Shown here: in pieces, positions 1-64,000 of the stretch | Position numbering within the stretch: the first letter of the stretch is position 1 | Layout of the letters: every line of letters begins with the position of its first letter | Sequence record: PP400779 | DNA length: 64,000 nucleotides | Direction: 5' to 3' (one strand) | Source: Escherichia phage JM17 | Program-made: the position numbers and the translations under genes | Notes under the pieces: model-generated | What the model was told of the DNA's origin: nothing | Database searches by the model: none | The model's input: the letters and a program-made list of their open reading frames with translations, nothing else

Positions 1-164
1 ACCTACTCAGCAGTTTATGTCAAAAGGAAAACGTTTCTCTGCGAATACTGTTTGGAAATCTTAATTCTATTCTCTTCCGTTCTTCTGATATTCTGTAACC
101 GGATTAATGGAAGAGACCTAAAACCATTATACTGCATTTTTATTAAAGCGTTTTTGAGGTGCTT

Positions 165-749
165 ATGACTCGTCCAGCGAGACAGATTTTTAACCAAACA
201 AATATAACAAACTTTGTTGTGGATATCCCGGATAGTACACGAACTTCAGGTTTTGTGCTCAATGCCCAAACGGCACCGTTGCCAGGTGTGAGAATTCCTG
301 TTGTTGAAACTGTGACAGGCACAATGGGGTTAGGACGTGCAATGCGTGCAGGCACCACATTTGAATATGACCCTTTTGTTGTACGATTTATAGTTGATGA
401 AGACATGACGTCCTGGATGAACATGTATAAATGGATGCTCAGCACTAATAACTATATAACCGGACATAATACGGCCCACTCCGATGGTCCTGAGTTTGTT
501 ACTTTGCACATTTTAAACAACAATAAGACTGAAGTAGTTTTGACGGCAAATTTCTATAAACCATGGATTTCTGATTTGAGTGAAATTGAATTTAGTTACA
601 CTGAAGACTCTGACCCTGCCGTTACGTGCGTAGCAACTATTCACTACGCGTATATGACGATAGAAAAGGATGGCGAAGTCATTGTGTCTCAACAACCACG
701 TCAAGCAGTCGAATCTAAATCCATTTCTAGACACCCTTCCTTGCGTTAA
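165..749 (+). CDS. 3: tail completion / sheath stabilizer protein (T4 gp3-like), assigned mainly by position
   Basis: ORF (track 159..749 uses GTG); ATG at 165 follows GAGG; lies immediately upstream of gene 1 as in T4 synteny. Confidence 0.45.
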   Translation: MTRPARQIFNQTNITNFVVDIPDSTRTSGFVLNAQTAPLPGVRIPVVETVTGTMGLGRAMRAGTTFEYDPFVVRFIVDEDMTSWMNMYKWMLSTNNYITGHNTAHSDGPEFVTLHILNNNKTEVVLTANFYKPWISDLSEIEFSYTEDSDPAVTCVATIHYAYMTIEKDGEVIVSQQPRQAVESKSISRHPSLR

Positions 750-802
750 TCGCTTCTAGCTCCGTATGTTATAATCACTCATAAATTATATGAGGAAAAC
801 CT

Positions 803-1537
803 ATGGAGCTAATCTTTTTAAGTGGCATCAAACGTAGTGGTAAAGACACTACTGCTGATTACATCAATTCAAACTTTAAATCCGTAAAATACCAATTGGC
901 ATATCCGATTAAAGACGCTCTAGCAATAGCCTGGGGACGTAAACATGCTGAAGATCCTGATGTATTCACAGAGTTGAAATACGAATACTTTGAAGGCATT
1001 GGATATGACCGTGAAACACCATTAAATCTCAATAAGTTGGATGTTATTGAATTATTGGAAGAAGCGCTAATTTATTTACAAAGTCAATATTTACCAATTA
1101 ATAATGTTAAAGTATTATCATCATTAGAAGGTGGGTATTCATATCTAGATATTAAACCATATGAAGCCCTGCGTGAAGCTATAAATAATATCAACGACAC
1201 ATGGTCAATCCGCCGTCTTATGCAAGCCCTCGGTACGGATGTTGTCGTTAATTTATTTGACCGTATGTATTGGGTTAAACTTTTTGCATTAAACTATATG
1301 GATTATATTGGAAGTGATTTCGATTACTATGTTGTAACCGATACACGCCAAGTCCATGAAATGGAAACCGCTAGAGCGATGGGTGCTACAGTTATTCATG
1401 TGGTTCGCTCTGGTACGGAATCCACTGATAAACATATTACAGAAGCTGGGTTGCCTATTGAAGAAGGCGATTTAGTTATTACAAACGACGGCTCTTTAGA
1501 AGAGCTTTATTCTAAAATTGAAACAATCTTAAGGTAA
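803..1537 (+). CDS. 1: deoxynucleoside monophosphate kinase (T4 gp1)
   Basis: 244 aa; N-terminal P-loop FLSGIKRSGKDTTADY; C-terminal ...ATVIHVVR...GLPI..GDLVITNDGSLEEL matches T4 gp1 as recalled. Confidence 0.9.
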   Translation: MELIFLSGIKRSGKDTTADYINSNFKSVKYQLAYPIKDALAIAWGRKHAEDPDVFTELKYEYFEGIGYDRETPLNLNKLDVIELLEEALIYLQSQYLPINNVKVLSSLEGGYSYLDIKPYEALREAINNINDTWSIRRLMQALGTDVVVNLFDRMYWVKLFALNYMDYIGSDFDYYVVTDTRQVHEMETARAMGATVIHVVRSGTESTDKHITEAGLPIEEGDLVITNDGSLEELYSKIETILR

Positions 1538-1541
1538 TAAA

Positions 1542-2227
<686 letters not shown>

Positions 2228-2240
2228 TTTTCACAAAACA

Positions 2241-2280
2241 GTTTACATAAGGATGATGGTGTGTTACTATCATCCTATCA
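2241..2280 (+). promoter_or_regulatory. early sigma70-type promoter (GTTTAC -35, TACTAT -10) with GGATGAT/ATCATCC inverted repeat
   Basis: GTTTAC at 2241-2246, about 17-nt spacer, TACTAT; palindrome 2251-2275; upstream of ORF 2305. Confidence 0.5.
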
Positions 2281-2304
2281 AATAAACAACCTCAAGGAAA
2301 TAAA

Positions 2305-2616
2305 ATGAAAACCTATCAAGAATTCATCGCGGAAGCTACTAAAGCAGATAAAAATTTTGTTATTAACACTAACGGCCCGTTAGATGATGAATACGCTAAT
2401 GCTATTATTAAGTCAATTTCTAATCAAGGCGTTGAAGTATCAAATTTCGAATATAAGAAAAATGATACTTATATGGTAATTAGTATCAAAAAAGGTTCAA
2501 AGGCTAAAATTAAATCTGCATTTGGTGTTATGCGAGTCGACCAAATCGATAACCACGATTTTTCACAAACAGGGGTTAAACGCCAAAATACCATTTCTTC
2601 TAAAGGCATAAAATAA
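2305..2616 (+). CDS. internal protein (IP)-like; N-terminal capsid-targeting sequence MKTYQEFIAE
   Basis: 103 aa; first 10 aa equal the T4 IPIII capsid-targeting/prohead-protease leader as recalled. Confidence 0.6.
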   Translation: MKTYQEFIAEATKADKNFVINTNGPLDDEYANAIIKSISNQGVEVSNFEYKKNDTYMVISIKKGSKAKIKSAFGVMRVDQIDNHDFSQTGVKRQNTISSKGIK

Positions 2617-2656
2617 TTTACAACACGATAGGACTATGTTATAGTAGTCCTATCAA
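2617..2656 (+). promoter_or_regulatory. PeSL-like early promoter cassette (TTTACA ... TATAGT inside palindrome ATAGGACTA/TAGTCCTAT)
   Basis: perfect 9-bp inverted repeat flanking the -10 hexamer; the same core recurs near 2955, 8003, 9300, 18835, 57800. Confidence 0.5.
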
Positions 2657-2677
2657 AACAACCAAATGGAACCTAAA

Positions 2678-2941
2678 ATGAAAACTTTCAACGAATTCAT
2701 CTCAGAATCATCTGGTGTGAAAATTAACAAAGCGGTCAATCAGGTTATTGCTGATATTCTTAATTTGTATAACATTGACTTAACTCCGCATATCACGCTT
2801 GGTAACAAACGAAACTTTTTCGTATTTGACACATCCGAACTTGATGAAAATCAGTTCAATAATATTCAACGTTTTGCTAATGATAAAGGTCTTCGACACG
2901 AGCCTGGTGGCTATAAAAAATACGCAATATATTTGAAATAA
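2678..2941 (+). CDS. internal protein-like (leader MKTFNEFISE)
   Basis: CTS-like N-terminus; alternative ATG at 2666. Confidence 0.5.
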   Translation: MKTFNEFISESSGVKINKAVNQVIADILNLYNIDLTPHITLGNKRNFFVFDTSELDENQFNNIQRFANDKGLRHEPGGYKKYAIYLK

Positions 2942-3010
2942 AGGTATACAAGCCTATAGGGATATGTTATAGTAGTCCTATCAAAACAAATGAGTAAATG
3001 GAGAAATAAA

Positions 3011-3196
3011 ATGAAACGCGCTGAACTGATTCGTAATGTTGCTGTAGTAATTGCTTCAATGGCTTTTAGTTTTTCGATGTTTGTAGGATTCATTTGCGGA
3101 CTACTGACAACAACTGAAAATTCTATCTCATTGGTAGTAGCATTTCTAATCGGTTTAATCGCTATCGTTATGGATAAAATTGCAAAAGGCGAGTAA
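3011..3196 (+). CDS. small membrane protein (two predicted TM helices)
   Basis: GGAG 7 nt upstream of ATG 3011; hydrophobic stretches. Confidence 0.4.
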   Translation: MKRAELIRNVAVVIASMAFSFSMFVGFICGLLTTTENSISLVVAFLIGLIAIVMDKIAKGE

Positions 3197-3197
3197 A

Positions 3198-3560
3198 ATG
3201 AAATATCACGTATATGCGGATTTTGAAGCAAATCCTTCTAAAGACCCCGATTGTCGTTTGATACGCAGACCATTTGATTCAGCAGCTCAAGCCTGGGCCT
3301 GGATTAAAACTTGTACTCCTTCTTACACTTTCTTTGAAGTGGTAGACGATAACGGTGTTCTGCATCCAGAACCTACAGAAACTATTAATTTCCTTCTGTT
3401 TGCTGGTTATGACTGTTATCCTCTTGGTGGTATTGACGACCTTGTTGCTACAGGAAAAACTTTTGAAGCTCTTCGCGAAATTTATAAAAACGCGGAAGAA
3501 AATTTTGACTGGTATCATATTGTTGATGCTCATACCTTTGAAATGGTGGAACATTCATGA
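3198..3560 (+). CDS. hypothetical protein
   Basis: ORF with ATG 3198 two nt after the upstream stop; no motif recognised. Confidence 0.4.
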   Translation: MKYHVYADFEANPSKDPDCRLIRRPFDSAAQAWAWIKTCTPSYTFFEVVDDNGVLHPEPTETINFLLFAGYDCYPLGGIDDLVATGKTFEALREIYKNAEENFDWYHIVDAHTFEMVEHS

Positions 3561-3841
3561 TTCTTTATGCTAAAGTATCGTCCATTGAGAACGGATATGA
3601 AAGCGACCAACGTGCAGCTAAAGCACTAGTTAATGACTACGGTATTCTGACTATCTTTGAGGTTGAAAAGGTTTATATCGACCGTTCATCTTCGCAAGTT
3701 AAATTACTCTGTGAAGACGATAAATTTAACACAGTTAACTTTGATTTCTTTATTGAAACAGAAAAAGGCCCTCTTGAATATGACATTTTCAAGAATCCTT
3801 TAGGACTTGATTGCATTCAGAACACATACACAATATGGTGA
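3557..3841 (+). CDS. hypothetical protein
   Basis: ATGA start/stop overlap with upstream ORF. Confidence 0.4.
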   Translation: MILYAKVSSIENGYESDQRAAKALVNDYGILTIFEVEKVYIDRSSSQVKLLCEDDKFNTVNFDFFIETEKGPLEYDIFKNPLGLDCIQNTYTIW

Positions 3842-3962
3842 GAAATCGTTTTGCCAACTGTTAAAATGATTGATTTGCTTTAAGAATTATGTGTTATTAT
3901 TAATTCATACCCTCTATTACCAAAGGTACTCTAAAGTGCCTTTCATAATAGAAAGTTATTTA

Positions 3963-4036
3963 GGCCCTGTAGCTCAATGGTTAGCAGCAGTCCCCTCATA
4001 AGGGAAAGGTTACCAGTTCGAATCTGGTCTGGGTCA
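3963..4036 (+). tRNA. tRNA with anticodon CAU (Met, or Ile2 if lysidine-modified)
   Basis: hand-folded cloverleaf: acceptor GGCCCTG/CTGGGTC (one U-U mismatch), D-loop with GG, anticodon loop CUCAUAA, T-arm ACCAG-TTCGAAT-CTGGT. Confidence 0.6.
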
Positions 4037-4042
4037 TATATT

Positions 4043-4119
4043 CGAGGCATAGCTCAATTGTATAGAGCAACGGATTTCTAATCCGTAGGTTGAAGGTTAG
4101 AATCCTTCTGCCTCGACCA
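4043..4119 (+). tRNA. tRNA-Arg (anticodon UCU), CCA encoded
   Basis: acceptor CGAGGCA/TGCCTCG, D-stem GCTC/GAGC, anticodon stem ACGGA/TCCGT with loop TTTCTAA, T-arm GAAGG-TTAGAAT-CCTTC, discriminator A plus CCA. Confidence 0.85.
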
Positions 4120-4435
4120 AATAAGAAGCCGGGTCGCTACCGGTAAGTCGTCGGACTGATGTTCCCTGAGTAAGGACTGGTCTTAATAAATCTTTACGAT
4201 TTGTTAATATCCCCTTACATCACAGCAGAAACGGCGCACCGAATTATCGATTCGAGGAAATATCTTTGCCGTAAGCCGAGTAGCGTTTTTGACGGAACGT
4301 TCGGATATGGTCGAGATATGGCCTTTTAAAAATATTGAGTAGCGTCAACTGCTTAATAACCGGGTTCGAATCCCGGCGTTTCGTACAAACACTTGCCTTA
4401 GCAGGTGGGACCCCGACAAGGTTGCCGCAAGGCTT
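4120..4435 (+). ncRNA. non-coding region after the tRNAs with tRNA-like T-arm (CCGGG-TTCGAAT-CCCGG at 4360-4376); candidate stable RNA or decayed tRNA
   Basis: no credible ORF; T-loop motif present but no full cloverleaf could be folded by hand. Confidence 0.25.
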
Positions 4436-4466
4436 AGCCCCTTCCTTATGGTTGGGGCTTTTTGGC
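4436..4466 (+). terminator. rho-independent terminator, copy 1 of a hairpin repeated three times
   Basis: CCCCTTCCTTATGGTTGGGGCTTTTTGG. Confidence 0.6.
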
Positions 4467-4508
4467 ATAATAATAAATAGATAAGTTAATTAACTTAGGA
4501 AAAGCAAC

Positions 4509-4973
4509 ATGAAATCATACGCTGAATTTTTGACTGAACAATCTAGTTCAGATGTAAAAGCCGCTGCGATTGCAGCAATTCAAGCAGGTAAATATTCTTA
4601 CAAAGACGCCTCTGATGAAGAACGTTTCCGTTTTATTAGAGATTTTAAAGCCGAAGGTTTTACTAATGCTAATACTGTTAGCCGAGTTTTTAAAAGCCTA
4701 GCTGCATCAGGTGAATTGTTCCAGAAAGCTACAGGTAAAGCACCTGCGCCAAAAGCGGACCCTAAAGCAGCTCAAGAAAAAAATATCGCCAAAGGAATTA
4801 TTTCTAAGTATGAAGCAATTCTTAAAGAGCTTTTAGTAATCAAAACAGAAGGACAGAAACTGGCACGAGCACATAGCTTCAAAGATAATCCTCACGCTCA
4901 TAGCCTTGAGTATGTTGAAGATATCCAAAAACTTATTAAAGACCGTATCTGGTCTGCTAAACAAATTAAATAA
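4509..4973 (+). CDS. internal protein-like basic protein (leader MKSYAEFLTE)
   Basis: 154 aa, Ala/Lys-rich; CTS-like N-terminus. Confidence 0.5.
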   Translation: MKSYAEFLTEQSSSDVKAAAIAAIQAGKYSYKDASDEERFRFIRDFKAEGFTNANTVSRVFKSLAASGELFQKATGKAPAPKADPKAAQEKNIAKGIISKYEAILKELLVIKTEGQKLARAHSFKDNPHAHSLEYVEDIQKLIKDRIWSAKQIK

Positions 4974-4979
4974 TAGAAT

Positions 4980-5010
4980 GCCCCCTTCCTTATGGTTGGG
5001 GCTTTTTGGT
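4980..5010 (+). terminator. rho-independent terminator, copy 2
   Basis: same 28-nt hairpin plus T-run as 4436-4466. Confidence 0.6.
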
Positions 5011-5097
5011 ATCTAGGGCATAAAAATATTTCATAAAGATGTTTACTTCTTCCCTAGATGTGTTACTATAGACCTATAAAAACATGAGGAAAATATT

Positions 5098-5403
5098 ATG
5101 AGTCTTTATACTGAACTGAATAAAAAATCTGAAGAATCTGCTGAAACTATTTTTAAAAACGTGCAAAAGCGTATTTTAGAAAAGATGTATAACACTGCAG
5201 CTAAAGGTGAAAAATCTTGCCGGTTTCCGATTAGGTGTTCTTCAGATTTATGCGCAAATACTATTGAATGGCTGGAAAGTGAAGGTCTTACGGTAGAGAA
5301 AAACCCGGCGACTTCTATTGACAGCGAATCATATATTAGTATTTCTTGGGATAAACCACGTATGAATGAAGGACACTACAAGTTGTTAAGTTGGAAAAAT
5401 TAA
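5098..5403 (+). CDS. hypothetical protein
   Basis: ORF behind a GTTTAC...TACTAT promoter and GAGGAAAA SD. Confidence 0.4.
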   Translation: MSLYTELNKKSEESAETIFKNVQKRILEKMYNTAAKGEKSCRFPIRCSSDLCANTIEWLESEGLTVEKNPATSIDSESYISISWDKPRMNEGHYKLLSWKN

Positions 5404-5471
5404 AAATAATGATGTACAAGCACCAAGGATGGTGATACTATAGACTTATCAACTACAGAGGAGTAAACAAA

Positions 5472-5636
5472 ATGACTACTTTAATTATTTGGTTCGATGA
5501 AAATGAAGAAACATACTGTGTGAATATTGGTGAAAGTCCAATGCCTGAATTTGAATCCTCGGATAAAAACTCTGTTGTATCTTGGGCTGAAGGTTATAAA
5601 GCCGCTAAAGGTGACGTTGAAATAATTTACATCTAA
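5472..5636 (+). CDS. small hypothetical protein (54 aa)
   Basis: not in track (under 60 aa); ATG preceded by AGAGGAG and a TGTACA...TACTAT promoter. Confidence 0.3.
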   Translation: MTTLIIWFDENEETYCVNIGESPMPEFESSDKNSVVSWAEGYKAAKGDVEIIYI

Positions 5637-5683
5637 GTACGTTTATGTTATAGTAATCACATCAAATCAAGAGGAGAAACAAA

Positions 5684-5911
5684 ATGGCTACAGTTAGTAT
5701 TGATGTCGTTGATTATGAATACACTGAAGAAGTTATTCGCAACCGTCACCCTGAAGTTCGTATCGATTCAGTCCAAGATTCCAAGTTTTGGACAACTGAG
5801 CTTAATCTGAGCGGTCCTTATGAAGCTGTTAAGAAGTTCATGGTTGAAGAATACTGCGAAGGCATGCACCCCGAAGACACCAAGTTTTATGTCAATTTGA
5901 TTAAAAAATAA
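5684..5911 (+). CDS. hypothetical protein
   Basis: ORF with SD AGAGGAGAA. Confidence 0.4.
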   Translation: MATVSIDVVDYEYTEEVIRNRHPEVRIDSVQDSKFWTTELNLSGPYEAVKKFMVEEYCEGMHPEDTKFYVNLIKK

Positions 5912-5960
5912 TTTACAAACTCTTGAGAGCAGAGTATAATGCTCTCGTTGGATAATAAAC
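5912..5960 (+). repeat. PeSL-like promoter cassette, copy A of a duplicated ~48-bp element
   Basis: ATTTACAAACTCTTGAGAGCAGAGTATAATGCTCTC...GGATAATAAA; nearly identical copy at 33140-33188. Confidence 0.6.
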
Positions 5961-5981
5961 CACCAATTGAAAGGTAATAAT

Positions 5982-6575
5982 ATGAACACACTGAAGAAAC
6001 TTGTTGAATTCATCCGCACTAAACTGGGTACTGCTATGGCTAAAAATCTGACTGTCGAAGAACAGTATAACGCAGCTGCAGATAAGTTGATCACCCAAAT
6101 CAAAGAACTAAAAACGGCTTCTGTTAAATCTATTAATGAAGAAAAACGTATTCGCGAACTTGTTAATGAAAAGAACAAGCAAGCCGCTTCTAAGGAACGT
6201 GAAATTCGTAAGCTCCTGGCTGAAGGACAAGATGTTACTATGCATGCTAAGCTTGGTCTTCTGTATCGTCGAACCGCCGAACAACTTAATACAAAAGCTG
6301 ACGGGTATGCCGCTATGCGAATTGAAATTGCTCGTAAGGTGGTTGAACTTGATGATGCTCGTCAGAATCTGGCAATCAAACTCGAATACATTCGTGAAAC
6401 TCGAGCAGCCAATGCCCTTGGTATCTCTACGGCTGATGATGTAATTGAAATCGCTGCACTGACTAAGGTTGATATCGAAGACACTCTGACTCGTGTTGAA
6501 ACGTTCAATGGCACTCCAGCCGGCGTCGAAACCACTTCTGCTGATGTACAAGAATATATTAACTCTTTGAAATAA
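5982..6575 (+). CDS. coiled-coil protein, possibly PspA/IM30-like
   Basis: 198 aa, heptad-rich Lys/Glu/Ala composition; GAAAGG SD; family assignment tentative. Confidence 0.35.
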
Positions 6576-6584
6576 AATAATACG

Positions 6585-6608
6585 GAGGACTCCGGTCCTC
6601 CTTTTGGA
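6585..6608 (+). terminator. rho-independent terminator
   Basis: GGAGGAC-TCCG-GTCCTCC followed by TTTTGG. Confidence 0.55.
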
Positions 6609-6624
6609 TAATAAAGGAGTTAAC

Positions 6625-7041
6625 ATGCGAAACCAAAATAATGATATTGACTCAATGTTCGAAGAGTTCCGAGATAAGGTAAATCCACCTACGTCTTTAG
6701 TTGATTCATTACGATATGTTGCAACTGGACGTAAATGGTACTGGTCGTCTTCTTATGAGACCACCGAGAAAACGGCTAGCCATAGCAGAAAATCTTTATT
6801 AGCCCCAGGTATTATGATTCATGATATCGGAGCTATTGCTAAACTAGTTGCAGACCATGATATTAGATTCACTGATTTCGTTGCTCCTACATGGTCTGTT
6901 TGTTGTTTAAACACCGAATTGGAATATATCAGTGAACGTTCAGATGATTACATAGGCTTTAGAGACAAGCTTTTAAGGTCTAACATGTTTTATATTGATA
7001 CAGAAGTTCTAGTCAATAATAAAAATACTACTTCACTTTAA
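6625..7041 (+). CDS. hypothetical protein
   Basis: AAGGAG SD then ATG 6625. Confidence 0.4.
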   Translation: MRNQNNDIDSMFEEFRDKVNPPTSLVDSLRYVATGRKWYWSSSYETTEKTASHSRKSLLAPGIMIHDIGAIAKLVADHDIRFTDFVAPTWSVCCLNTELEYISERSDDYIGFRDKLLRSNMFYIDTEVLVNNKNTTSL

Positions 7042-7192
7042 TCGTCGATTCTGAAACTATGTATGAAGGCAAGCCTTTGCTTAAGAGAGTTGATGCTTTA
7101 AGTGCTATTGATGCGCTTTATGAAACTATGGTTGTTAGTCCTAATTTCACTAACAATTTAATCCTTGAGCAATTTATTAAGGAATGTAGAAA

Positions 7193-7498
7193 ATGAGTAA
7201 GATTATTGAAATTAAAGTACCAGAGTTTAATGATGCCAAATCCGCTTCAGATGCAATTTATAAACTTCTGAATCAAGCTGAACGTATCGAAGAAGAAGCA
7301 ACAAAGATCGCAGACCAATATGCCGTATCATTTTCTGTAGGTGATTATGGTAGCGGTCGTACTTATTATCCTAAGGGTGAAATCGTATCCCAGTGGATGA
7401 AAAATGAAATTGAAAATAATGGTGGCGATGTTAAGCGTGAAGGTGATGGTTACGTTATTACTGAAGGTGCTTGGGTTTCGTCTTCTGCGTTGTGCTAA
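7193..7498 (+). CDS. small protein, member 1 of tandem family ending GAWVSSSALC
   Basis: 101 aa; C-terminal G-W-V-S/A-S-S-x-x-C shared with the next two ORFs. Confidence 0.45.
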   Translation: MSKIIEIKVPEFNDAKSASDAIYKLLNQAERIEEEATKIADQYAVSFSVGDYGSGRTYYPKGEIVSQWMKNEIENNGGDVKREGDGYVITEGAWVSSSALC

Positions 7499-7507
7499 GG
7501 AATCATT

Positions 7508-7780
7508 ATGTCTAAAGAACAAACCGAACTGGCTGAAGCTGTAGCAAAAATCTATGCAGCTATTGAGGCTGCCAAAGAAATTGCTGATAAACAAAACACA
7601 ACATTCGATTTGTACCCAGCTTATGGTATGGGTGGAACCTATCATTCACCAGGACATCTTAAAGCCGATCTTGAACGTTGTACAAAAAACGGCTATGCTG
7701 AATGGGCTGACGTTTACCAATACGACTACAACCTGAGCCTCGAAACTGGTGGTTGGGTCGCATCTTCTCACACTTGCTAA
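7508..7780 (+). CDS. small protein, member 2 of tandem family ending GGWVASSHTC
   Basis: 90 aa; AAGGAA SD; conserved C-terminal motif. Confidence 0.45.
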   Translation: MSKEQTELAEAVAKIYAAIEAAKEIADKQNTTFDLYPAYGMGGTYHSPGHLKADLERCTKNGYAEWADVYQYDYNLSLETGGWVASSHTC

Positions 7781-7789
7781 GGAAACAAT

Positions 7790-7987
7790 ATGTCTCGTGA
7801 ATTAGATTGTGCTGTACGTACGGCAGTAGCTGCCCTGGAAAACCTGTTCCAAATTGCAACAGAAGAACGCGAAGAAGTTACATTATGGATTGAAGATAAC
7901 GCAGGTCTGAATCTCCAGAACGCAATCTCATTATCAAATAATAGTATTACTGTTCAAGGCTGGGTATCATCTAGTTATTCTTGCTAA
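7790..7987 (+). CDS. small protein, member 3 of tandem family ending QGWVSSSYSC
   Basis: 65 aa; AAGGAAA SD; conserved C-terminal motif. Confidence 0.45.
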   Translation: MSRELDCAVRTAVAALENLFQIATEEREEVTLWIEDNAGLNLQNAISLSNNSITVQGWVSSSYSC

Positions 7988-8049
7988 AACAGTTTACAAC
8001 AAGATAGGGCTATGTTATAGTAGTCCTATCAAATTAAATGGAGTCCACA

Positions 8050-8289
8050 ATGATTTATTACGAAAGTATTGGAACCAAAGTGGTTGCTAAAACTATTACT
8101 CGTGAAAAGTTTGCAAAGATATTCGATATGCGTTATAAAAAATCTGAACACAAAGGCATCCGATTCGAAGATGCGCACTGTACAATTTGCCCTTATAATG
8201 AAGACATAAACGGTACAATCGTTCCATTGGTAGAAGCTTCACATGATGACCTCTGGGATGAATATAATATCGCATGTCGTGAAATTTAA
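8050..8289 (+). CDS. hypothetical protein
   Basis: ATG 8050 after GGAG (alternative ATG 8038); Cys/His pairs present. Confidence 0.35.
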   Translation: MIYYESIGTKVVAKTITREKFAKIFDMRYKKSEHKGIRFEDAHCTICPYNEDINGTIVPLVEASHDDLWDEYNIACREI

Positions 8290-8317
8290 GTTAATGAATT
8301 AATCCGAGGAAAATATT

Positions 8318-9274
8318 ATGATGTTAGTTATTGGTTCTCGTGCACTTCACTATCACGGTCTTATTGATTCTAGCGCTATCAAAAATAGTGATTGGGACTT
8401 TATTGCGGACCAAGGTTCTTGGAATGCATTCAAAAATCAAATGATGGGTGTATATGTCCACCAAGATAACCCTGATGTCCAAGTTTTCAAATGCTTCCAT
8501 AATGGACGCGAAACTCATTTTGAAGCATATATTGTTCCGGCAATCACTAATGTCCGTGAATTAGTCGGTGAACTCACTCCTGAAGATTTCACGTCTTCTT
8601 ATGACCTTTTAAAATACGCCAAGAAAAATTTGACTAAAGACTGTTTGAACGGGTTTTACTGGGCAACTCCTGAGATATGTCTTGCAATTAAGATGTCTCA
8701 TCGTTTCAAGAAAAATAATCCATTCTTTTTAAAGACTATGAACCATATTCAGTATCTTCGTGGTAAAGGTGTTACACTGAACGATGAACTTACTGAAATT
8801 ATGCTGAAACGCCAGAAAGAAACCTTGAACTATGCTCACCCGGTTCTTGACACTTCTAAAAGTGCGTTCTTTAAAGATGACATCTATACATATGACCATG
8901 ATACTATTCATGAAGCCATTGCACTAACAGACCGTCCAGCGTATACATTTTATATGAAAGACGGTTCTGAAGTCATGACCTCACGAGAGAAGTTCGAATC
9001 GTTACCAGAAATGGTCAAATTGGCCGGTGTATATGAAGAATCATGTGTACTAGCATTAGAACGTTCTCAGATTCCTAATGACTTTAAAATTAACCCTGAA
9101 GCCAGTTTCATGATGGCATTGGAAAAGGTCTGTACAAGCATCACCTCCGGTTGGTTCCGTGAATACGCCTGGGAAAGCTACAGCAAAGTAGTAAGTATGT
9201 ACCAAAGTTTAGGACATGACGATTACGTCAAACGTTTCAAACAAAATTTCCATATGGTAAAACCTTTCAAATAA
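8318..9274 (+). CDS. hypothetical protein with nucleotidyltransferase-fold-like N-terminal motif
   Basis: 318 aa; VIGSRALHYHGL...SDWDF resembles the GS...DxD minimal NTase signature. Confidence 0.4.
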   Translation: MMLVIGSRALHYHGLIDSSAIKNSDWDFIADQGSWNAFKNQMMGVYVHQDNPDVQVFKCFHNGRETHFEAYIVPAITNVRELVGELTPEDFTSSYDLLKYAKKNLTKDCLNGFYWATPEICLAIKMSHRFKKNNPFFLKTMNHIQYLRGKGVTLNDELTEIMLKRQKETLNYAHPVLDTSKSAFFKDDIYTYDHDTIHEAIALTDRPAYTFYMKDGSEVMTSREKFESLPEMVKLAGVYEESCVLALERSQIPNDFKINPEASFMMALEKVCTSITSGWFREYAWESYSKVVSMYQSLGHDDYVKRFKQNFHMVKPFK

Positions 9275-9344
9275 TTTCGCAAAACTGTTTACACAATTAT
9301 AGGACTATGTTATAGTAGTCCTATTAAAACATGAGGAGAATATT

Positions 9345-9650
9345 ATGAAATTAGGCGAAACCAATCGAATCGGTCTTTTTACAATATTTGCATCACCTTT
9401 TTACGTAGCTCTTTCTGTTGCAGTATTACAAAAGGCTTACAGTATGGATGGTGTTCCTGGTTTTGTATTCTTATCACCGTTTTTATTATTCGTCGGAGCT
9501 TTGTTATTATATGCCACGACTAGTTTCGACCATAACGTTTGGGTTAATTATAAATGTAAATTGTCTGAAGAAGAACACGCAGAAGCTCGTAAAAAAGCTA
9601 TTGAATCTACCAATCTAGAAAATTTCATTAAAGAATGCCGAGGAAAATAA
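9345..9650 (+). CDS. small membrane protein
   Basis: two hydrophobic helices. Confidence 0.4.
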   Translation: MKLGETNRIGLFTIFASPFYVALSVAVLQKAYSMDGVPGFVFLSPFLLFVGALLLYATTSFDHNVWVNYKCKLSEEEHAEARKKAIESTNLENFIKECRGK

Positions 9651-9651
9651 T

Positions 9652-10338
9652 ATGAATAGTTCTAAAGTGTTTAATAGTCAAGCTCGTGCAGTAGGTGGTT
9701 TTGCTCATGCGATTAAAAACGACCAGATTAAAAACGAGCCTATGTTCTTTAACTGCGATTTGAATTTTGCTTTTGATAATGGCGGTCCAATTACTCGTAG
9801 CTTTATCCAAAATCTCCCTGACGATTGGAAAGACTCGGATGTAGTATTTGATTCACGAGTCCACATGCTGATGCCTGGTTGGTACCCTGCTATCCCAGGT
9901 TATCACCATGACGATGTACCACGCCCGGATATTCCGGTTGGTCAACACTTTATTACTGCAGGACAACCTGACTATGACAATCCTCGCTATTTGTCTGAAC
10001 ATATTCTTGGTCTTGTTAACGCTGATGTGTGTCCTACTCATTTTGCAACAGGAACTGCAGAGTTCAGTCAGATTCCTGATGGTGAACTTATCTATCGCCA
10101 GTGGCACAAAGAAGTCCTCGAAAAAATCGAAAAAGGCGAACTAGAGAAATGGGAAGCTCCAGATCGTACTCTTCTTCAGTTTGATTGGCAAACATGGCAC
10201 ACTGGTTCTCGTGCAATTAGTAACGGATGGCGTTGGTTCGGACGTGTATCTCGTAATACAGACCGAGTTAAAAAGATTACCAATGAAATTCGTGTCAATG
10301 CCCAAGTTTATCTGGAATTCCCTATGGAAGGCTGGTAA
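9652..10338 (+). CDS. hypothetical protein
   Basis: 228 aa; no motif recognised. Confidence 0.45.
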   Translation: MNSSKVFNSQARAVGGFAHAIKNDQIKNEPMFFNCDLNFAFDNGGPITRSFIQNLPDDWKDSDVVFDSRVHMLMPGWYPAIPGYHHDDVPRPDIPVGQHFITAGQPDYDNPRYLSEHILGLVNADVCPTHFATGTAEFSQIPDGELIYRQWHKEVLEKIEKGELEKWEAPDRTLLQFDWQTWHTGSRAISNGWRWFGRVSRNTDRVKKITNEIRVNAQVYLEFPMEGW

Positions 10339-10829
10339 TGATTAACAAAACATATTGGTCTAATATAGACGATGGCAACGAAGGTATTTCGTATTATTCA
10401 GTAGATTGGACAGGATGTCCATCCTACTTAGTGAAACATATTTGCCAAGAATTTAAAATCAACCAGCCAGCAGGTATTATCGTGAACAGATACATTAATG
10501 GATATCAACCTATCGATGAAGTAATACGAACAACTCAAGCTGAGCTTGAAAAGTTTTTCAATAAGTGCCAATGGATAACAGGATGGATTATATTTGTACC
10601 GTCAGTGTGGTTTTTTAGTACTAAAGTAAGTGCCTTTGCTATACTAGATATTATCGCTATCTTATTAGCATCTACTATCGTAAGTATAATTGGCGGTATA
10701 ATTGGTGGAGGTACTGTAGGCATCATTATTAATCTTGTTAAAAGTAGTTTACAAGAACGTAAAGACAAGATAAAGGCCAAGAATAATGAAGTTGAACGTT
10801 TTATTACCGAATGCAGGAATTTGAGATGA
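10338..10829 (+). CDS. membrane protein with glycine-zipper helix (IIGGIIGGGTVGIII)
   Basis: 163 aa; ATGA overlap with upstream ORF. Confidence 0.45.
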   Translation: MINKTYWSNIDDGNEGISYYSVDWTGCPSYLVKHICQEFKINQPAGIIVNRYINGYQPIDEVIRTTQAELEKFFNKCQWITGWIIFVPSVWFFSTKVSAFAILDIIAILLASTIVSIIGGIIGGGTVGIIINLVKSSLQERKDKIKAKNNEVERFITECRNLR

Positions 10830-11062
10830 GTATAGCAATTTACATTAAATCAGAATCATGTGATAGTTATCTGTACACATACGATAAAGATGTGTCAGAA
10901 GAAAAAATCAAAGACGATCTTAATATGGACCTTGATATGTTCTGTCCTATTGCAGATTACAAACTTGCGGTCTCTAATAGTGAAAGTCCATCTAAAGAAA
11001 CGCGCATTGAAGAATTTATATCTGAACTAATGGCCAAATCATGGGACCGAGATGATGAGTAA
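10826..11062 (+). CDS. hypothetical acidic protein
   Basis: ATGA overlap with upstream ORF. Confidence 0.4.
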   Translation: MSIAIYIKSESCDSYLYTYDKDVSEEKIKDDLNMDLDMFCPIADYKLAVSNSESPSKETRIEEFISELMAKSWDRDDE

Positions 11063-11510
11063 GAAAAATAAAGTGAAAGAACTATCAGCCGGTATTATTT
11101 TCCTTACCGAAGATAAAGAATTATTCATGGGGCGTGTAACTGGTTCTCGTCATAAAGGTGCATTAGCTCATCGGTGGGATATTCCTAAAGGCCGTGTCGA
11201 ACCTGGCGAATCTCCTATTGAAGCCGCTATTCGTGAATGCGAAGAAGAAACTGGGTTTACACAATATGACCCTGCCTTCCTGAAAGACCTAGGTGAACAT
11301 CATTACTCAGACAATAAGAATATTCATCTGTTCCTATATACCATCCCTGTAGAGCACGAGCAATTCAGAAACAGTGTTTGTAATTCCTATCATACATTCC
11401 CAGACGGACGACAGATTCCTGAATTTGATGCATTCGCTTTAATTAAACCTTCTCAATGGGAATATGTAATGGGCAAATCATTATATAAGGTGCTCACTAC
11501 CCTCCTATAA
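11052..11510 (+). CDS. nudE: Nudix hydrolase (T4 NudE-like)
   Basis: Nudix box GRVEPGESPIEAAIRECEEETG; located next to lysozyme gene e. Confidence 0.8.
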   Translation: MMSKKNKVKELSAGIIFLTEDKELFMGRVTGSRHKGALAHRWDIPKGRVEPGESPIEAAIRECEEETGFTQYDPAFLKDLGEHHYSDNKNIHLFLYTIPVEHEQFRNSVCNSYHTFPDGRQIPEFDAFALIKPSQWEYVMGKSLYKVLTTLL

Positions 11511-11512
11511 GT

Positions 11513-11544
11513 AATAAATACCTCCTATAAACGTGGGAGGTATT
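11513..11544 (+). promoter_or_regulatory. RBS-sequestering hairpin with embedded late-promoter-like AATAAATA upstream of gene e
   Basis: stem TACCTCC (11519-11525) / GGAGGTA (11536-11542) contains the SD GGAGG; ATG at 11545. Confidence 0.5.
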
Positions 11545-12033
11545 ATGAATATATTTGAAATGCTTCGTAATGACGAAGGTCTTAGACTGACTTTATACAA
11601 AGACACTGAAGGCTTTTGGACGATTGGCATAGGCCATTTGGTAACAAAGAACCCGTCTTTAGCCATAGCTAAAGCTGAACTTGACAGAATTATCGGACGT
11701 AAATGCAACGGTACAATTACCCTTGATGAGGCTGAAAAGCTATTTAATGAAGACGTTGATAAAGCCGTTCGCGGAATCTTGGGTAATGCTAAACTTAAAC
11801 CGGTATATGATTCTTTAGATGCGGTTCGTCGATGTGCATTGGTCAATATGGTCTTCCAAATGGGTGTAGCAGGCGTCGCCGGTTTTACTAATTCTCTTCG
11901 TATGCTTCAACAGAAACGTTGGGACGAAGCGGCAGTAAATCTAGCCCAATCTAAATGGTATCGTCAGACACCTAATCGCGCGAAACGCGTAATCTCAACA
12001 TTTAAAACAGGAACTTGGAAAGCGTATATATGA
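11545..12033 (+). CDS. e: lysozyme (endolysin, T4 gene e)
   Basis: [32 protein letters not shown]... near-identical to T4 lysozyme as recalled; catalytic E11/D20/T26 context present. Confidence 0.95.
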
Positions 12034-12311
12034 AAACATACAATGAATTTTTATCAGAATCTATTCTTAACGAAGCTACTGACACATTTGCAACTAAGCT
12101 AGGTGCAGCTTTGGTTGAAGCCGAAAGTCTATTAGCACGTATTTCTGAACTTGCTAGTAAGATAGATACTCGCAAATTTGAACGTACCAGCGATATCGCT
12201 AAGCTTGAAGCCTTGTTACGTATGTGCGATAAACCGGAAGAAATCGCTAAGAACGGCTCGCTGATGAAACAACGTCTTGAAAAATATATTTCAGGCGCTT
12301 CAGAAAAATAG
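12030..12311 (+). CDS. internal protein-like (leader [10 protein letters not shown])
   Basis: CTS-like N-terminus; ATGA overlap with the e stop codon. Confidence 0.5.
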
Positions 12312-12313
12312 TT

Positions 12314-12370
12314 GTTTACTTCCTCCAAGGGTTTTGATACTATACATTCATCAACTACTTGGAGGAAATT
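12314..12370 (+). promoter_or_regulatory. PeSL-like promoter: GTTTAC, TACTAT, arms TTCCTCCAAG / CTTGGAGGAA (anti-SD / SD)
   Basis: left arm lies in the promoter spacer; right arm carries the SD before ATG 12371. Confidence 0.5.
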
Positions 12371-12480
12371 ATGACCCGTCCGAAGCGTCCATTGCGATAA
12401 ATCAAGCACGCTTAGATGAAAAAATTGCTCAACGTCCGACTTGGTACAAATACTTTGGTAAATCAATTTACTAAGGAAAA

Positions 12481-12741
12481 ATGAAAATGTATCAAGAATT
12501 TATCGTTGAAGCAGATGCCAAAGGTCCTAAATTTAAAGTTAAAGCTTTCATTGGTGATGCGGAAGACTTTGGCTCATTAAAACGTAATGGGTATTCTTTC
12601 TTAGGTGGCAATGGTAAAGAAATCAACACCTATGCAAAACGTAGTGAAATTGCTTATGTTGTAGCAAGTCCTAAAGTAGATGTTGACGATATTGGATACG
12701 ATTTTAACAACTTCGGAATTATTTCTGGCGGTAAAGCTTAA
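12481..12741 (+). CDS. internal protein-like (leader MKMYQEFIVE)
   Basis: CTS-like N-terminus; AAGGAAAA SD. Confidence 0.5.
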   Translation: MKMYQEFIVEADAKGPKFKVKAFIGDAEDFGSLKRNGYSFLGGNGKEINTYAKRSEIAYVVASPKVDVDDIGYDFNNFGIISGGKA

Positions 12742-12806
12742 ATTGTTTACGCTTAAGTATTAATATGGTATATAATTACTCTATCAAAACAAACAAGGAA
12801 ACAAAA

Positions 12807-13109
12807 ATGAAAACATATCAAGAATTTATTACTGAAGCGCGAGTGAGTGCAGGTAAATTAGAAGCCGCTATAAATAAAAAGGCCCATTCATTTCATGATT
12901 TGTCCGATAAAGACCGTAAGAAACTTGTAAGCCTTTATATTGACAAAGAGCGTATTCTCGCTCTTCCTGGCGCTAATGAAGGTAAACAGGCCAAGCCTTT
13001 GAATGCTGTCGAAAAGAAAATTGATAACTTTGCTTCTAAATTCGGTATGTCTATGGATGACCTTCAGCAAGCGGCTATCGAAGCAGCTAAAGTAATTAAA
13101 GGTAAATAA
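12807..13109 (+). CDS. internal protein-like (leader MKTYQEFITE)
   Basis: CTS-like N-terminus; GTTTAC...TATAAT promoter and AAGGAAAC SD upstream. Confidence 0.55.
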   Translation: MKTYQEFITEARVSAGKLEAAINKKAHSFHDLSDKDRKKLVSLYIDKERILALPGANEGKQAKPLNAVEKKIDNFASKFGMSMDDLQQAAIEAAKVIKGK

Positions 13110-13220
13110 CAGTTTACTTCTCCTAGAATTGTGATAGTATATTCATAATTCTAGGAGGGGTAAATACAGAAATGGACAATTCATGTGCCACGGAATGGCC
13201 CAACATAAAAGAGAAACTAA

Positions 13221-13760
13221 ATGAGAACATTTTTAACTGGACCTTATCTATCCCTGATGAATGCTTTTACACACCATTCTGATGCTAGAGTAGAAGAAAT
13301 TTGTAAGAACGGTTACGTCCCACCATTTGAAGACGTACTCAAGCAGTACTGTACACTTCGTTTAGACGGCGGCAGACAATCAGGTAAATCGACCGCAGTA
13401 ACTAATTTTGCTGTTAATTGGCTGTATGATGGTGGAACAGTTATTGTTCTTTCTAATACTTCAGCTTATGCTAAAATTTCTGCTGGCAACATTAAAAAAG
13501 AATTTTCTCGTTATTCTAGCGATGATATTCGATTCCGTTTATTTACTGATTCTGTTCGTAGTTTTATTGGCAATGAAGGTTCTAAATTCCGTGGATTAAC
13601 GCTTTCTCGTATTCTGTACATAATTGACGAGCCTATTAAAGCTCCTGATATGGATAAGATTTACAATGTCCATATTAAAACAGTCCAACACTGTTGCAAA
13701 AGCAAATATTGCATCGGCGGTATTGCTCGTCCTCAATTTTTTGTGATTGGAATGCAATGA
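13221..13760 (+). CDS. P-loop NTPase, function unknown
   Basis: Walker A GGRQSGKST, Walker B-like ILYIIDEP; start uncertain because a 36-aa ORF (13172-13282) with a strong SD overlaps. Confidence 0.4.
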   Translation: MRTFLTGPYLSLMNAFTHHSDARVEEICKNGYVPPFEDVLKQYCTLRLDGGRQSGKSTAVTNFAVNWLYDGGTVIVLSNTSAYAKISAGNIKKEFSRYSSDDIRFRLFTDSVRSFIGNEGSKFRGLTLSRILYIIDEPIKAPDMDKIYNVHIKTVQHCCKSKYCIGGIARPQFFVIGMQ

Positions 13761-14065
13761 TGACCACTATTGAAGTTTTTGAGTATTGTTATAACAGCCC
13801 AGTATGCAATAAAAGGGCTCTTGTAGAAAATTATGAGATTTACCATTTTAAACCTAAACGATATCGTTTGACTAAAGGACCGTTCGCAGGGCAGCAGGTT
13901 CTTTGTACTGCTCCTAATGCACGGTTGATGACTAGTATTCCGCATTTCAAAATGGAATTTATTGATGGGCCATTTAAGGGATTAATCACTCAAAGTTTAA
14001 TGGCGTTTAATTCCGACCCATTTTTGATTAAAGAAAAAACTTGGATAAATTTATTTTCTAATTGA
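13757..14065 (+). CDS. hypothetical protein
   Basis: ATGA overlap with upstream ORF. Confidence 0.4.
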   Translation: MMTTIEVFEYCYNSPVCNKRALVENYEIYHFKPKRYRLTKGPFAGQQVLCTAPNARLMTSIPHFKMEFIDGPFKGLITQSLMAFNSDPFLIKEKTWINLFSN

Positions 14066-14071
14066 GGTTAT

Positions 14072-14434
14072 ATGAAAGCATATCAAATTCTTGAAGGTGC
14101 ACATAAAGGCACTATTTATTTTGAAGACGGTACTCAAGCCCGGATTATTGTCTCTAAGACTTTTAAAGAAGACTCTATTGTAGACCCGGAAATTTTCTAC
14201 GGTTTGAAGGCCCGTGAAATTGAAATTGAACATCAACCTAAAGTTAAAATTGAAGGTGGTCAACATCTGAACGTTAACGTTCTGCGTCGTGAAACTCTGG
14301 AAGATGCAGTTAAGCATCCGGAAAAATATCCGCAGCTGACCATCCGTGTATCTGGTTATGCAGTTCGCTTTAACTCTCTGACTCCGGAACAGCAGCGCGA
14401 CGTTATCGCTCGTACCTTTACTGAGAGTCTATAA
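14072..14434 (+). CDS. glycyl-radical cofactor protein (GrcA/YfiD-like C-terminal module) with phage-specific N-terminus
   Basis: C-terminal ~60 aa ([63 protein letters not shown]) match E. coli GrcA as recalled, glycyl radical motif RVSGY; codon usage in this segment is host-like. Confidence 0.7.
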
Positions 14435-14658
14435 TGGCTAAATTGATTATAGAAGGGTCTGAAGATGTTTTAAAATGTTTTGCCGCCTGGTTTAGTTGCT
14501 CAGGCGAGCAATCATTCACTGAAACATTTAGAATGGGTGATATTACTGGAAACTATCCGACAACTGATATCACTGTACGTGGATATGGTATTAATGAGCC
14601 TATCCAATTGGTCGAATATGACCTTGCCACTGATGAGGAAATTCCTTATGTCGATTGA
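14434..14658 (+). CDS. hypothetical protein
   Basis: TAATG overlap with upstream ORF. Confidence 0.4.
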   Translation: MAKLIIEGSEDVLKCFAAWFSCSGEQSFTETFRMGDITGNYPTTDITVRGYGINEPIQLVEYDLATDEEIPYVD

Positions 14659-14914
14659 AGACATCAAAGGCCACAAGCCGCATACCAATGATAAAATTGG
14701 TAAAGTGAACGCTATTAAAGATGCTGAAGTCCGTCTTGGATTGTTGTTTGATGCTCTGATTGAAGAAGCATATATCTTGAAAGAAAATGAAACAGAGCAA
14801 CAAACCAAAGAAGATATGGATGCAGTGCAGGCTCTTAAGTACGCTAAGCAACATCTAAAAGAAGCCAGCATGTGGGCATGTCGTGCAGTATTTCGACCTG
14901 AGGAAAAATACTAA
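14648..14914 (+). CDS. small all-alpha protein, possibly MazG/HisE-like NTP pyrophosphohydrolase
   Basis: 88 aa; acidic pattern LIEEAYIL...E..E; assignment tentative. Confidence 0.3.
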   Translation: MSIEDIKGHKPHTNDKIGKVNAIKDAEVRLGLLFDALIEEAYILKENETEQQTKEDMDAVQALKYAKQHLKEASMWACRAVFRPEEKY

Positions 14915-15129
14915 TGGCTTCTACTATTACTGGGTTATTGGACTTCCAAGAAAAGGTCAACAAAATTTGTAGTGAATACTTAAAGTATCTTGAAGAAGAC
15001 CTTGAAGATTGTAAGGAAGAAGGCGAAGAAGACTATGCTGATCAGCGTCGACGCCAAATCGAAGAGATGAGGCGTTTCGCCAATATAGTATCTAAAGAAT
15101 CTTGGGCTTTAACTCCATTTTATCAATAA
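14914..15129 (+). CDS. hypothetical acidic protein
   Basis: start overlaps upstream stop (TAATG). Confidence 0.4.
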   Translation: MASTITGLLDFQEKVNKICSEYLKYLEEDLEDCKEEGEEDYADQRRRQIEEMRRFANIVSKESWALTPFYQ

Positions 15130-15134
15130 AGTAG

Positions 15135-15190
15135 TTTACTTCTCCTCTAGTTGTGTTACTATAGACCTGTCAACTAGAGGAGAAATCAAA
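15135..15190 (+). promoter_or_regulatory. PeSL-like promoter: GTTTAC, TACTAT, 12-bp arms CTCCTCTAGTTG / CAACTAGAGGAG
   Basis: -35 at 15135-15140, -10 at 15157-15162; right arm contains the SD for ATG 15191. Confidence 0.5.
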
Positions 15191-15649
15191 ATGACTATCA
15201 ATTCAGACGTTTTTATCCGCCGTAATAAACTCCGTCGAATCTTTGAAACGGAGTTCCGCAAAATAAATGCCGGTATAAAAGATGCTGCAAAGTCTCTTGG
15301 ACTACCAGGCTTTCATATCAAGTATTCTCAACATCTCTTAGATCGTGCCATCCAGAGAGAAATAGATGAGAATTACGTTTTTGAATTATTTCATAAAGTA
15401 AAAAATCATGTTAAAGAAGTTGCAGAATTTTTATCAATGCCGGCACGTCCAGATGTTGATGAAGATTTTGTCGAAGGTGTCGAATATCGCCCAGGCCGTT
15501 TAGAAATAACTGATGGAAATCTTTGGTTAGGACTTACAGTTTGTCGCGAAAATCCAGCATTCAAAATGAAGACTCTTCAATGCAGAATGGCTATTATTAA
15601 CAGTAAACGACTACCAGGAAAAGCTTCTAAAGCAGTGATTAAAATCTAG
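15191..15649 (+). CDS. hypothetical protein
   Basis: 152 aa; no motif recognised. Confidence 0.45.
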   Translation: MTINSDVFIRRNKLRRIFETEFRKINAGIKDAAKSLGLPGFHIKYSQHLLDRAIQREIDENYVFELFHKVKNHVKEVAEFLSMPARPDVDEDFVEGVEYRPGRLEITDGNLWLGLTVCRENPAFKMKTLQCRMAIINSKRLPGKASKAVIKI

Positions 15650-15657
15650 AGGTAAAC

Positions 15658-16200
15658 ATGAGAAAAGCACTACTCGCTGGTCTATTTGCTCTTTCGTTAT
15701 CAGCATATAGCTCCGAGCATACTTTTAGTAATGTCCAACTCGATAACTTGAATTATGCTTATCAGTTCGGGGAACAGTTTTCTAAGGACGGAAAATTTAA
15801 AACGCATGAAAATATGCATAAGAAAGGACTTGGATACATAATGGCCGCAATACTATGGCAAGAATCATCTGCCGGTATTAATCTTAAAGATAAGAAAGGT
15901 CACCATGCGTATGGAATGTTCCAAAACTATCTACCAACAATGAGGGCAAGAATTAACCAGCTTGGTTATAATATGACTGATGCCCAAATTAAGAAAATGC
16001 TATCTAAGCGGTCTAATTCAGCCAGATGGGCTTATATCGAATTTTCTTATTGGTTAAATATACATAACGGGGATATAAGGAAAGCTATATCCTCATATAA
16101 TGCGGGATGGAAGACAAGTGCTGGAAGTAAATATGCTTCTGAAGTCCTAGAAAAGGCTAATTACCTTAAATCAAATAAACTACTGGAAATAAAAGAATGA
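15658..16200 (+). CDS. secreted lytic transglycosylase-like (SLT domain) protein
   Basis: signal peptide MRKALLAGLFALSLSAYS; SLT-like motifs ILWQESS, YGMFQ, SSYNAGW. Confidence 0.5.
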   Translation: MRKALLAGLFALSLSAYSSEHTFSNVQLDNLNYAYQFGEQFSKDGKFKTHENMHKKGLGYIMAAILWQESSAGINLKDKKGHHAYGMFQNYLPTMRARINQLGYNMTDAQIKKMLSKRSNSARWAYIEFSYWLNIHNGDIRKAISSYNAGWKTSAGSKYASEVLEKANYLKSNKLLEIKE

Positions 16201-16544
16201 CCAAAATGTTGGCTTTAATAGTTGGCTTGGTTTCATTTAACGCTCTTGCTAATACTACATATACTGATGTAACGGAGTATACAAACAGAACGGCGTCTGA
16301 TTATTGTGGTAAAAGTCGAGAGTGTAAAGTAGATTTTTCACAAAAATTGTTATATGCGTATAAAGACGGAGAAAAAGATGGGGCGTCTAGTAGGTTCAAG
16401 GCGTCTACTTTAATTAAAAGATACTATAAAAAATGGCAAATATTAGAATGCTCGGTGGCGGAACCTAAAGATAAGGCAGCATGCAATTCTATGGTGGACC
16501 GTCTAGTTGACTCTTATACTAGAGGACTTGCAGCAAGTGATTAA
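16197..16544 (+). CDS. secreted/periplasmic small protein
   Basis: signal peptide MTKMLALIVGLVSFNALA. Confidence 0.4.
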   Translation: MTKMLALIVGLVSFNALANTTYTDVTEYTNRTASDYCGKSRECKVDFSQKLLYAYKDGEKDGASSRFKASTLIKRYYKKWQILECSVAEPKDKAACNSMVDRLVDSYTRGLAASD

Positions 16545-17001
16545 AAACTATATCAAGGGCGATATTGTCGCCCTGTTTTCTAAAGGTAATAATATTGCTC
16601 ATGGGTGTAATTGTTTTCATACAATGGGCGCCGGTGTGGCAGGACAATTAGCAAAGGCTTATCCAAAAATTCTGGAAGCCGATAAACTTCAAACCGAATT
16701 CGGAGACGAGTCTAAACTCGGGACTTATTCGGTTTATGAAAAATATTTTAAGACCCATAAAGCTTATTGCTTTAATCTTTATACGCAGTTTGAGCCGGGA
16801 CCTAATTTTGAGTACTCTGCTTTAATGAATTGTATAATAGAATTAAATGAATTCGGAAAGAATAAGATAATAAAGCCTGTAATTTATATGCCAAGAATTG
16901 GTGCAGGTATTGGTGGTGGAAACTGGGATGTCATCGAAGAGATTTTAGATACATATTCCACTAAACTAGAAATTGTGATTGTTGATTGGGAACCTAAATG
17001 A
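16507..17001 (+). CDS. macro-domain protein (ADP-ribose binding / putative ADP-ribosyl hydrolase)
   Basis: GDIVALFSKGNNIAHGCNCFHTMGAGVAGQLAKAYP and IGAGIGGGNWDVI resemble macro-domain motifs; start uncertain (overlaps upstream ORF). Confidence 0.5.
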   Translation: MTLILEDLQQVIKNYIKGDIVALFSKGNNIAHGCNCFHTMGAGVAGQLAKAYPKILEADKLQTEFGDESKLGTYSVYEKYFKTHKAYCFNLYTQFEPGPNFEYSALMNCIIELNEFGKNKIIKPVIYMPRIGAGIGGGNWDVIEEILDTYSTKLEIVIVDWEPK

Positions 17002-17180
17002 AATTAACTAAAGAAGAGAAAGCTAAACTGTTCGAACTTATCCATGACCTATTGGATGAACAAGCAGCCACCAATGCGTATGATGAATATGCTCCTTTGA
17101 CAGACGAAGAATATCACGCATTGATGGAATCATTTGACAGGAAAGAACAAGAACTCATTGACTATGTGAATTCACTATAA
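16998..17180 (+). CDS. hypothetical acidic protein
   Basis: ATGA overlap. Confidence 0.4.
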   Translation: MKLTKEEKAKLFELIHDLLDEQAATNAYDEYAPLTDEEYHALMESFDRKEQELIDYVNSL

Positions 17181-17189
17181 GGGACTCTT

Positions 17190-17771
17190 ATGGCTAGTTT
17201 AATTTTTACCTATGCCGCTATGAACGCTGGTAAGTCTGCTTCATTACTTACTGCTGCACATAACTATAAAGAGCGTGGCATGGGTGTATTAGTTCTTAAA
17301 CCGGCTATTGATACTCGCGATTCAAAAGGTGAAATAGTCTCTCGTATTGGTATTCGTCAGGATGCCAATATAATTACAAAAGACATGGATATCTTTGAAT
17401 TTTATAAATGGGCTGCAGCACAAAAGGATATTCATTGTGTATTTGTTGACGAAGCTCAGTTCTTAACTACTGAAAAGGTGTATCAACTTAGTCGTATTGT
17501 TGACGTGTACAATGTGCCGGTAATGGCATATGGACTACGAACAGATTTTAAAGGTAATCTATTTGAAGGTTCTCAAGCATTAATGGCTATTGCCGATAAG
17601 CTTGTTGAACTTAAAGGTGTCTGTCATTGTGGTAAAAAGGCCACAATGGTAGCTAGAGTCACGGAAGACGGACTTCCAATTACAGATGGCAGTCAAATTG
17701 AAATTGGTGATACCGATAGATATGTGTCATTATGCCGGAAGCATTGGAATGATTTGACAGGGTTGTTATAA
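17190..17771 (+). CDS. tk: thymidine kinase
   Basis: P-loop FTYAAMNAGKSASLL; C-terminal CHCGKKA...LCRKH zinc ribbon; 193 aa. Confidence 0.9.
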   Translation: MASLIFTYAAMNAGKSASLLTAAHNYKERGMGVLVLKPAIDTRDSKGEIVSRIGIRQDANIITKDMDIFEFYKWAAAQKDIHCVFVDEAQFLTTEKVYQLSRIVDVYNVPVMAYGLRTDFKGNLFEGSQALMAIADKLVELKGVCHCGKKATMVARVTEDGLPITDGSQIEIGDTDRYVSLCRKHWNDLTGLL

Positions 17772-17798
17772 ATACTAATATCTAACCAAGAGGTATAT

Positions 17799-18011
17799 AT
17801 GCAGCAATTAAACGAAAGACAACTTCGTAATCTTACTGTAACCCAATTAGATGAAATCCGAAGAGAATTAGGACATTCTATTTCTCATTTAAACGAGGAT
17901 ATCCGTCAAACTGGTTCTAAAGCTGATTATACACGCAAACGCAAGCTGGAAAAATACCTCACAGATGTTAAGGCCGTCCAAAGGCGAAAAATAAATACTG
18001 GCCAAAATTAA
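17799..18011 (+). CDS. hypothetical basic protein
   Basis: ORF with SD AAGAGG. Confidence 0.4.
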
Positions 18012-18023
18012 CAGGAGGCCTAT

Positions 18024-18326
18024 ATGGCCTTAAGAGCGATAGCTGTCATAGCGATGCTGGGGTTTTTTGCAGCAACAACTCCTATCGTTGGTACTGCACA
18101 TATCGACCCATATTTTGATAACTTTATGGAATCAGGGATTAAAAACGTATATACTTTGTTTGAAATTCAAAATGTTGAGAATTCTGAAAAATTCTATAAG
18201 TATATGGCAAAGCATTACAAAAATAGCCCCTGTGATGATGCATTTGAATGTCATGAACAAGGCGTAAAAACTGCCAGACAATTTGCTGAGTTCATGAAAA
18301 TAAAATTAGAGCCTACATCTATCTAA
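18024..18326 (+). CDS. secreted small protein
   Basis: N-terminal signal-like hydrophobic segment. Confidence 0.4.
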   Translation: MALRAIAVIAMLGFFAATTPIVGTAHIDPYFDNFMESGIKNVYTLFEIQNVENSEKFYKYMAKHYKNSPCDDAFECHEQGVKTARQFAEFMKIKLEPTSI

Positions 18327-18332
18327 TTTACT

Positions 18333-18363
18333 AGCCCCTTCCTTATGGTTGGGGCTTTTTGGC
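18333..18363 (+). terminator. rho-independent terminator, copy 3
   Basis: same hairpin as 4436 and 4980. Confidence 0.6.
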
Positions 18364-18427
18364 ATCTATCAGTTTACTTCTCCTCAGGTTGTGTTATAGT
18401 AGTCCTTACTTACTAGAGGAGAACGTT

Positions 18428-18607
18428 ATGACACGTAAAGAAAAGATTTCTAAGTTGATGTTTTTGATTGAAGAGTATGCTAATTCTGTATCCGATTGGG
18501 AAAATGCTCATGGTTGCGAAGATGGAGACATCGACATTAACAGAGCTATGAAAAAGATGGCCGACGCCCACACCGAATTGCAAATGTATGTTAACGAGAT
18601 TATGTGA
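18428..18607 (+). CDS. small hypothetical protein
   Basis: ATG 18428 after AGAGGAGAA within a PeSL-like element. Confidence 0.35.
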   Translation: MTRKEKISKLMFLIEEYANSVSDWENAHGCEDGDIDINRAMKKMADAHTELQMYVNEIM

Positions 18608-18614
18608 GGATATT

Positions 18615-18821
18615 ATGCTTTACGATTATACTGGAAAATCTGAAGACGGTGTACTTGAACTTTTACCTGAAAGCGCTGAAGATGATGATATGGTGGTGAT
18701 GTTTTGTAAAAATGGTCCTGGGGATAATGGATGGATTTATCTTCGCCAAGAAAATGACCTAATTGTTTTGGACCCAAAACAAGTTGAAGAACTTTATCAA
18801 CATTTAAAACACAATCGGTAG
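18615..18821 (+). CDS. small hypothetical protein
   Basis: ATG 18615 after GAGGA. Confidence 0.35.
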   Translation: MLYDYTGKSEDGVLELLPESAEDDDMVVMFCKNGPGDNGWIYLRQENDLIVLDPKQVEELYQHLKHNR

Positions 18822-18985
18822 TTTACATCTTGGTAGGACTATGTTATAGTAGTCCTATCAAAACAAACGGAGAACAAAATGAAACTTTTGCTTATCGCTT
18901 ATGTTGTAGTACAATACAATTATCCGATGTTTACCTATAACATGGTAAACGGCATAGTGAATCTTATTGAAACGAGTATGGTAAA

Positions 18986-19165
18986 ATGACCCGTGAACAA
19001 GCTAATAAATTGATGGACCTTATCCGTGACTTACGTGAAGCTGATTCAGATTTGAATGACGTAGCTTATCATGCGGTAAATGATAACGGAGATTTTTATG
19101 AAAATCAGGTTGACGCTTGCCAGAATGCTTTGGTGAATTTTGTTGAAACTTTAATTGGTGAATAA
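18986..19165 (+). CDS. small hypothetical acidic protein (59 aa)
   Basis: not in track (under 60 aa); ORF found by hand. Confidence 0.3.
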   Translation: MTREQANKLMDLIRDLREADSDLNDVAYHAVNDNGDFYENQVDACQNALVNFVETLIGE

Positions 19166-19166
19166 T

Positions 19167-19700
19167 ATGAAAACTGTAATTGAAACAACCGAGTTGTTCG
19201 GTGATTTATGTATCGAAAAACGTGGTTATGTGTATGTTCTGACACAAGAAGATGATGCTGCTACTATTCTTCCTATGGAACTGGATAAGATTTTGAAACT
19301 CAATCCGTCTGGACGTCGTCGAGAGGTAATTAACATTGATGAAGACCTTCAAGTTCGTTTTTATCATGGACTTTATAGTGGGGTTAATATCGAAACCGAA
19401 GATGAATGTTTTTCTATTAATAATTGGAAAACATTTGTCACTAAGGTGAAAGAATTCATGGAATCTGAAACAGCCAAAAAGGCCAAACTTCAATGGGCTA
19501 AATGCCGTAATGCTTTTATTACAAATCAGGACCGCCCTGACTATACAACAGTCCTGGGAGTTAATCCTTCTTATGAAGACGGTGATGTCGTAGTTATTCG
19601 TCAAATTGATGACCTTCGTCAACATATCATTACATTAGACAAAGATGAAGCAGTTGCTCTTAAAGCTTATCTTGATTCTATTATCCCGACTTTGAAATAA
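19167..19700 (+). CDS. hypothetical protein
   Basis: 177 aa. Confidence 0.45.
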   Translation: MKTVIETTELFGDLCIEKRGYVYVLTQEDDAATILPMELDKILKLNPSGRRREVINIDEDLQVRFYHGLYSGVNIETEDECFSINNWKTFVTKVKEFMESETAKKAKLQWAKCRNAFITNQDRPDYTTVLGVNPSYEDGDVVVIRQIDDLRQHIITLDKDEAVALKAYLDSIIPTLK

Positions 19701-19709
19701 GGAATTATT

Positions 19710-20183
19710 ATGATTATCAATGAAAACTCTTGGCATTTTAAAATTTATGCCGCATTCAATAGTACATGGAATCGTCCGAAAACGTTGTGTGCTTATTTTT
19801 GGAAAACGTTAATCCCGGTATTGGCTGTTTCAATTATTGGATTTGCGATTTTAGCAGCAGTCACAATCATTGGCCAGGAAATTTTAACTAAATTCTTTGT
19901 TTTTAGCAGTCTATGGACATTAGTTCCAGCCTCAATCGGTGTAGGCATTTTAATGGTAGCAGTCATGGCTTTTATTGCTACCGGGTTGGTAATTGGTCCT
20001 TCCTGGTTGTTAGACAAATATAACGACAGAAAATATTATAAAGAAATTGAGCTCATTGCACAAAACCAAGAACGAATTAAAAATGGACTTGAGCCTATTG
20101 AACGTAAGAAATCATTAATAGGTGAATACCTTAAAGCTCGTAAAGAAAAAGTCTGTCCTACTCTTGAATATAAGGCTAAATGA
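19710..20183 (+). CDS. membrane protein
   Basis: three hydrophobic helices. Confidence 0.45.
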   Translation: MIINENSWHFKIYAAFNSTWNRPKTLCAYFWKTLIPVLAVSIIGFAILAAVTIIGQEILTKFFVFSSLWTLVPASIGVGILMVAVMAFIATGLVIGPSWLLDKYNDRKYYKEIELIAQNQERIKNGLEPIERKKSLIGEYLKARKEKVCPTLEYKAK

Positions 20184-21169
20184 TGAAAACAATTATGAAA
20201 GGCTACTTTGGTAGCCACCTTTATGGAACGTCTACTCCTGAATCTGACGTCGATTTTAAAGAAATTTATGTCCCTCATGCTCGTGATATCTTGACCGGTA
20301 ACGTTAAAGAACACATGAGCAAGAACACGAATAACACTGCTTCTAAGAACACAAAAGACGACGTAGACCATGAGTTGTATAGTCTCAAATATTTCTTTAA
20401 ACTAGCTGCAGATGGTGAAACCGTCGCATTAGATATGCTTCACACTCCACCGAGTCTAGTAGTTAAATCTGATTTGCCTGATGTATGGAAGTATATTCAA
20501 GATAACAGGTCTCGTTTCTATACCACTAACATGAAATCTTATTTAGGGTATGTCCGTAAGCAAGCTTCTAAATACAGTGTCAAGGGTTCTCGTCTGGCTG
20601 TTCTCCGCCAAGCCCTTAAACGTTCTAATGAATGGGGACAATACTTTGATAACGGTGCAGTAATTCGTTTATCACATATGAAGAATGTTCTGCCTGTAGG
20701 TGAATTTGCTTCGTGGGTTGAAACCGAAAACGAGAAAACAGGTAAGCAAACATTCTATAATCTGTTAGACCGTAAATTCCAAGATACGTTAACCAATAAA
20801 GAGTTCAATGCCATCCTGGTTAAACTGGAAGAGAACTATGGTGAACGTGCTCGTAAGGCAGAAGCTAACGAAGGTATTGACTGGAAAGCATTGAGTCATG
20901 CATGTCGTGGTGGACTTCAACTACTGGAAATTTACAAAACCAGCGACCTGGTTTACCCACTTCAGGACGCTCCATTTATTCTTGATGTTAAGCTTGGTAA
21001 ACATACGTTTAAAACTGTACAAGAATTCCTAGAAGATATCGTTGACCAAGTTGAACAAGCATCAGAACAAGCCGCTAAGAACGGTATGCAACAAAAAGTA
21101 GATATGAGTTTCTGGGATGACTTCCTTGAACAAGTCTATCTCGAAAATCATAATTCTTACTATAAATAA
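20180..21169 (+). CDS. nucleotidyltransferase-fold protein (Pol-beta-like NTase motif)
   Basis: 329 aa; GSHLYGTSTPESDVDF equals the GS-x(9-13)-DxD NTase signature. Confidence 0.5.
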   Translation: MMKTIMKGYFGSHLYGTSTPESDVDFKEIYVPHARDILTGNVKEHMSKNTNNTASKNTKDDVDHELYSLKYFFKLAADGETVALDMLHTPPSLVVKSDLPDVWKYIQDNRSRFYTTNMKSYLGYVRKQASKYSVKGSRLAVLRQALKRSNEWGQYFDNGAVIRLSHMKNVLPVGEFASWVETENEKTGKQTFYNLLDRKFQDTLTNKEFNAILVKLEENYGERARKAEANEGIDWKALSHACRGGLQLLEIYKTSDLVYPLQDAPFILDVKLGKHTFKTVQEFLEDIVDQVEQASEQAAKNGMQQKVDMSFWDDFLEQVYLENHNSYYK

Positions 21170-21200
21170 GTAGATAAATAACCATTAACTTGAGGTAAAT

Positions 21201-21467
21201 ATGAAAAAATTAGTAATTGGTTTATTCGCAGTAATGATGACATTCTCTGTTTGTGCTACCACGGGCGCAGGAGCTGGTGGTAACCAGTCTTCTGGGCCTT
21301 CTAACGGTTCGGTAAATGCATCACATTCTCAGGGTATTGAGAACATTAAATCAAGCTATATTAATAGCACGGCCGGACAAGCAACTGAAGCATGGTCAAA
21401 GGGTCGAGTAGTTACTCGCTCTGTATTCTGTGATATGCCTAATTATGTTGCTAAGTGCGATAAGTAA
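21201..21467 (+). CDS. secreted small protein
   Basis: signal peptide MKKLVIGLFAVMMTFSVCA. Confidence 0.4.
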   Translation: MKKLVIGLFAVMMTFSVCATTGAGAGGNQSSGPSNGSVNASHSQGIENIKSSYINSTAGQATEAWSKGRVVTRSVFCDMPNYVAKCDK

Positions 21468-21575
21468 ATGTGGGGACCTTCGGGTCCCTTTAGGGGGTTA
21501 AAATATTTTTAAAAAGTAGTGTACATGCTTTTAGGATATGTTATTATAGACCTATCAAAACAAGAGGAGAACAAA

Positions 21576-21794
21576 ATGAAAACCAAAATGTTAGAAATGA
21601 TTCGTGAAGCCGGTGATAAAGGTCTTATGGTTAACACTCGTGATGCAGACCAACGTCAAGCATTCGGTGAACTGAAAGCTAAAGGTCTAGTTAAAGCATC
21701 CTTAGGAATCGGTAATGCATTACGAGTCACCTTAACCCCAGCCGGTAAAGCAGTGTTCTTTCAACCTCTTACCAAAAAATCTCGTCGCAAATAA
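21576..21794 (+). CDS. small basic protein, possibly DNA-binding
   Basis: ATG 21576 after AGAGGAGAA. Confidence 0.35.
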   Translation: MKTKMLEMIREAGDKGLMVNTRDADQRQAFGELKAKGLVKASLGIGNALRVTLTPAGKAVFFQPLTKKSRRK

Positions 21795-21863
21795 TTGTTT
21801 ACTTTTGCTTTAAACATGTTATTATAGACCTATCGAAACGAAATGAGTAAATTGGAGAATAAA

Positions 21864-22844
21864 ATGTTCAACGTTCAAATCAAAAAAGGTATCTACCGTA
21901 ATAACGAAATCTCTGGTTCTTATGTTGCCACAAAGACCTGGTTCCCGGCAAAGCTTAATCCTGAATGTTCCCACTTAGGTGATGGTAAAATTTTCGTTAT
22001 GATTGATGGTTCTGAACGTGGAGTATGGGTCTTCAAATCAGACATCGTAATGGAAGGAGTTGAGACATCACCGGTTGCAGTTGTTGAAAGCACCGAAGAT
22101 ATGAAAACTCGTATCAACAAACGCTTTAAAGTAATGAACATGATGACGAATGGCATTATCGATGGCAAAATTCGTTCACTCATTATTTCAGGTGCAGCTG
22201 GTATTGGTAAGACGTATTCTCTGGATAAAGCACTTAATAATGCTAATGATAATGGTTTCATCAAATACAAAAGCATTAATGGTAAAATCTCTGGTATTGG
22301 CCTTTACGAACAACTTTGGCTCAACCGTGATGCAGACAGCGTTCTCTTAATCGACGACGTTGACGTATTCTCAGATATGGACATCTTGAACCTTCTTAAA
22401 GCAGCATTAGATACCGGAGATAAACGCAAAGTTTGTTGGAGCACTGCGTCATCTTATCTCGATGATAAGGGTATTGATAAAGAATTTGAGTTTGAAGGTA
22501 CTATCGTTTTCATTACAAACGTTGATATCGATAAAGAGTTAGAACGCGGTTCGAAACTTGCTCCACACCTTCAAGCTTTAGTATCTCGTTCAGTGTATCT
22601 CGACCTTGGAGTACACTCTAATGAAGAGATTATGGTTCGAGTTGAAGATGTAATATTATCTACTGACATGATGCAGAAACGTGGTCTGACGGATGCAGAA
22701 ACGTATAAAGCATTGTCCTGGATGAAGGCTAATGTATCTCGTCTTCGCAATGTATCATTACGTACCGCTCTTTATGTAGCAGATTTTATTTCAACTGATA
22801 AAGATGGTTGGGAGGAAATCTCTGAAGTAACTTTACTGAAATAA
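21864..22844 (+). CDS. AAA+ / P-loop ATPase
   Basis: Walker A ISGAAGIGKT, Walker B VLLIDDVD; alternative start 21843. Confidence 0.5.
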   Translation: MFNVQIKKGIYRNNEISGSYVATKTWFPAKLNPECSHLGDGKIFVMIDGSERGVWVFKSDIVMEGVETSPVAVVESTEDMKTRINKRFKVMNMMTNGIIDGKIRSLIISGAAGIGKTYSLDKALNNANDNGFIKYKSINGKISGIGLYEQLWLNRDADSVLLIDDVDVFSDMDILNLLKAALDTGDKRKVCWSTASSYLDDKGIDKEFEFEGTIVFITNVDIDKELERGSKLAPHLQALVSRSVYLDLGVHSNEEIMVRVEDVILSTDMMQKRGLTDAETYKALSWMKANVSRLRNVSLRTALYVADFISTDKDGWEEISEVTLLK

Positions 22845-22981
22845 GCTTATAGGAAGTTCTGAGGTAACAAAAGCCATAAAGATGAATAATCATATGGCTT
22901 ACCTCAAAGAAGGACACCAGGAACCTACTGAGGGCATAGAAATATTTAAAATAATGATGTACAAATCAAAGAGGATATGTT

Positions 22982-23269
22982 ATGGATTTTATGCAAAAAA
23001 TTAAAGCCGCAGTCGAACTGTATGCTCATCGTATGGTTAGTTCTACGATGCAATATAGTGAGGAGGTTCGCCAGGACTCTTCCTTGAAAGGAAAAACTAA
23101 AGCCTTAATTACCTTAGATCGTTTGCAAAAGAATGCCATAGAGATGCTCCAGTACGACAAGGGTGTATATAAGAAAGAACAGGAAGAGAAACTTAAATCT
23201 GAAAAATTACAAAAAATCCCGAAGTCTGTTTGGTTCAGTGGAAAAAATACCGAAAAAAGTTTCTTTTAG
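22982..23269 (+). CDS. hypothetical protein
   Basis: 95 aa. Confidence 0.35.
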   Translation: MDFMQKIKAAVELYAHRMVSSTMQYSEEVRQDSSLKGKTKALITLDRLQKNAIEMLQYDKGVYKKEQEEKLKSEKLQKIPKSVWFSGKNTEKSFF

Positions 23270-23327
23270 TTGTTTACAAGGTCTATGGTTATGTTATTAT
23301 AGACCTATCAACTACTGGAGGTAAAAC

Positions 23328-23855
23328 ATGAACGCTAAAGATATTTTCAACCTGGTAAATTATAACGACGGTAAATTTAAATCTGAAGCACAAAGTAAGT
23401 TCTTTAATGACATTGCTTATGGTAACGAGATTACCGTGGACGGAGGTCAGATTTTCAAATCTCGCTGGAATTGGATTGTTATCATCGATTCAGTTGGAAT
23501 TGTGGAAGTCTACAAAAACACTAACAAAAAACGTACATTATTCTGGTCTCGTGAAACTAACGAGCAGTACAAAAAGGATAAAGCATCTCGTTTATCCAAA
23601 GTAACCCAGGAAGATATCGACTTCATTAAGAAAGATATCGAGATGTACGAAAATTTAATCGCTGAAGACCAGGCAGTACTCGATAAGTTTGATGAAATTA
23701 AAGCTTCTCGTGAAATCCCTGACTTCATGAAAGAAACAGTAAACGAACGATACGCTCTCACTTCAGAACGTATTGCAAACTATACAAAACAGAAAGCAGA
23801 ACGTATTAGTACTCTTCGGAAATTTGAAGAACGTTTAAAGACGGTTCACGCATAA
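23328..23855 (+). CDS. hypothetical protein
   Basis: 175 aa; SD GGAGG. Confidence 0.4.
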   Translation: MNAKDIFNLVNYNDGKFKSEAQSKFFNDIAYGNEITVDGGQIFKSRWNWIVIIDSVGIVEVYKNTNKKRTLFWSRETNEQYKKDKASRLSKVTQEDIDFIKKDIEMYENLIAEDQAVLDKFDEIKASREIPDFMKETVNERYALTSERIANYTKQKAERISTLRKFEERLKTVHA

Positions 23856-23917
23856 ACGCTTTACCCAAGGACGGGTTATAATGGTTTTGAGTTCCAATTC
23901 AATCTGAGGAAATAGTT

Positions 23918-24913
23918 ATGAGCATTACATCTGATGCGGTAAAACATGAAATTAACGGTTTATGTGCTTCACAGATTAAAGTGTGGTTTAAAGACCATAA
24001 TGATCGCAGAGCACTTAATTATGAGCAAATTGCTATCCAAGTTCATCAATTACTGGTTAGTAAATTTGATTTTCATATGCCGTCTGAAATCTATACTAAT
24101 CTGCCGCGAGCACTTATTAAAGCGTGTAAAGGTTACGGAAAATCAATGGCTGATGGAATCTTCAGCGCGCTGAATAAACTTAACGTTCTGTCGATGATTA
24201 ACTCTAACAACATCCTGCGTAATCTAGGACGTACTGATTTGTTCGGCCGTGAACAGGGTAAAATGCCTTTGAAATGGATTGTTGCTCATCTTAACGAGAA
24301 CCAAACACGTTTTATGGCCGTAACAGCACGTTTACAAATGGGCCTAGATCGTCAGATGAACTTTAAAACTCATCCATGTTATTCAGGTTCAACAAACTTT
24401 TATAAATGTGAGCTTCAAAAGGTCGGTGGCAAAACTGTCTTAGTAGTTCGTGTAACGTTTGAAGGACGACGTCAAGGATATTTTGACATAATCGGCTCTG
24501 GCCTTAAACATTGTGGATTTATCGACGAAGTTGATATCAAGCGAGACGGCATTGGATACCGTATTGGATATGTTTGTACTCTTAAAGAAGAGATTTCAGG
24601 ACCAGCACCAGGACTAAAAGACGTTAGATATAAAGACGAGCTCGTTGAAGAAATAAAAGAAGTTGAATATGATATCAACCAAGAAGATGCTCTTAAAGAC
24701 CTTATTGATGAACTGAATCAAGACGTTATTCCGGTTCAGAAATTTGAATCAAAACATGCTGAGCAAATCAAATACTTTGAAGCTTTGATTAACGAACTTA
24801 ATGTAACTATTCAACAGACTGACGATGAAATCTCACGATTAGCAGGCTTAAACGGTAAAAATAAAACAGAACGAGCTAATCTTATTCAAGTAGTAAAACT
24901 TCTTAAGGAATGA
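23918..24913 (+). CDS. hypothetical protein with coiled-coil C-terminus
   Basis: 331 aa. Confidence 0.45.
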   Translation: MSITSDAVKHEINGLCASQIKVWFKDHNDRRALNYEQIAIQVHQLLVSKFDFHMPSEIYTNLPRALIKACKGYGKSMADGIFSALNKLNVLSMINSNNILRNLGRTDLFGREQGKMPLKWIVAHLNENQTRFMAVTARLQMGLDRQMNFKTHPCYSGSTNFYKCELQKVGGKTVLVVRVTFEGRRQGYFDIIGSGLKHCGFIDEVDIKRDGIGYRIGYVCTLKEEISGPAPGLKDVRYKDELVEEIKEVEYDINQEDALKDLIDELNQDVIPVQKFESKHAEQIKYFEALINELNVTIQQTDDEISRLAGLNGKNKTERANLIQVVKLLKE

Positions 24914-24970
24914 TGTACAACCAAGGATGGTTGGAGTATAATGAATCTATCTTAACGAGAGGAAAATATT

Positions 24971-25924
24971 ATGACACGTTCACATTACATTGATTATTTT
25001 GCAGGTCTTATCGCTAACGTTCATGCCCAACGTGCTTCTGGTTCATTAGGATTTGATGTTCCACACCGAGTTGTAGTAAGTGGTATTCTTCGCGATTTTG
25101 GTACATACACAGGCCAAGAAAATCATATCTGTAAAGATACTCAGAATGCGTATTCTCATTCATTAGGGACACTGCTTCAATGGTTCAAACGTTCTCGTTT
25201 ATTATCTTCTACTGTAGCTCGCGATAACATTAAAAACTTTATGAAGCCGAGCTTTATTAAATCTGCGACATCTAAAACCGATTTGGTTGAATTCACTATT
25301 GTTAATGATGTTAAAAAGACTCATTTGGCTGATTGGTTATCTACCATTCCTGAAACTAAATTTGCTGATAAATTTGCTTGTGAATTCAATAACCAAGTGA
25401 ATATGCTTTTTAAACATTCTCGTAAATTATTTACAGGTGGCGATGGTCGTACAAATAAAGTTCATGCTAAAGATTGGGTTACTGCAGTATTCAAACCAAC
25501 CGGTAATGGTAACGCATCATTGTCAATTGATATCCAGGTTCCTTATTACTACTCACGTAATCTCGGTACCATGAAAGCCGAAGAAATTAATAAGCGCAAC
25601 AAAACCGTTCGTTCGCTGTCTTATAAACTTTGTACGATGTTACAGATTATGGATGTTGTTGAAATGTTCGACGAAACCGAAGATAACGGTTCAATGTTAT
25701 TCAGTTCTAATATTCGAATTAAGCTGAAGAACCCTAATACATATAAACCTAAGCCTATTAAAGAACCTAAAGTAGAAAAAGTTGATAACTTAAGAGAAGA
25801 ACGCGAATATCTCAAATCTCGTCTGAAAGAAGTCGAAGCCCAGATTGCAGAACAGACTAAATCGTTAAAAGCTCTGAATGCGAAAGCGGATGGTTTACGA
25901 AATGCCATTGAGGTATTGAAATGA
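24971..25924 (+). CDS. hypothetical protein with coiled-coil C-terminus
   Basis: 317 aa. Confidence 0.45.
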   Translation: MTRSHYIDYFAGLIANVHAQRASGSLGFDVPHRVVVSGILRDFGTYTGQENHICKDTQNAYSHSLGTLLQWFKRSRLLSSTVARDNIKNFMKPSFIKSATSKTDLVEFTIVNDVKKTHLADWLSTIPETKFADKFACEFNNQVNMLFKHSRKLFTGGDGRTNKVHAKDWVTAVFKPTGNGNASLSIDIQVPYYYSRNLGTMKAEEINKRNKTVRSLSYKLCTMLQIMDVVEMFDETEDNGSMLFSSNIRIKLKNPNTYKPKPIKEPKVEKVDNLREEREYLKSRLKEVEAQIAEQTKSLKALNAKADGLRNAIEVLK

Positions 25925-26235
25925 AAAAGCGTCTATTAGAAGACATTGCAGCTTCAAGTAATTCCAGTTTAATTAAAATTATTATGGCCGGTGAAGAAGA
26001 CGATCTGGAAATGCGCGGAAAGATTCATGGTTGTGATGATTATAGCAGCCCTATTAATTGGGATTCTGTAATGGTCATGGTTGAACGCCGCGAACGTGCT
26101 TCTAAAAACGTTCCTAATTGCCCTGAATGTGGAACTGAACAGGTGCAATTGGTCCATTGGCAGACTAATAATCTTCGTTATAAATGTCGCCATTGTAAAC
26201 ACCGATTTGACCGAGAAGAAAATGACCAAGCGTAA
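25921..26235 (+). CDS. zinc-ribbon protein
   Basis: CPECGTEQ ... CRHCKH. Confidence 0.45.
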
Positions 26236-26466
26236 AGAATATATGGAGACTGCTGAAAAGGCAGTCCGTGAATTAGCAATAGCTTATTATAATGAACATG
26301 GTAAATTTCCTGATAGATACAGCGTGCTTAAATCAGCTTTAACTCGTTCATATAAAAAATATGCTATCAGAAGTAAGTGATATTATATACAAACATAAAG
26401 AACAAACGGGCCAAAGTCTTGATTACGACGAGACTTTTAAACAAGTACTAGGAATTAAGGAATAAT

Positions 26467-26730
26467 ATGTTTAAAGTATATGGTTATGATAGCAACATCC
26501 ATAAATGTGTGTATTGCGATAATGCAAAACGTCTTTTGACCGTGAAGAAACAGCCATTTGAATTTATCAATATTATGCCGGAAAAAGGTGTTTTTGATGA
26601 TGAGAAAATTGCTGAGCTTCTGACTAAACTAGGTCGTGATACTCAAATCGGCTTGACAATGCCTCAGGTATTTGCTCCTGATGGAAGTCACATTGGTGGA
26701 TTTGACCAACTGCGAGAATATTTTAAATGA
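26467..26730 (+). CDS. nrdC: phage thioredoxin/glutaredoxin (T4 NrdC)
   Basis: 87 aa; MFKVYGYDSNIHKCVYCDNAKRLL... with CVYC active site, matches T4 thioredoxin as recalled. Confidence 0.85.
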   Translation: MFKVYGYDSNIHKCVYCDNAKRLLTVKKQPFEFINIMPEKGVFDDEKIAELLTKLGRDTQIGLTMPQVFAPDGSHIGGFDQLREYFK

Positions 26731-27062
26731 ACGATATTGATTTTGCCAAAGCATATAAATTTGTAGCAACTCTTCTCGGCCCTGACGCTCCTACTAAGCT
26801 TGAAGTTTTAAATTCGATTCCGACTTCATTGGTTCGAGATGCTGAAATATGGACATGGGACGACCCAGCTGTTTGTGAAGACCTGTACATTCTGATGAAT
26901 GACATGATGGTTAAAAAGCCTGAAACAATGGTTACTATTACTGTTGAAGAATATAATCGCCTACAAGCCATCGAAGAGCTTCTGTGGAATGTTGAATCTG
27001 ATTTGCCATCTGGGCTAGAATCCTGGGTTGATTATGAAGAGCTCAATAAGCTCCGCGGTTAA
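26727..27062 (+). CDS. hypothetical acidic protein
   Basis: ATGA overlap with nrdC. Confidence 0.45.
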   Translation: MNDIDFAKAYKFVATLLGPDAPTKLEVLNSIPTSLVRDAEIWTWDDPAVCEDLYILMNDMMVKKPETMVTITVEEYNRLQAIEELLWNVESDLPSGLESWVDYEELNKLRG

Positions 27063-27190
27063 ACCGTGGTATTCGGCTCGATGGGAGACAGTCGAGCCAG
27101 ACGTCGAAACAGTTTACAACGACGAAGAAACATGTTATGATGAGCCTTCAATAAATGAATTAATTGATATGGAAATGGGAAGAGATTATT

Positions 27191-27361
27191 ATGCAAGTTA
27201 AATTATTGTACCGTTTATTAAAAAATGGCAAGCATGATTGGTATTTGCTTATTAAAACCGATCCGAATTTTTTCTCCGGACAACCATTTACAGTTCGTCC
27301 TACTAAACGTCAGCTTCGCAAAGCTAAACGTTCTCATCGTAACTTTTATAACGTTTACTAA
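27191..27361 (+). CDS. small basic protein
   Basis: 56 aa from ATG 27191. Confidence 0.3.
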   Translation: MQVKLLYRLLKNGKHDWYLLIKTDPNFFSGQPFTVRPTKRQLRKAKRSHRNFYNVY

Positions 27362-27400
27362 ATTATAAATACCCTTATCTATTTAAGGTAAGGGTTTATC

Positions 27401-27874
27401 ATGTTATTATCAGGCGCAAAATATAAAGAAGAAAAACAAAAATTTTATGATGCACAGAATGGTAAGTGTCCTATTTGCCACCGTGAATTAGACCCTGATG
27501 TTCAAGGTAACCATCTTGACCACGACCACGAATTAAACGGGCCAAAAGCAGGTAGAGTTCGTGGGTTACTCTGTAATCTGTGCAACGCAGCAGAAGGTCA
27601 AATGAAGCATAAGTTCAACCGTTCCGGTCTTAAAGGACGTGATGTCGACTACCTCGAATGGCTTGAAGCTCTTCTTGTTTATTTGAAACAAGATTATTCT
27701 GATAATAATATCCATCCTAATTTTGTTCCAGACAAAACTAAAGAGTTCTCAAGACTAGGTAAAGAGGAAATGATGGCTGAGATGCTTCAAAGAGGATTTG
27801 AATATAATGAATCTGACACCAAAACACAGTTAATAACTTCATTTAAGAAGCAGCTTAGAAAGAGTTTAAAATGA
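27401..27874 (+). CDS. 49: endonuclease VII (Holliday junction resolvase, gp49)
   Basis: 157 aa; CPICHREL...HLDHDHE...CNLCN zinc/HNH-like motifs. Confidence 0.9.
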   Translation: MLLSGAKYKEEKQKFYDAQNGKCPICHRELDPDVQGNHLDHDHELNGPKAGRVRGLLCNLCNAAEGQMKHKFNRSGLKGRDVDYLEWLEALLVYLKQDYSDNNIHPNFVPDKTKEFSRLGKEEMMAEMLQRGFEYNESDTKTQLITSFKKQLRKSLK

Positions 27875-28692
27875 ATGTAGTATATAAACTATCATTTATT
27901 AGTAGAATTAATGCTAAAACCCCGCCATATTATTATATTGGAAGTAAAACCAATTGCACTTTTGACGGAACGAATATTATTGATAAAAATGGTAAATTTT
28001 ATTATTCGTCTTCGTCATCTTCCGAATTTCAAAAAGCTCTGTTGAAAGAAACACCGAAAGTTGAAATATTATATTTTCAATTAGTCGGAGATGAACAAAT
28101 AACTAGCATTGAAGCTGAATTTCAAAAGAATATAGAAAAAGATATATGGAATAAAGAGTATTTTAATTTAGCATATGCTAATGGTCAATTTACAACGTAT
28201 GGTGTTTCTCCTTCTAAAGAAACTAGAGAAAAGCAATCAATAACCATGATTAAAAGAAATCGTAATAAAGGTAAAAATCATGGATTTTATGGAAAGCATC
28301 ATACTAATTTAGCCAGAAAGAAAATATCAGAAGCTTCTAAAAAATACTGGAAAGAAAATCCACATCATGGATTTTCGCACACAAAGGAAGCTAAAATTAA
28401 AATTGGAATTTCATCTTCTATCAGGCATAAAGGAAGTGGAAATCCGATGTACGGCGTAAAACCTTGGAAAACTCCTAGAGCAATTAAATCTGGTACTTAT
28501 ATATTATGGTTAAAATACGCAGAAATTTTATATGATTATTTAGGTCCGGATTTTAAAAGTAAATCATCTATTTTTGCGGAGTTAAATTTACCGAAATTTA
28601 GAATTGATAATTTCATCAAAAGGTTTAAAATGGGTTGGAACCCATATTTAGACGAAGAATTTCAAAAGGATAAATTAGAATTATGTCTTTAG
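27871..28692 (+). mobile_element. free-standing GIY-YIG-type homing endonuclease gene
   Basis: VYKLSFI...YYYIGSKTN catalytic motif; NUMOD3-like repeats GKNHGFYGKHH and GSGNPMYGVKPW; AT-rich. Confidence 0.55.
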
Positions 28693-30500
28693 AGAAAGAT
28701 GTTTTAAATTTTATTTCAAATAAAGATAAAGAATTAAATACCGAAAATGCCAACAAAGATTCTCGTGTCTTTCCAACAAAAAGAGATTTAATGGCCGGTA
28801 TTGTTTCTAAACATATCGCTTGTAGTATTCTTCCGAGCCATATTGTAAATGCTCATAATGTCGGATTAATTCATTTTCACGATTTAGATTACAGTATATC
28901 ATTGCCTTTTACTAATTGCTGTTTAGTAGATTTAAAAGGAATGCTTGAGAACGGATTTAAGCTTGGTAATGCACAGATTGAAACTCCTAAATCAATTGGC
29001 GTTGCTACTGCAATTATGGCACAAATTACTGCACAGGTTGCTTCTCACCAATATGGCGGAACGACTTTTGCTAATGTAGATAAAGTACTTTCTCCTTATG
29101 TTAAACGCACCTATGCAAAACATATTGAGGATGCAGAAAAATGGCAAATCGCCGATGCGTTGAATTATGCTCAATCCAAAACAGAAAAAGATGTCTATGA
29201 CGCATTTCAAGCTTATGAGTATGAAGTAAATACTCTTTTTAGCTCAAACGGTCAAACTCCTTTTGTTACTATAACATTTGGAACAGGAACTGACTGGACT
29301 GAACGAATGATTCAGAAAGCAATTCTGAAAAATCGTATTAAAGGCCTTGGTCGTGATGGAATAACTCCTATTTTCCCTAAGCTTGTTATGTTCGTTGAAG
29401 AAGGCGTTAATCTTTATAAAGACGATCCGAATTACGACATTAAGCAACTTGCTTTAGAGTGCGCAAGCAAAAGGATGTATCCTGATATTATTTCAGCTAA
29501 GAATAATAAAGCTATCACTGGTTCATCTGTTCCTGTTTCTCCAATGGGTTGTCGTAGTTTCTTGAGTGCATGGAAAGATTCGACTGGTAATGAAATTCTT
29601 GATGGACGTAATAATCTTGGTGTTGTAACACTGAATCTTCCTCGTATTGCGTTAGATTCTTATATTGGAACACAGTTCAATGAACAGAAATTTGTTGAGC
29701 TATTTAACGAACGAATGGACCTGTGTTTTGAAGCTTTGATGTGTAGAATTAGTTCCTTAAAAGGAGTTAAAGCGACTGTTGCTCCTATTCTTTACCAAGA
29801 AGGTGCATTTGGGGTTCGTCTTAAACCTGATGACGACATAATTGAGTTATTTAAAAACGGTAGAAGTTCAGTGTCCCTAGGATACATTGGTATTCACGAA
29901 TTGAATATTCTTGTCGGTCGTGATATTGGGCAAGAAATTTTAACTAAAATGAATGCTCATCTTAAACAGTGGACTGAAAGAACCGGATTTGCTTTTAGTT
30001 TATATTCTACTCCTGCTGAAAACCTTTGTTATCGCTTCTGTAAACTTGATACAGAAAAATATGGAAGTGTAAAGGATGTCACTGATAAAGGCTGGTACAC
30101 TAACAGTTTCCATGTTTCAGTAGAAGAAAATATTACTCCGTTTGAAAAGATTTCTCGTGAAGCGCCATATCATTTCATTGCGACAGGTGGTCACATTTCT
30201 TATGTTGAACTTCCTGATATGAAAAATAACTTAAAAGGTCTTGAGGCCGTATGGGATTATGCTGCACAACATTTAGATTATTTTGGCGTTAATATGCCAG
30301 TAGATAAATGTTTTACATGCGGAAGTACCCATGAAATGACTCCTACTGAAAACGGATTTGTTTGTTCAGTTTGTGGAGAAAGTGATCCTAAAAAGATGAA
30401 CACCATAAGAAGAACATGCGGTTATTTGGGAAATCCGAACGAACGAGGATTTAATCTCGGTAAAAATAAAGAAATCATGCATAGGGTTAAACACCAATGA
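28683..30500 (+). CDS. nrdD: anaerobic ribonucleoside-triphosphate reductase (class III, NrdD)
   Basis: 605 aa; C-terminal glycyl radical motif RRTCGYLG; Cys-rich zinc site; uninterrupted (no intron). Confidence 0.95.
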   Translation: MSLEKDVLNFISNKDKELNTENANKDSRVFPTKRDLMAGIVSKHIACSILPSHIVNAHNVGLIHFHDLDYSISLPFTNCCLVDLKGMLENGFKLGNAQIETPKSIGVATAIMAQITAQVASHQYGGTTFANVDKVLSPYVKRTYAKHIEDAEKWQIADALNYAQSKTEKDVYDAFQAYEYEVNTLFSSNGQTPFVTITFGTGTDWTERMIQKAILKNRIKGLGRDGITPIFPKLVMFVEEGVNLYKDDPNYDIKQLALECASKRMYPDIISAKNNKAITGSSVPVSPMGCRSFLSAWKDSTGNEILDGRNNLGVVTLNLPRIALDSYIGTQFNEQKFVELFNERMDLCFEALMCRISSLKGVKATVAPILYQEGAFGVRLKPDDDIIELFKNGRSSVSLGYIGIHELNILVGRDIGQEILTKMNAHLKQWTERTGFAFSLYSTPAENLCYRFCKLDTEKYGSVKDVTDKGWYTNSFHVSVEENITPFEKISREAPYHFIATGGHISYVELPDMKNNLKGLEAVWDYAAQHLDYFGVNMPVDKCFTCGSTHEMTPTENGFVCSVCGESDPKKMNTIRRTCGYLGNPNERGFNLGKNKEIMHRVKHQ

Positions 30501-30967
30501 ATTATGATAGATTTTATCCTTGCGATTTTGTGAATGGCCCTGGTTGCAGGGTCGTTCTTTTCGTTACAGGTTGTTTGCATAAATGTGAAGGGTGTTATAA
30601 TAAATCAACATGGAATGCTAGAAATGGTATTCCATTCACTGGTGAAACACTAGAACAATTAATTGAATGCTTGAATAATGATTATATAGAAGGATTGACT
30701 ATAACCGGAGGAGACCCTCTCTATCCTGACAACCGAGATGTTATTCATTGCATTGCTCAAACAGTAAAAAATCTTTATCCCAATAAAAGCATTTGGTTGT
30801 GGACAGGATATAAGTTTGAAGATATTAAACAACTAGAAATGCTTAAATATGTTGATGTTATTATTGATGGGAAGTATGAGAAAAATCTTCCGACTAAAAA
30901 GCTGTGGCGAGGATCAGATAATCAGCGACTTTGGTCAAATACCGATGGGGTGTGGAAACATGATTAA
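30497..30967 (+). CDS. nrdG: anaerobic RNR activating enzyme (radical SAM, NrdG)
   Basis: radical-SAM cysteine cluster in GCLHKCEGCYN; ATGA-coupled to nrdD. Confidence 0.9.
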   Translation: MNYDRFYPCDFVNGPGCRVVLFVTGCLHKCEGCYNKSTWNARNGIPFTGETLEQLIECLNNDYIEGLTITGGDPLYPDNRDVIHCIAQTVKNLYPNKSIWLWTGYKFEDIKQLEMLKYVDVIIDGKYEKNLPTKKLWRGSDNQRLWSNTDGVWKHD

Positions 30968-31077
30968 ATTGAATTACATTATGGATACTATAAATGATAT
31001 GATTTTTCGTTTTGGTCCAGAATTTTATTCGCAATATAGTTTAGTGCTTATCAATGCTTAGTTAATTAAGGGCAAAT

Positions 31078-31293
31078 ATGTATAAATTTCGTAAAGGTTT
31101 AGCTGATTTTCTTACAACTGTAACGTTCTTTTTGTTTATGGCAGTTGGAGCTATTTTTCTTATTCCTTTTACTGGTGTATTTTTCGTGATTAGTTTAATT
31201 TCTCCAGAAAAGGGTTTATCCTCCAGCGAATTCAATGAACGTTTGGACAAAATTACTAATAAACTGAATTCTGTTCTTGATAAAAAGGCTTAA
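31078..31293 (+). CDS. small membrane protein
   Basis: two TM helices. Confidence 0.4.
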   Translation: MYKFRKGLADFLTTVTFFLFMAVGAIFLIPFTGVFFVISLISPEKGLSSSEFNERLDKITNKLNSVLDKKA

Positions 31294-31295
31294 TT

Positions 31296-31613
31296 ATGAT
31301 TAGTTTTGAGCGGTATGTAGTAGAGAGTTGGAATGGTTTTGATATGTTCGGTAATGACTATTATTTCTATGAATGTAGTCTGAACCCAAGCTTCTGGGCT
31401 GGACGTGAACAAGACCTCGAAGAAATCAACGCTCGTGCCGATTTGTTAGGTGAACTGCCTACGGTTTATTTTACCTTTGATGAATCCGGCTTCGTTATCC
31501 AGGTTTATTTTCCTGAAGAAAACTCTGGTGAGGATTCTGTTAATCCTCCTTATTGGGCTTACCAAGGAATTATTTCTCGTGGAACAAAACTCGAACTTAA
31601 AGAACAAGATTGA
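31296..31613 (+). CDS. hypothetical acidic protein
   Basis: 105 aa. Confidence 0.4.
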   Translation: MISFERYVVESWNGFDMFGNDYYFYECSLNPSFWAGREQDLEEINARADLLGELPTVYFTFDESGFVIQVYFPEENSGEDSVNPPYWAYQGIISRGTKLELKEQD

Positions 31614-31902
31614 AATTTATGGCATCCCTGAAGAAGTTGGACGTTGTCCAGGATGTTATACTGTTACAAAACTTTTAAAGGAGCTCAATGCTCCTTATAC
31701 ATTTTATAAAGTCCTCACTAATAATGGTAAGATTGAATATGACCGTCCTTTAATCGTATCTCTTGCTAAACGTGCAGGATTCACTTCACTTAATATTCGT
31801 TATCCTGTCATATTTTTAAATGATAAGAAACAAAAGAATATTGCAGAGTTTAAAAAGTCCTTGATTTCATTAGGATATGACTCTGATATCATAGAAGATT
31901 GA
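31579..31902 (+). CDS. glutaredoxin-like redoxin (NrdH-like)
   Basis: CPGC active site after KIEIYG; only in-frame ATG is 31450 inside the upstream gene, so a GTG start at 31579 is proposed (uncertain). Confidence 0.45.
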   Translation: MEQNSNLKNKIEIYGIPEEVGRCPGCYTVTKLLKELNAPYTFYKVLTNNGKIEYDRPLIVSLAKRAGFTSLNIRYPVIFLNDKKQKNIAEFKKSLISLGYDSDIIED

Positions 31903-32069
31903 CCAGGTGCCGCCTGGTCTTCTTTATCTCATTTCTAATATAATCCATTGGAATCTTCACTTCACTATCTCCTTGTGCCCCTCTCAAATCAAAAATATTT
32001 TCATAAAACCAGTTTACATCCTCGATAGATATGTTAAGATTAACACCATCTACTATAGAGGAAAATAAA

Positions 32070-32252
32070 ATGACAATTGAAGATAAAGAAATTAAGGTTG
32101 ACCAGTACTATTCGGTCAACGGTAATGCAGTACAGATAACCAAAGTTTCAAGCCTGGATGTTTGGTACCGTTCAATCAAATATCCAGAAATTGGTGAAAT
32201 GATTTGTGACCGTGGTATCTTCTGTTCAATTGCGAAGGAAATTAAGTCATGA
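32070..32252 (+). CDS. small hypothetical protein
   Basis: ATG after AGAGGAAAA. Confidence 0.35.
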   Translation: MTIEDKEIKVDQYYSVNGNAVQITKVSSLDVWYRSIKYPEIGEMICDRGIFCSIAKEIKS

Positions 32253-32497
32253 TTAGTTTAGATTCAAAGAAAGTTGTTCTAACCCTTAAAGTTAATGACG
32301 AACGTCCGGTATTCGTTACCATTTCCGATTTGCATGTTGAAATTGCTAATGACGTTCGTACTTATCAAGCAAATAAAACTCATTGGGATTATATCCCGAT
32401 GTTGACGCTTACTCAGCGTTTAGAATCAATCGGTCTTAAAGACCTTTCAGTAAGTGAAGTGAATTTTATCAAACGCGTTGTATCAATCAACCTCTGA
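32249..32497 (+). CDS. hypothetical protein
   Basis: ATGA overlap. Confidence 0.4.
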   Translation: MISLDSKKVVLTLKVNDERPVFVTISDLHVEIANDVRTYQANKTHWDYIPMLTLTQRLESIGLKDLSVSEVNFIKRVVSINL

Positions 32498-32504
32498 GGT
32501 ACTT

Positions 32505-32798
32505 ATGGGTAAAACATATCGTCGTAAAGATTTGAAAGTTCGCGATTACGACTATTTTGGTAAGCGTAAAGCTCCTGACGGTGTTAGCCACAAAGACATG
32601 GTTGAAAACATTTTCCGCTCAGATAAATGGAAACGTATGAAAGGCATTGATTCTGAAGTCAAGAATGAAATGAATCGACAACTCCGCAAAGAAGTTCGTA
32701 AGTTGAAAAAAGATGTTTACAGTAAAGAAGAGTATGATTATAATACTTCTCATACTGAAGCCAAACGTAAAGCTAACGAATGTTATCGTTACAGTTGA
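32505..32798 (+). CDS. hypothetical basic protein
   Basis: ATG after GAGG. Confidence 0.4.
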   Translation: MGKTYRRKDLKVRDYDYFGKRKAPDGVSHKDMVENIFRSDKWKRMKGIDSEVKNEMNRQLRKEVRKLKKDVYSKEEYDYNTSHTEAKRKANECYRYS

Positions 32799-32936
32799 GG
32801 AAATTATGAATATCAAACGAATGCTTTTTAAGCAGGGATTATATACTTTAAATGTTAATCCAAAGGGTGATACAACTAAATGGTCTGTAAATGACTGGAT
32901 TAAGTTCATCGATGAAAATGGGGCGTGGAACACAAA

Positions 32937-33137
32937 ATGAATCCTGAAAATATTGTGTCATGGCAACTTCGTGAAGAACGTGCCGAATTCTTTGCCAATA
33001 TGAAACTCAACGGCGTTGAGGATGAAGACTTCTTACGCTGGTTCTGGATTTACAAATACAAAGAATGCCAGTACGCTGTACTACTGACTTGTGCAGTTAT
33101 GTACGAAGGCTGGAAAGGCGCTAAAAAGTTCGGATAA
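32937..33137 (+). CDS. hypothetical protein
   Basis: ATGA overlap. Confidence 0.4.
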   Translation: MNPENIVSWQLREERAEFFANMKLNGVEDEDFLRWFWIYKYKECQYAVLLTCAVMYEGWKGAKKFG

Positions 33138-33139
33138 CG

Positions 33140-33188
33140 ATTTACAAACTCTTGAGAGCAGAGTATAATGCTCTCATTGGATAATAAA
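33140..33188 (+). repeat. PeSL-like promoter cassette, copy B of the duplicated ~48-bp element
   Basis: identical to 5912-5960 except one base (CTCTCATTGG versus CTCTCGTTGG). Confidence 0.6.
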
Positions 33189-33206
33189 ATAACCGAGGAA
33201 AATAAT

Positions 33207-33539
33207 ATGTCTACTAAAATCAAAAACGTAGTTAATTCTTTCGCTTTCGATAAAGTTGTTGCTCTTCTGGAATCCGGCAATATTGTTACTCCTCAAGTTC
33301 TTGACGCATGGGAATTCCGTCTTTATGAAATCATGCAAAAACACGACCAGAAAATTGGACGTAATTCTATTCGCGAAATTCTAGTACAATATATTCTTTC
33401 TGAATTTGACGTTGCTGCATTTGGTGTTGAATCTAAAGCTTATCAGAAACATGAAATCTCTGAAAAGACTATCCGTCGTATGAAAAATCAGCGTAAGAAA
33501 AAATTCGTTGACCTGAAAATTGTTAAGGCGGCAAAATGA
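33207..33539 (+). CDS. hypothetical protein
   Basis: ATG after GAGGAAAA. Confidence 0.45.
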   Translation: MSTKIKNVVNSFAFDKVVALLESGNIVTPQVLDAWEFRLYEIMQKHDQKIGRNSIREILVQYILSEFDVAAFGVESKAYQKHEISEKTIRRMKNQRKKKFVDLKIVKAAK

Positions 33540-33763
33540 GCGTATTAACAGAAACCTTTATTAATGACCTGCGTCTAGCTGGTTACGAAGTTGGTACAAA
33601 TAGCCTAGGTCTTCCTCAGATTGAAGGTCCTGGATTTATTCTAGAATACGAATTCAAACAATGGTGGTTATATGCTACGGTTGACGATGCGTTAAATATT
33701 GATTTTGTTGACCAATTTGATTCGTTGGATGCCGCCTTATTTGCAGCAAAGGAAATAGAATGA
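33536..33763 (+). CDS. hypothetical acidic protein
   Basis: ATGA overlap. Confidence 0.4.
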   Translation: MSVLTETFINDLRLAGYEVGTNSLGLPQIEGPGFILEYEFKQWWLYATVDDALNIDFVDQFDSLDAALFAAKEIE

Positions 33764-33853
33764 AACTATCTTGAATCGCTATAACCGAAGAAAAGTTTGG
33801 TGAATTTTAAGTCGATAACTTTATGAAAGTTACGTATCTTTGATAGTATCTCG

Positions 33854-33890
33854 TGCTTTAAGATAGGTCTCTAAATATTATGATATAATA
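33854..33890 (+). promoter_or_regulatory. candidate middle-type promoter (MotA-box-like TGCTTTA plus TATTAT/TATAAT) inside palindrome ATAGGTCT/AGACCTAT upstream of gene 55
   Basis: TGCTTTA at 33854-33860; -10 candidates 33876-33890; inverted repeat flanks. Confidence 0.35.
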
Positions 33891-33918
33891 GACCTATGAA
33901 TTGAGCCAAGAGGTACTT

Positions 33919-34476
33919 ATGACTGAACAAAAACCTAAAAATAACTATGTGAATAATAAAGAGCTTCTCGCCGCTATAATCGAGTGGAAAAAGGAGCTCT
34001 TAAATAATAAAGACCCAAACAAAATTATTCGTCAGAATGATACCATCGGTTTAGCAATTATGCTTATCGCCGAAGGCCTGTCCAAACGTTTCAACTTTTC
34101 AGGATATACCCAGTCTTGGAAGCAGGAGATGATTGCAGATGGGATTGAAGCCTCTATTAAGGGACTTCATAATTTCGACGAAACTAAGTACAATAACCCA
34201 CATGCATACATAACTCGAGCTTGTTTTAATGCTTTTGTCCAACGTATCAAAAAAGAACGTAAGGAAGTTGCAAAGAAATATAGTTACTTCGTTCATAATG
34301 TCTATGACAGTCATGACGATGATATGGTAGCGTTGGTAGATGAAACGTTTATTCAAGACATCTACGATAAAATGACGCATTATGAAGAATCCGCTTATAA
34401 AGCTCCTGGGGCTGAAAAGAAGGAAGTTGTTAGCGATTCGCCTAGTTTGGATTTTTTATATGAGGATGACAATTGA
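33919..34476 (+). CDS. 55: late-transcription sigma factor gp55
   Basis: 185 aa; ...[49 protein letters not shown]... matches T4 gp55 as recalled. Confidence 0.9.
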
Positions 34477-34675
34477 CATCTCTAACTACTTAGAAGAACC
34501 TTTTGACGAAGCAATCCCTTATTTGGTAAAACTGTTGGGTCGTGAATTTAAAATTAATTTTGACATCGACCCTTTGAACCCACATGACGTGTCATTTTCG
34601 ATAAATGGGACTCCGGTTGAGTATGAGTTCTGTATTGAAGAGGGTGGACGTTTTTATTTTAATTTAATGAGATAA
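34466..34675 (+). CDS. hypothetical protein (in the slot where T4 carries alpha-gt)
   Basis: start overlaps the 3' end of gene 55. Confidence 0.35.
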
Positions 34676-34676
34676 T

Positions 34677-35000
34677 ATGACTACCGAGATTATTGAAAAT
34701 AAAGAAGCAGAAGATGCAGTAGCTAAAATGCTACAAGAAATCCAAAAGAAAAATGAAGCTGAAGCACGTAAAAAATCAGAAAAGATTCTTAAAAAGAATC
34801 GTTTTGAACTAAACCGTCTTTATGCTCATGCTCAAGAAGCAGCAATTCAAAACAACTTCGAAGCTTACGAATATGCTATTAAGAAATCTCGGGATATTCT
34901 ACGACAACCATATAATGACAAGTTAATTAAAATCCAGTGGGTTACTACTCGTCAGGCTATTGAGGACATCATTAATGGCGCTAGTTCAAACAAAGTTTAA
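34677..35000 (+). CDS. hypothetical coiled-coil protein
   Basis: 107 aa. Confidence 0.4.
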   Translation: MTTEIIENKEAEDAVAKMLQEIQKKNEAEARKKSEKILKKNRFELNRLYAHAQEAAIQNNFEAYEYAIKKSRDILRQPYNDKLIKIQWVTTRQAIEDIINGASSNKV

Positions 35001-35220
35001 ACGTCTGAAGCTGAACGCAGGGTTCACCCTTAAATTGGGAGGTCCTCTTTGTGTTAAAATTTCTGAAAAGGAATATCACGACGGTTCTATTACAGAAATT
35101 TGTCCGCCTATTGTAAAGGCAGACCCAAAACAACTCGTGTGGGCTGATTCATTTCAAGTTAAGAAATGGTGGAAACGATGAGAGAAATCGGTTTAGGTAT
35201 TTTCTGAGAGATGATTATGC

Positions 35221-35394
35221 ATGACGAACGACCTGACCTCTGAAAATTTCGATAAAATCCGTAAAGGCAAAGCAGAAAGAATGAGACGTTTTAAAGAGTC
35301 TTACGATAAAGCTAAAGCCGAAGGAACTATTACATACAAGCCCATTCGATTTAAAAGTTCAAATGAGCCTCTGTACGGTGTACTATGTGGATAG
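35221..35394 (+). CDS. small hypothetical basic protein (57 aa)
   Basis: not in track; followed directly by a terminator. Confidence 0.3.
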   Translation: MTNDLTSENFDKIRKGKAERMRRFKESYDKAKAEGTITYKPIRFKSSNEPLYGVLCG

Positions 35395-35418
35395 GAACTC
35401 TTCGGAGTTCCTTTTTTG
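35394..35418 (+). terminator. rho-independent terminator
   Basis: GGAACTC-TTCG-GAGTTCC followed by TTTTTTG. Confidence 0.6.
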
Positions 35419-35463
35419 CTTTATAAACGGATGATAGAATGAATTAACTAATGAGGAAATAAT

Positions 35464-36483
35464 ATGAAAATTTTGCACTTAGGCGACTTCCATATCGGAG
35501 TCAAACAAGACGACCCATGGGTTCAAGATATTCAACGTGATGGTATTCGTCAAGCAATTGAATACTCTAAGAAACACGGGATTAAAACTTGGATTCAGTA
35601 CGGTGATTGGTTTGACGTCCGTAAAGCAATAACACATCGTACAATGGAATTCAATCGTGAAATCGTTGATATGATTTCTAAAGCAGGCATTCACGTTCAT
35701 GTCACGATAGGAAACCATGACATGGCGTTTAAGAATACAATAACACCTAACACTGTTTCTGAATTGTTAACTCAATTTGAAAACTTTACTATTTACGAGC
35801 ATCCGACTACTGTAGATTTTGACGGATGTCTGATTGATATCGTTCCATGGATGTGTGAAGAAAATACAGGTGAAATCTTAGAGCACATCAAGACTTCTTC
35901 TGCCGCGTATTGTGTTGGGCACTGGGAACTGAACGGCTTTTATTTCTATAAAGGGATGAAGTCTCATGGGCTTGAACCTGATTTCTTAAAGACCTATAAA
36001 CAAGTCTGGTCTGGCCACTTCCACACAATCTCTGAAGCTGCTAACGTCAAATATATTGGGACACCATGGACCCTTACTGCAGGTGATGAGAACGACCCGC
36101 GCGGATTCTGGGTATTTGACACTGATGTTGAACGTATGGAATTTATTCCTAATGAAACAACATGGCATCGACGAATCACTTATCCATTTAAAGGCAAAAT
36201 CAATTATTCTGATTATACTAATCTAGCCGTACGTGTTATAGTATCAGAAATTGATTCAGAGTTGACTAAGTTTGAATCTGAACTTGAAAAAGTAGTTCAC
36301 TCTCTTCGTATGGTTTCTAAAGTTGATAACAGTGTTGAATCTGATGACGACCAGGAAATCGAGATTAAATCACTTCAAGATATCATTAAAGAATATATTG
36401 ACGCGATTCCAGATATCTCAGACGAAGACAGAGAAGCGCTGGTCAAATATTCCAACGAACTTTATATTGAGGCGACACAATGA
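35464..36483 (+). CDS. 47: recombination endonuclease subunit gp47 (Mre11-like)
   Basis: 339 aa; phosphoesterase motifs LHLGDFH, GDWFD, GNHD. Confidence 0.9.
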   Translation: MKILHLGDFHIGVKQDDPWVQDIQRDGIRQAIEYSKKHGIKTWIQYGDWFDVRKAITHRTMEFNREIVDMISKAGIHVHVTIGNHDMAFKNTITPNTVSELLTQFENFTIYEHPTTVDFDGCLIDIVPWMCEENTGEILEHIKTSSAAYCVGHWELNGFYFYKGMKSHGLEPDFLKTYKQVWSGHFHTISEAANVKYIGTPWTLTAGDENDPRGFWVFDTDVERMEFIPNETTWHRRITYPFKGKINYSDYTNLAVRVIVSEIDSELTKFESELEKVVHSLRMVSKVDNSVESDDDQEIEIKSLQDIIKEYIDAIPDISDEDREALVKYSNELYIEATQ

Positions 36484-36737
36484 CTTTAGATGAATTTAAT
36501 AATGCTGGTCTTGGGCTTGAAGTTGAAATAGACGTTAAAGATGATGATGGATTCGAGAACACTATCAAGTATTGGATTGAACCATTACGTGTTGAAGGCA
36601 ATGAAGTTAAAGCAGTTCATGTCTGCACCGACTGGGCTATTGAATTTAGCTTTAATATAATGGACAACGATACTCCCGGCTCTATTCTTAAAATGGCTGA
36701 AGCGTGTATTGAGGATGCGTATAATGACGAAGACTGA
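36480..36737 (+). CDS. hypothetical acidic protein
   Basis: ATGA overlap with gene 47. Confidence 0.45.
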   Translation: MTLDEFNNAGLGLEVEIDVKDDDGFENTIKYWIEPLRVEGNEVKAVHVCTDWAIEFSFNIMDNDTPGSILKMAEACIEDAYNDED

Positions 36738-36963
36738 TTATGAAATCCATCGTCATGAATTTAGTATTGGTGACGGTTATATTGGTATCGTTGAATGGAC
36801 TGAGAATTACGAGGAATCAACTCCTCGTTTCTTTGGAACAATGTATGTTACCTGTGAGTACGCACCAGGTGTTGTTATGTATGCAGAACTAGATGAATAT
36901 TTTGCTGATAGGGATGACATGTTAAAATATGTAGAGGACTTCATTCGAAGAGAATACATATGA
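36709..36963 (+). CDS. hypothetical protein
   Basis: alternative ATG at 36718. Confidence 0.4.
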   Translation: MRMRIMTKTDYEIHRHEFSIGDGYIGIVEWTENYEESTPRFFGTMYVTCEYAPGVVMYAELDEYFADRDDMLKYVEDFIRREYI

Positions 36964-38648
36964 AATCATTTAAATTAAATCGTGTTCGTTATCAAAACAT
37001 CATGTCGGTAGGTGGGAATCCTATTGATATCCAATTAGATAAAGTCCAAAAGACATTAATCACTGGTAAAAATGGTGGCGGTAAATCTACGATGTTAGAA
37101 GCCATTACTTTCGGACTTTTCGGTAAACCATTTCGTGATGTTAAGAAAGGACAAATCATTAATAGCACGAACAAGAAAGAGCTCTTAGTTGAGCTTTGGA
37201 TGGAATTCGATGATAAAAAATACTTCATTAAACGTGGCCAAAAGCCCAATATTTTCGAAATCTCCGTTGACGGTGTTCGTCTTGATGAATCTGCCAGCAG
37301 TCGCGACTTCCAAGAAGAATTTGAACGTAGCATCGGAATGTCATACGCGTCTTTTAAACAAATCGTTGTGCTTGGGACGGCAGGATATACCCCTTTCATG
37401 GCTCTTAGCACCCCTGCTCGTAGAAAACTTGTCGAAGACCTTTTAGAAGTCGGCACACTCGCTGAAATGGATAAAATCAATAAGTCTCAAGTTCGCGAAC
37501 TTAATTCTCAGGGACAAGTTCTTGATGCCAAGAAAGATGGTGTTATCCAACAAATTAAGATTTATAACGAGAATATCGAACGTCAAAAGAAATTATCTGG
37601 TGATAATGTAGCGCGTCTACAGAATATGTATGACGACCTAGCCAAAGAAGCTCGTTCATTAAAAGCAGAAATTGAAGAAGCTAATGAGCGACTACTTAAT
37701 ATCGTTCTTGATGAAGACCCTACTGAGGCATTCAACAAGATAGGACAAGAAGCATTCTTGATTAAATCTAAAATCGACTCATATAACAAAGTTATTAAGA
37801 TGTATCATGATGGCGGTACATGTCCTACTTGTGCATCACAGTTGCACCAGGGTGACCCTATTGTCTCTAAGATTACCGATAAGCTTCATGAATGTAATCA
37901 CTCATTCGAGCAACTTACCTGTCACAGAGATAATCTGAGTGTCCTAGTGGACGAATATCGAGCTAATGTTAAGACTAAACAGGACCTTGCATCCGATATT
38001 CGTACCAAGAAACAAGCAATGATTGCCACTATTGATAAAGCTAAGAAAGTTAAAGCTGCAATAGAACAAGCCTCGGCGGAATTTATCGACCATGCTGATG
38101 AGATAGCTTTGCTTCAAAAAGAACTTGATAAAATCATTAAAACAAAATCAGATATCGTTCTTGAAAAATATCATCGTGGTATTATCACAGATATGTTAAA
38201 AGATTCTGGTATTAAAGGTGCTATCATTAAAAAATATGTGCCTCTGTTTAATAAGCAGATTAACCATTATCTTAAAATCATGGAAGCCGATTACGTGTTT
38301 TCTATTGACGAAGAATTCAATGAATCTATAAAATCACGTGGCCGTGAAGAGTTCAGTTATGCTTCATTTAGTCAAGGTGAAAAGGCACGTATCGATATCG
38401 CATTGTTGTTTACATGGCGAGATATTGCTGAAAAGGTTTCTGGTGTTAAAATCAACACTCTAATTCTTGATGAGGTTTTTGATGGTGCTGTCGATTCTGA
38501 GGCTGTTAAGGCTATAGATACCATCCTTGGTAGTTTACAAAATACTAACGTGTTCATTATCTCTCATCGAGACCATGACCCTCAACGTTATGGACAACAT
38601 CTTCAAATGAGCAAAGTTGGACGATTTACTGTGATGACTGTCTCATAA
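36960..38648 (+). CDS. 46: recombination endonuclease subunit gp46 (Rad50/SbcC-like ATPase)
   Basis: 562 aa; Walker A GKNGGGKST; central coiled coil with CPTC zinc hook; Walker B LILDEVFDG. Confidence 0.9.
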   Translation: MKSFKLNRVRYQNIMSVGGNPIDIQLDKVQKTLITGKNGGGKSTMLEAITFGLFGKPFRDVKKGQIINSTNKKELLVELWMEFDDKKYFIKRGQKPNIFEISVDGVRLDESASSRDFQEEFERSIGMSYASFKQIVVLGTAGYTPFMALSTPARRKLVEDLLEVGTLAEMDKINKSQVRELNSQGQVLDAKKDGVIQQIKIYNENIERQKKLSGDNVARLQNMYDDLAKEARSLKAEIEEANERLLNIVLDEDPTEAFNKIGQEAFLIKSKIDSYNKVIKMYHDGGTCPTCASQLHQGDPIVSKITDKLHECNHSFEQLTCHRDNLSVLVDEYRANVKTKQDLASDIRTKKQAMIATIDKAKKVKAAIEQASAEFIDHADEIALLQKELDKIIKTKSDIVLEKYHRGIITDMLKDSGIKGAIIKKYVPLFNKQINHYLKIMEADYVFSIDEEFNESIKSRGREEFSYASFSQGEKARIDIALLFTWRDIAEKVSGVKINTLILDEVFDGAVDSEAVKAIDTILGSLQNTNVFIISHRDHDPQRYGQHLQMSKVGRFTVMTVS

Positions 38649-38702
38649 ACGCTTTAACATGATGTGGTTATAATGACCACATCAAATTAAATGGAGAACA
38701 AC

Positions 38703-38891
38703 ATGGAGTATTCAACCGGTCAACATCTTCTTGTTGTCCCTGAAATTAAAAAATATGTTTTGACCAATACGTTTTCAGGTGAAGAACATATTGTTACTGA
38801 ACAAATGCTCAAATCTGCTTTTAAAGATGAGTATAATAAAATAATGTCTAATCGCAATTCCGCATGGACAGTTACCGACTTCTACGAATAA
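38703..38891 (+). CDS. small hypothetical protein
   Basis: ATG after GGAG. Confidence 0.4.
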   Translation: MEYSTGQHLLVVPEIKKYVLTNTFSGEEHIVTEQMLKSAFKDEYNKIMSNRNSAWTVTDFYE

Positions 38892-38903
38892 GAGAGAAAT
38901 AAT

Positions 38904-39320
38904 ATGTTTACTACTGTTAAAGGTTTCACTGCTGCTGATCTGAAAGTTACTTCTATCCGTACTGACGCTAACCCACATAACCATAATCGTGTTCGTAAAG
39001 CATGGGTCCTGCATTGTGATGAAGCAAGTGCTAAAAAACTCCAATCTTTGCCACAAGAAACTCGTTTTATGATTTATGGTTTTATTGATAACGATGTATC
39101 TGATATGTGGATTCATCTGATGCGTAAGCACTATAAAGATTCTATCGAAGCAGGTGCTAAAATCGTTCTTGATAAAGACGGTTCTGAGCGTCTGGAAGAT
39201 TTCTACTGTGTTGATGCCGACGAACAACTAATTGCAGCTGGCGAAATTGTTGCTTCTAAAATTCCAGAATATATTGAATCACTGCCTGAAGCTATTAAAA
39301 AGCAGATGGTTGCTGCTTGA
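38904..39320 (+). CDS. rpbA: RpbA-like protein (assigned by position)
   Basis: 138 aa between 46 and 45 as in T4. Confidence 0.4.
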   Translation: MFTTVKGFTAADLKVTSIRTDANPHNHNRVRKAWVLHCDEASAKKLQSLPQETRFMIYGFIDNDVSDMWIHLMRKHYKDSIEAGAKIVLDKDGSERLEDFYCVDADEQLIAAGEIVASKIPEYIESLPEAIKKQMVAA

Positions 39321-39850
39321 TAATTATGAATTTAATATATCTTATAACCTTTTATAATCGTGAGATTAAAAATGAATACCCGTGTTATTATATAGGTTCT
39401 AAAGTTTCGTGTCATTTTAATGGAAAGGATATTATTGAAGATTCTACCGGTAAAATATATACCGGTAGTGTTAATTCCTCGTATTCTCCTTTATATAACA
39501 GATTAATAGACCAAGGCGAATATTCTGTAAAAATTTTAGGCGAAACCACATTAGACCCTAGAAGAATAGAAAGACTATTCCAACTCAATGTTAAAGCCGT
39601 TTCAAATGAAAAATATTTTAATAAGGCTTATGCTAACGAGAAGTCTAGAATATCAGCTAAAGGATATGCACCGTATAAAAATTTAAAAACAGGCAAAATA
39701 GTAAAACTTTCTAAAAACGAAATAAACGAAGATTACGTCGGTGTTAGAAAAAATTGCAAATTGTCGGAGAATCATTTAAACGCAATTAGAGAATTTCAAA
39801 AAAACATATTGGACCAAAGAACGAAGAGAGAAAGTTTCTATTCGTTCTAA
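39317..39850 (+). mobile_element. GIY-YIG-like homing endonuclease gene, N-terminal (catalytic) part; possibly split
   Basis: IYLITFYNREIKNEYPCYYIGSK paralogous to ORF 27871; ends 4 nt before the next ORF. Confidence 0.45.
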
Positions 39851-39854
39851 AAAA

Positions 39855-40217
39855 ATGTTTAACGATAGAGATTTTGCTTTAAAATTTAAAGATATAATGA
39901 ATTCTCCTAATGTTAAAGATAAAATAAAAATATCTAAAACATTGTATTGGTCTAAACCTGAAAATAGAGCAAAGGCCTCTATCGCAGCTTCGAAAAGAAA
40001 TGCAACCAAAGAATTTAAGGATAAATTCAGAAAATCTAAAGCTAGAGGTACATGGATATTTCATGAACAAAAATTAAAGGAATTGTGGATTGCTTTAGGA
40101 AAACCAAGTTATATTACATTTAGAAAACATGCAATTCAGCATGGTTTTAATGATGAATCATACCAAGGTGCTATCCGGTCTTGGACAAATTATTATGCTA
40201 ATAGGAAACCTAAATGA
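39855..40217 (+). mobile_element. C-terminal basic (DNA-binding-like) part of the split homing endonuclease
   Basis: Lys/Arg-rich 120 aa immediately downstream; together the two ORFs equal one HEG in size. Confidence 0.4.
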
Positions 40218-40900
40218 AACTTAGCCGTGAAACCGTAAATATTCTGAAAAACTTCGCTTCTATTAACTCTGGCATTCTGCTGAGTCAAGGTAAATTTATT
40301 ATGACTCGTGCAGTTAATGGCACCACTTATGCGGAAGCAAATATCTCTGATGAAATTGATTTTGACGTAGCACTTTATGATTTGAATAGCTTCTTAAGCA
40401 TTTTGAGTCTAGTGTCTGATGATGCTGAAATTTCAATGCACACTGATGGCAATATTAAAATTGCAGATACACGTTCCACAGTTTATTGGCCTGCCGCTGA
40501 CAAGAGCACCATTGTTTTTCCTAATAAGCCAATTCAATTCCCAGTGGCTTCTGTGATTACTGAAATTAAAGCTGAAGACCTTCAACAATTGCTTCGAGTT
40601 TCACGTGGACTTCAGATTGATACAATTGCTATTACAAATAAAGATGGTAAAATTGTTATCAATGGCTATAATAAAGTTGAAGATTCCGGACTAACTCGTC
40701 CTAAGTATTCTTTGACTCTTACTGATTATGACGGTTCTAATAACTTTAACTTCGTAATCAATATGGCTAATATGAAAATCCAGCCAGGTAACTATAAAGT
40801 AATGTTGTGGGGAGCTGGTGATAAAGTTGCAGCTAAGTTTGAAAGCTCTCAAGTAAGTTATGTTATTGCGATGGAAGCCGATTCTACTCACGACTTCTAA
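40214..40900 (+). CDS. 45: sliding clamp gp45
   Basis: 228 aa; matches T4/RB69-type gp45 as recalled. Confidence 0.9.
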   Translation: MKLSRETVNILKNFASINSGILLSQGKFIMTRAVNGTTYAEANISDEIDFDVALYDLNSFLSILSLVSDDAEISMHTDGNIKIADTRSTVYWPAADKSTIVFPNKPIQFPVASVITEIKAEDLQQLLRVSRGLQIDTIAITNKDGKIVINGYNKVEDSGLTRPKYSLTLTDYDGSNNFNFVINMANMKIQPGNYKVMLWGAGDKVAAKFESSQVSYVIAMEADSTHDF

Positions 40901-40975
40901 GTCAAAGCTTTACGTTTATTGTGATACGATTATGGAGGAGAAATCCTCCAGTTTAATGATAATGAGGAAAATTAC

Positions 40976-41938
40976 ATGATTACTATCAATTCCAAAGAAC
41001 ACATTCTAGAACAGAAATATCGTCCTTCTTCCATTGACGAATGTATTCTGCCTGCGTATGACCATGAAACATTCAAGTCTTTAGTATCTAAAGGAAAACT
41101 TCCTCATATTATTTTGCACTCTCCATCTCCTGGTACCGGTAAAACAACCGTAGCAAAAGCATTATGTAATGATATCAATGCCGAAATGATGTTCGTCAAC
41201 GGTTCTGATTGTAAGATTGATTTTGTGCGTGGTCCATTAACTGCATTCGCTCGTTCAGTCTCAATGGAAGGCAAGCCTAAAGTTATTGTTATTGATGAAT
41301 TTGACCGTAGTGGCCTCGCCGAATCACAACGGCACCTTCGTACATTCATGGAAGAATTCTCTAGTAACTGTTCTATTATTATTACTGCCAACAACATCGA
41401 TGGAATTATCGAACCGTTACGTAGTCGTTGTCGAGTTATCGAATTCGGACGTCCAACCGAAGAAGATAAAATCTCGATGATGAAGAAAATGATTCATCGT
41501 ATGGTTGAAATCTGTAAGAATGAAAATATCGAAATCGCGGATATGAAAGTTGTTGCAGCTCTGGTTAAAAAGAACTTCCCAGACTTTCGTCGTACAATTG
41601 GTCAATTAGACCAGTACTCGTCTAAAGGTGTTCTTGATGCGGGTATTTTGTCTATCGTAACTAATGACCGTGGCACAGTCTCTGATGTTATCGAAGCAAT
41701 GAAGAACAAAGATATCAAACAGCTTCGTGCATTAGCTCCAAAATATGCCGCTGATTATTCATGGTTCATCGATAAATTAGTTTCAGAATGTTATGACCAA
41801 GTTGCACCTGGTAAAAGTATTATTTCGCTTTACGAAATTGCAGGTGAAAATAATAAGTTTCATGGACTAGCTAGTAATATTGAATTACATGTTATGTATA
41901 TGCTTCTTCAACTGACTTGTGAATTGACTTGGAAATAA
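40976..41938 (+). CDS. 44: clamp loader large subunit gp44 (AAA+)
   Basis: Walker [11 protein letters not shown], Walker B VIVIDEFD, sensor motifs. Confidence 0.9.
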
Positions 41939-41939
41939 T

Positions 41940-42503
41940 ATGAACTTATTTGATGATGACGTCCAGCTTAACGAGCACCAAATTGCATGGAAGTCTAACG
42001 ACGCTGATGCGATTCAAAAATGTGCTGACATGTTTAAAGAAAAACCTGAGAATGAATTCTTTAAAATCATTAATGCTATTAATGAAAAGAAATCTATGTC
42101 AATTGCTCAGGTCGACTACTCAAAATTTATGGTTGAGAACTCATTATCCCAGTTCCCAGAATGTATGCCAGCCGTTTACATGATGAACTTAGTCGGTTCT
42201 GAATTAAGTGATGAAGCGCACTTCAACTATATGATGGCGGCAATTCCACGTGGTCGTCGATTCTCTAAATGGGCTAAACTAGTCGAAGACACTTCAGAGT
42301 TACTAGTTATCAAACTGTTGATGAAACATTACACAATCAACATGAATGATGCTACCGAGTATAAGCGGCTCCTTGAAAAAAATAACAAGTTGCCAATAGT
42401 CCTTAAAGAACTGAAGGCCATGGTCACTGATGAGTTTCTCAAAGAAGTTACAAAAAATGTGAAAGAACAAAAACAATTTAAAAAATTAGCATTGGAATGG
42501 TAA
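41940..42503 (+). CDS. 62: clamp loader small subunit gp62
   Basis: 187 aa directly after gene 44. Confidence 0.75.
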
Positions 42504-42505
42504 AA

Positions 42506-42874
42506 ATGATCGAAATTAAATTGAAGAACCCCGAAGATTTTCTGAAAGTCAAAGAGACTCTGACCCGTATGGGCATCGCTAATAACAAGGATAAAGTTCT
42601 TTATCAGTCCTGTCATATCCTCCAAAAGCAAGGTAAATATTACATCGTCCACTTTAAAGAAATGCTGCGTATGGACGGACGTCAGGTTGATATTGATGGT
42701 GAAGACTATCAGCGACGTGATTCGATTGCTCAGTTGCTTGAAGACTGGGGCTTGATTGTTATTGAAGACTCTGCTCGTGAAGATCTGTTTGGCCTGACTA
42801 ATAACTTCCGTGTTATCTCTTTTAAACAGAAAGATGACTGGACTTTGAAAGCAAAATATACAATTGGTAATTAA
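42506..42874 (+). CDS. regA: translational repressor RegA
   Basis: 122 aa; MIEIKLKNPEDFLKVKETLTRMGIANNKDKVLYQSCHILQK... matches T4 RegA as recalled. Confidence 0.8.
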   Translation: MIEIKLKNPEDFLKVKETLTRMGIANNKDKVLYQSCHILQKQGKYYIVHFKEMLRMDGRQVDIDGEDYQRRDSIAQLLEDWGLIVIEDSAREDLFGLTNNFRVISFKQKDDWTLKAKYTIGN

Positions 42875-42955
42875 AGCAATGGGACTTCGGTCCCATTTGG
42901 AGTATAATAAGTTCATCAACAAACAAAAGACAATAACTCGTCTAAAGGAAATTAA

Positions 42956-45667
42956 ATGAAAGAATTTTACTTAACGGTTGAACAGATTGGTGATTCAATT
43001 TTTGAACGTTACATCGATTCTAATGGCCGTGAACGTACTCGTGAAGTAGAATATAAACCATCACTGTTTGCTCATTGTCCAGAAAGTCAGGCTACGAAAT
43101 ATTTCGATATCTACGGTAAGCCGTGTACTCGTAAGTTGTTCGCTAATATGCGTGATGCCTCCCAATGGATTAAACGCATGGAAGATATCGGACTTGAAGC
43201 ACTTGGCATGGACGATTTCAAATTGGCGTATTTGTCTGACACTTATAACTATGAAATCAAATACGACCATACAAAAATTCGTGTGGCTAACTTCGACATC
43301 GAAGTAACATCTCCGGATGGGTTCCCTGAGCCATCACAAGCAAAACATCCGATTGATGCTATCACCCATTATGACTCAATTGACGACAGGTTCTACGTAT
43401 TTGATCTATTGAATTCTCCATATGGTAATGTAGAAGAATGGTCTATTGAAATCGCTGCTAAGCTTCAAGAACAAGGCGGTGATGAAGTTCCATCTGAAAT
43501 TATCGATAAAATCATTTATATGCCGTTCGATAACGAAAAAGAATTGTTGATGGAATATCTCAACTTCTGGCAACAGAAAACTCCTGTCATTTTGACTGGA
43601 TGGAACGTTGAGTCATTCGATATTCCATATGTGTATAACCGAATCAAGAATATTTTTGGCGAATCTACTGCGAAACGTTTATCACCACATCGTAAAACTC
43701 GTGTTAAAGTTATCGAAAACATGTATGGTTCTCGTGAAATCATTACATTGTTCGGTATCTCTGTTCTTGATTACATTGACCTTTACAAAAAATTCTCTTT
43801 TACCAATCAACCGTCGTATTCTCTGGATTACATTTCAGAATTTGAATTGAACGTTGGTAAACTGAAATATGATGGCCCTATTTCTAAGCTTCGTGAAAGC
43901 AATCACCAACGATATATTTCTTATAACATTATCGACGTGTATCGTGTATTGCAAATTGATGCTAAGCGTCAGTTCATCAACTTGAGCTTGGACATGGGTT
44001 ATTATGCTAAGATACAGATTCAATCTGTGTTTAGCCCAATTAAAACATGGGATGCTATTATTTTTAATAGCCTTAAAGAGCAGAACAAGGTGATTCCACA
44101 AGGTCGTTCTCACCCGGTTCAACCTTATCCCGGCGCTTTTGTTAAGGAACCTATTCCAAATCGATACAAATATGTAATGAGTTTCGACCTTACATCTCTG
44201 TATCCAAGTATTATTCGCCAAGTGAATATTAGCCCGGAAACAATAGCAGGAACGTTTAAAGTAGCTCCATTGCATGATTATATTAACGCAATCGCTGAAC
44301 GTCCTTCAGATGTGTACAGTTGCTCTCCTAACGGCATGATGTATTATAAAGACCGTGATGGTGTAGTTCCAACTGAAATCACTAAGGTCTTTAATCAACG
44401 TAAAGAACATAAAGGTTACATGCTTGCAGCTCAACGTAATGGTGAAATAATTAAAGAGGCATTGCATAATCCTAATCTTTCTGTTGACGAACCATTAGAT
44501 GTTGATTATCGTTTCGACTTCAGTGATGAGATTAAAGAAAAGATTAAAAAGTTGTCTGCTAAATCTCTTAATGAAATGTTGTTTAGAGCTCAACGTACTG
44601 AAGTTGCAGGTATGACCGCACAAATTAACCGTAAATTGCTCATCAACTCACTTTATGGTGCACTTGGAAACGTTTGGTTCCGTTATTATGATTTGCGTAA
44701 TGCTACTGCAATCACAACATTCGGGCAAATGGCTTTACAGTGGATTGAACGTAAAGTTAATGAATATCTGAATGAAGTTTGTGGTACAGAAGGTGAAGCT
44801 TTCGTTCTTTATGGTGATACGGACTCTATTTACGTATCTGCTGATAAAATTATCGATAAGGTTGGTGAATCTAAATTCCGTGATACTAACCATTGGGTAG
44901 ACTTCTTAGATAAGTTTGCACGTGAACGTATGGAACCTGCTATTGATAGAGGTTTCCGTGAAATGTGCGAATACATGAACAATAAACAACACTTAATGTT
45001 CATGGACCGAGAAGCTATCGCTGGGCCTCCGCTTGGTTCTAAAGGTATTGGCGGATTTTGGACTGGTAAGAAACGTTATGCATTAAACGTGTGGGATATG
45101 GAAGGTACTCGTTACGCTGAGCCTAAACTCAAAATCATGGGTCTAGAAACTCAGAAATCTTCGACCCCTAAAGCAGTACAGAAAGCTCTTAAAGAATGTA
45201 TTCGTCGTATGCTTCAAGAAGGTGAAGAATCATTACAAGAATATTTTAAAGAGTTTGAAAAAGAATTCCGTCAATTGAATTATATTAGCATCGCGTCGGT
45301 ATCTTCTGCGAATAACATTGCTAAATATGACGTCGGTGGATTCCCTGGTCCTAAATGCCCGTTCCATATTCGTGGAATTCTGACATATAACCGAGCTATC
45401 AAAGGTAATATCGATGCACCACAAGTTGTAGAAGGTGAAAAAGTATATGTTCTGCCTTTACGTGAAGGAAACCCATTCGGTGATAAATGTATCGCATGGC
45501 CTTCTGGTACTGAAATCACAGATTTAATTAAAGACGATGTACTTCATTGGATGGACTACACTGTTCTCCTTGAGAAGACATTTATTAAACCACTTGAAGG
45601 ATTCACATCAGCAGCGAAACTCGATTATGAGAAGAAAGCATCTCTGTTCGATATGTTCGATTTTTGA
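42956..45667 (+). CDS. 43: DNA polymerase (family B, gp43)
   Basis: 903 aa; exonuclease motifs FDIEV and YNIIDV; polymerase motifs DLTSLYPSII, KLLINSLYGALG, YGDTDS; from memory resembles the RB69-type polymerase. Confidence 0.97.
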   Translation: MKEFYLTVEQIGDSIFERYIDSNGRERTREVEYKPSLFAHCPESQATKYFDIYGKPCTRKLFANMRDASQWIKRMEDIGLEALGMDDFKLAYLSDTYNYEIKYDHTKIRVANFDIEVTSPDGFPEPSQAKHPIDAITHYDSIDDRFYVFDLLNSPYGNVEEWSIEIAAKLQEQGGDEVPSEIIDKIIYMPFDNEKELLMEYLNFWQQKTPVILTGWNVESFDIPYVYNRIKNIFGESTAKRLSPHRKTRVKVIENMYGSREIITLFGISVLDYIDLYKKFSFTNQPSYSLDYISEFELNVGKLKYDGPISKLRESNHQRYISYNIIDVYRVLQIDAKRQFINLSLDMGYYAKIQIQSVFSPIKTWDAIIFNSLKEQNKVIPQGRSHPVQPYPGAFVKEPIPNRYKYVMSFDLTSLYPSIIRQVNISPETIAGTFKVAPLHDYINAIAERPSDVYSCSPNGMMYYKDRDGVVPTEITKVFNQRKEHKGYMLAAQRNGEIIKEALHNPNLSVDEPLDVDYRFDFSDEIKEKIKKLSAKSLNEMLFRAQRTEVAGMTAQINRKLLINSLYGALGNVWFRYYDLRNATAITTFGQMALQWIERKVNEYLNEVCGTEGEAFVLYGDTDSIYVSADKIIDKVGESKFRDTNHWVDFLDKFARERMEPAIDRGFREMCEYMNNKQHLMFMDREAIAGPPLGSKGIGGFWTGKKRYALNVWDMEGTRYAEPKLKIMGLETQKSSTPKAVQKALKECIRRMLQEGEESLQEYFKEFEKEFRQLNYISIASVSSANNIAKYDVGGFPGPKCPFHIRGILTYNRAIKGNIDAPQVVEGEKVYVLPLREGNPFGDKCIAWPSGTEITDLIKDDVLHWMDYTVLLEKTFIKPLEGFTSAAKLDYEKKASLFDMFDF

Positions 45668-45707
45668 TATAATGTCATGGACGGTAAACTAATTAAATGA
45701 GAGAAAT

Positions 45708-46343
45708 ATGAAAACTACTCCTATTACTATCGCTATTGACGCAATCATAAAACAAGCTTCTTCTTTGGCCGCTATGGCCAAAGTAATTAGTCAAAACCCT
45801 GCTCGTTATAATGCTATTCTAGAAACTCTTCGACGCCCTGGACTTAGTAATTATGAAAGCCGGGTAATTATTACAGGTGTTGGTAAGAATGCTAATATCG
45901 CAACTAAAGCTTCCGAGACATTTGCTTCACTAGGTATTCCTAGCATGTATTTGAACACTGGGCATTATTCTCACGGTGATGCAGGATTCATTGCGCCTAA
46001 TGATGTGTTGATTCATATTAGTCGTTCTGGTAAGACTGAAGAAATGATAGGTGTTGCTAAACATCTTCGTATGATTCGTCCTCAGGTTAAACAGATTCTG
46101 TTACATTGTAACCCAGACATTCCACAAGAATACGAAGCTCTTTTTGATTATACGTTCTGTACTGGCATCGCGGTAGAGGTTGATGAGAATTCTCTGGCTC
46201 CGACTATGTCCACTACATTGTTGTTAGCGCTTATCGATACGTTTGCTATCAACCTTTCGTCTGAACGTGGATTTACCTCTAATGATTTCCTTAAGTTCCA
46301 TCCAGGCGGTGCACTAGGTGCCATGTTACGAGGCGAACAATGA
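45708..46343 (+). CDS. SIS-domain sugar-phosphate isomerase (KdsD/KpsF/GmhA-like)
   Basis: 211 aa; SIS motifs ITGVGKNANIATK and ISRSGKTEE. Confidence 0.55.
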   Translation: MKTTPITIAIDAIIKQASSLAAMAKVISQNPARYNAILETLRRPGLSNYESRVIITGVGKNANIATKASETFASLGIPSMYLNTGHYSHGDAGFIAPNDVLIHISRSGKTEEMIGVAKHLRMIRPQVKQILLHCNPDIPQEYEALFDYTFCTGIAVEVDENSLAPTMSTTLLLALIDTFAINLSSERGFTSNDFLKFHPGGALGAMLRGEQ

Positions 46344-46483
46344 AAGCAATAACAATAGGACTTTTACTATTGATGCTTGTCATGACTATCTACTGGAGCT
46401 TAACGGCTCCGGTAATGATTCCAACACTTGTAATTGGATGGATTATGATTGGACTACAAGCAAAGTATGAATGCTTTAACTAG
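46340..46483 (+). CDS. small hydrophobic membrane peptide (47 aa)
   Basis: ATGA overlap with the SIS gene stop; not in track. Confidence 0.3.
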   Translation: MKAITIGLLLLMLVMTIYWSLTAPVMIPTLVIGWIMIGLQAKYECFN

Positions 46484-46524
46484 AATAGTGTACAATACTC
46501 CTACTTACCAATGAGGACTTTAAC

Positions 46525-48210
46525 ATGAAAAAAGCTGTTATTCTTGGTGCTGGACTGGCAACTCGTTTGTATCCAATAACGCATCATATTCCTAAGGTGC
46601 TTGTTAACTATAAACAAGATACTATTCTGAGCAATTTGTATACAATTTATTCTGACCTTGGCGCAGATGAAATTATTGTAGTAGTTCATTCAAAATTTGC
46701 TGAAACTGTTCGAGCTTATTGTGAACAAGAAGGGTTCAATGTGACTATTCGTACAGTTGATGAAGCGTATGGTTCTGCTTATGCTCTTGCTAAATTACAC
46801 AAAGATTTAGACGGCCATAATGTAATTGTTAACTGGTGTGATATTATTCCTGATTTTGGTTCATGGTCTTGGAATGTTAACGCAATCTATGTTAAGGGTG
46901 ACGAATGTCGATATAATTTCGACGGTGAAAATATCACTAACGTAGGTTCAACAGGTGGTAATGTTGTAGGAATTTATCAGTTCAAAGACTGGGAATTCTA
47001 TATGGGTTCTACTGATGAGGAAATTCATGAATACTGCAAAGGACGTGATTTCGTAGAATTCCTTTACGGCAGCGCATTCAATAAATCAGAGCTTATGAAT
47101 CTAATTGATTTAGGTGATATGCCTAAACTTGAAAAAGCTCATGAAGTTCGTGAACTTAATCGTAGTTTTAATGCAGTTGAAATTGGTGAAGAAACTGTAA
47201 CTAAATTCGCATTAACCGAACAGGGTCGAGCTCTTCAGAAAGATGAGATTTCGTGGTATCTTAAAGTGAAATCAGATTCAGTTCCTCAGTTAGTTTCTGT
47301 TAATGAAAATAACTTTGAAATGGAACGCATTAAAGGTAAGCCTGCATTTGAATATATTAAATCCAAATCAAGTCTTGCTCGTCCACAAATTGTTGATGCA
47401 ATTTTAGATGCACTGAAATTCAGCACAGACACTTATTTTGTAAGTCCTGAAACTGTTCGTCGTGATTTCACTAAAGAATTCTATACGAAAGTTATTGATC
47501 GTTGTGAAAGCATTCAACCATTGATTGATTCATTTGGTAAAATCACACATGTGAACTACACTAAGATTGGACGTCTGAAGCCAATGCTGAAACAAGCTTT
47601 AGAACACCTCATTCGTTATCATAACCGTTCTCAGGGACAGTACTCTGTTATTCACGGTGACCCGAACTTCAGTAATACTATGATTACTGATAATGGCGAA
47701 GTCAAGTTTATCGACCCTCGTGGATATTTTGGTGAAACCAAGATTTACGGGCCAAAATTGTACGATGAAGCTAAAGTGCTTTACGCTGTTTCAGGTTATG
47801 ATGAATTCAATGCTAATCCGACTTGGGGACAGTTTACTATTGATGAAACAACTTGTAATGTGACTATTAACATCAATCCATTAGTTTACAAATATGGAAA
47901 GATGAGTTCGTTTAACGAGTATCATCATTTGGCAGTGGCAATTATCTGGATTGCATTAGGTGGTTATTTCAAGAATAATCCACTTAAAGCGGTAGCCGCA
48001 TATTATAAAGGTATGGAACTTCTGACTAAGCAATTACGTAACATGGGCCGTGTACTTCAGGACGGCTCTATTAGTTATGACGTAGCAGAACCTGTAACGG
48101 CTACTCTGATTACAAAAAATCCTGGTAAATGGGTACTAACTGATAAAGAAACTGGTGTTTCCTATCGTCCAATCGGTGGCGATATCACTCATCAATGGGA
48201 ACGAATTTGA
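46525..48210 (+). CDS. bifunctional sugar-1-phosphate nucleotidyltransferase / sugar kinase (N-terminal NDP-sugar pyrophosphorylase, C-terminal APH/choline-kinase-like kinase)
   Basis: 561 aa; N-terminal GAGLATRLYP..PK signature; C-terminal Brenner motif HGDPNFSNTMITDNGEVKFIDPRGYFG. Confidence 0.6.
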   Translation: MKKAVILGAGLATRLYPITHHIPKVLVNYKQDTILSNLYTIYSDLGADEIIVVVHSKFAETVRAYCEQEGFNVTIRTVDEAYGSAYALAKLHKDLDGHNVIVNWCDIIPDFGSWSWNVNAIYVKGDECRYNFDGENITNVGSTGGNVVGIYQFKDWEFYMGSTDEEIHEYCKGRDFVEFLYGSAFNKSELMNLIDLGDMPKLEKAHEVRELNRSFNAVEIGEETVTKFALTEQGRALQKDEISWYLKVKSDSVPQLVSVNENNFEMERIKGKPAFEYIKSKSSLARPQIVDAILDALKFSTDTYFVSPETVRRDFTKEFYTKVIDRCESIQPLIDSFGKITHVNYTKIGRLKPMLKQALEHLIRYHNRSQGQYSVIHGDPNFSNTMITDNGEVKFIDPRGYFGETKIYGPKLYDEAKVLYAVSGYDEFNANPTWGQFTIDETTCNVTININPLVYKYGKMSSFNEYHHLAVAIIWIALGGYFKNNPLKAVAAYYKGMELLTKQLRNMGRVLQDGSISYDVAEPVTATLITKNPGKWVLTDKETGVSYRPIGGDITHQWERI

Positions 48211-48956
48211 TACATTATCTCTACAAAACTACTAATCTTATAAACGGTAAAGTTTATTTAGGAATGCACTCGGCTGAAGAAGCCGAGCCTTTAGATTTAT
48301 ATAAAGGTTCTGGTAAATTATATAAAAAGGCTGAAAGGAAATATGGGAAGGAAAATTTTCTTAAAGAAATCATTTCCTACCATAGCTCAAGAGAAGAATT
48401 AAAAATAGCTGAAAAGGCTCTAATAACATTAGACATAGTTAAAGACCCAAATTATTACAATCTTAAAACTGGTGGCGAAGGTGGTTCTGACGGGTTATCC
48501 CAAAGGTCCAAGGATAAAATTTCTAAGGCAAATAAAGGACGTTTAGTTGGTGATAAAAACCCAAGATGGGGTAAAACTTTGTCAGCTGAATCTATAGCTA
48601 GGGGTAAAGAAAAGCACAGGAGGTATGGTAAACCTGCATTACATGGTCTAAAGATTAATGTAGATGGCAAATATTATGAATCCTGTCGGGAAGCGGCTAA
48701 AGATTTAGGTATATCTTCTGCCACGATTCAAAAGAGAGTAAAATCGCCTAAATATCTTAATTATCGGTATCAGGACGAAAGCAAAAATGCTCACAAGTCT
48801 CAAAAATTTGTTAAAATAAACGAAAATTACTATGAATCTCTTAGGATAGCTGAAAAGAAAACGGGTATTCCTAGAAAGCGTATAGCTGATAATATTAAAA
48901 ATTCTATTGAAGGATATTGCTATGAAACCATTACATCTTTGCGTGGACGTCGATGA
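48195..48956 (+). mobile_element. GIY-YIG homing endonuclease gene (Seg-like)
   Basis: IHYLYKTTNLINGKVYLGMHS; NUMOD3-like repeats; overlaps both neighbours (16 nt upstream, 35 nt downstream). Confidence 0.55.
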
Positions 48957-49296
48957 TTGTATAACAGAGTGGAATAACAATCGTGATTACGTGAACTTCA
49001 AACCAGACGTCGAAATGGTGTCTGCCATTAATGCCCTGTATGATGCAGGGCATACAATAACGCTTTACACTGCTCGAGGTATGAAGTCAGTAGGTCCTGG
49101 TCGTATAGCAATTGACATTCTCCCAAGTCTGATTCAGAACTTGGCAAACATTGGCTTGAAGTACCATAATTTGCTAACACATAAACCAGTATATGATTGG
49201 ATTATCGACGACAAAGCTATGCGTCCTGACGAATTCAAAGCTCTTATGAATAAAGGCGAATTCGAAACATTTAAATCATATAAACCGAATCTATAA
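48922..49296 (+). CDS. HAD-superfamily phosphatase (KdsC-like small sugar-phosphate phosphatase)
   Basis: motif I LHLCVDVDDCIT, motif II TLYTARG, Lys in THKP, motif IV WIIDD. Confidence 0.55.
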   Translation: MKPLHLCVDVDDCITEWNNNRDYVNFKPDVEMVSAINALYDAGHTITLYTARGMKSVGPGRIAIDILPSLIQNLANIGLKYHNLLTHKPVYDWIIDDKAMRPDEFKALMNKGEFETFKSYKPNL

Positions 49297-49353
49297 TAAT
49301 TTAAGTAAGACCTGCAAAAACCATCGCATCAATTAACGTGAGATGCAAAAAAA

Positions 49354-50514
49354 ATGAATACTTTTAAAATTGGAACGAATTTTGATTTAGCTCTTCTTGA
49401 TAAAATCGTAGAGCTCAATAAAACTTATCCTAATAGCTTGATAAACGAAGTATACGGCTCTACAAGAGAAATGGCTTTTGTAGCAGCCAGACCTGATTTT
49501 AGGCTTCCTGACGTTGACAAAAAGATGTTAGAAGATTACGTTAAACGTTGTAACGAATTAGGTATTTGCTTTAACTATACACTCAACACGATAAATCCTG
49601 GTTCAAAAAGAGAACTAGTTGAGTGGAAGAAGAAAGCTATTCAGGATTATGTTCAGTATCTTTGGTCAATAGGCGTATGGCGTATTACTATCGCTAACCC
49701 TGTTGTTATGGAAATTGTTCGTGAAGTCAATAAAGACATTGAGATTGAAGTTTCAACAATTCTACATGTCGATGCTGTAACTCAAATCAAATACTTGCAT
49801 GACCAGTATAATATCAAAAAGGTCTGCTGTGGAATTCATAAGAACCGTTCAGTTTCTTTCCTGAAGCGTGCAGCAGAGTTTTGCAATAAGAACAATATAA
49901 TATTTGAAGTTCTTGTAAATGAGTTCTGTTCTAATGCCGGTAAAGGGTATACAACACATTGTAGCTATCGTGACTCTTGCTATATTTTCCATAGTACTGA
50001 TGTTACAGCTGATGATGCTAAATCCTTAAACGGATATCCTATGCAGCACTGTATTAAAGCTCGTGATACAGACCCATTTAACTGGTTGAGAACTCGTTTT
50101 GTTCGTCCTCAAGATTTGAAACTTTATAATGATATTGGTATCACTCAATTCAAAGTTTCAGGACGTACAGGTAGCACAGACTACATTTTGAAAGTTCTTG
50201 AAGCATACGCTTCTGAAAAGTTTGAAGGTAATTTGTTAGAACTGTGGAAGCCTTTAGAGACTATTTTCACTCTTGAAAATGAGACCGAGTTTTCACATAC
50301 GGTAAATATTGAAACCTCTTTGTTAGATGGCTTTTTAGAAAAAAGGTGGTTCAGACATCCAGATTTCGATTGTGCTAATGAGATCTGCGGGACGACGTGT
50401 ACATATTGTGAAAGATATTATAAACGTCAGTTATCTAAAAATGGGTTAGCAGAAAACTCTATATCTATTATTGATATAACTAACTCTGATGACGCTTTGA
50501 GGTACCCGGAATGA
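49354..50514 (+). CDS. Cys-rich enzyme of unknown function (possible metal/Fe-S protein, U32-like features tentative)
   Basis: 386 aa; Cys clusters VCCGIH, FCSNAGKGYTTHCSYRDSCY, CANEICGTTCTYCERY. Confidence 0.45.
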   Translation: MNTFKIGTNFDLALLDKIVELNKTYPNSLINEVYGSTREMAFVAARPDFRLPDVDKKMLEDYVKRCNELGICFNYTLNTINPGSKRELVEWKKKAIQDYVQYLWSIGVWRITIANPVVMEIVREVNKDIEIEVSTILHVDAVTQIKYLHDQYNIKKVCCGIHKNRSVSFLKRAAEFCNKNNIIFEVLVNEFCSNAGKGYTTHCSYRDSCYIFHSTDVTADDAKSLNGYPMQHCIKARDTDPFNWLRTRFVRPQDLKLYNDIGITQFKVSGRTGSTDYILKVLEAYASEKFEGNLLELWKPLETIFTLENETEFSHTVNIETSLLDGFLEKRWFRHPDFDCANEICGTTCTYCERYYKRQLSKNGLAENSISIIDITNSDDALRYPE

Positions 50515-50750
50515 TTTCTAGAAAAACTTTTAATCACCAACTTAATGAAGAGATTTTGACTACGAAACTGAACACTAACGAACAAATTCTTAAAAAGGCC
50601 CTTATGGGCCTGTTTGAAACCAAAGCGGCTAAAGTGATTAAAGGACCTGTTCAATTAGAATATTACGCTGATACATTTCTTCATAGTGTTCTTGGAAGTA
50701 TCGATGCTGAAGCTTTACGTTATATCAACATTGCCAAGAAATTCAAATAA
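50511..50750 (+). CDS. hypothetical protein (doubtful)
   Basis: ATGA overlap; an internal hairpin GGCCC-TTAT-GGGCC (50590-50607) could instead be a terminator. Confidence 0.3.
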   Translation: MISRKTFNHQLNEEILTTKLNTNEQILKKALMGLFETKAAKVIKGPVQLEYYADTFLHSVLGSIDAEALRYINIAKKFK

Positions 50751-50792
50751 GCTTTACGAATTGAGTATATAATAAATTGTATTGAGGTAAAC

Positions 50793-51509
50793 ATGGGAAA
50801 ACATAACACAATGAAATATATCAAAGCCGCAGATTTTCAAACCGCATTTAAAGCAGTCAATCGTGAAATTTTAGAAAACCCGGAATTCGTAACTGATTCT
50901 CGTATTGGACGTTGTAATGAAATTGGGTCTATGACAGTAGTTGTTGACACTCCATCATCATTCAAAATGACTGACCCACGTATTAACCGCATCTCTTATG
51001 AATATGCCGAAGACTTCTGGAAGTTTATGATTTCTGGTGGTACCAACGCAGAAGAAGCGTTTAAGGCATATCCTAATGTCGCTAAATTTATTTCTAAACC
51101 AAAATCAGATGTTTTGCCGGCGAACTTCAATACTTTCTATGGTCCTCGCATTGCGGCCCAATTACCAGCTCTTCTAAAAGAACTTAAAGAGAAGCCTAAC
51201 TCTCGAAGAGTTGTGTTCCAAATTCTAGAAAGTTCTGATCAGGCTTTGCTTGATTCGGATGAAACGCTTGAATATCCATGTACTGACTCAGTGACTTATT
51301 ATATTCGTGATGGTAAGCTTTATACCCACTGTCATATGCGTTCTCAGAACTGTGCTGTTGTTATGCAGTTGGATTTTTATCTCCAAGGAAAATTACTTCA
51401 TTATATCGCTAACGAATGCGGTGTAGAAGTTGGTGATTATACTCATACCATGGTAAGTGCCCATGTGTTTGAACGTGATTTTGATTATGTTAAAGGATTC
51501 CTTGACTAA
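50793..51509 (+). CDS. 42: dCMP hydroxymethylase (thymidylate synthase family, gp42-like, divergent)
   Basis: 238 aa; nucleophile Cys in EYPCTDSVTYYIRD; MRSQNCAVVMQLDFY with Asp at the pyrimidine-specificity position (Asn in thymidylate synthases). Confidence 0.65.
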   Translation: MGKHNTMKYIKAADFQTAFKAVNREILENPEFVTDSRIGRCNEIGSMTVVVDTPSSFKMTDPRINRISYEYAEDFWKFMISGGTNAEEAFKAYPNVAKFISKPKSDVLPANFNTFYGPRIAAQLPALLKELKEKPNSRRVVFQILESSDQALLDSDETLEYPCTDSVTYYIRDGKLYTHCHMRSQNCAVVMQLDFYLQGKLLHYIANECGVEVGDYTHTMVSAHVFERDFDYVKGFLD

Positions 51510-52408
51510 TGGCTATTTTCCGCGTACCAATCTTGAGTATGCGGTCTTATGAAACTGGACAGTATGCTATCCTTAAGGATGGCAACTTCCAACTTCATTT
51601 GCACCGTGCTAATCCGGGTGATGTGATTACATATCCACGTAATGCATCTGATATTAAAGAATGCGAACGTCTTTTCCCAGAATTTAAGTTTGTTCCATTA
51701 TGGTATAAAGATAACGCTTATAACACTCGTAAATATTTCTGGTCTGAAAATGAATTTGTGGTTGATTCATTAATTGCTTATTATGATTGCGATTTTCTAA
51801 TCACAGATATAACTGGATATGACGGCGCTTTTGATGTAGAATTCAATTTCAATATCACTGCAGACCCTAATAAACCACGTTTTTATATTGACGAATTCTT
51901 AAAAACCGACATGTTGTCGGTTAATCGTTCAATCCAAACAACTGTGTTGAATGAACGTCAAAAAGAAGTGCTGGTTAACGCAGGTGCAGATGGTAATAAG
52001 ATTATCGTAACGCAGAAAGTTATACGTCCTTCCATCATGCAGCGTCTTGTAGGTGATTTGGCTCCTATTTATCTAGATGGTATTTTTCATCCATTTCGAA
52101 TTAGTGACCCGTGCTATCGTTTTGAACAAGTGGTTGAATGTGCAATTCAATTAGGTCAACCGCTTTATATAACCGATCCAAATAATAGCTTTGACAGAAA
52201 TAAGTATCCTGAAGAAGCGTTGATTCGAATTTTTAAACCAACTAAAACTGAGTACTATCAAATTCTTAAAGGACGTCCGAAGATTCAATATTTCGAAAAT
52301 CCTGAAGAAGTATTTCATCCAGGTCTTGGTGAGTTCATCTACTTTAATGCTTTAATTTCTTCACCGTATAATATACCTAAATATGAAGATGTCGTAATCG
52401 AGGAATAA
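51509..52408 (+). CDS. protein of unknown function in the beta-gt slot (candidate DNA glycosyltransferase, unproven)
   Basis: 299 aa; no resemblance to T4 beta-gt recognised. Confidence 0.4.
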   Translation: MAIFRVPILSMRSYETGQYAILKDGNFQLHLHRANPGDVITYPRNASDIKECERLFPEFKFVPLWYKDNAYNTRKYFWSENEFVVDSLIAYYDCDFLITDITGYDGAFDVEFNFNITADPNKPRFYIDEFLKTDMLSVNRSIQTTVLNERQKEVLVNAGADGNKIIVTQKVIRPSIMQRLVGDLAPIYLDGIFHPFRISDPCYRFEQVVECAIQLGQPLYITDPNNSFDRNKYPEEALIRIFKPTKTEYYQILKGRPKIQYFENPEEVFHPGLGEFIYFNALISSPYNIPKYEDVVIEE

Positions 52409-52409
52409 A

Positions 52410-52958
52410 ATGGCTAAAATTATTTTAGTAGATGGCCCGGATAATGCTGGTAAAACAACTTTCATTAATGACATAATGGAAATTAGTGAAAGATATGTAA
52501 AAATTGATTTCCCTAAACGAACAGTTGATGGACGTTTCGATGTTAAGTCTCGAAATGAAGTTGGCTGTTTTGAAACGATGTTGAATTATTTAGACCCTAC
52601 TAAGATTTATCTGTTAGACCGTGGATATATTAGTAACTGGGTTTACGGACGTATTCGACAAGATGCGGACTCGGTTCTTGACGTTTATGAACAGGATTAT
52701 ATTCGTCTTTGCCAAAACCATGATGTGTTCACAATTATTTTAACACGTAACGAAATGACTGAAAGTTTTGAAGATGACCTTATTACTTTGTCTTCATTAG
52801 GTTTTAATACAGTCATTTCACATTTTGAAGAGTTTGCAATTCATAACAAAATCCAAACGTATCAATTACTTAATCATGATGGTGCTAACAAAGTTATAGG
52901 ATTTAATGCAAGCGAACGTAATGATTTGATTACAGAAATCATCAAATGGGCTCGTTAA
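52410..52958 (+). CDS. P-loop nucleotide kinase (thymidylate-kinase-like)
   Basis: IILVDGPDNAGKTT plus DRGY motif in LLDRGYISNW. Confidence 0.5.
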   Translation: MAKIILVDGPDNAGKTTFINDIMEISERYVKIDFPKRTVDGRFDVKSRNEVGCFETMLNYLDPTKIYLLDRGYISNWVYGRIRQDADSVLDVYEQDYIRLCQNHDVFTIILTRNEMTESFEDDLITLSSLGFNTVISHFEEFAIHNKIQTYQLLNHDGANKVIGFNASERNDLITEIIKWAR

Positions 52959-53056
52959 GAGCCATTTAAAGTTTTAAATGCTGTATAACCCTTAGTATAT
53001 AATCATTTTATCTTTTAAACATGAGTAAAATATAATGATGCCTATGGAAAAATACA

Positions 53057-54229
53057 ATGTCTGATTTAAAATCTCGTCTGATTAAAGCTTCTACTTCTAA
53101 AATGACTGCAGACTTGACTAAGTCTAAGCTGTTTAATAATCGTGATGAAGTCCCTACTCGTATTCCGATGTTGAATATTGCACTAGGTGGTGCTCTGAAT
53201 GCAGGATTGCAATCAGGCTTGACTATTTTTGCTGCACCTTCTAAACATTTTAAAACATTGTTTGGACTAACTATGGTCGCAGCGTATATGAAGAAATATA
53301 AAGATGCAATCTGTTTGTTTTATGACTCAGAATTCGGTGCTTCAGAATCTTACTTCCGTTCGATGGGTGTTGATTTAGACCGTGTAGTTCATACTCCGAT
53401 TCAATCTGTCGAACAACTTAAAGTCGATATGACTAATCAGCTTGACGCTATTGAACGCGGTGATAAAGTTATTATCTTTATCGATTCAATCGGTAATACT
53501 GCATCTAAGAAAGAAACCGAAGATGCATTGAACGAGAAAGTTGTAGGTGATATGTCTCGTGCTAAGGCACTTAAATCTCTTTTCCGTATTGTGACTCCTT
53601 ATCTGACTATTAAAGATATTCCATGTGTTGCAATCAACCATACCGCAATGGAAATTGGCGGATTGTACCCTAAAGAGATTATGGGCGGCGGTACAGGTAT
53701 TCTTTATTCTGCTAACACTGTATTCTTTATCTCTAAACGTCAGGTTAAAGAAGGTACAGAATTGACCGGTTATGACTTCACGTTGAAAGCAGAAAAATCT
53801 CGCACAGTTAAAGAGAAATCTACTTTCCCGATCACGGTTAATTTTGATGGCGGTATTGACCCATTCAGTGGCTTGTTAGAAATGGCAACTGAAATTGGTT
53901 TTGTAGTTAAGCCTAAAGCCGGTTGGTATGCTCGCGAATTCCTTGACGAAGAAACAGGTGAAATGATTCGTGAAGAAAAATCATGGCGTGCTAAAGCTAC
54001 TGATTGTGTAGAATTCTGGGGGCCGTTGTTTAAACATAAGCCTTTCCGAGATGCAATTGAAACTAAATATAAACTAGGTGCTATCTCTTCTATTAAAGAA
54101 GTTGATGACGCTGTTAACGACCTTATTAATTGCAAAGCAACAACTAAAGTTCCGGTTAAAACTTCTGATGCTCCGTCTGCAGCAGATATAGAAAACGACC
54201 TTGACGAAATGGAAGATTTCGATGAATAA
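53057..54229 (+). CDS. uvsX: recombinase UvsX (RecA-like)
   Basis: 390 aa; Walker A-like segment and acidic C-terminus; matches T4 UvsX as recalled. Confidence 0.9.
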   Translation: MSDLKSRLIKASTSKMTADLTKSKLFNNRDEVPTRIPMLNIALGGALNAGLQSGLTIFAAPSKHFKTLFGLTMVAAYMKKYKDAICLFYDSEFGASESYFRSMGVDLDRVVHTPIQSVEQLKVDMTNQLDAIERGDKVIIFIDSIGNTASKKETEDALNEKVVGDMSRAKALKSLFRIVTPYLTIKDIPCVAINHTAMEIGGLYPKEIMGGGTGILYSANTVFFISKRQVKEGTELTGYDFTLKAEKSRTVKEKSTFPITVNFDGGIDPFSGLLEMATEIGFVVKPKAGWYAREFLDEETGEMIREEKSWRAKATDCVEFWGPLFKHKPFRDAIETKYKLGAISSIKEVDDAVNDLINCKATTKVPVKTSDAPSAADIENDLDEMEDFDE

Positions 54230-54563
54230 TCTCGATGATTTAAATCTAGAAATCGTTGATGAATCCCCTTCTTCGGAAGGGGAAGACATTCGCAAAGAAC
54301 GAGTGTTTAATGAATCTCTTAAAATTATCCGTTCAGCAATGGAAAATGTCATTCAAGAGATTCTGATTACACTTGAAGACGGTTCCCATCATATAGTCTA
54401 TATTACAAAACTAGACTGGGTTGATGGTAAAATCGTAATGGACTTTGCAGTTCTTGACCAGGACAGAAAAGCAGAACTTGCACCACATGTTGAAAAATGT
54501 GTTACAATGCAAGTACAACAAGCTTTTAATGAACGAACCAAGAAAAAATTTAAATTCTTTTAA
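54222..54563 (+). CDS. 40: gp40-like head vertex assembly chaperone (by position)
   Basis: ATGAATAA overlap with the uvsX stop. Confidence 0.45.
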   Translation: MNNLDDLNLEIVDESPSSEGEDIRKERVFNESLKIIRSAMENVIQEILITLEDGSHHIVYITKLDWVDGKIVMDFAVLDQDRKAELAPHVEKCVTMQVQQAFNERTKKKFKFF

Positions 54564-54572
54564 GGAGTTATC

Positions 54573-56015
54573 GTGGTAGAAATTATTTTGTCTCATCTCG
54601 TATATGACCAGGCTTATTTTTCTAAGGTCTGGCCTTATATGGATTCTGAGTATTTTGAGCGTGGACCGGCAAAAAATGTCTTTAAAATTATAAAGAGCCA
54701 TGTTAACGAATATAATGCAATGCCATCTATCAATGCGTTAAAGGTGGCTTTAGATAACAGTTCTTTAACTGAAGCCGAATATAAAGGAACTTCAGACCTA
54801 ATTGAAAAATTGGCTGATACTCCTGAAGACCATGAATGGTTGGTTAAAGAAACTGAGAAATATGTCCAGCAAAAAGCGATGTATAATGCTACGTCCAAAA
54901 TCATTGAGATTCAGTCTAATGCTGAACTACCTCCAGAACAACGTAACAAGAAAATGCCTGACGTAGGAGCTATTCCTGATATTATGCGTCAAGCACTTTC
55001 AATTTCGTTCGATAGTTATGTTGGACATGACTGGATGGAAGACTACGAAGCACGCTGGCTTTCTTATCTAAATAAAGCACGTAAGGTCCCGTTCAAATTA
55101 AACATTTTGAATAAAATAACCAAAGGCGGTGCAGAAACAGGTACACTAAACGTTTTAATGGCTGGTGTTAACGTCGGTAAATCTTTAGGCCTTTGTTCAC
55201 TTGCTGCAGATTATCTTCAAACAGGTCATAACGTTCTTTATATTTCTATGGAAATGGCTGAAGAAGTTTGCGCTAAGCGTATAGATGCAAACATGCTTGA
55301 CGTATCACTTGATGATATCGATGATGGTAACGTATCTTATGCTGAATATAAAGCCAAGATGGAAAAATGGCGTTCAAAAACAACATTAGGACGTTTAGTA
55401 GTTAAACAGTATCCTACTGGTGGAGCTAATGCTAATACATTTCGTGCATTGCTTAATGAGTTAAAACTTAAGAAGAACTTTGTGCCATCTGTAATCATGG
55501 TTGATTACTTAGGTATTTGTGGGTCTTGTCGTATCAGAGTTTACACTGAAAATAGCTACACATTAGTTAAAGCTATCGCAGAAGAACTTCGTGCATTAGC
55601 AGTAGAATCTGAAACAGTTCTATGGACTGCAGCTCAAGTGGGACGTGCAGCATGGGATGCTTCAGACATGAACATGAGTGATATCGCAGAATCAGCAGGT
55701 TTACCAGCAACGGCAGATTTCATGTTGGCTGTAATTGAAACCGAAGAACTTGCACAAGCTGAACAACAACTTATCAAACAAATCAAATCACGATACGGCG
55801 ATAAGAATAAGTGGAATAAATTCCTGATGGGTGTACGTAAAGGCAATCAGAAATGGGTTGAGATTGAGCAAGAAGGCATGAACACACCTAACACAGTAAA
55901 TGAAAACGCAGGTGCTCAGATGCGTCAGGCAGAGGTGAATCGTACGGAACGCGTAGGTAAAGCCAAAGCAACACGTGCTGACCTAGATAGCTTAGCCAAT
56001 GAGTTAAAATTTTAA
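54573..56015 (+). CDS. 41: replicative DNA helicase gp41 (DnaB-like)
   Basis: 480 aa; GTG start after AAGGAG; Walker A GVNVGKSLG; matches T4 gp41 as recalled. Confidence 0.9.
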   Translation: MVEIILSHLVYDQAYFSKVWPYMDSEYFERGPAKNVFKIIKSHVNEYNAMPSINALKVALDNSSLTEAEYKGTSDLIEKLADTPEDHEWLVKETEKYVQQKAMYNATSKIIEIQSNAELPPEQRNKKMPDVGAIPDIMRQALSISFDSYVGHDWMEDYEARWLSYLNKARKVPFKLNILNKITKGGAETGTLNVLMAGVNVGKSLGLCSLAADYLQTGHNVLYISMEMAEEVCAKRIDANMLDVSLDDIDDGNVSYAEYKAKMEKWRSKTTLGRLVVKQYPTGGANANTFRALLNELKLKKNFVPSVIMVDYLGICGSCRIRVYTENSYTLVKAIAEELRALAVESETVLWTAAQVGRAAWDASDMNMSDIAESAGLPATADFMLAVIETEELAQAEQQLIKQIKSRYGDKNKWNKFLMGVRKGNQKWVEIEQEGMNTPNTVNENAGAQMRQAEVNRTERVGKAKATRADLDSLANELKF

Positions 56016-56021
56016 TAAAAA

Positions 56022-56043
56022 GGAGACTTCGGTCTCCTTTCGG
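56022..56043 (+). terminator. rho-independent terminator
   Basis: GGAGAC-TTCG-GTCTCC followed by TTTCGGGGTTT. Confidence 0.5.
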
Positions 56044-56103
56044 GGTTTACATCTTCCTCTAGGCATGATATGATGTACTTACACAAACCAAGAGGAAAAC
56101 ATT

Positions 56104-56478
56104 ATGAATATGTCTCAAGCAATTTTTACTGCAATCACCGAAAACACAACTGTTGAAGTAGTTTCTCCGCTGGCAACCTACGTTATTCTTGCTCCTAAAA
56201 CTATTGTATCTCGTATGGAAAACATGGGCAAACGTATCGTACAAATTGTTGGAGCTGGAAATCAAAAACTTGATTATCTACGAACCATCAAAGCTTATGA
56301 ACATTTCCAACTCGAAAAAGGTTCTCCTATCCAGGTAGAACTCGTAAATGGTGATATCGTTCGAGCAATGTTCCATCATTTCTATGCATTGAATGACCCA
56401 TCTAAAGCGGTTCGTTTAATTGCATATGACGCAAACCAAAACGAAATCAACGCAGATGTATCTAAATTACGTTTTTAA
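56104..56478 (+). CDS. hypothetical protein
   Basis: 124 aa. Confidence 0.45.
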   Translation: MNMSQAIFTAITENTTVEVVSPLATYVILAPKTIVSRMENMGKRIVQIVGAGNQKLDYLRTIKAYEHFQLEKGSPIQVELVNGDIVRAMFHHFYALNDPSKAVRLIAYDANQNEINADVSKLRF

Positions 56479-56533
56479 GTTTACTTCTCCAGTAGTTGTG
56501 TTATTATAGATCTATCAACTACCGGAGAACAAA

Positions 56534-56851
56534 ATGAAAACCATCGATTGTAAAGCAGAATTTAAGATTTTTTATCATGGTTCAAGTAGTTCAGCTAACA
56601 TCGAAAACATGCTTTGTCCTCCTGAAGAAACAGGAGTTCTGTCTGAAACTGGACGTAAGAAAAACTTGGATCGTGTATTCTTTACTGAAGATATCGGTTT
56701 AGCAAAGATTTATGCAGGACGAGCAGCACGCTCTTATGGAGGTGAACCACGTCTCTATCGAGTAATTTCTCCGGTAGATGTAGTTCAAATGAATGATACT
56801 AAAGGTGCTACAGTTTATCACGCTGAATGGGCATTTTGCGAGGAAATATGA
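56534..56851 (+). CDS. hypothetical protein with H-G-S, Tyr, Glu pattern (possible ART-like fold, speculative)
   Basis: KIFYHGSSS ... RLYRV ... TVYHAEWAF. Confidence 0.35.
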   Translation: MKTIDCKAEFKIFYHGSSSSANIENMLCPPEETGVLSETGRKKNLDRVFFTEDIGLAKIYAGRAARSYGGEPRLYRVISPVDVVQMNDTKGATVYHAEWAFCEEI

Positions 56852-57036
56852 GCAAATTAACTAAAGTTACTTTTATCGGTTGGTTTAAAAGCGGTGAGAT
56901 GTTCACTAAAGATATCATGTTATCAGGTGATCGCGAAGAAATCGAGTGGGTTACGGTACAACTTGCTGAAGTGAACAACGCATTAGTTAAAGCATTTGTT
57001 AATGACGAGAAAGTTTTCGAAGCAGATTTTCGATAA
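56848..57036 (+). CDS. small hypothetical protein
   Basis: ATGA overlap. Confidence 0.4.
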   Translation: MSKLTKVTFIGWFKSGEMFTKDIMLSGDREEIEWVTVQLAEVNNALVKAFVNDEKVFEADFR

Positions 57037-57107
57037 TTTTAAAATAACTGTTTACAAGCCCCACATACTGTGTTACTATCTTTCTATCAACTACAGAGGA
57101 AATTGAA

Positions 57108-57476
57108 ATGAAAAAATTAATCGCTTTAGCAATGGTATTTGGATTAACCGGATGTGGTGCTCATGGCTTTATCCCTAATAACGTCGGCCAACTGATTTAC
57201 AATCCGAATGTTAAACAATATGAACAACCTAAAGTTGAAGTGGAAGACCCGGTTACTGTAGGTAATCGAATGATTCAAGCTGATGCCCATGCTCAACGTT
57301 ATCGTGACTCTGATACCGTAGCATTGTCAAAAGAACAACGCGTTAAAGAACATTGTCTACAGGCTACTGAAATCGCATTCATTCGCTATGTTGAAACAAC
57401 TGGTAAAGAGCCTACCCAGAAACAAATCGCGAATAACTACGTCCAGTGTATTGAACGTTTAAACAAATTTAATTAA
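57108..57476 (+). CDS. lipoprotein
   Basis: signal peptide with lipobox LTGC. Confidence 0.45.
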   Translation: MKKLIALAMVFGLTGCGAHGFIPNNVGQLIYNPNVKQYEQPKVEVEDPVTVGNRMIQADAHAQRYRDSDTVALSKEQRVKEHCLQATEIAFIRYVETTGKEPTQKQIANNYVQCIERLNKFN

Positions 57477-57537
57477 TTGGTTTACACCAAAGTTAAAACA
57501 AGATACTATAAACATAACAAATCAAGAGGAAATTAAC

Positions 57538-57786
57538 ATGGAATTATTCGTAGCTAGTTCAGTAGCAGTTTTAATCGCAGGTATTGGTTCAATCATCATT
57601 TACATGTTGCCTTGGGTAATAGCACTTATTCGTGGCACAAAAAGCACAACAGCAATCTTCTTTGTATCTTTACTCTTTAACTGGACGATGATTGGTTGGA
57701 TTGGAACTTTAATTTGGTCTATCGTTGCCGAAAAGAAATCTGCTCAGCAGCCTCAACAAGTAATTATTATTCGCGAAAAAGAATAA
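57538..57786 (+). CDS. small two-TM membrane protein (superinfection-immunity-like)
   Basis: 82 aa; two TM helices with WTMIGWIGTLIWSI. Confidence 0.4.
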   Translation: MELFVASSVAVLIAGIGSIIIYMLPWVIALIRGTKSTTAIFFVSLLFNWTMIGWIGTLIWSIVAEKKSAQQPQQVIIIREKE

Positions 57787-57844
57787 ACTTGTTTACATTA
57801 TAGATGGACTATAGTAGTCCTATCAAATCAACTAAGGAGTTAAA

Positions 57845-58138
57845 ATGAAAAAGTTATCATTGGCAGCAATCTTACTTGCAGTATCATGTGCACCGTCTCC
57901 AGTTACGGCAGGTTATGATAAAGACCTCTGTGAGTGGTCAATGACTGCAAATCAAGAAGATGTTGAACAACAAATCTTCTCTGATATCATGAACATCACT
58001 AAACGAGACCGTCCTAATATGGTTAATAAAGTTGTTGAACAACTTAAGTCTGGCGGTATCATGCAGTACAATTATGTTTTGTATTGTGACCCTAATTTCG
58101 ATAACAAAGATATCGTAACCGAAATCACAGGTGAATAA
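57845..58138 (+). CDS. secreted/periplasmic 97-aa protein (spackle-like by size and position)
   Basis: signal peptide MKKLSLAAILLAVSCA; located between 41 and 61. Confidence 0.35.
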   Translation: MKKLSLAAILLAVSCAPSPVTAGYDKDLCEWSMTANQEDVEQQIFSDIMNITKRDRPNMVNKVVEQLKSGGIMQYNYVLYCDPNFDNKDIVTEITGE

Positions 58139-58790
58139 TATGATTTATTATATGCACAAAAATGCGCCATTTAAATATGGTAAATTTCCTAATGCACAAT
58201 GTTATAATATAACGCCGAATGAAAATAATAACGGATACCATCTCGGTGTAATTTTTGTAATTGTTAAAGATAACGAAATCGTTGCCTGGGCAGATTTTAA
58301 AGGTACAACATATGATGTTAATCCTGTGCCTTTCACATATTACAATATAATGGATTTGGCATATGATTATAATTGGTTTACTCATGACACGTTGGCTCAT
58401 ATTGAAGGTGTAGGATTTGACATCTCTTATTCTAGCTATTCATTATGTCCTATGAGCCGATCTCACGGTAAAGATGTATCATATCTTTCAATTCGGAAAC
58501 GTGTAAACTTCAAACGTAGTACAGAGTATGTTGGTGGACTCTTTGTTAAAGATAATAAAATAACCCGTATTAGTTATCCTTTAAGTGTAGGTCAAAAAGA
58601 TGTTGATGTTGATTTAGACTTAACTGAAAGTAACATTAATCGTATTGCTTCTGTATATTTTGATATCGATGAAAAAATTGTAGTGTGTGGATACGAATTA
58701 CCACCTGAAGAAAAGGCTGAAACAATTGAAGTCGAATTAGAAATTTCTGTTGATGACCAAATATTTAACGCATTTATGAATCGAGGTTAA
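58131..58790 (+). CDS. hypothetical protein
   Basis: 219 aa. Confidence 0.45.
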   Translation: MNNMIYYMHKNAPFKYGKFPNAQCYNITPNENNNGYHLGVIFVIVKDNEIVAWADFKGTTYDVNPVPFTYYNIMDLAYDYNWFTHDTLAHIEGVGFDISYSSYSLCPMSRSHGKDVSYLSIRKRVNFKRSTEYVGGLFVKDNKITRISYPLSVGQKDVDVDLDLTESNINRIASVYFDIDEKIVVCGYELPPEEKAETIEVELEISVDDQIFNAFMNRG

Positions 58791-58791
58791 A

Positions 58792-58989
58792 ATGACTACT
58801 GCAATTTGCACTGGTTCTAAAATTAGTGTTTTTACAAGTTTTGAAGATTATGAAGTTGTTTCAAAACACCAATGCCATATTAGCGTAAAAGCTAATGATG
58901 GTGTAATTTGGAATATTCCACACTATGAAGACACTACATATGAAGTCACAGATGCGAACGGTGATAAAGCGATCTTTGTGATTGATTAA
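58792..58989 (+). CDS. small hypothetical protein
   Basis: 65 aa. Confidence 0.4.
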   Translation: MTTAICTGSKISVFTSFEDYEVVSKHQCHISVKANDGVIWNIPHYEDTTYEVTDANGDKAIFVID

Positions 58990-59008
58990 ATATACTCAGG
59001 AGGTACCT

Positions 59009-59476
59009 ATGGGTATTATTAACACTGCAATAGATTCTGTTTATGCATATAAGTTTATTCGACTAATGCAAAAACCTTTTACCGAATGGAAAGCATACGA
59101 AGCCAAAATCATCGATGAACGTGGAAGTGTTCTTAAACGTCCTTCTACTCCAGAAGAGAAAGCGGCTTATACACCTTTTCATGCTTCAGTTCGTTCAATG
59201 AAGCGAATGATGAGCACTGTTCCAGGTCTTAATGGAATGGCCTCAATGATGTCTGCCTGGAGTGCTGTAGCTTCACGCTATAACATTACAGAAGAACAAC
59301 AGAAAGAAATATTTAAAGAACTCCCTTTATTTGAGGATATGGTTGCTGGTGATTCAGGTGGCAGCCCTCAAGCTATTGCATCAGGAACAACTACAGGTGC
59401 AGTCGTAAATAAAGGCCCCGAACAAATTCCTTCCAAGAAAAGAAAGCGAATTAAAGTAAATATTAATAAGTTGTGA
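59009..59476 (+). CDS. hypothetical protein
   Basis: ATG after AGGAGG. Confidence 0.4.
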   Translation: MGIINTAIDSVYAYKFIRLMQKPFTEWKAYEAKIIDERGSVLKRPSTPEEKAAYTPFHASVRSMKRMMSTVPGLNGMASMMSAWSAVASRYNITEEQQKEIFKELPLFEDMVAGDSGGSPQAIASGTTTGAVVNKGPEQIPSKKRKRIKVNINKL

Positions 59477-59515
59477 TAAGATGGCCTTATTAATTTAAGG
59501 CCTCTGGAGAATACT

Positions 59516-60538
59516 ATGGCTGAATGGATAGATAATGAATTTGCTTATCGTGCGTTTTCTCACCTACCTCGTTTTAGACAAATCAATAATTCAAGCACAT
59601 TTAAATTAACATTTCGATGTCCAGTTTGTGGCGACTCCCAGACAGATGCAATGAAAGCTCGCGGATGGTATTACGGTGGTACTCCTGGTAATGTACATTG
59701 CTATAACTGTCAATACCACAATACAATTTCCGGATACTTAAAAGAGTACGATGAAGAGCTTTATCGCGAATATCTAATGGAAGTTCGTAAAGAAAAAGCT
59801 AGAATGGAACCAAAGATTGAAAAGGTTCCTGAAGCTAAGCCGGAGCCAGAGAAAAAGACTATAAATTCTTTGCCGTCTTGTTCTCGTCTGGACAAGTTGC
59901 CTGAAGAGCATCCTATTGTGAAATATGTTAAGTCTCGGTGTATTCCTAAAGAATCATGGAACAGATTATGGTTCACATTAGAATGGCCCAAATTGGTCAA
60001 CAAGATTCAACCTGGTACGTATAAGAAAGAGATTCCCGAACCACGTTTAGTGATTCCTATTTTTAATAAAGACGGGAAGGCCGAGTCATTCCAAGGACGT
60101 GCACTTCGTAAAGATGCTCCTCAGAAATATATCACTATTAAAGCATTTGAGTCTGCAACAAAAATTTATGGTGTTGAACGTGTTAAGGAAGGAGACGTCT
60201 GGGTAATGGAAGGCCCTATTGATAGTTTATTCATACCCAATGCAATCGCTATTACAGGCGGCTCAATAGATTTAGATGTGGTACCATTTAAAGAACGTCG
60301 GGTATGGGTAATGGATAATGAACCTAGGCATCCGGATACTATAGCTCGCATGAAGCGATTAGTTGATGCAGGCGAACGTGTCATGTTCTGGGACCGAGCT
60401 CCATGGAGTTCAAAGGATGTGAATGATATGGTAATGAAAGAAAATGCAACACCACAAGAAATTTTAGAATATATGAAACAGAATATTTCAAGTGGGTTGC
60501 ATGCTAAAATGAGATTATCTCGTTATTCGAAGATTTAA
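59516..60538 (+). CDS. 61: DNA primase gp61
   Basis: 340 aa; zinc ribbon CPVCGDS...CYNC; TOPRIM-like WVMEGPID. Confidence 0.85.
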   Translation: MAEWIDNEFAYRAFSHLPRFRQINNSSTFKLTFRCPVCGDSQTDAMKARGWYYGGTPGNVHCYNCQYHNTISGYLKEYDEELYREYLMEVRKEKARMEPKIEKVPEAKPEPEKKTINSLPSCSRLDKLPEEHPIVKYVKSRCIPKESWNRLWFTLEWPKLVNKIQPGTYKKEIPEPRLVIPIFNKDGKAESFQGRALRKDAPQKYITIKAFESATKIYGVERVKEGDVWVMEGPIDSLFIPNAIAITGGSIDLDVVPFKERRVWVMDNEPRHPDTIARMKRLVDAGERVMFWDRAPWSSKDVNDMVMKENATPQEILEYMKQNISSGLHAKMRLSRYSKI

Positions 60539-60732
60539 ACCAGACCTATAATAGCAAAGGCCAAATCAACTACAGTATCCAATGGAACAGAAGGAACTAT
60601 AATACCATGGGCAACTAACAATGGTGCAATCCCGAAGTTCCATGAAATAATGCCACCTACAACTATTGCAGCGATAGCAGTTTTCTTTTTATTGCCTTTA
60701 ATAGCGTTGATTAACGATGGAAGTTTAAACAT
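60535..60732 (-). CDS. small membrane protein encoded on the opposite strand
   Basis: the only convincing minus-strand gene: strong RBS TAAGGAGATATT-ATG; two hydrophobic helices; AATAAATA late-promoter-like box upstream. Confidence 0.4.
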   Translation of the reverse strand: MFKLPSLINAIKGNKKKTAIAAIVVGGIISWNFGIAPLLVAHGIIVPSVPLDTVVDLAFAIIGLV

Positions 60733-60821
60733 AATATCTCCTTAGTTACCTTATTATTTATTACGCTTTATAAAATTAATGTTAGAATTAACTCTCTTAT
60801 ACTGAATTGAAAGGAAAAATA

Positions 60822-61343
60822 ATGGCACACTTTAACGAATGTTCACAACTTATTTCTGGTGTTGATAAAGCAGAAGAAGCTTATTTTAATGCTCTGATTC
60901 ACGAAGATAAAGACCCACTGCAGGTAATGCTTGATATGCAGAAATCTTTACAGGTTCGTCTGGCAAATGACAAGCCTGAACATAACAAACATCCTGATGA
61001 ATTGGCTACTGCTGGTGATGTTGTTGATTGGCTGCGTAATCAGAAAGATTATATTGATGATGAATTTCGTGAACTGCTGACTTCACTTGGCGGTATGAGC
61101 AATGGTGAAAAAGCTGCCAGCAGTGTATGGAAGCCGTGGAAGGCACAACACGCTGAATATCGAAATCGTCGTATCGATGAACTGTCTCCTGAAGACCAGC
61201 TTGAAATTAAATTTGAAATGATTGATATTCTGCATTTCGTTCTAAATATGTTCCAAGGTCTAGGACTTTCTGCTGAAGAAATCTTCAAACTGTATTATCT
61301 GAAAAACCAACACAACTTTGAACGTCAGGATAATGGTTACTGA
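60822..61343 (+). CDS. 56: dCTPase/dUTPase gp56 (MazG-like)
   Basis: MAHFNEC... matches T4 gp56 as recalled. Confidence 0.8.
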   Translation: MAHFNECSQLISGVDKAEEAYFNALIHEDKDPLQVMLDMQKSLQVRLANDKPEHNKHPDELATAGDVVDWLRNQKDYIDDEFRELLTSLGGMSNGEKAASSVWKPWKAQHAEYRNRRIDELSPEDQLEIKFEMIDILHFVLNMFQGLGLSAEEIFKLYYLKNQHNFERQDNGY

Positions 61344-61388
61344 TTAAGTTATAAATACACCTGTAATTAAACAACAAAGGAGTTAATT

Positions 61389-61625
61389 ATGGGTGGTTAT
61401 GTAAACATCAAAACCTTTACGCATCCTGCTGGTGAAGGTAAAGAAGTTAAAGGTATGGAAGTTTCTGTGCCGTTTGAGATTTATTCAAACGAACATCGGA
61501 TTGCAGATTCTCATTACCAAATCTTTCCATCAGAAAAGGCAGCTTATTCTACTGTAGTTTCTGATGCAGCTGACTGGAAAACTAAGAACGCTGCAATGTT
61601 TACCCCTACACCAGTAAGCGGTTAA
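61389..61625 (+). CDS. hypothetical protein
   Basis: 78 aa, followed by a terminator. Confidence 0.4.
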   Translation: MGGYVNIKTFTHPAGEGKEVKGMEVSVPFEIYSNEHRIADSHYQIFPSEKAAYSTVVSDAADWKTKNAAMFTPTPVSG

Positions 61626-61634
61626 ATAATTTAA

Positions 61635-61661
61635 GGAATCCTTCGGGATTCCTTTTTTTTT
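61635..61661 (+). terminator. rho-independent terminator
   Basis: GGAATCC-TTCG-GGATTCC followed by T9. Confidence 0.65.
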
Positions 61662-61728
61662 GTTTCTACAGTTTACAACCACTAAAAACTGTGTTAAGAT
61701 ATTTTTACTTACTCAAGAGGAGAACAAT

Positions 61729-61956
61729 ATGTTAAATCGTTGGATTAAACCTAATAACACATTAGGTGCTTTGATTGCTCAAGAAGTTTCGTTGAAATAC
61801 GGTCTTGGATATTACGATGATGTGGTCGTACACTCATTCATGATGGATGGTGAAGACGTCAAATTTAATGCCGAAATCCGTTGGGATGATGGTGGTGTTC
61901 GTTTTGTTCGAGGAACAATTAATGCTTACGATACTGAAGAAGTTGTTTGCTGTTAA
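61729..61956 (+). CDS. hypothetical protein
   Basis: ATG after AGAGGAGAA behind a GTTTAC promoter. Confidence 0.4.
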   Translation: MLNRWIKPNNTLGALIAQEVSLKYGLGYYDDVVVHSFMMDGEDVKFNAEIRWDDGGVRFVRGTINAYDTEEVVCC

Positions 61957-62333
61957 ACCAGGCGAAGGTATGATGCCTATTCCTGATACACACGAAAAAA
62001 GTTGGGAATATATCGGTGACGGAATGATGGAAGAAGTTGTTCGTCCTAAGTCTGCTTCAAGCTCTTCAAGTTATAATCATTCATACGTATCGTCTTGGCC
62101 TGGTGATTCTGGGTCAAGTTATTCTGATTGTGGTTCAAGCTCAGGGAGCTGCGAATGAACAGATTGGTAAGATGGTTTAAAAGCTGGGACGATGGTGTCG
62201 GTCCAGAAGATTGGCTGGATGTTCTTGAAGAGAATATGGCTAAAGAATTCCAGAAACACGAAGAAAAGCTCGTCGAAGATGAAGGCGAACGTATTGTAAA
62301 ACTTTATATGGGTGAACCATCGAGGAAATTATA

Positions 62334-62798
62334 ATGGATGCTATGTTATTTAAAATGTATTTGCTTGAAGCCAAGTCGTTTAAACATATACCAGTAGAAG
62401 ATAAGACTCCACTAGAAATAGCTATTCTCATTAACAAAAGTCTAAATAATCCGCAATATATCGTAGAAGAATTCTGCAAATTGCAGATTCCTAAAGGTTA
62501 CAAAATTCGTGTAGATCGAGTTGGAGCTATTACTCATTCTAAAAATTCTCCGTTTAGTCTTGAAGAAGGCATAAAGGACTTAGGTTATGAATCTACGGAA
62601 AATGCCGTTTATGTGAATCCTGAAAAGCGTTTAGACTTGTTTGAAAAGCGAGACCATAAGTATTTTGCCAAAAAATACTTTATTACATCATTAGCAGATT
62701 TAATCCATTTGCAACGAGCTATTTGGAAATTTTTTAAGACAAAAGGTGTAGCACTAGAAACATTCTCTGAACCTGCTAGTTTTTATTTAGGTGAATAA
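62334..62798 (+). CDS. hypothetical protein
   Basis: 154 aa. Confidence 0.4.
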   Translation: MDAMLFKMYLLEAKSFKHIPVEDKTPLEIAILINKSLNNPQYIVEEFCKLQIPKGYKIRVDRVGAITHSKNSPFSLEEGIKDLGYESTENAVYVNPEKRLDLFEKRDHKYFAKKYFITSLADLIHLQRAIWKFFKTKGVALETFSEPASFYLGE

Positions 62799-62799
62799 T

Positions 62800-62988
62800 A
62801 TGGACCTTATGAGTATGTTTGACGAGCCTGAAGTTGAGGCTCCTAAAGTGCATCGTAGTGAACTTGTTGATGAACTAGATAGTATTATACAGCGTCATGG
62901 CTTTAGTTTACCATTAGATGTCCTGAAAGACCTCGCCTCTTATTATGATGACCCTCCACCATGGAGTCCTTGGAGTCCTTGGAAATGA
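62800..62988 (+). CDS. small acidic protein ending PPPWSPWSPWK
   Basis: coding region contains tandem 9-bp repeat AGTCCTTGG x2. Confidence 0.35.
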   Translation: MDLMSMFDEPEVEAPKVHRSELVDELDSIIQRHGFSLPLDVLKDLASYYDDPPPWSPWSPWK

Positions 62989-63204
62989 AAGAGAAATTGA
63001 AAGAGAAATTCTTACTAGAAATCAAGGAAAAAGACTTTGAGACATGGTATCGAATGGTGAAAGGGTTGACATTGCTTTTTAAAACATCCTTATTCATGTT
63101 AGAACAACCTGGTCCTGATGGACCTTTAGTAGGAAAGCTTAAAAAGTAGTTTACATTCCCTCCTCTCGTGTTATGATAGGCTTATCTTTAAATGGAGGTC
63201 TATC

Positions 63205-63786
63205 ATGACATGTCAATCTGAACTTCAAGAACGTGAATACCTAACAAATCTGATTGATAGCAAATTCACCCGCCAAGAACAAAACATTCTCTGGGCTTGC
63301 ACCGATTCTAAGGAAGACCCGGATTTTCACTATGAATTAGACCATCTTGTTCGTAAGCATATGACTTCTACAGTACCAGTAGAACTCTACCGCGGTGTAA
63401 CTCCAGAAGAAGTAGAACGTCTTTCCCTTCTTTCTGTTGGATGCCATTGGTCTCCTGGACGAGTAACATCGTTCACAACTGATTTCAGTACAGCTCGTCA
63501 ATTCTCTGGGAGATGGGAATATCAGACGTACACTATTCTTAGTCTCAGGAATGCTCCATTCATTTTTGATTACTACCAAAACATGATTAACATTGTACTC
63601 GCCGGAAAGAACCCTAAGCATGTTATGGAAGAAACGCGTGTTGACGTCCTAGATATGATTGAATCTGAACAAGAGTACATGGTCTCAAGTATCTCTAGAT
63701 TTGAGATTGTGGAAATTGAAGAGTTAGAGTATGACCCTTTGTCTCGAGTATACAAAATCATTCATTTGAAAATGTTGAATTTTTAG
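63205..63786 (+). CDS. putative ADP-ribosyltransferase (ModA/ModB-like), first of two tandem paralogues
   Basis: 193 aa; R-S-E-type pattern ELYRG ... FSTAR ... EQEYM; N-terminus similar to the next ORF. Confidence 0.35.
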   Translation: MTCQSELQEREYLTNLIDSKFTRQEQNILWACTDSKEDPDFHYELDHLVRKHMTSTVPVELYRGVTPEEVERLSLLSVGCHWSPGRVTSFTTDFSTARQFSGRWEYQTYTILSLRNAPFIFDYYQNMINIVLAGKNPKHVMEETRVDVLDMIESEQEYMVSSISRFEIVEIEELEYDPLSRVYKIIHLKMLNF

Positions 63787-63841
63787 TGTACAAACTCTAC
63801 AGACGATGATACTATACCTTTATCAACCAGAGGAGAAACCA

Positions 63842-64000
63842 AAATGTTTATGCCGTATAACGAGTGTGAAATTGAAGAAATGGTTCGTCGTGCTCAAAAC
63901 CCTGAATATCAAGATGAATTGCAGTATGAAATTGATAGTCAATTCAGCGACATTGAACAAAGTGTCCTGTGGCAGTGTATGGAAAACAAGCCAGACTGTA
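63842..64000 (+). CDS. second ModA/ModB-like paralogue (3' end beyond the window)
   Basis: N-terminal QFSDIEQSVLWQCMENKPD parallels KFTRQEQNILWACTDSKED of the upstream ORF. Confidence 0.3.

Follow-up and report, generated by a model that had tools for sequence, protein, structure and literature searches.

A near-identical 49-bp repeat in Escherichia phage JM17 as a probable composite early-gene control cassette of T4-like phages

Why does a phage genome carry, in non-coding DNA, two almost identical short stretches 27 kb apart, each ahead of a different gene? The window, that is, the whole stretch of 64,000 nucleotides analyzed here (Escherichia phage JM17, PP400779), belongs to a T4-like coliphage, genus Mosigvirus (RB69 group). 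The 49-bp stretch ATTTACAAACTCTTGAGAGCAGAGTATAATGCTCTC(G/A)TTGGATAATAAA occurs twice in it, both times on the + strand and both times between a stop codon and the next ORF:

5684-5911: Frd3-family ORF, upstream of copy 1
5911..5959, + strand: cassette copy 1 (49 bp), flanked by the Frd3-family stop codon and the 197-aa ORF
5982..6575, + strand: ORF predicted to be driven by copy 1 (197 aa, ATG at 5982, phrog_1203, no assigned function)
32937-33137: T4 55.3-like ORF, upstream of copy 2
33140..33188, + strand: cassette copy 2 (49 bp), flanked by the 55.3-like and 55.2-like ORFs
33207..33539, + strand: ORF predicted to be driven by copy 2 (110 aa, ATG at 33207, DUF7570, homologue of T4 gp55.2)

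Realignment including the flanks confirmed the near-identity that had first drawn attention to the repeat. The sole mismatch is G5947 (copy 1) versus A33176 (copy 2), and identity ends at both edges, where the flanks diverge at once. The initial annotation had also correctly placed the copies ahead of different ORFs and copy 2 at 33140-33188, whereas the extent it gave (48 bp, with copy 1 at 5912-5960) had to be corrected to 49 bp and a copy 1 start at 5911. Chance or an assembly artefact was ruled out: the repeat found no match in 100 dinucleotide-preserving shuffles, and the same cassette is present in hundreds of public phage genomes. Among 30 early-promoter-like sites of the window (435 pairs; median identity 47%), the cassette pair was a clear outlier at 98%, the next-best pair reaching 86%. 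Both copies begin 0-3 nt past a stop codon and finish 22-18 nt ahead of an ATG. The downstream genes gave no support to the idea that a promoter is shared because a function is, as they encode unrelated small proteins (phrog_1203 and DUF7570).

The designation of the repeat as a promoter cassette was well founded, because 11 of the 12 sigma-70 consensus positions are present in both copies, at 17-nt spacing, and each promoter is the best or joint-best of its region:

5912..5940, + strand: copy 1 promoter (−35 TTTACA at 5912-5917, 17-nt spacer, −10 TATAAT at 5935-5940)
33141..33169, + strand: copy 2 promoter (−35 TTTACA at 33141-33146, 17-nt spacer, −10 TATAAT at 33164-33169)

Judging by the spacing, transcription should start near G5947 and near A33176, respectively. 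T4 early promoters typically combine a GTTTAC-type −35, a TATAAT-like −10 with a TGn extension, and an A-rich UP region. The −35 (ATTTAC) and −10 features of this type are present in the cassette; TGn is absent, GAG standing in its stead. An A-rich UP-like tract was found at copy 1 only and is missing at copy 2; AT-richness is clear at copy 1 (AAAAAATA) and weak at copy 2 (GGATAACG).

In both copies, the −10 box is enclosed by an inverted repeat:

5924..5947, + strand: copy 1 hairpin (arms GAGAGCA at 5925-5931 and TGCTCTC at 5940-5946, 8-nt loop GAGTATAA)
33153..33176, + strand: copy 2 hairpin, 8 bp (TGAGAGCA at 33153-33160 with TGCTCTCA at 33169-33176, same 8-nt loop)

The loop of copy 1 contains the first five −10 bases, and a T5924.G5947 wobble closes the stem. 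Although short and only moderately stable, the stem folds better as RNA than expected (−12.6 kcal/mol, z −3.75 for copy 1; −13.8 kcal/mol, z −3.61 for copy 2). Of the 30 early promoters in the window, 10 surround the −10 box with a perfect stem of 6 bp or more, whereas 0.5 would be expected. Across 33 distinct members of the cassette family, from at least six genera, the arms paired in 96.6% of cells, compared with 37-57% when the partners were slid. Double changes were counted in 36 cells, related sequences included, so that the independent events are fewer than the cells; they fall on four positions, and one position displayed six pair types. None of 500 shuffles of this 33-member set attained the observed values; the arms also co-vary in a smaller family set. 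The interior of the stem contains 16 wobbles, all of them G.U or U.G on the sense strand; a C.T is the single further mismatch. Because every wobble is a G.U pair on that strand, the pattern favors a hairpin selected as a sense-strand RNA structure, which would form in read-through transcripts. It corresponds to no known RNA family in Rfam (gathering thresholds for the whole window; E ≤ 1 around copy 1). A U-tract 3′ of the hairpin is absent from both copies, where (G/A)UUGGAUAAU follows instead, and the terminator scan of the region omits the hairpin.

Just past the hairpin, from about position +4 of the predicted transcript, each copy contains an 11-nt sequence, GGATAATAAA[C/A], resembling the sites cut by the phage endoribonuclease RegB with S1. 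The gene for RegB is present in the window:

5950..5960, + strand: copy 1 RegB/S1-type site GGATAATAAAC, in the predicted 5′ leader (consensus from PMC1702504)
33179..33189, + strand: copy 2 RegB/S1-type site GGATAATAAAA, the same 11-mer as in the T4 orf 55.2 leader
15191..15649, + strand: regB gene (PF10715, E = 6e-69), its product being expected to act on both leader sites

The RegB/S1 consensus is GGA, then G (rarely U), and an A-rich heptamer, GGAGRAYARAA (Durand et al. 2006, PMC1702504). Copy 2 fits it except for U at position 4; copy 1 has the same U and, in addition, C rather than A at position 11. In T4, most GGAU sites resist RegB (28 of the 30 tested), and cleavage is reported for only two intergenic ones; one of these is in the orf 55.2 leader, reportedly cut in vivo (PMC1702504). 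This T4 leader carries the 11-mer GGAUAAUAAAA, identical to the copy 2 site and ahead of the orthologous gene; in T4 the site follows an intrinsic terminator, here a promoter-hairpin module. Consensus sites are enriched in the window (9 versus 1.6 expected), and GGA(G/U) plus an A-rich sequence lies 2-3 nt past the hairpin in all 33 family members. The predicted probability of the GGA being unpaired was moderate, 0.37-0.53 for the primary transcript as against 0.34-0.37 for read-through RNA (short contexts).

The T4 motB promoter is homologous to the cassette, reading GTTTACAAACTCTT-GGGACCA-GAGTATAA-TGGTCCC-GT-GGAGTATAAAA. The −35, the start of the spacer, the loop with the −10, the geometry, and the position of the RegB site are the same, whereas the locus and the driven gene differ, the arms carry two compensatory changes, and T4 has GGAG where the window has GGAU. 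The motB gene of Mosigvirus itself has a different promoter. In T4, motB is an early gene (PMC6070864) and its RNA a model RegB substrate (PMC1702504), for which a figure legend of the latter paper (Fig. 5) mentions reverse-transcriptase stops at the promoter.

Each copy is therefore probably a composite early-gene control cassette of T4-like phages and belongs to the class of promoter-early stem-loop (PeSL) cassettes (Arbiol et al. 2010, PMC2839356; Comeau et al. 2014, PMC4122927). The class takes in stem-loops that overlap the −10 box (PMC2839356), one of its two commonest layouts; its early promoters are sigma-70-like, with the T4/PST consensus TTTACW-N17-TAYWAT, and it sits among small non-essential ORFs, adjoining insertions, deletions, and replacements between close relatives. 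Both JM17 copies have a sigma-70-like promoter with boxes ∼17 nt apart, a 7-8 bp stem enclosing the −10, and the intergenic placement of PeSLs; gain, loss, or replacement of small ORFs was seen at copy 2 (an ORF075c-like ORF) and at copy 1 (contig L010; see below). PeSLs are described in RB49/phi1, T4/PST, and KVP40/nt-1, whereas the cassette here belongs to the RB69 group. RB49 stems consist of runs of G/C, for which terminator activity has been shown; the stem here is of mixed sequence and lacks a U-tract. The PeSL papers, in the text available, mention neither a RegB site in the cassette nor arm covariation, both of which were found here. Promoter and terminator activity in vivo and the formation of mini-circles also characterize PeSLs.

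We infer promoter activity, start site, and RegB cleavage for the JM17 cassettes as follows. Host sigma-70 RNA polymerase would initiate right after infection at TTTACA-N17-TATAAT, ∼7 nt past the −10, presumably at the very base, G or A, that is the sole difference between the copies. The transcript would open with (G/A)UUGGAUAAUAAA and thus present a presumably single-stranded 11-nt RegB/S1 site from about +4. Once accumulated, RegB would cut at GG^A, as suggested by the identity with the mapped T4 site, and strip the triphosphate 5′ end. In T4, polynucleotide kinase and RNase E/G take over the decay of early mRNAs once RegB has cut them. The cassette would in this way couple strong expression with a built-in shut-off. 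With its 5′ arm located ahead of the start, the inverted repeat should be unable to fold in the primary transcript but could do so in read-through RNA from the upstream gene, in which a stable hairpin would sit 2-3 nt 5′ of the RegB site. There it would probably act as an attenuator, insulator, or 3′-end protector for the upstream message; the present data do show its structure to be under selection.

A further step can be suggested only tentatively, namely, that the unit is a promoter-embedded RNA switch discriminating transcripts by their start point: the hairpin, present in read-through RNA only, would together with the spacer bases ACUC either hide the RegB site or set its position, messages of one gene that read through and those from the proximal promoter would then fare differently with RegB, and the three-part unit would be copied and homogenized between loci as a whole. 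The ACUC is invariant and complementary to GAGU/GGA of the RegB site; masking in read-through RNA was predicted strongly for the T4 motB type and weakly for the copies in the window. In T4 genes e, soc, and 49, hairpins in read-through transcripts mask translation starts. These, too, form only in RNA started upstream, so that transcripts from the proximal promoter behave differently; however, they cover the ribosome-binding site and go with late promoters, whereas the cassette hairpin leaves the Shine-Dalgarno sequence free.

What else could the hairpin be? As proposed for PeSLs, it might be a plain terminator or attenuator of the upstream gene, with the GGAU motif being incidental. That one RB49 PeSL stem-loop lowered the expression of a reporter to the same extent as the rrnB T1 terminator (PMC2839356), and that T4 has a true terminator (GGGCTTCGGCCCTTTTT) in the same slot between 55.3 and 55.2, speaks for this possibility, which we nevertheless consider doubtful. 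An intrinsic (Rho-independent) terminator was rejected, as (G/A)TTGGATAAT follows the hairpin; lacking a U run, it is unlikely to act in classical termination, and its stem is short. Nor is the motif incidental, because GGA(G/U) plus an A-rich sequence is present in all 33 members and even after the T4 terminator. A role at the level of DNA, either as a palindrome for a dimeric regulator or as a cruciform that tunes promoter opening or draws a recombination nuclease, is highly improbable. The repeat is centered on the −10, so that RNA polymerase would be blocked by a protein bound there or by an extruded cruciform, and the PeSL authors speculated that a DNA-binding protein might recognize the stem-loops (PMC2839356). 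Yet, the arm sequences vary freely while pairing is kept, which argues against sequence-specific protein recognition, and each of the 16 sense-strand wobbles corresponds to an A.C mismatch on the opposite strand, destabilizing a two-stranded cruciform.

The initial annotation had taken the repeat for a recent duplication or transposition of a regulatory cassette. That a mobile cassette was recently copied to a second site in this genome would agree with the 98% identity, as opposed to at most 86% for other promoter pairs in the window, and with the −35 half of copy 2, ATTTACA, which equals that of copy 1, whereas copy 2 alleles of other relatives read GTATACA or GTGTACA; this match is also compatible with a short ectopic gene-conversion tract. 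Recent duplication is nevertheless quite unlikely: in every Mosigvirus relative examined, a family member occupies both loci, phage HX01 has, at the corresponding locus, the same stem and 'A' as copy 2, and the exact junction also exists in several phages, including PhAPEC2, mogra, and AV113/114. Moreover, a search across related genomes revealed an old family, with members in at least six T4-like genera and ahead of various genes, such as T4 motB, ndd, and 55.2. Terminal repeats, target-site duplications, and a transposase were not found. A transposon or MITE was rejected likewise, because the flanks are unrelated (AAAAAATA / CCACCAA versus GGATAACG / ATAACCG) and the only inverted repeat is internal.

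The identity can be accounted for otherwise. Three known T4-like control signals are packed into 49 bp, so that almost every base is constrained, and, in addition, the two have probably been copied or homogenized in the Mosigvirus lineage. The three Mosigvirus paralogues have the arms GAGAGCA/TGCTCTC in common, whereas those of the ndd orthologues outside the genus read GGGGTCA or GAGGACA, a pattern suggestive of copying or gene conversion inside the Mosigvirus lineage. Differences in gene content from close relatives start exactly at the cassette. Most relatives have, at the copy 2 locus, an RB69 ORF075c-like ORF flanked by two early promoters, which is absent here, a single cassette being left. 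In a metagenomic relative (contig L010), a different gene lies upstream of copy 1 and homology begins at TACAAAC, and ECML-359 has two family members 412 bp apart with one ORF in between. An origin of copy 2 by simple deletion between the two promoters on either side of the extra ORF of NBG1-like phages fits only in part: copy 2 departs from the NBG1 alleles in its −35 region, which is that of copy 1, and in its stem, which is that of HX01. The event at copy 2 may have been a deletion, an insertion, or a conversion.

The pair had also been regarded as a substrate for homologous recombination. Within one genome the pair is not a productive one, because a crossover between the direct repeats would delete 27 kb holding lysozyme e, regB, tk, nrdD/G, and endonuclease VII, and, from established T4 genetics, a phage lacking them should be inviable. 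Between genomes the notion fares better: gene content breaks at the cassette, and such cassettes are documented recombination joints in T4-like phages (PMC2839356, PMC4122927). We propose that short conserved cassettes serve as homology patches for the gain, loss, and swap of small genes between co-infecting relatives.

A striking non-coding repeat can thus be explained without a new mobile element; it is an element of a known kind, found at joints of gene shuffling as well. Two findings add modestly to the literature found: covariation indicates that the −10-enclosing hairpin is selected as sense-strand RNA in at least six genera, and the RegB/S1 site always lies 2-3 nt past it. PeSL shuffling cassettes are thereby linked to RegB-dependent mRNA control. 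For annotation, this yields a simple pattern by which RegB sites and early promoters of RB69-like phages can be marked, and, for the biology of these phages, the testable idea that the handling of early transcripts might depend on whether they read through or start at the proximal promoter.

The 49-bp cassette ATTTACAAACTCTTGAGAGCAGAGTATAATGCTCTC(G/A)TTGGATAATAAA was found twice on the + strand by sequence match, and the two copies (copy 1 and copy 2) differ only at G5947 versus A33176. None of 100 dinucleotide-preserving shuffles contained a match to the repeat, and comparison of the copies including their flanks showed that the likeness stops at each edge of the 49 bp. Window search and shuffles thus bore out what the initial annotation had described, a near-identical non-coding pair ∼27 kb apart with one mismatch, and each copy indeed precedes a different ORF (197-aa ORF for copy 1, 55.2 homologue for copy 2). 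Its position for copy 2 was correct; that of copy 1 was off by one base, and the length is 49 rather than 48 bp. The two loci, and the gene for RegB (the phage endoribonuclease acting with S1 at GGA sites in early leaders), are composed as follows:

3963-4036, tRNA gene (Rfam RF00005, 54 bits)
4043-4116, tRNA gene (Rfam RF00005, 72.6 bits)
5684-5911, Frd3-family ORF (PF05798), 5′ of copy 1
5911-5959, + strand, cassette copy 1
5950-5960, putative RegB/S1 site of copy 1, GGATAATAAAC (consensus fit)
5951/5952, predicted RegB cut between these bases, GG^AUAAUAAA
5982-6575, 197-aa ORF, function not assigned, 3′ of copy 1
15191-15649, regB gene
32937-33137, T4 55.3 homologue, 5′ of copy 2
33140-33188, + strand, cassette copy 2
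33179-33189, putative RegB/S1 site of copy 2, GGATAATAAAA (consensus fit)
33180/33181, predicted RegB cut between these bases, GG^AUAAUAAA
33207-33539, T4 55.2 homologue, 3′ of copy 2

The window derives from a T4-like coliphage of the genus Mosigvirus (RB69 group), the closest genomes being FL18, NBG1, JM10, and mogra (97-99% identity). Copy 2 lies upstream of gene 55 (late sigma factor), and copy 1 lies ∼1.8 kb 3′ of the tRNA pair, which is annotated as tRNA-Met and tRNA-Arg in NBG1. The Frd3-family ORF, found beside frd in T4, lies here in the tRNA/internal-protein region and thus illustrates the relocation of a small gene among hyperplastic regions; its 3′ end falls exactly at copy 1.

The designation as a promoter cassette was supported: in both copies TTTACA-17 nt-TATAAT corresponds to the consensus at 11 of 12 positions and is the best or joint-best candidate in its region. 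Transcription is expected to start ∼7 nt past the −10 box, on the mismatch base, a purine in either copy. The arms of a hairpin, GAGAGCA and TGCTCTC, surround an 8-nt loop (GAGTATAA) holding bases 1-5 of the −10 box; the mismatch base forms an eighth T:A pair in copy 2 and a T.G wobble in copy 1 (folding energies −13.8 kcal/mol for copy 2 and −12.6 kcal/mol for copy 1, z about −3.7). Among the 435 pairs formed by the ∼30 early-promoter-like sites on the + strand, the two copies are an outlier (98% identity; next pair 86%, median 47%). A stem around the −10 box is a feature of the promoter class, as 10 of 30 early promoters had a perfectly paired stem of 6 bp or more, compared with a mean of 0.5 and a maximum of 4 in 500 shuffles of the flanks. 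These stems often have the same 8-nt loop geometry, TAGGACTA-TGTTATAG-TAGTCCTA.

A search with the 49 nt identified the cassette in 747 phage records, and homologues occur in several T4-like genera; the recent duplication or transposition initially proposed is therefore not borne out, and a transposon was rejected as the origin of the copies. The complete Mosigvirus genome NBG1 contains three members of this family, namely, copy 1, copy 2, and a third 5′ of ndd. Homologues are located 5′ of motB in Tequatrovirus (T4, T2), downstream of pseT.2 in Dhakavirus, near ndd in Gaprivervirus (two), and 5′ of ndd in Kanagawavirus, and are also present in Klebsiella Marfavirus phages. The −35 box, the spacer ACTC, the loop with the −10 box, and the GGA(G/U) A-rich leader are conserved with little change; the arms vary. 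At the copy-2 locus, HX01 has the stem and the A of the window, and NBG1 and Shf125875 have a compensated stem, GAGAGA/TCTCTC. APCEc01 (locus L024, 476-550) combines the 5′ arm GAGAGCA with the 3′ arm of another variant, TTCTCTC, resulting in a C.T mismatch, which reflects either an intermediate of compensatory change or a crossover within the 8-nt loop. The depositors of ATK47 (KT184309.1) labeled this locus "direct repeat sequence1 possible binding site of StbAB", a different reading of the same cassette that is probably mistaken.

Covariation of the arms was assessed with 42 family sequences, 33 of them distinct. Standard pairs occupied 96.6% of cells, versus 37-57% when the 3′ partners were slid by 1-3 columns; two-sided changes were found at four of the eight stem pairs (36 cells), and one position showed six pair types (GC, CG, AU, UA, GU, and UG). 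The observed pairing or covariation score was reached in none of 500 shuffles, and an earlier, smaller alignment (13 sequences) led to the same result. All 16 in-stem wobbles were G.U or U.G on the sense strand, and there was one other mismatch. As such wobbles are A.C mismatches on the other strand, a sense-strand RNA hairpin is favored over a duplex palindrome or cruciform. Judged from this comparison, the hairpin is under selection, most likely as RNA. As its 5′ arm precedes the predicted start, it could form only in RNA reading through from the upstream gene.

The target of RegB/S1 is 11 nt of single-stranded RNA consisting of GGA, G (rarely U), and an A-rich heptamer (consensus GGAGRAYARAA; Durand et al, 2006, PMC1702504). 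The window contains nine consensus sites (1.6 expected), and those on the + strand outside the cassettes are mostly Shine-Dalgarno sequences downstream of early promoters. In all 33 distinct family members, GGA(G/U) and A-rich sequence follow the hairpin after 2-3 nt. The T4 motB leader GGAGUAUAAAA is the model RegB substrate of Durand et al, whose Fig 5 legend places reverse-transcriptase stops at the motB promoter (PMC1702504); its RegB site lies downstream of a homologous promoter-hairpin. Of the 30 GGAU motifs between T4 genes, only those of orf 55.2 and motB.2 are reported to be cut by RegB, and one GGAU site was mapped in RB69 (PMC1702504). Copy 2, 5′ of the 55.2 orthologue, and the T4 55.2 leader share an identical 11-mer. 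The order at the T4 55.3/55.2 junction is terminator hairpin, TTTTT, GGATAATAAAAT; in T4 GT7 (locus L027, 2290-2345), the intrinsic terminator GGGCTTCGGCCCTTTTT occupies the exact slot of the Mosigvirus promoter-hairpin ahead of the GGATAATAAAAT leader. Thus, a hairpin with a RegB site behind it is encountered again where the promoter is lacking. Because RegB cuts generate a 5′-OH and act jointly with polynucleotide kinase and RNase E/G to hasten early mRNA decay in T4 (reviewed in PMC3014915), the putative site at ∼+4 of the predicted transcript would constitute a built-in shut-off.

As for what the hairpin does in read-through RNA, termination is unlikely because a U-tract is absent. It is plausible that, after the RegB cut, the hairpin protects the 3′ end of the upstream message, or that it insulates. 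Masking of the RegB site by the spacer is a speculative reading of low probability: the invariant ACUC is complementary to GAGU/GGA of the site, and for the T4 motB type folding predicted an unpaired probability of 0.02-0.04 in read-through RNA versus 0.99 in the primary transcript, but the effect predicted for the window copies is weak (0.34-0.37 versus 0.37-0.53).

Related arrangements occur elsewhere in the window:

2627-2654, 9299-9324, 18834-18857, 23279-23306, example promoters with a stem around the −10 box
12320-12367, 15140-15184, 18378-18423, 56054-56097 (also 14428-14453), spacer/Shine-Dalgarno complementarity
4427-4471, 4971-5015, 18324-18368, near-identical intrinsic terminators GCCCCTTCCTTATGGTTGGGGCTTTTTGG (73-87% identical over 45 nt)
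24913-24960, 5412-5460, second promoter family, ATGTACA-CCAAGGATGG-...-TATAAT/TATAGT (also the NBG1 motB promoter, locus L002, 8390-8450)
2301-2336, 2674-2707, 4509-4538, 12030-12059, 12477-12512, 12803-12838, six small ORFs, alike at the coding start

In several further early promoters, the spacer just 3′ of the −35 box could pair without mismatch, over 7-14 bp, with the Shine-Dalgarno region of the gene that follows, which predicts masking of the ribosome-binding site only in read-through RNA. Spacer-to-leader stems of at least 7 bp were found in 11 of 30 promoters (0.75 expected), a count that includes hairpins around the −10 box; the longest (14 bp, TTCTCCTCTAGTTG/CAACTAGAGGAGAA) is found at the promoter of regB itself and covers the GGAG of that gene. 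The second promoter family, too, occupies non-orthologous places: the promoters at 24913 and 5412 in the window are similar to that of motB in NBG1. Reuse of promoter cassettes across loci is thus general. The six ORFs share ATGAAAAC(A/T)TA(T/C)CAAGAATT(T/C)AT..., that is, MKTYQEFI..., which suggests a paralogous early-gene family dispersed in the hyperplastic region.

By its sequence, the cassette is an early promoter cassette of the PeSL (promoter-early stem-loop) type with a putative RegB site attached. According to PMC2839356 and PMC4122927, PeSLs are intergenic, comprise an early promoter of the sigma-70 type (T4/PST consensus TTTACW-N17-TAYWAT) and a stem-loop often overlapping the −10 box, and sit among small dispensable ORFs in association with indels; in PMC2839356, promoter and terminator activities are demonstrated for RB49/phi1 elements only. 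The terminators at 4971 and 18324, with an early promoter within ∼25 nt downstream, have the classic terminator/promoter layout of PeSLs. Two family members of the Gaprivervirus ECML-359 (locus L028, 1000-1505), 412 bp apart around one VR7 gp283-like ORF just 5′ of ndd, have different, each self-complementary stems (GGGAGCA/TGTTCCC and GGGGTCA/TGACCCC); for this layout the PeSL model predicts mini-circle excision. Like PeSLs, the cassette loci of the window are associated with indels. Between 55.3 and 55.2, most Mosigviruses contain an additional RB69 ORF075c-like ORF with an early promoter on either side, in place of which one cassette is present in the window phage and in PhAPEC2, mogra, and a few others. 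In a metagenomic contig, another gene lies 5′ of copy 1 and homology begins at TACAAAC. These differences in gene content among relatives support the reading of the cassette as a recombination joint.

The likeness of the copies has two causes. One is constraint, as boxes, arms, start purine, and RegB site span nearly all of the 49 bp. The other is lineage-specific copying or conversion: the arms GAGAGCA/TGCTCTC are common to the three Mosigvirus copies, and the orthologous ndd promoters have GGGGTCA/TGACCCC in Gaprivervirus and GAGGACA/TGTCCTC in Kanagawavirus. Copy 2 of the window combines a −35 region like that of copy 1 with a 3′ part like that of HX01, a mosaic that fits either a crossover that accompanied loss of the additional ORF or conversion over a short tract. 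A crossover between the copies would delete 27,229 bp including lysozyme e, regB, tk, nrdD/G, and endonuclease VII, a loss that, from T4 genetics, should be lethal. The suggested role as a substrate for homologous recombination therefore does not hold within one genome; rather, it is between co-infecting genomes that the pair matters, as portable homology.

Follow-up and report, generated by a model that had tools for sequence, protein, structure and literature searches.

Some nucleotidyltransferases of the Pol-beta fold act on small proteins, as in the pairs GlnD–PII, GlnE–glutamine synthetase and MntA–HepT, and MdcG and CitX act on the acyl-carrier subunits of malonate decarboxylase and citrate lyase. 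Enzymes of this type transfer a nucleotide or nucleotide-derived group to a Tyr or Ser hydroxyl of a dedicated small partner, often acidic, which is encoded nearby. The related ANT and Lnu enzymes also nucleotidylate hydroxyl groups. In the MenAT1 system of Mycobacterium tuberculosis, MenA1, a helical protein of 68 aa encoded upstream of MenT1, blocks the active site of the enzyme (PMC10435456), and a Ser/Thr hydroxyl can receive phosphate from a MenT active site (PMC11375011). In this work we have analysed a stretch of 64,000 nucleotides of Escherichia phage JM17 (record PP400779; hereafter the window), which is an RB69-like Mosigvirus, and in particular three tandem genes for small proteins with a common carboxyl end and the enzyme encoded behind them. 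Our results suggest that the tail genes and the enzyme at 8318-9274 form a conserved two-component phage module, undescribed so far, of 1-5 tail proteins and one enzyme. The features of the locus are as follows.

7193..7498, + strand: Cys-tail protein 1 (ORF1), 101 aa, ending ...EGAWVSSSALC and stop
7472..7495, + strand: tail codons W-V-S-S-S-A-L-C of protein 1 (regex scan)
7497..7501, + strand: Shine-Dalgarno AAGGA for protein 2, lying over the stop codon of protein 1 (from the sequence)
7508..7780, + strand: Cys-tail protein 2 (ORF2), 90 aa, ending ...GGWVASSHTC and stop
7754..7777, + strand: tail codons W-V-A-S-S-H-T-C of protein 2 (regex scan)
7779-7783, + strand: Shine-Dalgarno for protein 3 in the identical arrangement (from the sequence)
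7790..7987, + strand: Cys-tail protein 3 (ORF3), 65 aa, ending ...QGWVSSSYSC and stop
7961..7984, + strand: tail codons W-V-S-S-S-Y-S-C of protein 3 (regex scan)
8003..8030, + strand: hairpin 3' of protein 3, 11-bp stem, dG -16 kcal/mol
8038..8289, + strand: intervening small gene RB69ORF135c, 83 aa from the first ATG, phrog_3723
8318..9274, + strand: predicted nucleotidyltransferase RB69ORF134c, 318 aa, with DUF7277 (2-101) and DUF7275 (120-305)

The coordinates, lengths and termini of the three small proteins are exactly those of the preliminary description, which was made from the sequence alone. A six-frame regex scan for W-x-[SA]-S-S-x-x-C-stop found these three sites in the 64 kb and no others. 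The motif ends 3 of the 243 window ORFs of at least 40 aa, just seven of which end in any Cys, and none of the 272 ORFs in the 80 kb of T4 that were scanned, which excludes a chance origin of the shared ending. The three are real genes, since their dN/dS against orthologues is 0.14-0.45 across the triplet (0.14-0.34 for ORF1), all three are preceded by a good ribosome-binding site and more than 130 Mosigvirus genomes have orthologues. The similar intergenic junctions remarked upon earlier do exist, with TGC-TAA-GGAA-N5-ATG at both ORF1/ORF2 and ORF2/ORF3, and are simply a Shine-Dalgarno AAGGA overlapping the stop codon. ORF1 equals RB69ORF139c+138c, a counterpart which is frameshifted in RB69 itself; it has a loop of the GDYGSGRTYYP type and the tail AWVSSSALC and matches phrog_899 (E 2e-22). 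ORF2 (RB69ORF137c; phrog_899, E 3.5e-19) has the canonical architecture of the family, with an N-terminal helix, an AYGMGGTY loop and the tail GWVASSHTC, and ORF3 (RB69ORF136c; phrog_4882, E 1.7e-36) joins the tail GWVSSSYSC to a reduced body without the YGMGG loop. Although RB69 and its relatives serve as model phages, their annotation calls this gene block only "hypothetical". The N-termini differ, as described, but are not unrelated: an alignment of ORF1 with ORF2 covers 57 residues, the Y-G-x-G-x-T-Y loop among them (E 3e-4; YGSGRTY in ORF1, YGMGGTY in ORF2, absent from ORF3), and both match phrog_899. The similarity of ORF3 beyond the tail is marginal (hhalign E 0.0017, probability 15%, with the helix in register). 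The triplet is a set of paralogues under purifying selection and not a group of unrelated proteins with a common tag.

A profile search found about 390 small acidic relatives (about 390 clusters at 50% identity; 399 cluster representatives at E<=1e-3), nearly all representatives being 65-175 aa long with a match that reaches the last residue; the large repeat proteins which topped this search (2-5 kaa, low complexity) were discarded as spurious matches to the Gly/Thr-rich loop. A homology search for the motif had been proposed as a check, and it shows that the tail is kept in homologues: the protein ends exactly at the Cys in 126 of 135 small representatives, and in all 126 of these divergent Cys-ending proteins W(-7), S(-4), S(-3) and the Cys are invariant. 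The tail is by far the most conserved stretch of the family, and few C-terminal motifs are likely to be as sharply conserved. The typical protein, with a median net charge of -8 (135 small representatives), begins with an amphipathic helix followed by a beta-hairpin with a Y-G-M-G-G-T-Y-Y-P loop, and an acidic linker, variable in length, leads to the tail (E)-G-G-W-x-[S/A/P]-S-S-x-x-C; YGMGG is present in 115/135 representatives. The tail behaves as a linear motif, since it is kept on bodies without the YGMGG loop (ORF3 of the window; locus L007, 467-757), extra W-x(1,2)-S-S units are present in the acidic linkers of 26/135 representatives compared with 1.05 +/- 0.97 in shuffles, and a spacer-less variant, W-x-x-S-S-C, is found alongside the spacer type in the same arrays. 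The spacing from S-S to C ranges from 0 to 2 residues, and a Ser three residues before the C-terminal Cys is present in the spacer-type tails and absent from the 22 spacer-less ones. The paralogue types GDYGxG, AYGMGG and spacer-less are found together in distant phage families, which speaks for separate functions with a common handle and against redundancy. No significant match to the three proteins came from Pfam, NCBIfam or PADLOC, and the family profile matched only designed helical proteins in the PDB (E>0.002). The sole database families which hold the triplet, phrog_899 and phrog_4882, are of unknown function; PHROGs split the family in two and give it no function, motif or partner. A literature search found no paper on these genes or their family.

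The enzyme gene starts 331 bp past ORF3 on the same strand. Its product is a predicted Pol-beta-type nucleotidyltransferase with a MenT/ANT-like fold: it has the hG[GS] and [DE]x[DE] motifs, the third carboxylate and the NTase fold, with G6 and S7 kept in 48/49 homologues and D25, D27 and E69 in all 49. The fold is closest to that of the MenT toxins. A Pfam scan of the enzyme returned DUF7277 and DUF7275 only, and PADLOC none. DUF7275 is an extra, highly conserved helical domain of ~190 residues with invariant His, Asp, Cys and Arg, and the enzyme carries two invariant Cys, C243 and C272. The enzyme family spans 733 phage genome records and 2211 protein clusters; T4 NrdC.11, which is annotated as a nucleotidyltransferase, was considered as a relative and proved to be unrelated.

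Are the small genes and the enzyme gene regularly found together? With the enzyme as query, tail ORFs were directly upstream at 29/30 IMG/VR loci, and with the tail protein as query (a 15-sequence subset of the alignment) the enzyme was downstream at all 34 loci with enough downstream DNA. Pooling gave 56 distinct loci, 52 of which have 1-5 tail ORFs within 2.5 kb upstream of the enzyme on the same strand, with a median gap of 100 bp; among the 56 there is one complete locus without any Cys-tail gene. Just 2 of 3398 other ORFs have the motif, and both of these lie directly beside the enzyme gene. The linkage is seen in several Straboviridae genera and Acinetobacter T4-likes as well as in Phapecoctavirus tuntematon and in jumbo phages of about 370 kb. 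The enzymes of the window and of a jumbo phage are 55% identical, so the loci are not all independent and the linkage may partly reflect block transfer. Carriers are large phages, with 5 MAG contigs among 185,579 species genomes, and apparently not bacterial chromosomes. In T4, e.3 abuts e.2 and the 80 kb scanned hold no family member, and in the RB69 annotation ORF132c-139c have no T4 counterpart. No Cys-tail gene neighbours the more distant homologues of the enzyme (in Gordonia, Mycobacterium and Vibrio schizoT4 phages), which indicates that the enzyme can work without tail proteins. In the window itself, ORF3 ends with TGCTAAAACAG and is followed by the hairpin at 8003-8030, whose equivalent in phage SA79RD is annotated as a rho-independent terminator and which is overlapped by a sigma-70-like promoter match at 7993-8021. 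Only T-even-like phages have RB69ORF135c between the tail genes and the enzyme; the gene is not conserved outside them and nothing ties it to the module. Two other candidates in the neighbourhood were set aside: the "sulfurtransferase" of related genomes is e.4, a predicted membrane protein which is deleted in the window and has no relation to the triplet, and a 228-aa ORF of the window and a 218-aa ORF of a jumbo phage, both near modules, are unrelated to each other.

The preliminary description regarded the common ending as a shared signal for processing, modification or targeting. This idea survives in part, as the tail is the most conserved element, is retained on bodies of the ORF3 type and adjoins a predicted nucleotidyltransferase, which is a plausible recogniser or modifier of it; the bodies, however, are paralogues with a common fold and not unrelated tagged proteins. 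We favour, with a probability of about 40%, the reading that the tail is a docking or acceptor peptide for the adjacent enzyme, that its Ser is nucleotidylated or phosphorylated and that the bodies hit different targets. The conservation of the tail across the family, its behaviour as a linear motif, the linkage found in both directions, the breadth of that linkage, the absence of family members from the 80 kb of T4 scanned and the distinct paralogue types of distant phages all speak for it. A physical interaction of tail and enzyme is what we infer from these data; covalent transfer to the tail Ser and a downstream role are speculative. The invariant tail, as a short linear peptide, might enter the catalytic cleft of the enzyme much as the tRNA 3' end enters MenT, with the Trp as an anchor and the Cys and the nearby carboxylate as a second anchor or a metal ligand. 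The enzyme would then put a nucleotidyl (or phosphoryl) group on the hydroxyl of a tail Ser, and the diverged bodies would act on different targets in host takeover or counter-defence. Such a transfer has precedents in the hydroxyl nucleotidylation by ANT and Lnu and in the phosphate transfer by MenT (PMC11375011). However, MenT enzymes, the closest structural relatives, act on tRNA rather than on proteins, and the RB69-like phages have a hairpin, a promoter-like site and an unrelated gene between the tail genes and the enzyme. The reading is further weakened by the distant homologues without Cys-tail neighbours, by possible block transfer and by the AF2 model, which sets the Trp in a beta-strand of the fold, and Ser nucleotidylation alone would leave the invariant Cys unexplained.

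It is also possible that the tail proteins are inhibitors, or that their role is purely structural or metal-binding. A MenA1-like inhibitor role is the leading rival, although we consider it unlikely: the acidic proteins would bind the electropositive MenT-like cleft with the tail as a pseudo-substrate plug, nothing would be transferred, and the enzyme would be kept off or its activity timed, as MenA1 does for MenT1. The order of the genes, a small gene and then an NTase on the same strand with a short median gap, the MenT-like fold of the enzyme and the helical, strongly acidic nature of the small proteins all fit with the MenA1 precedent (PMC10435456). It is less easily explained in this way why each enzyme comes with 1-5 diverged paralogues, all of them under purifying selection, why the same paralogue types are kept across phage families and why a plain blocker should need an invariant thiol at its exact C-terminus. 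The module is carried by large phages, and those with a name are T4-like, rV5-like or jumbo; such phages are virulent as a rule. The phosphoacceptor position of MenT1 (-2 of DxD) is not conserved as Ser/Thr in the 49 homologues, where position 23, assigned by motif register only and without structural superposition, is N, C, P, D, V or Q. No PDB chain, that of MenA1 among them, resembles the small proteins in sequence, and the terminator-like hairpin lies between the genes in RB69-like phages. Acidity would also suit nucleic-acid mimics, and it may be that the proteins are independent effectors which leave the enzyme untouched and which copy, for example, the universally conserved 3' acceptor end of tRNA or some other nucleic-acid end. 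They would then serve as decoys for host tRNA-end toxins (AbiEii/MenT, toxSAS) while the NTase repairs or edits RNA ends. The constancy of the terminal motif would mirror that of its target, and a set of paralogues could answer to a set of host toxins. In RB69 the module lies close to tRNA genes and in a jumbo phage to Rnl1 and PNKP, and the distant enzyme homologues function without tail proteins. This proposal is nevertheless entirely inferential, and since a common theme alone rarely holds genes within ~100 bp in more than 50 loci, we regard it as decidedly unlikely.

The motif could instead be a signature of the fold and not a signal, with the Trp in the core, the Ser capping the last turn and the terminal Cys and carboxylate binding a metal or linking subunits into homo- or hetero-oligomers. 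The AF2 model of ORF2 (pLDDT 85.9) has a beta-strand at G-G-W-V-A and a short turn behind it, so that part of the motif may indeed be structural. The Cys alone among the invariant residues could serve as a metal ligand, as would fit a site shared between chains, and the tail Cys could complete a site with the two invariant Cys of the enzyme. That the whole tail is such a cap seems very improbable, as the W-x-S-S repeats sit in acidic, probably flexible linkers, the distance from S-S to C varies, bodies with different cores have kept the tail and the last ten residues have the lowest pLDDT of the model. In epidermin-type peptides a C-terminal S-x-x-C is the arrangement for AviCys rings. The similar carboxyl end of the tail proteins and their several tandem precursor-like genes beside one enzyme might therefore suggest RiPP-like precursors, in which S-x-x-C becomes a lanthionine or aminovinyl-cysteine ring or is otherwise processed; a degron or localisation tag read by the host belongs to the same far-fetched class, on which we would place hardly any weight. 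RiPPs conserve the leader and vary the core, which is the opposite of the pattern found here, the spacer-less W-x-x-S-S-C breaks the S-x-x-C spacing, and Pfam and PHROG scans of the 14 flanking ORFs (5098-11062) found no dehydratase, cyclase, HFCD decarboxylase, radical-SAM enzyme or protease. A host-read tag would leave the linkage to the NTase unexplained.

Returning to the docking or acceptor peptide, we put forward tentatively, and with some doubt, a wider proposal: large phages of Gram-negative bacteria may possess a protein-tagging system, unrecognised so far, in which a MenT-like enzyme covalently nucleotidylates (or phosphorylates) the invariant tail W-x-x-S-S-(x-x)-C of 1-5 diverged effectors, and the products, bearing a nucleotide or mimicking a tRNA acceptor end, hit the host. 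This would mean a new substrate class for the enzyme fold and a new chemistry of phage host takeover or counter-defence. If the tail is a substrate, protein nucleotidylation would be extended to a new enzyme–substrate pair in viruses, and if the tail proteins are inhibitors, large T4-like, rV5-like and jumbo phages would have their first described MenAT-like regulatory pair. Under either reading the tail is a compact peptide handle which could be used as bait for its partner. Three anonymous ORFs have become a defined, testable system of a tail-protein family and an enzyme family, and it is a promising place to look for host-range or anti-defence functions in therapeutic T4-like phages.

How does this system compare with those already described? 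It resembles RiPP clusters in its short array of paralogous genes, one conserved recognition element and a single adjacent enzyme gene; however, the proteins here are folded and 60-175 aa long, the conserved element is C-terminal and invariant and not a leader, and no RiPP enzyme class is encoded near the tail genes. The ubiquitin-like sulfur carriers ThiS and MoaD end in Gly-Gly, whereas our tails end in x-x-C, and the partner has a Pol-beta fold and not an E1-like one. With MenAT1 (PMC10435456, PMC11375011) the locus shares a small protein and a nucleotidyltransferase, here of MenT-like fold, but the window enzyme has no DUF1814/AbiEii match in Pfam, its family does not conserve the T39-type phosphoacceptor of MenT1, and the small proteins lack sequence similarity to MenA1. 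Instead of one antitoxin there are 1-5 paralogues, they bear the invariant W-x-x-S-S-x-x-C carboxyl tail, and the carriers are large phages and apparently not bacterial chromosomes. Pfam and PHROG scans also found no wHTH or kinase-like protein adjoining the triplet or the enzyme. ANT(2'') and LnuA act on small molecules, and the window enzyme has the additional DUF7275 domain of ~190 residues. As for GlnD, GlnE, MntA, MdcG and CitX, the enzyme family described here (DUF7277/DUF7275) is distinct from theirs. Their acceptors are a loop Tyr or an ACP-type Ser, whereas here, where transfer is only proposed, the candidate acceptor is a linear C-terminal tail of Ser-Ser and Cys.

The genes concerned, with the hairpin between them, lie in the window as follows.

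7193-7498: ORF1, 101 aa, ending AWVSSSALC
7508-7780: ORF2, 90 aa, ending GWVASSHTC
7790-7987: ORF3, 65 aa, ending GWVSSSYSC
8003-8030: hairpin 3' of ORF3, 11-bp stem, dG -16 kcal/mol
8318-9274: enzyme, a predicted nucleotidyltransferase (NTase), 318 aa, RB69ORF134c, with Pfam DUF7277 (residues 2-101) and DUF7275 (residues 120-305)

The Cys-tail triplet is real and far beyond chance. In a six-frame scan of the window, the C-terminal motif W-x-x-S-S-x-x-C (the Cys-tail) was confined to these three of the 243 ORFs of at least 40 aa, seven of which end in Cys, and it occurred in none of 272 ORFs in the scanned 80 kb of T4. The preliminary description had reported three consecutive ORFs with a common Cys-ending motif and similar intergenic junctions, and both observations stand; the junction is TGC-TAA-GGAA-N5-ATG, a Shine-Dalgarno sequence overlapping the stop of the gene before. 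The site equivalent to the hairpin 3' of ORF3 is an annotated terminator in phage SA79RD. Against orthologues at 50-63% identity the dN/dS of the three ORFs is 0.14-0.45, and they are therefore all protein-coding genes under purifying selection. The N-termini, which it described as different, are not unrelated. Over 57 residues, among them a Y-G-x-G-x-T-Y loop, ORF1 can be aligned with ORF2 (E 3e-4), and both match phrog_899. ORF3 matches phrog_4882; with tails removed, its profile aligns only marginally with that of the ORF2 type (hhalign probability 15%, E 0.0017), and the register is kept in the N-terminal helix and the first strand. ORF3 probably has the ORF1/ORF2 fold in reduced form, and the three are paralogues. 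In the AlphaFold2 model of ORF2 (pLDDT 85.9) a long helix leads into a beta-hairpin, then come two short helices, and the final strand, G-G-W-V-A, runs into a short turn; confidence is lowest over the last ten residues.

How well is the tail kept elsewhere? A word-indexed search returned close relatives, including proteins of 80-82 aa (among them P0049 and P0050, on contigs of ~360-370 kb), and all of them keep it. A full HMM search against 1.84 billion representatives produced 399 matches at E<=1e-3, nearly all 65-175 aa long and with the match reaching the last residue; about ten giant low-complexity proteins among them were set aside as spurious. Cys is the exact last residue in 126 of 135 small representatives (median net charge -8), and most of the other nine have one additional residue past it. 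W(-7), S(-4) and the Cys are present in all 126; position -3 is Ser in 124 and Thr in two, position -5 is Ser, Ala or Pro with a single exception (Thr), and G(-8) is found in 89. The homology search confirms the motif beyond the window. The typical protein runs from an amphipathic helix (..EAExIADExG) through hxFxF and xYGMGGTYYP to an acidic linker of variable length and (E)GGWxSSSxxC. The tail is also carried by bodies without the YGMGG loop (ORF3 of the window; L007 467-757, at another compared locus). A second type, W-x-x-S-S-C, in which the two-residue spacer is gone, occurs in the same arrays as the spacer type, and there are rarer variants such as W-N-S-S-N-C-F. Additional W-x(1,2)-S-S units are present in the acidic linker of 26 of the 135 representatives, compared with 1.05 +/- 0.97 after shuffling. 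Taken together, the family conservation, the loop-less bodies, the variants and the linker repeats indicate that W-x-x-S-S with a terminal Cys works as a short linear motif within acidic surroundings and is more than a piece of hydrophobic core. This family is covered by no Pfam, NCBIfam or PADLOC model, and we found no PDB sequence or paper on it either.

The region shares 97-99% identity with genomes of RB69-like Mosigvirus phages (Straboviridae, Tevenvirinae), and the triplet lies in a variable block with tRNA genes on one side and gene e on the other. Its equivalents in the RB69 record are RB69ORF139c+138c, 137c and 136c, all labelled "hypothetical protein". In that reference (L001 7327-7633) the ORF1 orthologue is split by a frameshift into ORF139c/138c and its tail reads GAWVSSPALC, with Pro in place of Ser(-3); in phage mar005P1 the ORF2 orthologue (P0012) is frameshifted. 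Because of these frameshifts, single paralogues appear to be dispensable in propagated strains. In T4, e.3 directly abuts e.2; relative to T4 the RB69 block ORF139c-ORF132c is therefore an insertion, and no T4 counterparts for its genes are given in the RB69 annotation. The same block contains two conserved ORFs, of 228 aa (9652-10338, phrog_1843) and 83 aa (8038-8289, phrog_3723), both of unknown function, without a Pfam match and not conserved beside the tail genes and enzyme (the module) outside T-even-like phages.

Next to the triplet (6604-7196, junction 7173-7194), ~710-730 bp spanning e.4 and most of e.3 are missing that are present in RB69 and in each of the 30 best database hits. The deletion fuses e.5 (...NNLILEQFI) to the last e.3 codons (KECRK and stop) via a 22-bp stretch common to both genes; the T4-type middle promoter annotated within e.3 of phage SA79RD falls inside the missing segment, and e.5 is also split by a 1-bp indel into ORFs of 145 and 45 aa. 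A second recurrent motif, F-I-x-E-C-R (7059-7196, 9345-9650, 10338-10829), is found at or near the end of predicted membrane proteins of the e.3, ORF133c and e.2 types and about ten residues before the end of e.5; the T4 e.3 and e.5 version is F-V-x-[DE]-C-R. Its codon stretch is the recombination site of the deletion, and in the e.5/e.3 fusion ORF (7059-7196) these codons hold the AAGGA that serves the next gene as ribosome-binding site, and stop and start overlap in ATGA. Between e.6 and e.5 (6584-6601) lies a perfect 7-bp GC-rich hairpin, GGAGGAC-TCCG-GTCCTCC; it has a terminator score on either strand, and the SA79RD annotation lists it as a terminator.

It is likely that the small proteins and the enzyme function jointly. 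Two genes downstream of a tandem Cys-tail pair (...GGWVASSQTC and ...GRWMGSSDFC) on a 371-kb jumbo-phage contig (L004) lies the gene of a DUF7275 protein with 55% identity to the window enzyme. We tested the linkage both ways, with the enzyme as query and with a tail protein as query (pattern YGMGGTY). The enzyme query yielded 30 IMG/VR loci (97% down to 40% identity): 27 have one to four canonical tail ORFs directly upstream on the same strand, two have spacer-less variants there and one has no tail ORF. With the tail protein as query, the enzyme lay downstream on the same strand in 34 of 37 loci, and the contig ends <1 kb on in the other three. After pooling and de-duplication, 52 of 56 enzyme-bearing loci, which are not phylogenetically independent, have tail ORFs <=2.5 kb upstream (one, two, three, four or five in 12, 24, 7, 7 and 2 loci; median gap 100 bp). 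Among the four remaining loci the tail ORFs are downstream in one and of variant type in another, and a third locus is truncated, leaving L021 as the only true absence. The motif was found in only two others among the 3398 ORFs of these loci, both immediately 3' of a fragment of the enzyme gene. Block transfer is clearly at work. The same linkage is seen in an Acinetobacter T4-like phage and, in another subfamily, in Phapecoctavirus tuntematon, where the same three paralogue types recur; the diverged paralogues are conserved as a set across phage families. A scan of 185,579 bacterial and archaeal species, each represented by a single genome, turned up only five loci, all on MAG contigs and three with tail ORFs; the module therefore seems to be essentially restricted to phages. 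Enzyme homologues that are more distant, in Gordonia, Mycobacterium and Vibrio schizoT4 phages, lack a Cys-tail gene beside them. Brevibacillus phage Sundance encodes a distant homologue whose immediate upstream ORF (L084 2675-2956) ends EEEEYSSSYYEEEEYSSSYYEED, an acidic aromatic-SSS repeat without Cys and possibly a remote counterpart of the W-x-S-S tail. The jumbo-phage module (L004 689-3478) has an Rnl1-type RNA ligase and a polynucleotide kinase-phosphatase ~2.5 kb upstream of it, and that of RB69 is near tRNA genes and nudE; such neighbours might point to RNA-end metabolism, or they might be coincidence.

The enzyme family numbers 2211 clusters (90% identity), and 733 phage genome records contain it. 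G6 and S7 are conserved in 48 of 49 homologues and D25, D27 and E69 in all 49; together they make up the Pol-beta nucleotidyltransferase signature in its classical form. AlphaFold2 models the enzyme confidently (pLDDT 92.3), and a Pfam scan gave no sequence membership in DUF1814/AbiEii. Many DUF7275 residues are invariant, including K125, H128, K139, T140, R165, E168, Y172, H174, H194, D195, H198, E240, E241, C243, E248, R249, K270 and C272 and the motif S-x-T-S-G-x-F-R; C243 and C272 are on neighbouring helices. The invariant Y-D-H-D-x-I-H-E at residues 193-199 resembles HD/PDE-type metal sites and may mark one.

What could such an enzyme do with the small proteins? ANT and Lnu enzymes nucleotidylate hydroxyls of small molecules, and other Pol-beta-fold enzymes act on Tyr or Ser of dedicated small proteins (GlnD-PII, MntA-HepT, MdcG/CitX-ACP). 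We propose, with a probability of roughly 0.4 for the statement as a whole, that the tail would be a docking or acceptor peptide for the adjoining enzyme, transfer of a group to a tail Ser being the likeliest chemistry. We favour this because the tail is invariant, nucleophile-rich, sometimes repeated and borne by several diverged paralogues, conserved as a set across phage families, beside an apparently active NTase. The shared signal of the preliminary description would survive here in part: the tail is near-invariant and adjoins a predicted NTase, but its carriers are paralogues and not unrelated tagged proteins. There is a substantial, though less than even, chance that the module represents a new protein-tagging chemistry. 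Perhaps the tail proteins are instead independent effectors, such as mimics of the tRNA acceptor end, which we regard as unlikely, and a structural or metal-binding cap is less probable still. RiPP-like processing, a degron or a targeting tag seems very improbable, as no matching enzymes lie nearby. None of these models, nor the inhibitor model that follows, accounts for the Cys.

Another explanation comes from MenAT1, the MenA1-MenT1 toxin-antitoxin pair of Mycobacterium tuberculosis. MenT toxins extend tRNA 3' ends. MenA1 is a helical protein of 68 aa whose gene lies upstream of that for MenT1; it occludes the active site and triggers auto-phosphorylation of a Thr there (PMC10435456; PMC11375011). 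Could the tail proteins be inhibitors of this type? Gene order and fold fit, but several conserved paralogues, an invariant thiol and phage carriers of mostly virulent types do not, and we consider it somewhat unlikely. The position of the MenT1 phosphoacceptor T39, judged by motif register only, is not conserved as Ser/Thr in the enzyme homologues. Whether or not it is a docking or acceptor peptide, the tail led from three small genes to an uncharacterised, widespread phage module of Cys-tailed proteins and a MenT-like nucleotidyltransferase. MenAT1 is the closest analogue of this module, which nevertheless differs from it in its defining features.

Follow-up and report, generated by a model that had tools for sequence, protein, structure and literature searches.

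The window is a 64-kb (64,000-nucleotide) stretch of Escherichia phage JM17, in which ORF1 (8318-9274) and ORF2 (20180-21169) lie in the early region of a T4-like (Mosigvirus-type) phage. A sequence-only reading had picked out the two as ORFs of about 320 aa with a nucleotidyltransferase (NTase) fold, and at those positions we found ORFs of 318 and 329 aa, both on the plus strand. The stretches that it quoted were located at residues 6-28 of ORF1 (GSRALHYHGL...SDWDF) and residues 11-26 of ORF2 (GSHLYGTSTPESDVDF). Searches with tblastn found homologues of ORF1 in 733 phage records and of ORF2 in 1543, so both are real conserved genes. The features discussed here are as follows.

7193..7498, plus strand: small acidic protein 1, 101 aa, phrog_899; DYGSGRTYYP motif; C-terminus ...GAWVSSSALC-COOH
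7508..7780, plus strand: small acidic protein 2, 90 aa, phrog_899; N-terminal amphipathic helix; YGMGG; C-terminus ...GGWVASSHTC-COOH
7790..7987, plus strand: small protein 3, 65 aa, phrog_4882; C-terminus ...QGWVSSSYSC-COOH
7993..8021, plus strand: promoter-like site, TTTACA-17-TATAGT with TG extension; a consensus match only
8038..8289, plus strand: 83-aa ORF, phrog_3723, between the small proteins and ORF1
8318..9274, plus strand: ORF1, 318 aa; MenT1-like Pol-beta NTase core, then DUF7275 helical domain
8321..8620, plus strand: DUF7277 (Pfam), ORF1 residues 2-101; NTase beta-sheet core with hGS, DxD, and third carboxylate; E = 1e-27
8675..9232, plus strand: DUF7275 (Pfam), ORF1 residues 120-305; the most conserved part of ORF1
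9288..9316, plus strand: second promoter-like site, TTTACA-17-TATAGT, directly past the ORF1 stop codon
20180..21169, plus strand: ORF2, 329 aa; T4 NrdC.11 orthologue, assigned to the RlaP family of RNA 3'-end nucleotidyltransferases
20198..20587, plus strand: RlaP (PF10127) match, ORF2 residues 7-136; 48.0 bits against a cut-off of 23; E = 1.7e-12

Judged from its consensus match, the first promoter-like site would drive the 83-aa ORF together with ORF1. The second has an identical hexamer pair and is the putative start of the next transcription unit.

Two Pol-beta-type nucleotidyltransferases of different families

Both ORFs showed the hG[GS] turn, the [DE]h[DE]h motif on the next strand, the third carboxylate on a later strand, and the alpha/beta core that characterize the Pol-beta superfamily. 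The minimal signature noticed in the sequence-only reading is not a product of chance: its motifs are conserved across each family, and the catalytic carboxylates are kept in both alignments. Confident AlphaFold2 models were obtained (pLDDT 90.2 for ORF1 and 90.8 for ORF2), and their best structural matches were all Pol-beta-type NTases. The two proteins had also been called unrelated-looking, in agreement with a BLASTP comparison (E = 6) and with a profile-profile alignment in hhalign (2.7% probability) that covered the DxD strand only. We conclude that ORF1 and ORF2 are genuine Pol-beta-superfamily nucleotidyltransferases belonging to two different families.

The suggestion that these proteins interfere with host nucleotide signalling was not borne out, as neither ORF matches any PADLOC defence model or is closer to cGAS/CD-NTase-type enzymes than to other NTases. 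The view that the function is unknown is outdated for ORF2, an NrdC.11 orthologue of the RlaP family (PMC12776372; PMC7824862).

The best structural match to ORF1 by two independent methods was MenT1 (PDB 8an4); one of the two, Foldseek, ranked it first with probability 1.00 over 184 alignment columns of a 195-residue chain. Beyond approximately residue 185, the PDB contains nothing structurally related to ORF1. Its DUF7275 domain carries the motifs K[ML]SHR[FY]xK, YDHDxIH, GVxEExxVLALER, and KVCTSITSGWFR.

Conservation was assessed in an alignment of 145 family representatives at 50% identity. G6 and D27 were present in 140 of 140 sequences and S7 in 138 of 140; position 25 was Asp in 137 of 140 and Glu in two more; the third carboxylate, E69, was Glu in 126 and Asp in 15 of 141; and K125, inside K[ML]SHR[FY]xK, was kept in 144 of the 145 representatives. 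These six residues, each at least 94% conserved among the 145 representatives, are the predicted catalytic residues of ORF1. Position 143, which is His in the window protein and Asp in 135 of 145 relatives, may be the counterpart of D152, a residue required for MenT1 toxicity.

This uncharacterized family comprises 1224 clusters at 50% identity. In 185,579 prokaryotic species genomes it was present at only eight loci, every one of them in a MAG; the family is phage-specific. It corresponds to phrog_2141, called "hypothetical" in every record inspected, and no database annotates it as an NTase; the sequence-only reading was correct in recognizing the fold. The Pfam matches of ORF1 and its family were DUF7275/DUF7277 and weak NTase families only.

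ORF2 and the RlaP family

Sequence comparison identifies ORF2 as the counterpart in Mosigvirus, by orthology, of T4 NrdC.11 and places it in the RlaP family. It shares 77% identity with the T4 protein over the full length, occupies the syntenic position, and matches the phrog_388 "nucleotidyltransferase" profile (1e-124); the RlaP match spans profile positions 23-144 of 249, that is, the NTase half only. The ORF2 model shows an N-terminal NTase domain, bearing GS, DxD, and further acidic residues, followed by a C-terminal helical domain, an order of domains that would match RlaP; in PfRlaP, a C-terminal helix packs back onto the NTase domain. A small beta-meander in the C-terminal half of the model (residues 177-201) sets ORF2 apart from RlaP. 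In 61 family sequences, G11, S12, D23, and D25 were invariant, and E65 and D85 were at least 90% conserved.

T4 NrdC.11 has been placed in the RlaP similarity network, where T4-type proteins form their own cluster 5 (PMC12776372). The Pseudomonas enzymes PfRlaP and PaRlaP add one or two NMPs to RNA 3'-OH ends, with a preference for a cleaved-tRNA mimic and Mn2+, and do not use DNA (PMC12776372); RlaP is predicted to restore nucleotides ahead of ligation (PMC7824862). By homology to the Pseudomonas enzymes, ORF2 would extend broken RNA at its 3'-OH by one or two NMPs, with Mn2+ as the probable metal. This would likely serve to replace nucleotides missing from nuclease-damaged tRNA, ahead of religation by phage Pnk/Rnl1. 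As with RlaP, both repair partners are present in the genus: the type Mosigvirus RB69 has pseT and rnlA, elsewhere in the genome than the ORF2-type gene. ORF2-type genes in T4-like genomes differ from RlaP in not lying beside an RNA ligase gene. Among the recurrent neighbours of ORF2 in 80 loci, whose sequences were judged by eye, no RNA ligase or Pnk gene was recognized; those neighbours were tk, rI, y05I, and the NrdC.10 ATPase, in T4-type synteny. In Pseudoalteromonas phage J2-1, the ORF2 homologue directly follows a CCA-adding enzyme gene.

ORF2 could instead be a HalB-like enzyme making oligodeoxyadenylate or another oligonucleotide, for instance to keep a Hailong-type channel closed as counter-defence. 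We regard this as very improbable: the ORF2 sequence falls in RlaP, above the Pfam cut-off, it matches no PADLOC model and lacks the HalB-with-HalA-channel pairing of the Hailong defence model, and characterized RlaPs use no DNA acceptors. HalB may be just the nearest solved relative of RlaP; the PDB chains searched contained no PfRlaP chain. ORF2 is read here as a probable RNA-repair enzyme, one further orthologue of a family now being characterized.

Small Cys-terminated proteins encoded beside ORF1

The three small proteins upstream of ORF1 share an architecture with their relatives in other phages: an N-terminal helix, often YGMGG, a variable acidic linker, and the extreme C-terminus W-x-[S/A/P]-S-S-x-x-Cys-COOH. 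The tail (W-x-S-S-S-x-x-C) is the most conserved feature, more so than the helix. Across the tails, Ser is encoded by all of its six codons and Cys by both of its own, and each of the three stop codons is used, and therefore selection acts on the protein sequence. In the 64-kb window, only three of 533 ORFs bear such a tail, all of them directly upstream of ORF1. A search of PDB sequences with the small-protein profile retrieved no similar chain, MenA1 included. Small acidic protein 2 had tblastn matches in 280 phage records, and the genera listed also occur among the ORF1 matches. Small acidic protein 1 is given as a hypothetical CDS in the annotation of the close relative MK373778.

The linkage of these proteins to ORF1, which is new in this analysis, was examined in 80 viral loci and 80 control loci, many of the latter on the same contigs. 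With phmmer, one to six small proteins per locus were detected upstream of the ORF1 homologue in 73 of the 80 loci and in none of the controls, and 185 of the 186 proteins detected ended in Cys. ORFs with the strict tail were found in 71 of 80 ORF1 loci against 0 of 80 controls (Fisher p = 1.4e-35), and 143 of 144 such ORFs lay upstream of the enzyme, on its own strand. Even with relaxed tail searches, roughly 3-5 of the 80 ORF1 loci had no small gene within 6 kb, and the distant homologues in Brevibacillus phage Sundance, Gordonia phage Cucurbita, and Vibrio phage PVA23 are likewise without one.

Many of the 80 loci belong to related T4-like phages whose gene order is conserved by descent, and the linkage could on that ground be inherited synteny with no functional coupling. 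After dereplication at 70% identity, it was kept in 22 of 27 enzyme clusters, and the small-protein family neighboured the enzyme in 23 of 27, against at most seven for any other real gene family. It is the sole neighbour of ORF1 common across lineages. The linkage was seen in Pseudomonas Otagovirus, E. coli Phapecoctavirus, Acinetobacter, and Stenotrophomonas phages, and on unrelated metagenomic contigs with different surroundings. Enzyme and small genes are also missing together, both in O157 typing phage 6 (a Mosigvirus) and in the syntenic region of T4. We give synteny without coupling hardly any credence.

In this conserved cassette, ORF1 is the only enzyme gene, and its companions encode the small Cys-terminated proteins. 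The 83-aa ORF at 8038-8289 is lineage-specific, forms no cross-lineage cluster, and stands outside the widely conserved cassette. ORF1-type genes often have phage tRNA genes no more than a few kb away.

Possible substrates of ORF1

The cassette context, which the sequence-only reading did not describe, is decisive for ORF1: it suggests that the enzyme acts on, or together with, a protein or peptide and not on free nucleotides. ORF1 probably nucleotidylates or phosphorylates a serine of the small-protein tails. In the mechanism that we propose, DUF7275 would dock the W-x-S-S-S-x-x-Cys tail in the cleft of the NTase, which would then use an NTP to attach to a tail serine hydroxyl either an NMP or, as is possible for MenT enzymes, a phosphate. 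Early in infection this would yield modified proteins of effector or carrier type.

Our wider proposal is more tentative, and we place it somewhat below an even chance: ORF1 and its partners would constitute a phage-specific system of post-translational modification, not described before and common among large virulent phages that infect many bacterial phyla, in which tails are modified by Ser-O-nucleotidylation or phosphorylation and the early products are modified effectors, carriers, or peptide-derived. An elimination step might follow, with a thioether then formed to the terminal Cys. That the two NTases of the window have two different jobs, including RNA repair for ORF2 and tail modification for ORF1, seems to us about evenly balanced.

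Protein hydroxyls are common nucleotidylation targets of Pol-beta NTases: GlnE, GlnD, and DrrA use them, MntA AMPylates HepT, and HalB self-primes on Tyr. CitX/MdcG load a small acidic carrier protein with a prosthetic group at a Ser. All of these enzymes share the chemistry proposed for ORF1, in which a nucleotidyl-type group passes from a triphosphate donor to a protein hydroxyl, and CitX/MdcG also have a small acidic partner encoded nearby. The parallel is an analogy only: these enzymes have no DUF7275, their substrates lack the W-x-S-S-S-x-x-C-COOH tail, and aligning the ORF1 family with E. coli CitX in hhalign gave 0.3% probability. MenT toxins, the closest structural relatives of ORF1, target tRNA 3' ends and not proteins, which counts against tail modification, as do the His at position 143 of the window protein and the homologues that have no small gene nearby. 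MenT1 is able to phosphorylate its own Thr39 (PMC11375011).

The fold of ORF1 resembles solved MenT structures, and ORF1 has in common with MenT/AbiEii (DUF1814) proteins, especially MenT1, the GS, DxD, and third carboxylate, a conserved Lys in a following helix (K125, perhaps the counterpart of K137, the catalytic Lys of motif IV in MenT1), and small proteins encoded upstream. It could transfer nucleotides onto tRNA 3' ends, shutting down or retuning host translation, or mending or altering tRNA ends, with the small proteins as regulators or antitoxins that bind through the N-terminal helix and not as substrates. MenT1 is controlled by MenA1, a 68-aa protein encoded upstream of menT1 whose active part is an N-terminal helix (PMC10435456; PMC11375011), and the phage proteins are likewise upstream, with a conserved N-terminal amphipathic helix; the frequent proximity to phage tRNA genes also fits. 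Yet up to six paralogous "antitoxins" for one enzyme would be unusual, the best-conserved part of the multi-copy, acidic partners is the Cys-terminated tail that defines them and not the helix, and their profile retrieved no MenA1 chain among PDB sequences. On the enzyme side, MenT1 is without the approximately 130 extremely conserved C-terminal residues of ORF1, and the MenT autophosphorylation site (Ser/Thr two before D25) is not conserved, with Pro there in about half of the family. ORF1 itself does not match Pfam AbiEii (PF08843), and one of 145 family members does, at E = 0.021. The family is phage-restricted and outside a toxin-antitoxin context, and no AbiEi-type gene was found near ORF1. 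On balance we find a MenT1-like function rather unlikely. It is improbable that ORF1 is a small-molecule NTase like ANT(2'') or LnuA that inactivates an antiphage metabolite, an antibiotic, or, as the sequence-only reading had it, an immune signal derived from nucleotides. This would leave the near-obligate linkage to Cys-terminated proteins unexplained, ORF1 has no match to resistance families in Pfam or PADLOC, and the ANT/Lnu alignments are limited to the generic NTase core.

With these results, a family of about 1200 clusters at 50% identity gains a fold, a predicted active site, and a partner, the latter a very diverse family united only by its Cys-terminated, serine-rich tail. The formerly function-less sets phrog_2141 and phrog_899/phrog_4882 become one enzyme-partner hypothesis. 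If the tail is modified, a toxin-type NTase scaffold would here carry out a novel type of chemistry on viral proteins or peptides, which could bear on host takeover or counter-defence and possibly provide a useful tagging enzyme.

The cassette also recalls RiPPs such as epidermin-type lanthipeptides, which have C-terminal Ser-x-x-Cys-COOH cores and form AviCys or lanthionine. Both have one modifying enzyme gene with one to several tandem precursor-like genes, and the Ser-x-x-Cys-COOH spacing is the same. They differ in that the ORF1 cassette has no linked protease or exporter gene; domains like LanB, LanC, LanM, LanKC, or LanD were found neither in the Pfam matches of ORF1 and its family nor among recurrent neighbours. 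In the ORF1 partners the "core" tail is conserved and the remainder varies, the opposite of typical RiPPs.

Two nucleotidyltransferases in an early-gene region

The window covers an early-gene region of a T4-like phage, with genes nearly all on the + strand and recognizable homologues of dNMP kinase, Acb1 (57B), NudE, lysozyme e, RegB, Tk and NrdD/G, among others. The closest records were Mosigvirus phages (97-99% protein identity). The features considered are as follows.

8318-9274 (+): ORF1, 318 aa, phage nucleotidyltransferase (NTase) with a DUF7277 core followed by a DUF7275 helical domain
20180-21169 (+): ORF2, 329 aa, orthologue of T4 NrdC.11, RlaP family
7193-7498, 7508-7780 and 7790-7987: small acidic proteins with a Cys-terminal tail, encoded upstream of ORF1
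7993-8021 and 9288-9316 (+): two identical promoter-like sequences of T4 early type (TTTACA-17-TATAGT with a TG extension), which bracket the unit of ORF 8038-8289 and ORF1

The sequence-only reading had described two unrelated-looking NTase-fold proteins at exactly these ORF1 and ORF2 positions, and the motif strings it quoted are present in both. The fold call stands for the two proteins, which gave confident AlphaFold2 models (pLDDT 90.2 for ORF1 and 90.8 for ORF2) and conserve NTase residues. They are indeed unrelated by BLASTP (E = 6) and by profile-profile comparison, which gave a probability of 2.7% and aligned the DxD strand alone. The suggested interference with host nucleotide signalling was not upheld, and the PADLOC defence models matched neither protein. 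Conserved homologues occurred in 733 phage records for ORF1 and 1543 for ORF2. PDB sequences held no meaningful match to either protein, to the ORF1 family profile or to the profile of the small proteins, and the NCBIfam search returned sub-threshold noise only.

The core and C-terminal region of ORF1

Databases label ORF1 as DUF7277 plus DUF7275 and as phrog_2141, of unassigned function, and its homologues were called hypothetical protein in every annotated record inspected. The Foldseek search ranked MenT1, a bacterial NTase toxin, first (probability 1.00, 184 columns of a 195-residue chain). Conservation was counted over 145 representatives at 50% identity.

Conservation of NTase residues in the ORF1 family
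G6: 140/140
S7: 138/140
D25: D in 137, plus 2 E
D27: 140/140
E69: 126 E and 15 D
K125: 144/145, within K[ML]SHR[FY]xK

K125 is reminiscent of the motif-IV lysine of MenT1 and DUF1814 (MenT1 K137), and a few family members weakly matched other NTase families (DUF4269, DUF6036, AbiEii). Judged at the sequence level, ORF1 lies outside DUF1814. The MenT1-like fold and the conserved residues therefore predict that ORF1 is an active NTase with a MenT-like core.

The C-terminal two thirds of the protein were far more conserved than this core among the same representatives, and F137, K139, H194, D195, H198, E240, E241, E248, R249, G278 and R281 were invariant (145/145). Foldseek and structure searches of the PDB found no structural relative beyond approximately residue 185, and no HD, zincin or other fold was assigned there. 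The family comprised 1224 clusters at 50% identity and is essentially confined to phages; among 185,579 prokaryotic species genomes, it appeared at only eight loci, all in MAGs.

Small Cys-terminated proteins and the possible acceptor of ORF1

The neighbourhoods of 16 diverse ORF1 homologues revealed that one small-protein family recurs upstream, including window ORFs 7193-7498 and 7508-7780. Its members begin with an amphipathic helix (..AExIADExGLxF..) and have the sequence G-x-W-x-[S/A/P]-S-S-x-x-Cys-COOH at the extreme C-terminus; they also have an acidic linker, which varies, and often carry YGMGG or DYGxGxTYYP as a further motif. They belong to phrog_899 and phrog_4882, both of unassigned function, and the Pfam search found no family for them. 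In 80 ORF1 loci we detected 186 such proteins, with a median pI of 4.4, and 185 of them ended in Cys. Codon use in the tails covers the full sets for Ser (six) and Cys (two) and each of the three stops, so conservation lies at the protein level.

Linkage was assessed in 80 IMG/VR loci at ORF1 homologues; the 80 control loci were taken at ORF2 homologues, and many of them came from contigs that also supplied an ORF1 locus. An ORF with the strict tail was present in 71/80 ORF1 loci against 0/80 controls, which contained 9,698 ORFs (Fisher p = 1.4e-35), and a phmmer match in 73/80 against 0/80. Several of the apparently negative loci carried relaxed tails on closer search (WSSSNLNC, WVQSSC, WESSESSEC). 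Almost all strict-tail ORFs (143/144) were upstream on the strand of the enzyme gene, with one to six small genes per locus. After dereplication at 70% identity, linkage was kept in 22 of 27 enzyme clusters, and the small-protein family was the only cross-lineage neighbour (23/27 clusters, vs at most 7 for anything else). In the 64-kb window, the tail occurs in three of 533 ORFs, all directly upstream of ORF1. Neither ORF1 nor the small genes occur in O157 typing phage 6, a Mosigvirus, or in the syntenic region of T4. Around distant ORF1 homologues the annotated neighbours were hypothetical; the small proteins alone recurred, with tRNA genes loosely nearby. ORF1 thus joins a familiar enzyme type to a novel domain, and its likewise novel partner family is very strongly supported. 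A literature search on DUF7275, DUF7277, phrog_899, phrog_2141, YGMGG proteins and phage RiPP-NTase systems found nothing relevant.

Some features of individual loci were also recorded. L095 (IMG/VR contig 3300044693_000036) shows the cassette in an extreme form, with five Cys-terminated small genes in tandem (413-1901) directly before the ORF1 homologue (start 1917) and a sixth downstream of it (3128-3421); their tails vary (WMSSSDQC, WTNSSTYC, WKNSSSYC, WYSSHC, WEGSAC, WQPSAGTC). The window encodes tRNA-Met(CAT) and tRNA-Arg(TCT) at 3963-4119 (+), ~4 kb upstream of ORF1, and in Gordonia phage Cucurbita and Stenotrophomonas phage Mendera, too, the ORF1 homologue has tRNA genes at a distance of a few kb. 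Just downstream of ORF1, 9652-10338 (+) encodes a 228-aa protein (phrog_1843) without a Pfam match; the Mosigvirus that lost ORF1 and the small genes has kept it, so it probably does not belong to the cassette.

Pol-beta NTases such as GlnE, GlnD, DrrA, MntA and HalB often nucleotidylate protein hydroxyls. MenT1 can phosphorylate a threonine (PMC11375011). Both points argue for the conserved tail as the acceptor substrate of ORF1, as do the pairing of one enzyme gene with many paralogous partners and the conservation of these partners essentially in a hydroxyl-rich terminal peptide alone. We hold this reading tentatively, at somewhat under an even chance. DUF7275 would dock the tail in the cleft of the NTase, and one of the tail serines would accept an NMP or a phosphate there. 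The main rival is an arrangement like that of MenT1 and MenA1, the small upstream-encoded protein that controls it: the substrate of ORF1 would be tRNA 3' ends, with the small proteins as regulators that act through their helix. We consider this unlikely, given that there are multiple partners per enzyme, that conservation of the tail dominates over that of the helix, that ORF1 is without the autophosphorylation Ser/Thr, and that the small proteins show no sequence similarity to MenA1. Less probable still is a small molecule as the acceptor.

In its Ser-x-x-Cys-COOH spacing, the tail resembles AviCys and lanthionine cores. Since the cassette lacks a domain of lanthipeptide type, any follow-on chemistry is speculation. 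CitX is a chemical analogy only: when the ORF1 family was compared with E. coli CitX by hhalign, the probability was 0.3%. The ORF1 cassette merits experimental work.

ORF2, an RlaP-family protein, and other window genes

ORF2 matched Pfam RlaP (PF10127) with 48 bits (curated cut-off 23) and phrog_388 'nucleotidyltransferase' at 1e-124. It is 77% identical to T4 nrdC.11 over its full length and lies in the syntenic position, between mobD/y05I-type genes and an NrdC.10-type ATPase. A search started from ORF2 itself gave 98-99% identical sequences only, and the alignment was therefore seeded with a protein of a Pseudoalteromonas phage that has 30% identity. In the resulting 61 sequences (down to 24-45% identity), G11, S12, D23 and D25 were invariant and E65 and D85 were at least 90% conserved. 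In the model, the NTase domain at the N-terminus is followed by a long helical domain. HalB is probably only the nearest solved relative, since the PfRlaP crystal structure did not turn up in the PDB copy searched.

A December 2025 preprint assigned T4 NrdC.11 to the RlaP family and showed, for two Pseudomonas members, addition of one or two NMPs to the 3'-OH end of RNA. The two enzymes prefer a cleaved-tRNA mimic, work best with Mn2+ and use neither DNA nor protein; they raise aminoacylation of tRNA missing a nucleotide lost before ligation (PMC12776372). The same role, alongside RNA ligases, was predicted earlier by comparative genomics (PMC7824862). Genes pseT and rnlA are present in RB69, the type phage of Mosigvirus. 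In Pseudoalteromonas phage J2-1 (L003, 2662-4921), the NrdC.11/RlaP homologue comes right after the gene for a CCA-adding tRNA nucleotidyltransferase, a pair suggestive of tRNA repair; the other neighbourhoods reflect T4 synteny only. The RlaP match, nrdC.11 orthology, conserved residues, literature, and RB69 and CCA-enzyme context therefore make ORF2 a routine addition to an established family; its exact activity we infer by homology.

In the J2-1 record, as in many Mosigvirus records, the RlaP homologue is wrongly labelled thioredoxin. Just downstream of ORF2, 21843-22844 (+) encodes a 333-aa P-loop/AAA-type protein (phrog_1250) in the T4 nrdC.10 position by gene order, with sub-threshold AAA/STAND Pfam matches only; a similar gene occupied that position in 38/80 ORF2 loci. 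Two more ORFs of ~320-330 aa, 23918-24913 and 24971-25924 (+), fall in the T4 nrdC.3-nrdC.5 region by gene order and had no Pfam match at E ≤ 0.01. The product of 16507-17001 (+), a Macro-domain protein equivalent to T4 Tk.4 (Pfam Macro E = 1.9e-6; weak PADLOC DarG match, 1.3e-9), could be an ADP-ribose-removing counter-defence enzyme. A clear homologue of Acb1, the anti-CBASS phosphodiesterase (T4 57B), is encoded at 1772-2227 (+; Pfam Acb1 E = 1.3e-58); the records of T4 and of O157 typing phage 6 wrongly label this protein RNA ligase.

Follow-up and report, generated by a model that had tools for sequence, protein, structure and literature searches.

The nudE-e junction

We analyzed a window of 64,000 nucleotides from Escherichia phage JM17 (record PP400779), with attention to the junction between nudE and gene e. 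By its sequence identity, the window is that of an RB69-like Mosigvirus. Across nudE and e (11050-12100), we found 99.8% identity to Escherichia phage FL18 and 98.9% to RB69, and some 150 further Mosigvirus genomes matched at 95-99%. The 71-nt leader of gene e (11495-11565) was 100% identical to that of RB69 and many other records, and at least 99% identical in 68 phage records. The features of the junction are as follows.

9288 to 9316, plus strand: candidate early sigma-70-type promoter TTTACA-17-TATAGT with TG before it, from a consensus scan; the nearest predicted source of read-through to nudE and e
11052 to 11510, plus strand: nudE (Nudix hydrolase), from the ORF list, a Pfam NUDIX match (2e-16) and the RB69 and T4 annotation
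11501 to 11510, plus strand: upstream direct-repeat copy CCTCCTATAA, overlapping the nudE stop codon, read from the sequence
11506 to 11513, plus strand: late-promoter-like box TATAAGTA with one mismatch, from a motif scan and folding; probably inactive
11513 to 11520, plus strand: late promoter box AATAAATA, gp55-type, -13 to -6, A(-13) variant; homologue by position of the T4 distal e late promoter
11517 to 11528, plus strand: hairpin 5' arm AAUACCUCCUAU, with the anti-SD CCUCC at 11521-11525 (RNAfold)
11525 to 11532, plus strand: degenerate remnant TATAAACG of the T4 proximal late promoter TATAAATA, spanning stem top and loop, from the T4 alignment
11526 to 11529, plus strand: predicted late transcription start (sixth base after the box, and neighbours), from box placement (PMC1524935)
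11529 to 11532, plus strand: hairpin loop AAAC, from folding
11533 to 11544, plus strand: hairpin 3' arm GUGGGAGGUAUU, comprising the SD GGAGG at 11536-11540 and the spacer to the AUG (RNAfold)
11545 to 12033 including the stop codon, plus strand: gene e, a T4-type endolysin of 162 aa, from the ORF list, tblastn and Pfam

Gene e opens with the ATG at 11545-11547, and the N-terminus of its product, MNIFEMLR, is the same as in T4. By tblastn the protein shared 83% identity with the e lysozyme of T4/T6, and it matched the Pfam family Phage_lysozyme. The nudE gene lies directly 5' of e, in the same order as in T4 and RB69, and nudE transcripts would enter the hairpin. The window thus has both the conserved nudE-e context and the e orthologue that belong to a lock of the T4 gene e type. 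The candidate promoter at 9288-9316 corresponds by coordinate mapping to Pe:67959, an early promoter predicted in RB69, and no terminator was predicted between it and e, either by a consensus scan or in the RB69 TransTerm list.

The annotated start of e differs among records. RB69 record AY303349 (locus L002, 2011-2484) begins the gene at the second in-frame ATG, window position 11560 (MLRNDEG...), and so leaves out five codons relative to the T4-like MNIFEM start at 11545 with its GGAGG SD. ATK47 and other records place the start at 11545, and the AY303349 start is probably mis-annotated.

The set of ORFs 3' of e is unlike that of RB69, in which e is followed by one ORF and then denV. Several short ORFs, at 12030, 12481 and 12807 (region 12030-13109) and at 4509, open with MKTY(N/Q)EF, MKMYQEF or MKSYAEF, N-termini that we take to resemble those of T4 internal head proteins. 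A Pfam search with the ORFs at 12030, 12481 and 12807 gave no match for any of the three; in related genomes, RefSeq names a neighbouring feature 'internal head protein'. Across the window, 85 of the 88 SD-preceded ORF starts and all six exact matches to TATAAATA were on the plus strand, a bias that fits the orientation of the T4 early/middle gene block.

A hairpin over the gene e ribosome-binding site

Folding with RNAfold yielded a stem in which positions 11517-11528 pair with 11533-11544, two G-U pairs included (local sequence ...CTACCCTCCTATAAGTAATAAATACCTCCTATAAACGTGGGAGGTATTATGAAT...). The original prediction had described a stem TACCTCC/GGAGGTA that pairs the SD of e; these segments were placed correctly (11519-11525 with 11536-11542), but the stem is 12 bp long rather than 7. 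The paired stretch reaches the last base before the e AUG and the SD is buried in it, with a probability of being unpaired of at most 0.002 in read-through RNA. The hairpin has a folding energy of -16.3 kcal/mol, with z-scores of -5.9 for 35 nt and -3.2 for 71 nt, and none of 200 shuffled sequences folded as well. It was also the minimum-energy fold in every upstream context that we tried (RNA beginning between 11200 and 11490, with 55-345 nt added 5'). A stable hairpin that sequesters the SD, as in the T4 gene e lock, is thus present.

We also calculated the energy needed to open the ribosome-binding site (positions -12 to +5) at all 88 SD-preceded ORF starts of the window. Opening the e start cost 17.2 kcal/mol, which ranked second of the 88 (median 4.9, sd 3.6), and among the starts that are preceded by a late promoter box, those resembling soc, rI and 49 ranked high as well. 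Both this rank and the shuffling result speak against the view that, in an A+T-rich genome, an inverted repeat and an A+T-rich octamer stand side by side here by chance. A scan of 11300-11750 against Rfam identified no family; there were just three chance-level matches (E at least 3.7), none of them on the hairpin.

The decamer CCTCCTATAA occurs twice, 20 nt apart (11501-11510 and 11521-11530), and its first copy overlaps the final codons and the stop of nudE. This upstream copy could possibly act as a weaker alternative anti-SD, forming 8 bp with 11533-11540; RNAfold favoured the proximal arm in every context folded. Two close relatives, L003 and L004, have CCATCCTATAA as the first copy, and their stem carries A in place of the G at 11535.

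A stem of this kind might instead serve mainly as a rho-independent terminator or attenuator that closes the early nudE unit, in which case early polymerases would rarely reach e. A terminator is annotated at this place in several Mosigvirus genome records, among them ATK47, where ARNold gave a 'putative terminator' over the stretch that corresponds to window 11519-11555; the centre of the stem is G+C-rich and the tail, AUGAAUAUAUUU, has several U. However, no U-run follows the stem directly, leaving the usual pairing of G+C stem and U-run incomplete, the consensus terminator scan made no call at this site, and the RB69 TransTerm list is empty between 59939 and 71365. The stem also matches the stretch from SD to AUG in every lineage, whatever sequence comes after it. 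In T4, moreover, early transcripts do reach e and are present but untranslated, according to the passage on gene e in a review of these phages (PMC3014915). We consider termination an improbable main function of the hairpin.

Protection of the RNA was weighed as well. In read-through RNA the GGAG within the e SD is fully paired, and the hairpin could mainly shield it from the RegB endonuclease or stabilise the mRNA, with no translational lock. What would be gained by shielding an early RNA not destined for translation is, however, not obvious, and according to the review RegB cuts none of the late transcripts that have an intergenic GGAG. The same passage on gene e ascribes the effect in T4 to blocked 30S binding (PMC3014915). 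Shielding would be at most a side effect, compatible with a translational lock, and as the main role of the hairpin it seems very improbable.

The late promoter box and the predicted late RNA

The box AATAAATA occupies 11513-11520 on the plus strand. It had been predicted to lie just upstream of the hairpin, and its identity and position held up, except that its last four bases, AATA (11517-11520), form the outer 5' arm and pair with UAUU (11541-11544). Among 50 listed T4 late promoters, 32 are perfect and A at -13 is the commonest variant, with 9 sites (PMC2988020). In RB69-type and other T4-like genomes the motif spans -13 to -6 and the T at -13 is poorly conserved, A or T being common (PMC1524935).

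Taken by itself, the AATAAATA octamer is not beyond chance. Exact matches to TATAAATA were not enriched in the window (6 versus 8.25 expected), and one-mismatch matches were no commoner than in shuffled sequence (148 versus 172 expected), a count that favours coincidence. The significance of the box comes from its position and conservation, not from such counts. There were 10 boxes of the form [T/A/G]ATAAATA on the plus strand of the window, eight of which lay 20-32 nt 5' of an SD-preceded ATG. The ATGs belong to seven ORFs, one being shared by the boxes at 21161 and 21173. Both of the other plus-strand AATAAATA sites were among these eight boxes. Judging by their N-termini, we take the boxed ORFs besides e to include an internal-protein-like ORF (ATG 4509), an rI-like ORF (18024), a gene 49-like ORF (27401) and soc (61389).

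An HMM-derived list of 31 RB69 late promoters (PMC1524935) has none at gene e, where the box would be expected on the minus strand at about 65713-65720. The omission may be explained by the CCTCC that follows the box, which lacks A+T-richness; an A+T-rich segment just downstream is typical of late promoters (PMC2988020). The proven e promoter of T4 has CCTTC in this place.

If the box represents -13 to -6, transcription is predicted to start at about 11526, 3' of the anti-SD CCUCC (11521-11525). The box is thus placed as in the T4 gene e lock, and from the T4 case we infer late initiation near 11526, the corresponding transcript 5' ends and their effect on translation. Our search of the literature for transcription start-site mapping in T4-type phages found nothing usable. 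The box-like TATAAGTA at 11506-11513 was rejected as a promoter for this purpose; RNA starting at about 11519 keeps 10 of the 12 stem pairs, and opening the ribosome-binding site still costs 15.4 kcal/mol. The late machinery on which a T4-type lock depends is encoded in the window, with a gp55-like late sigma transcription factor at 33919-34473 (PHROG match, 3.7e-68) and a gp45-like processivity factor, the clamp, at 40214-40897 (1e-84). The gene for gp33 probably lies outside the window.

In the proposed mechanism, host-type RNA polymerase would run early from upstream promoters, the nearest candidate being that at 9288-9316, via nudE into e. In this long RNA, AAUACCUCCUAU would pair with GUGGGAGGUAUU, leaving the stretch from SD to AUG double-stranded and the 30S subunit excluded, and no premature lysozyme would be made. 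Late in the program, polymerase with gp55, plus gp33 and the gp45 clamp, would recognise the box at 11513-11520 and start some six bases 3' of it, beyond the anti-SD. The late mRNA would lack the 5' arm, its ribosome site would be far easier to open, and lysozyme would be translated.

We estimated the size of this change by applying one rule to all leaders, with +1 set at the sixth base after the box; for the window, RNAs starting at 11524-11529 were folded. The predicted cost of opening the ribosome-binding site fell from about 17 (16.7) kcal/mol in read-through RNA to about 7 (7.4) kcal/mol in late RNA. For T4, the corresponding values were 15.7 kcal/mol for the long RNA and 4.1 and 2.3 kcal/mol for RNAs from its two late starts. 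In the folded late RNA of the window, the SD (GAGG) pairs with codons 6-8 of e (AUGCUUC), so that release of the site is partial and relative in the model, with 7.4 kcal/mol left.

The arrangement is conserved among related leaders. An IMG/VR scan with the lysozyme returned 80 loci, and we used 23 of these (L003-L025), whose lysozymes are 60-99% identical to that of the window. Together with the window, RB69 and T4 they gave 16 distinct leaders and, judged by identity level, probably span Mosigvirus, Tequatrovirus, Dhakavirus, Klebsiella and Kosakonia phages, and SP18-like phages. The segment ATAAATAC was unchanged in all 16 leaders, the first base of the box being A, T or G, and in every one the SD was covered by a stem that follows the box. 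The drop in opening cost was likewise seen in 16 of 16, from 10-19 to 2.3-8 kcal/mol. With the arrangement kept across these leaders, coincidence is effectively refuted as an explanation of the locus.

The sequence of the stem is lineage-specific. In the L012 group the spacer is UCCU, the box is unpaired with the 3' side, and the stem is CUCCUAUC/GAUAGGAG; in another lineage the stem is CCCCU/GGGGG and the SD itself is GGGGG. The box was kept in the L012 group where its pairing partner has been lost, which points to a constraint other than pairing and argues that the box is constrained as a promoter, with sequestration of the SD kept by other means. A plain MAFFT alignment (A1) misplaced the L012-group 5' arms and was replaced by a structure-neutral, N-padded alignment (A2), in which 84% of cells were paired versus 39-58% in slid registers. 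Covariation on A2 was weak, with only two pairs changed on both sides, each in one sequence, as expected because promoter and SD pin both arms. The second, proximal late promoter of T4 was absent in the other non-T4 lineages examined. By this sequence comparison, the distal box is the conserved element, and the proximal late promoter of T4 is conserved no further than the closest relatives of T4.

More distant lysozyme homologues (50-56% identity; L027-L030, L034-L037 and L040-L041, with the lysozyme at position 601) have an SD that is complementary to an upstream stretch, for example UUCCUU-AAAUAA-AAGGAA, or GCCUCUU...AAGAGG(G)C across an A+T-rich spacer. Endolysin genes outside the T4 group may also have a sequestered ribosome-binding site.

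Weighing these results, we hold with considerable confidence that the element represents, in a Mosigvirus of RB69 type, the orthologue of the translational lock at T4 gene e. Such a lock would keep the endolysin unmade until progeny have been assembled, despite early transcription of e.

Other buried starts and comparison with known locks

Several further starts in the window combine a promoter with a hairpin. At the ORF at 27401 (MLLSGAKYKEEKQKFYDAQNGKC), which is presumably gene 49-like and endonuclease VII-like, TATAAATA is followed directly by a hairpin, ACCCUUAUCU/AGGUAAGGGU, that covers the SD (region 27364-27403; -12.9 kcal/mol, z = -2.6). T4 gene 49 is a known promoter-in-hairpin case, and the start at 27401 has the same logic. 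The soc-like ORF (MGGYVNIKTF, ATG 61389; region 61350-61391) has TATAAATA 31 nt 5' of its start, and a predicted stem, CACCUGUAAUUAA/UUAAUUAUGGGUG (-12.4 kcal/mol), pairs its spacer and AUG; its opening cost ranked fifth of the 88.

The most buried of all 88 starts, at 19.2 kcal/mol, was the ATG at 803 (region 757-811). The ORF that it opens (MELIFLSGIKRS) we take to encode a dNMP kinase like T4 gp1. Here UAGCUCCGUA pairs with UAUGGAGCUA (-21.4 kcal/mol, z = -5.8) and an extended -10-like element, TGTTATAAT, lies inside the hairpin. The folding model suggests that translation at this gene 1-like start is set by the transcript start, with a non-late promoter. The start at 63205 (193 aa, MTCQSELQEREY; region 63150-63215) has a hairpin of -22.5 kcal/mol (z = -5.2) over its SD and AUG. 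An early-type promoter, TTTACA-17-TATGAT, has its -10 (TATGAT) overlapped by the 5' arm of this hairpin; the promoter appears to match Pe:13466, one predicted in RB69, and by coordinate mapping to RB69 the ORF may be modB. Read-through RNA would be locked at this start and promoter-proximal RNA open.

Apart from e, the starts at 803 and 63205 are the two most buried in the window. At both, a hairpin of -21 to -22 kcal/mol covers the SD and AUG, and a sigma-70-type -10 element lies within the hairpin or at its 5' arm. They raise the tentative idea, which we think rather unlikely, that the e lock is one instance of a wider genome design, extending beyond late genes, in which a promoter lies in the 5' arm or loop of the hairpin over a ribosome-binding site and translation is set by the transcript start. 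If both starts act like e, the principle would also shield genes from read-through that originates upstream during early and middle transcription.

The mechanism at gene e is already known. Its description for T4 dates from 1986, and a review of 2010 widened it to relatives of T4; it is a textbook example of a transcript 5' end deciding translation; an intact lock in an RB69-type genome adds nothing new mechanistically. In T4, long early transcripts enter e and the inhibitory structure cuts lysozyme synthesis about 100-fold, as the review's passage on gene e states with reference to McPheeters 1986 (PMC3014915). That passage places two late promoters just 5' of the ribosome-binding site; transcripts from either are missing the structure's 5' part and are translated well. 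In close T4-type relatives the leaders are similar, and in each the region coding for the 5' strand holds a T4-type late promoter (Uzan and Miller 2010, PMC3014915), an arrangement that matches the window and loci L003-L025 exactly. In the legend to Figure 5A of the review, RB69 is not among the phages given as lacking the structure or gene e.

The original prediction, that the window reproduces the T4 translational control of lysozyme, was supported by a base-for-base alignment of the leaders (T4 TATAAATACCTTCTATAAATACTTAGGAGGTATTATG, window AATAAATACCTCCTATAAACGTGGGAGGTATTATG) with a phage in which the mechanism is documented. The T4 leader (NC_000866) reads TTTTATAAATACCTTCTATAAATACTTAGGAGGTATTATG and is collinear with the window in its box, its anti-SD of pyrimidines, its loop, GGAGGTATT and its ATG, and the homology extends position for position. 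Both leaders have the same SD and spacer, GGAGGUAUUAUG, an anti-SD directly after the box, and a box in the same place that overlaps the outer stem. They precede orthologous genes with the same neighbour, nudE, and their predicted opening costs in long RNA are similar (15.7 kcal/mol in T4 and 16.7 in the window).

The two leaders differ in several respects. Position -13 of the box is A in the window and T in T4, and the stem of the window is tighter, with 12 bp and a 4-nt loop compared to 11 bp and an 8-nt loop in the RNAfold minimum-energy structure of T4. The promoter in the T4 loop, TATAAATA, has become the degenerate TATAAACG in the window, which probably leaves one late start there. Late RNA is predicted to keep more structure in the window (7.4 kcal/mol compared to 4.1 and 2.3). 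The copy of CCTCCTATAA at the nudE stop codon is a further feature that sets the window apart from T4. The T4 case has been studied experimentally, whereas that of the window is known from sequence and prediction.

Comparable locks exist at other T4 genes. In the long early and middle transcripts of genes 49, soc and I-TevI the ribosome-binding site is buried, and a late promoter by or in the 5' arm gives translatable RNA (PMC3014915). These share the logic of the e lock, but they belong to different genes and have unrelated stems, and are analogues of the element described here rather than homologues.
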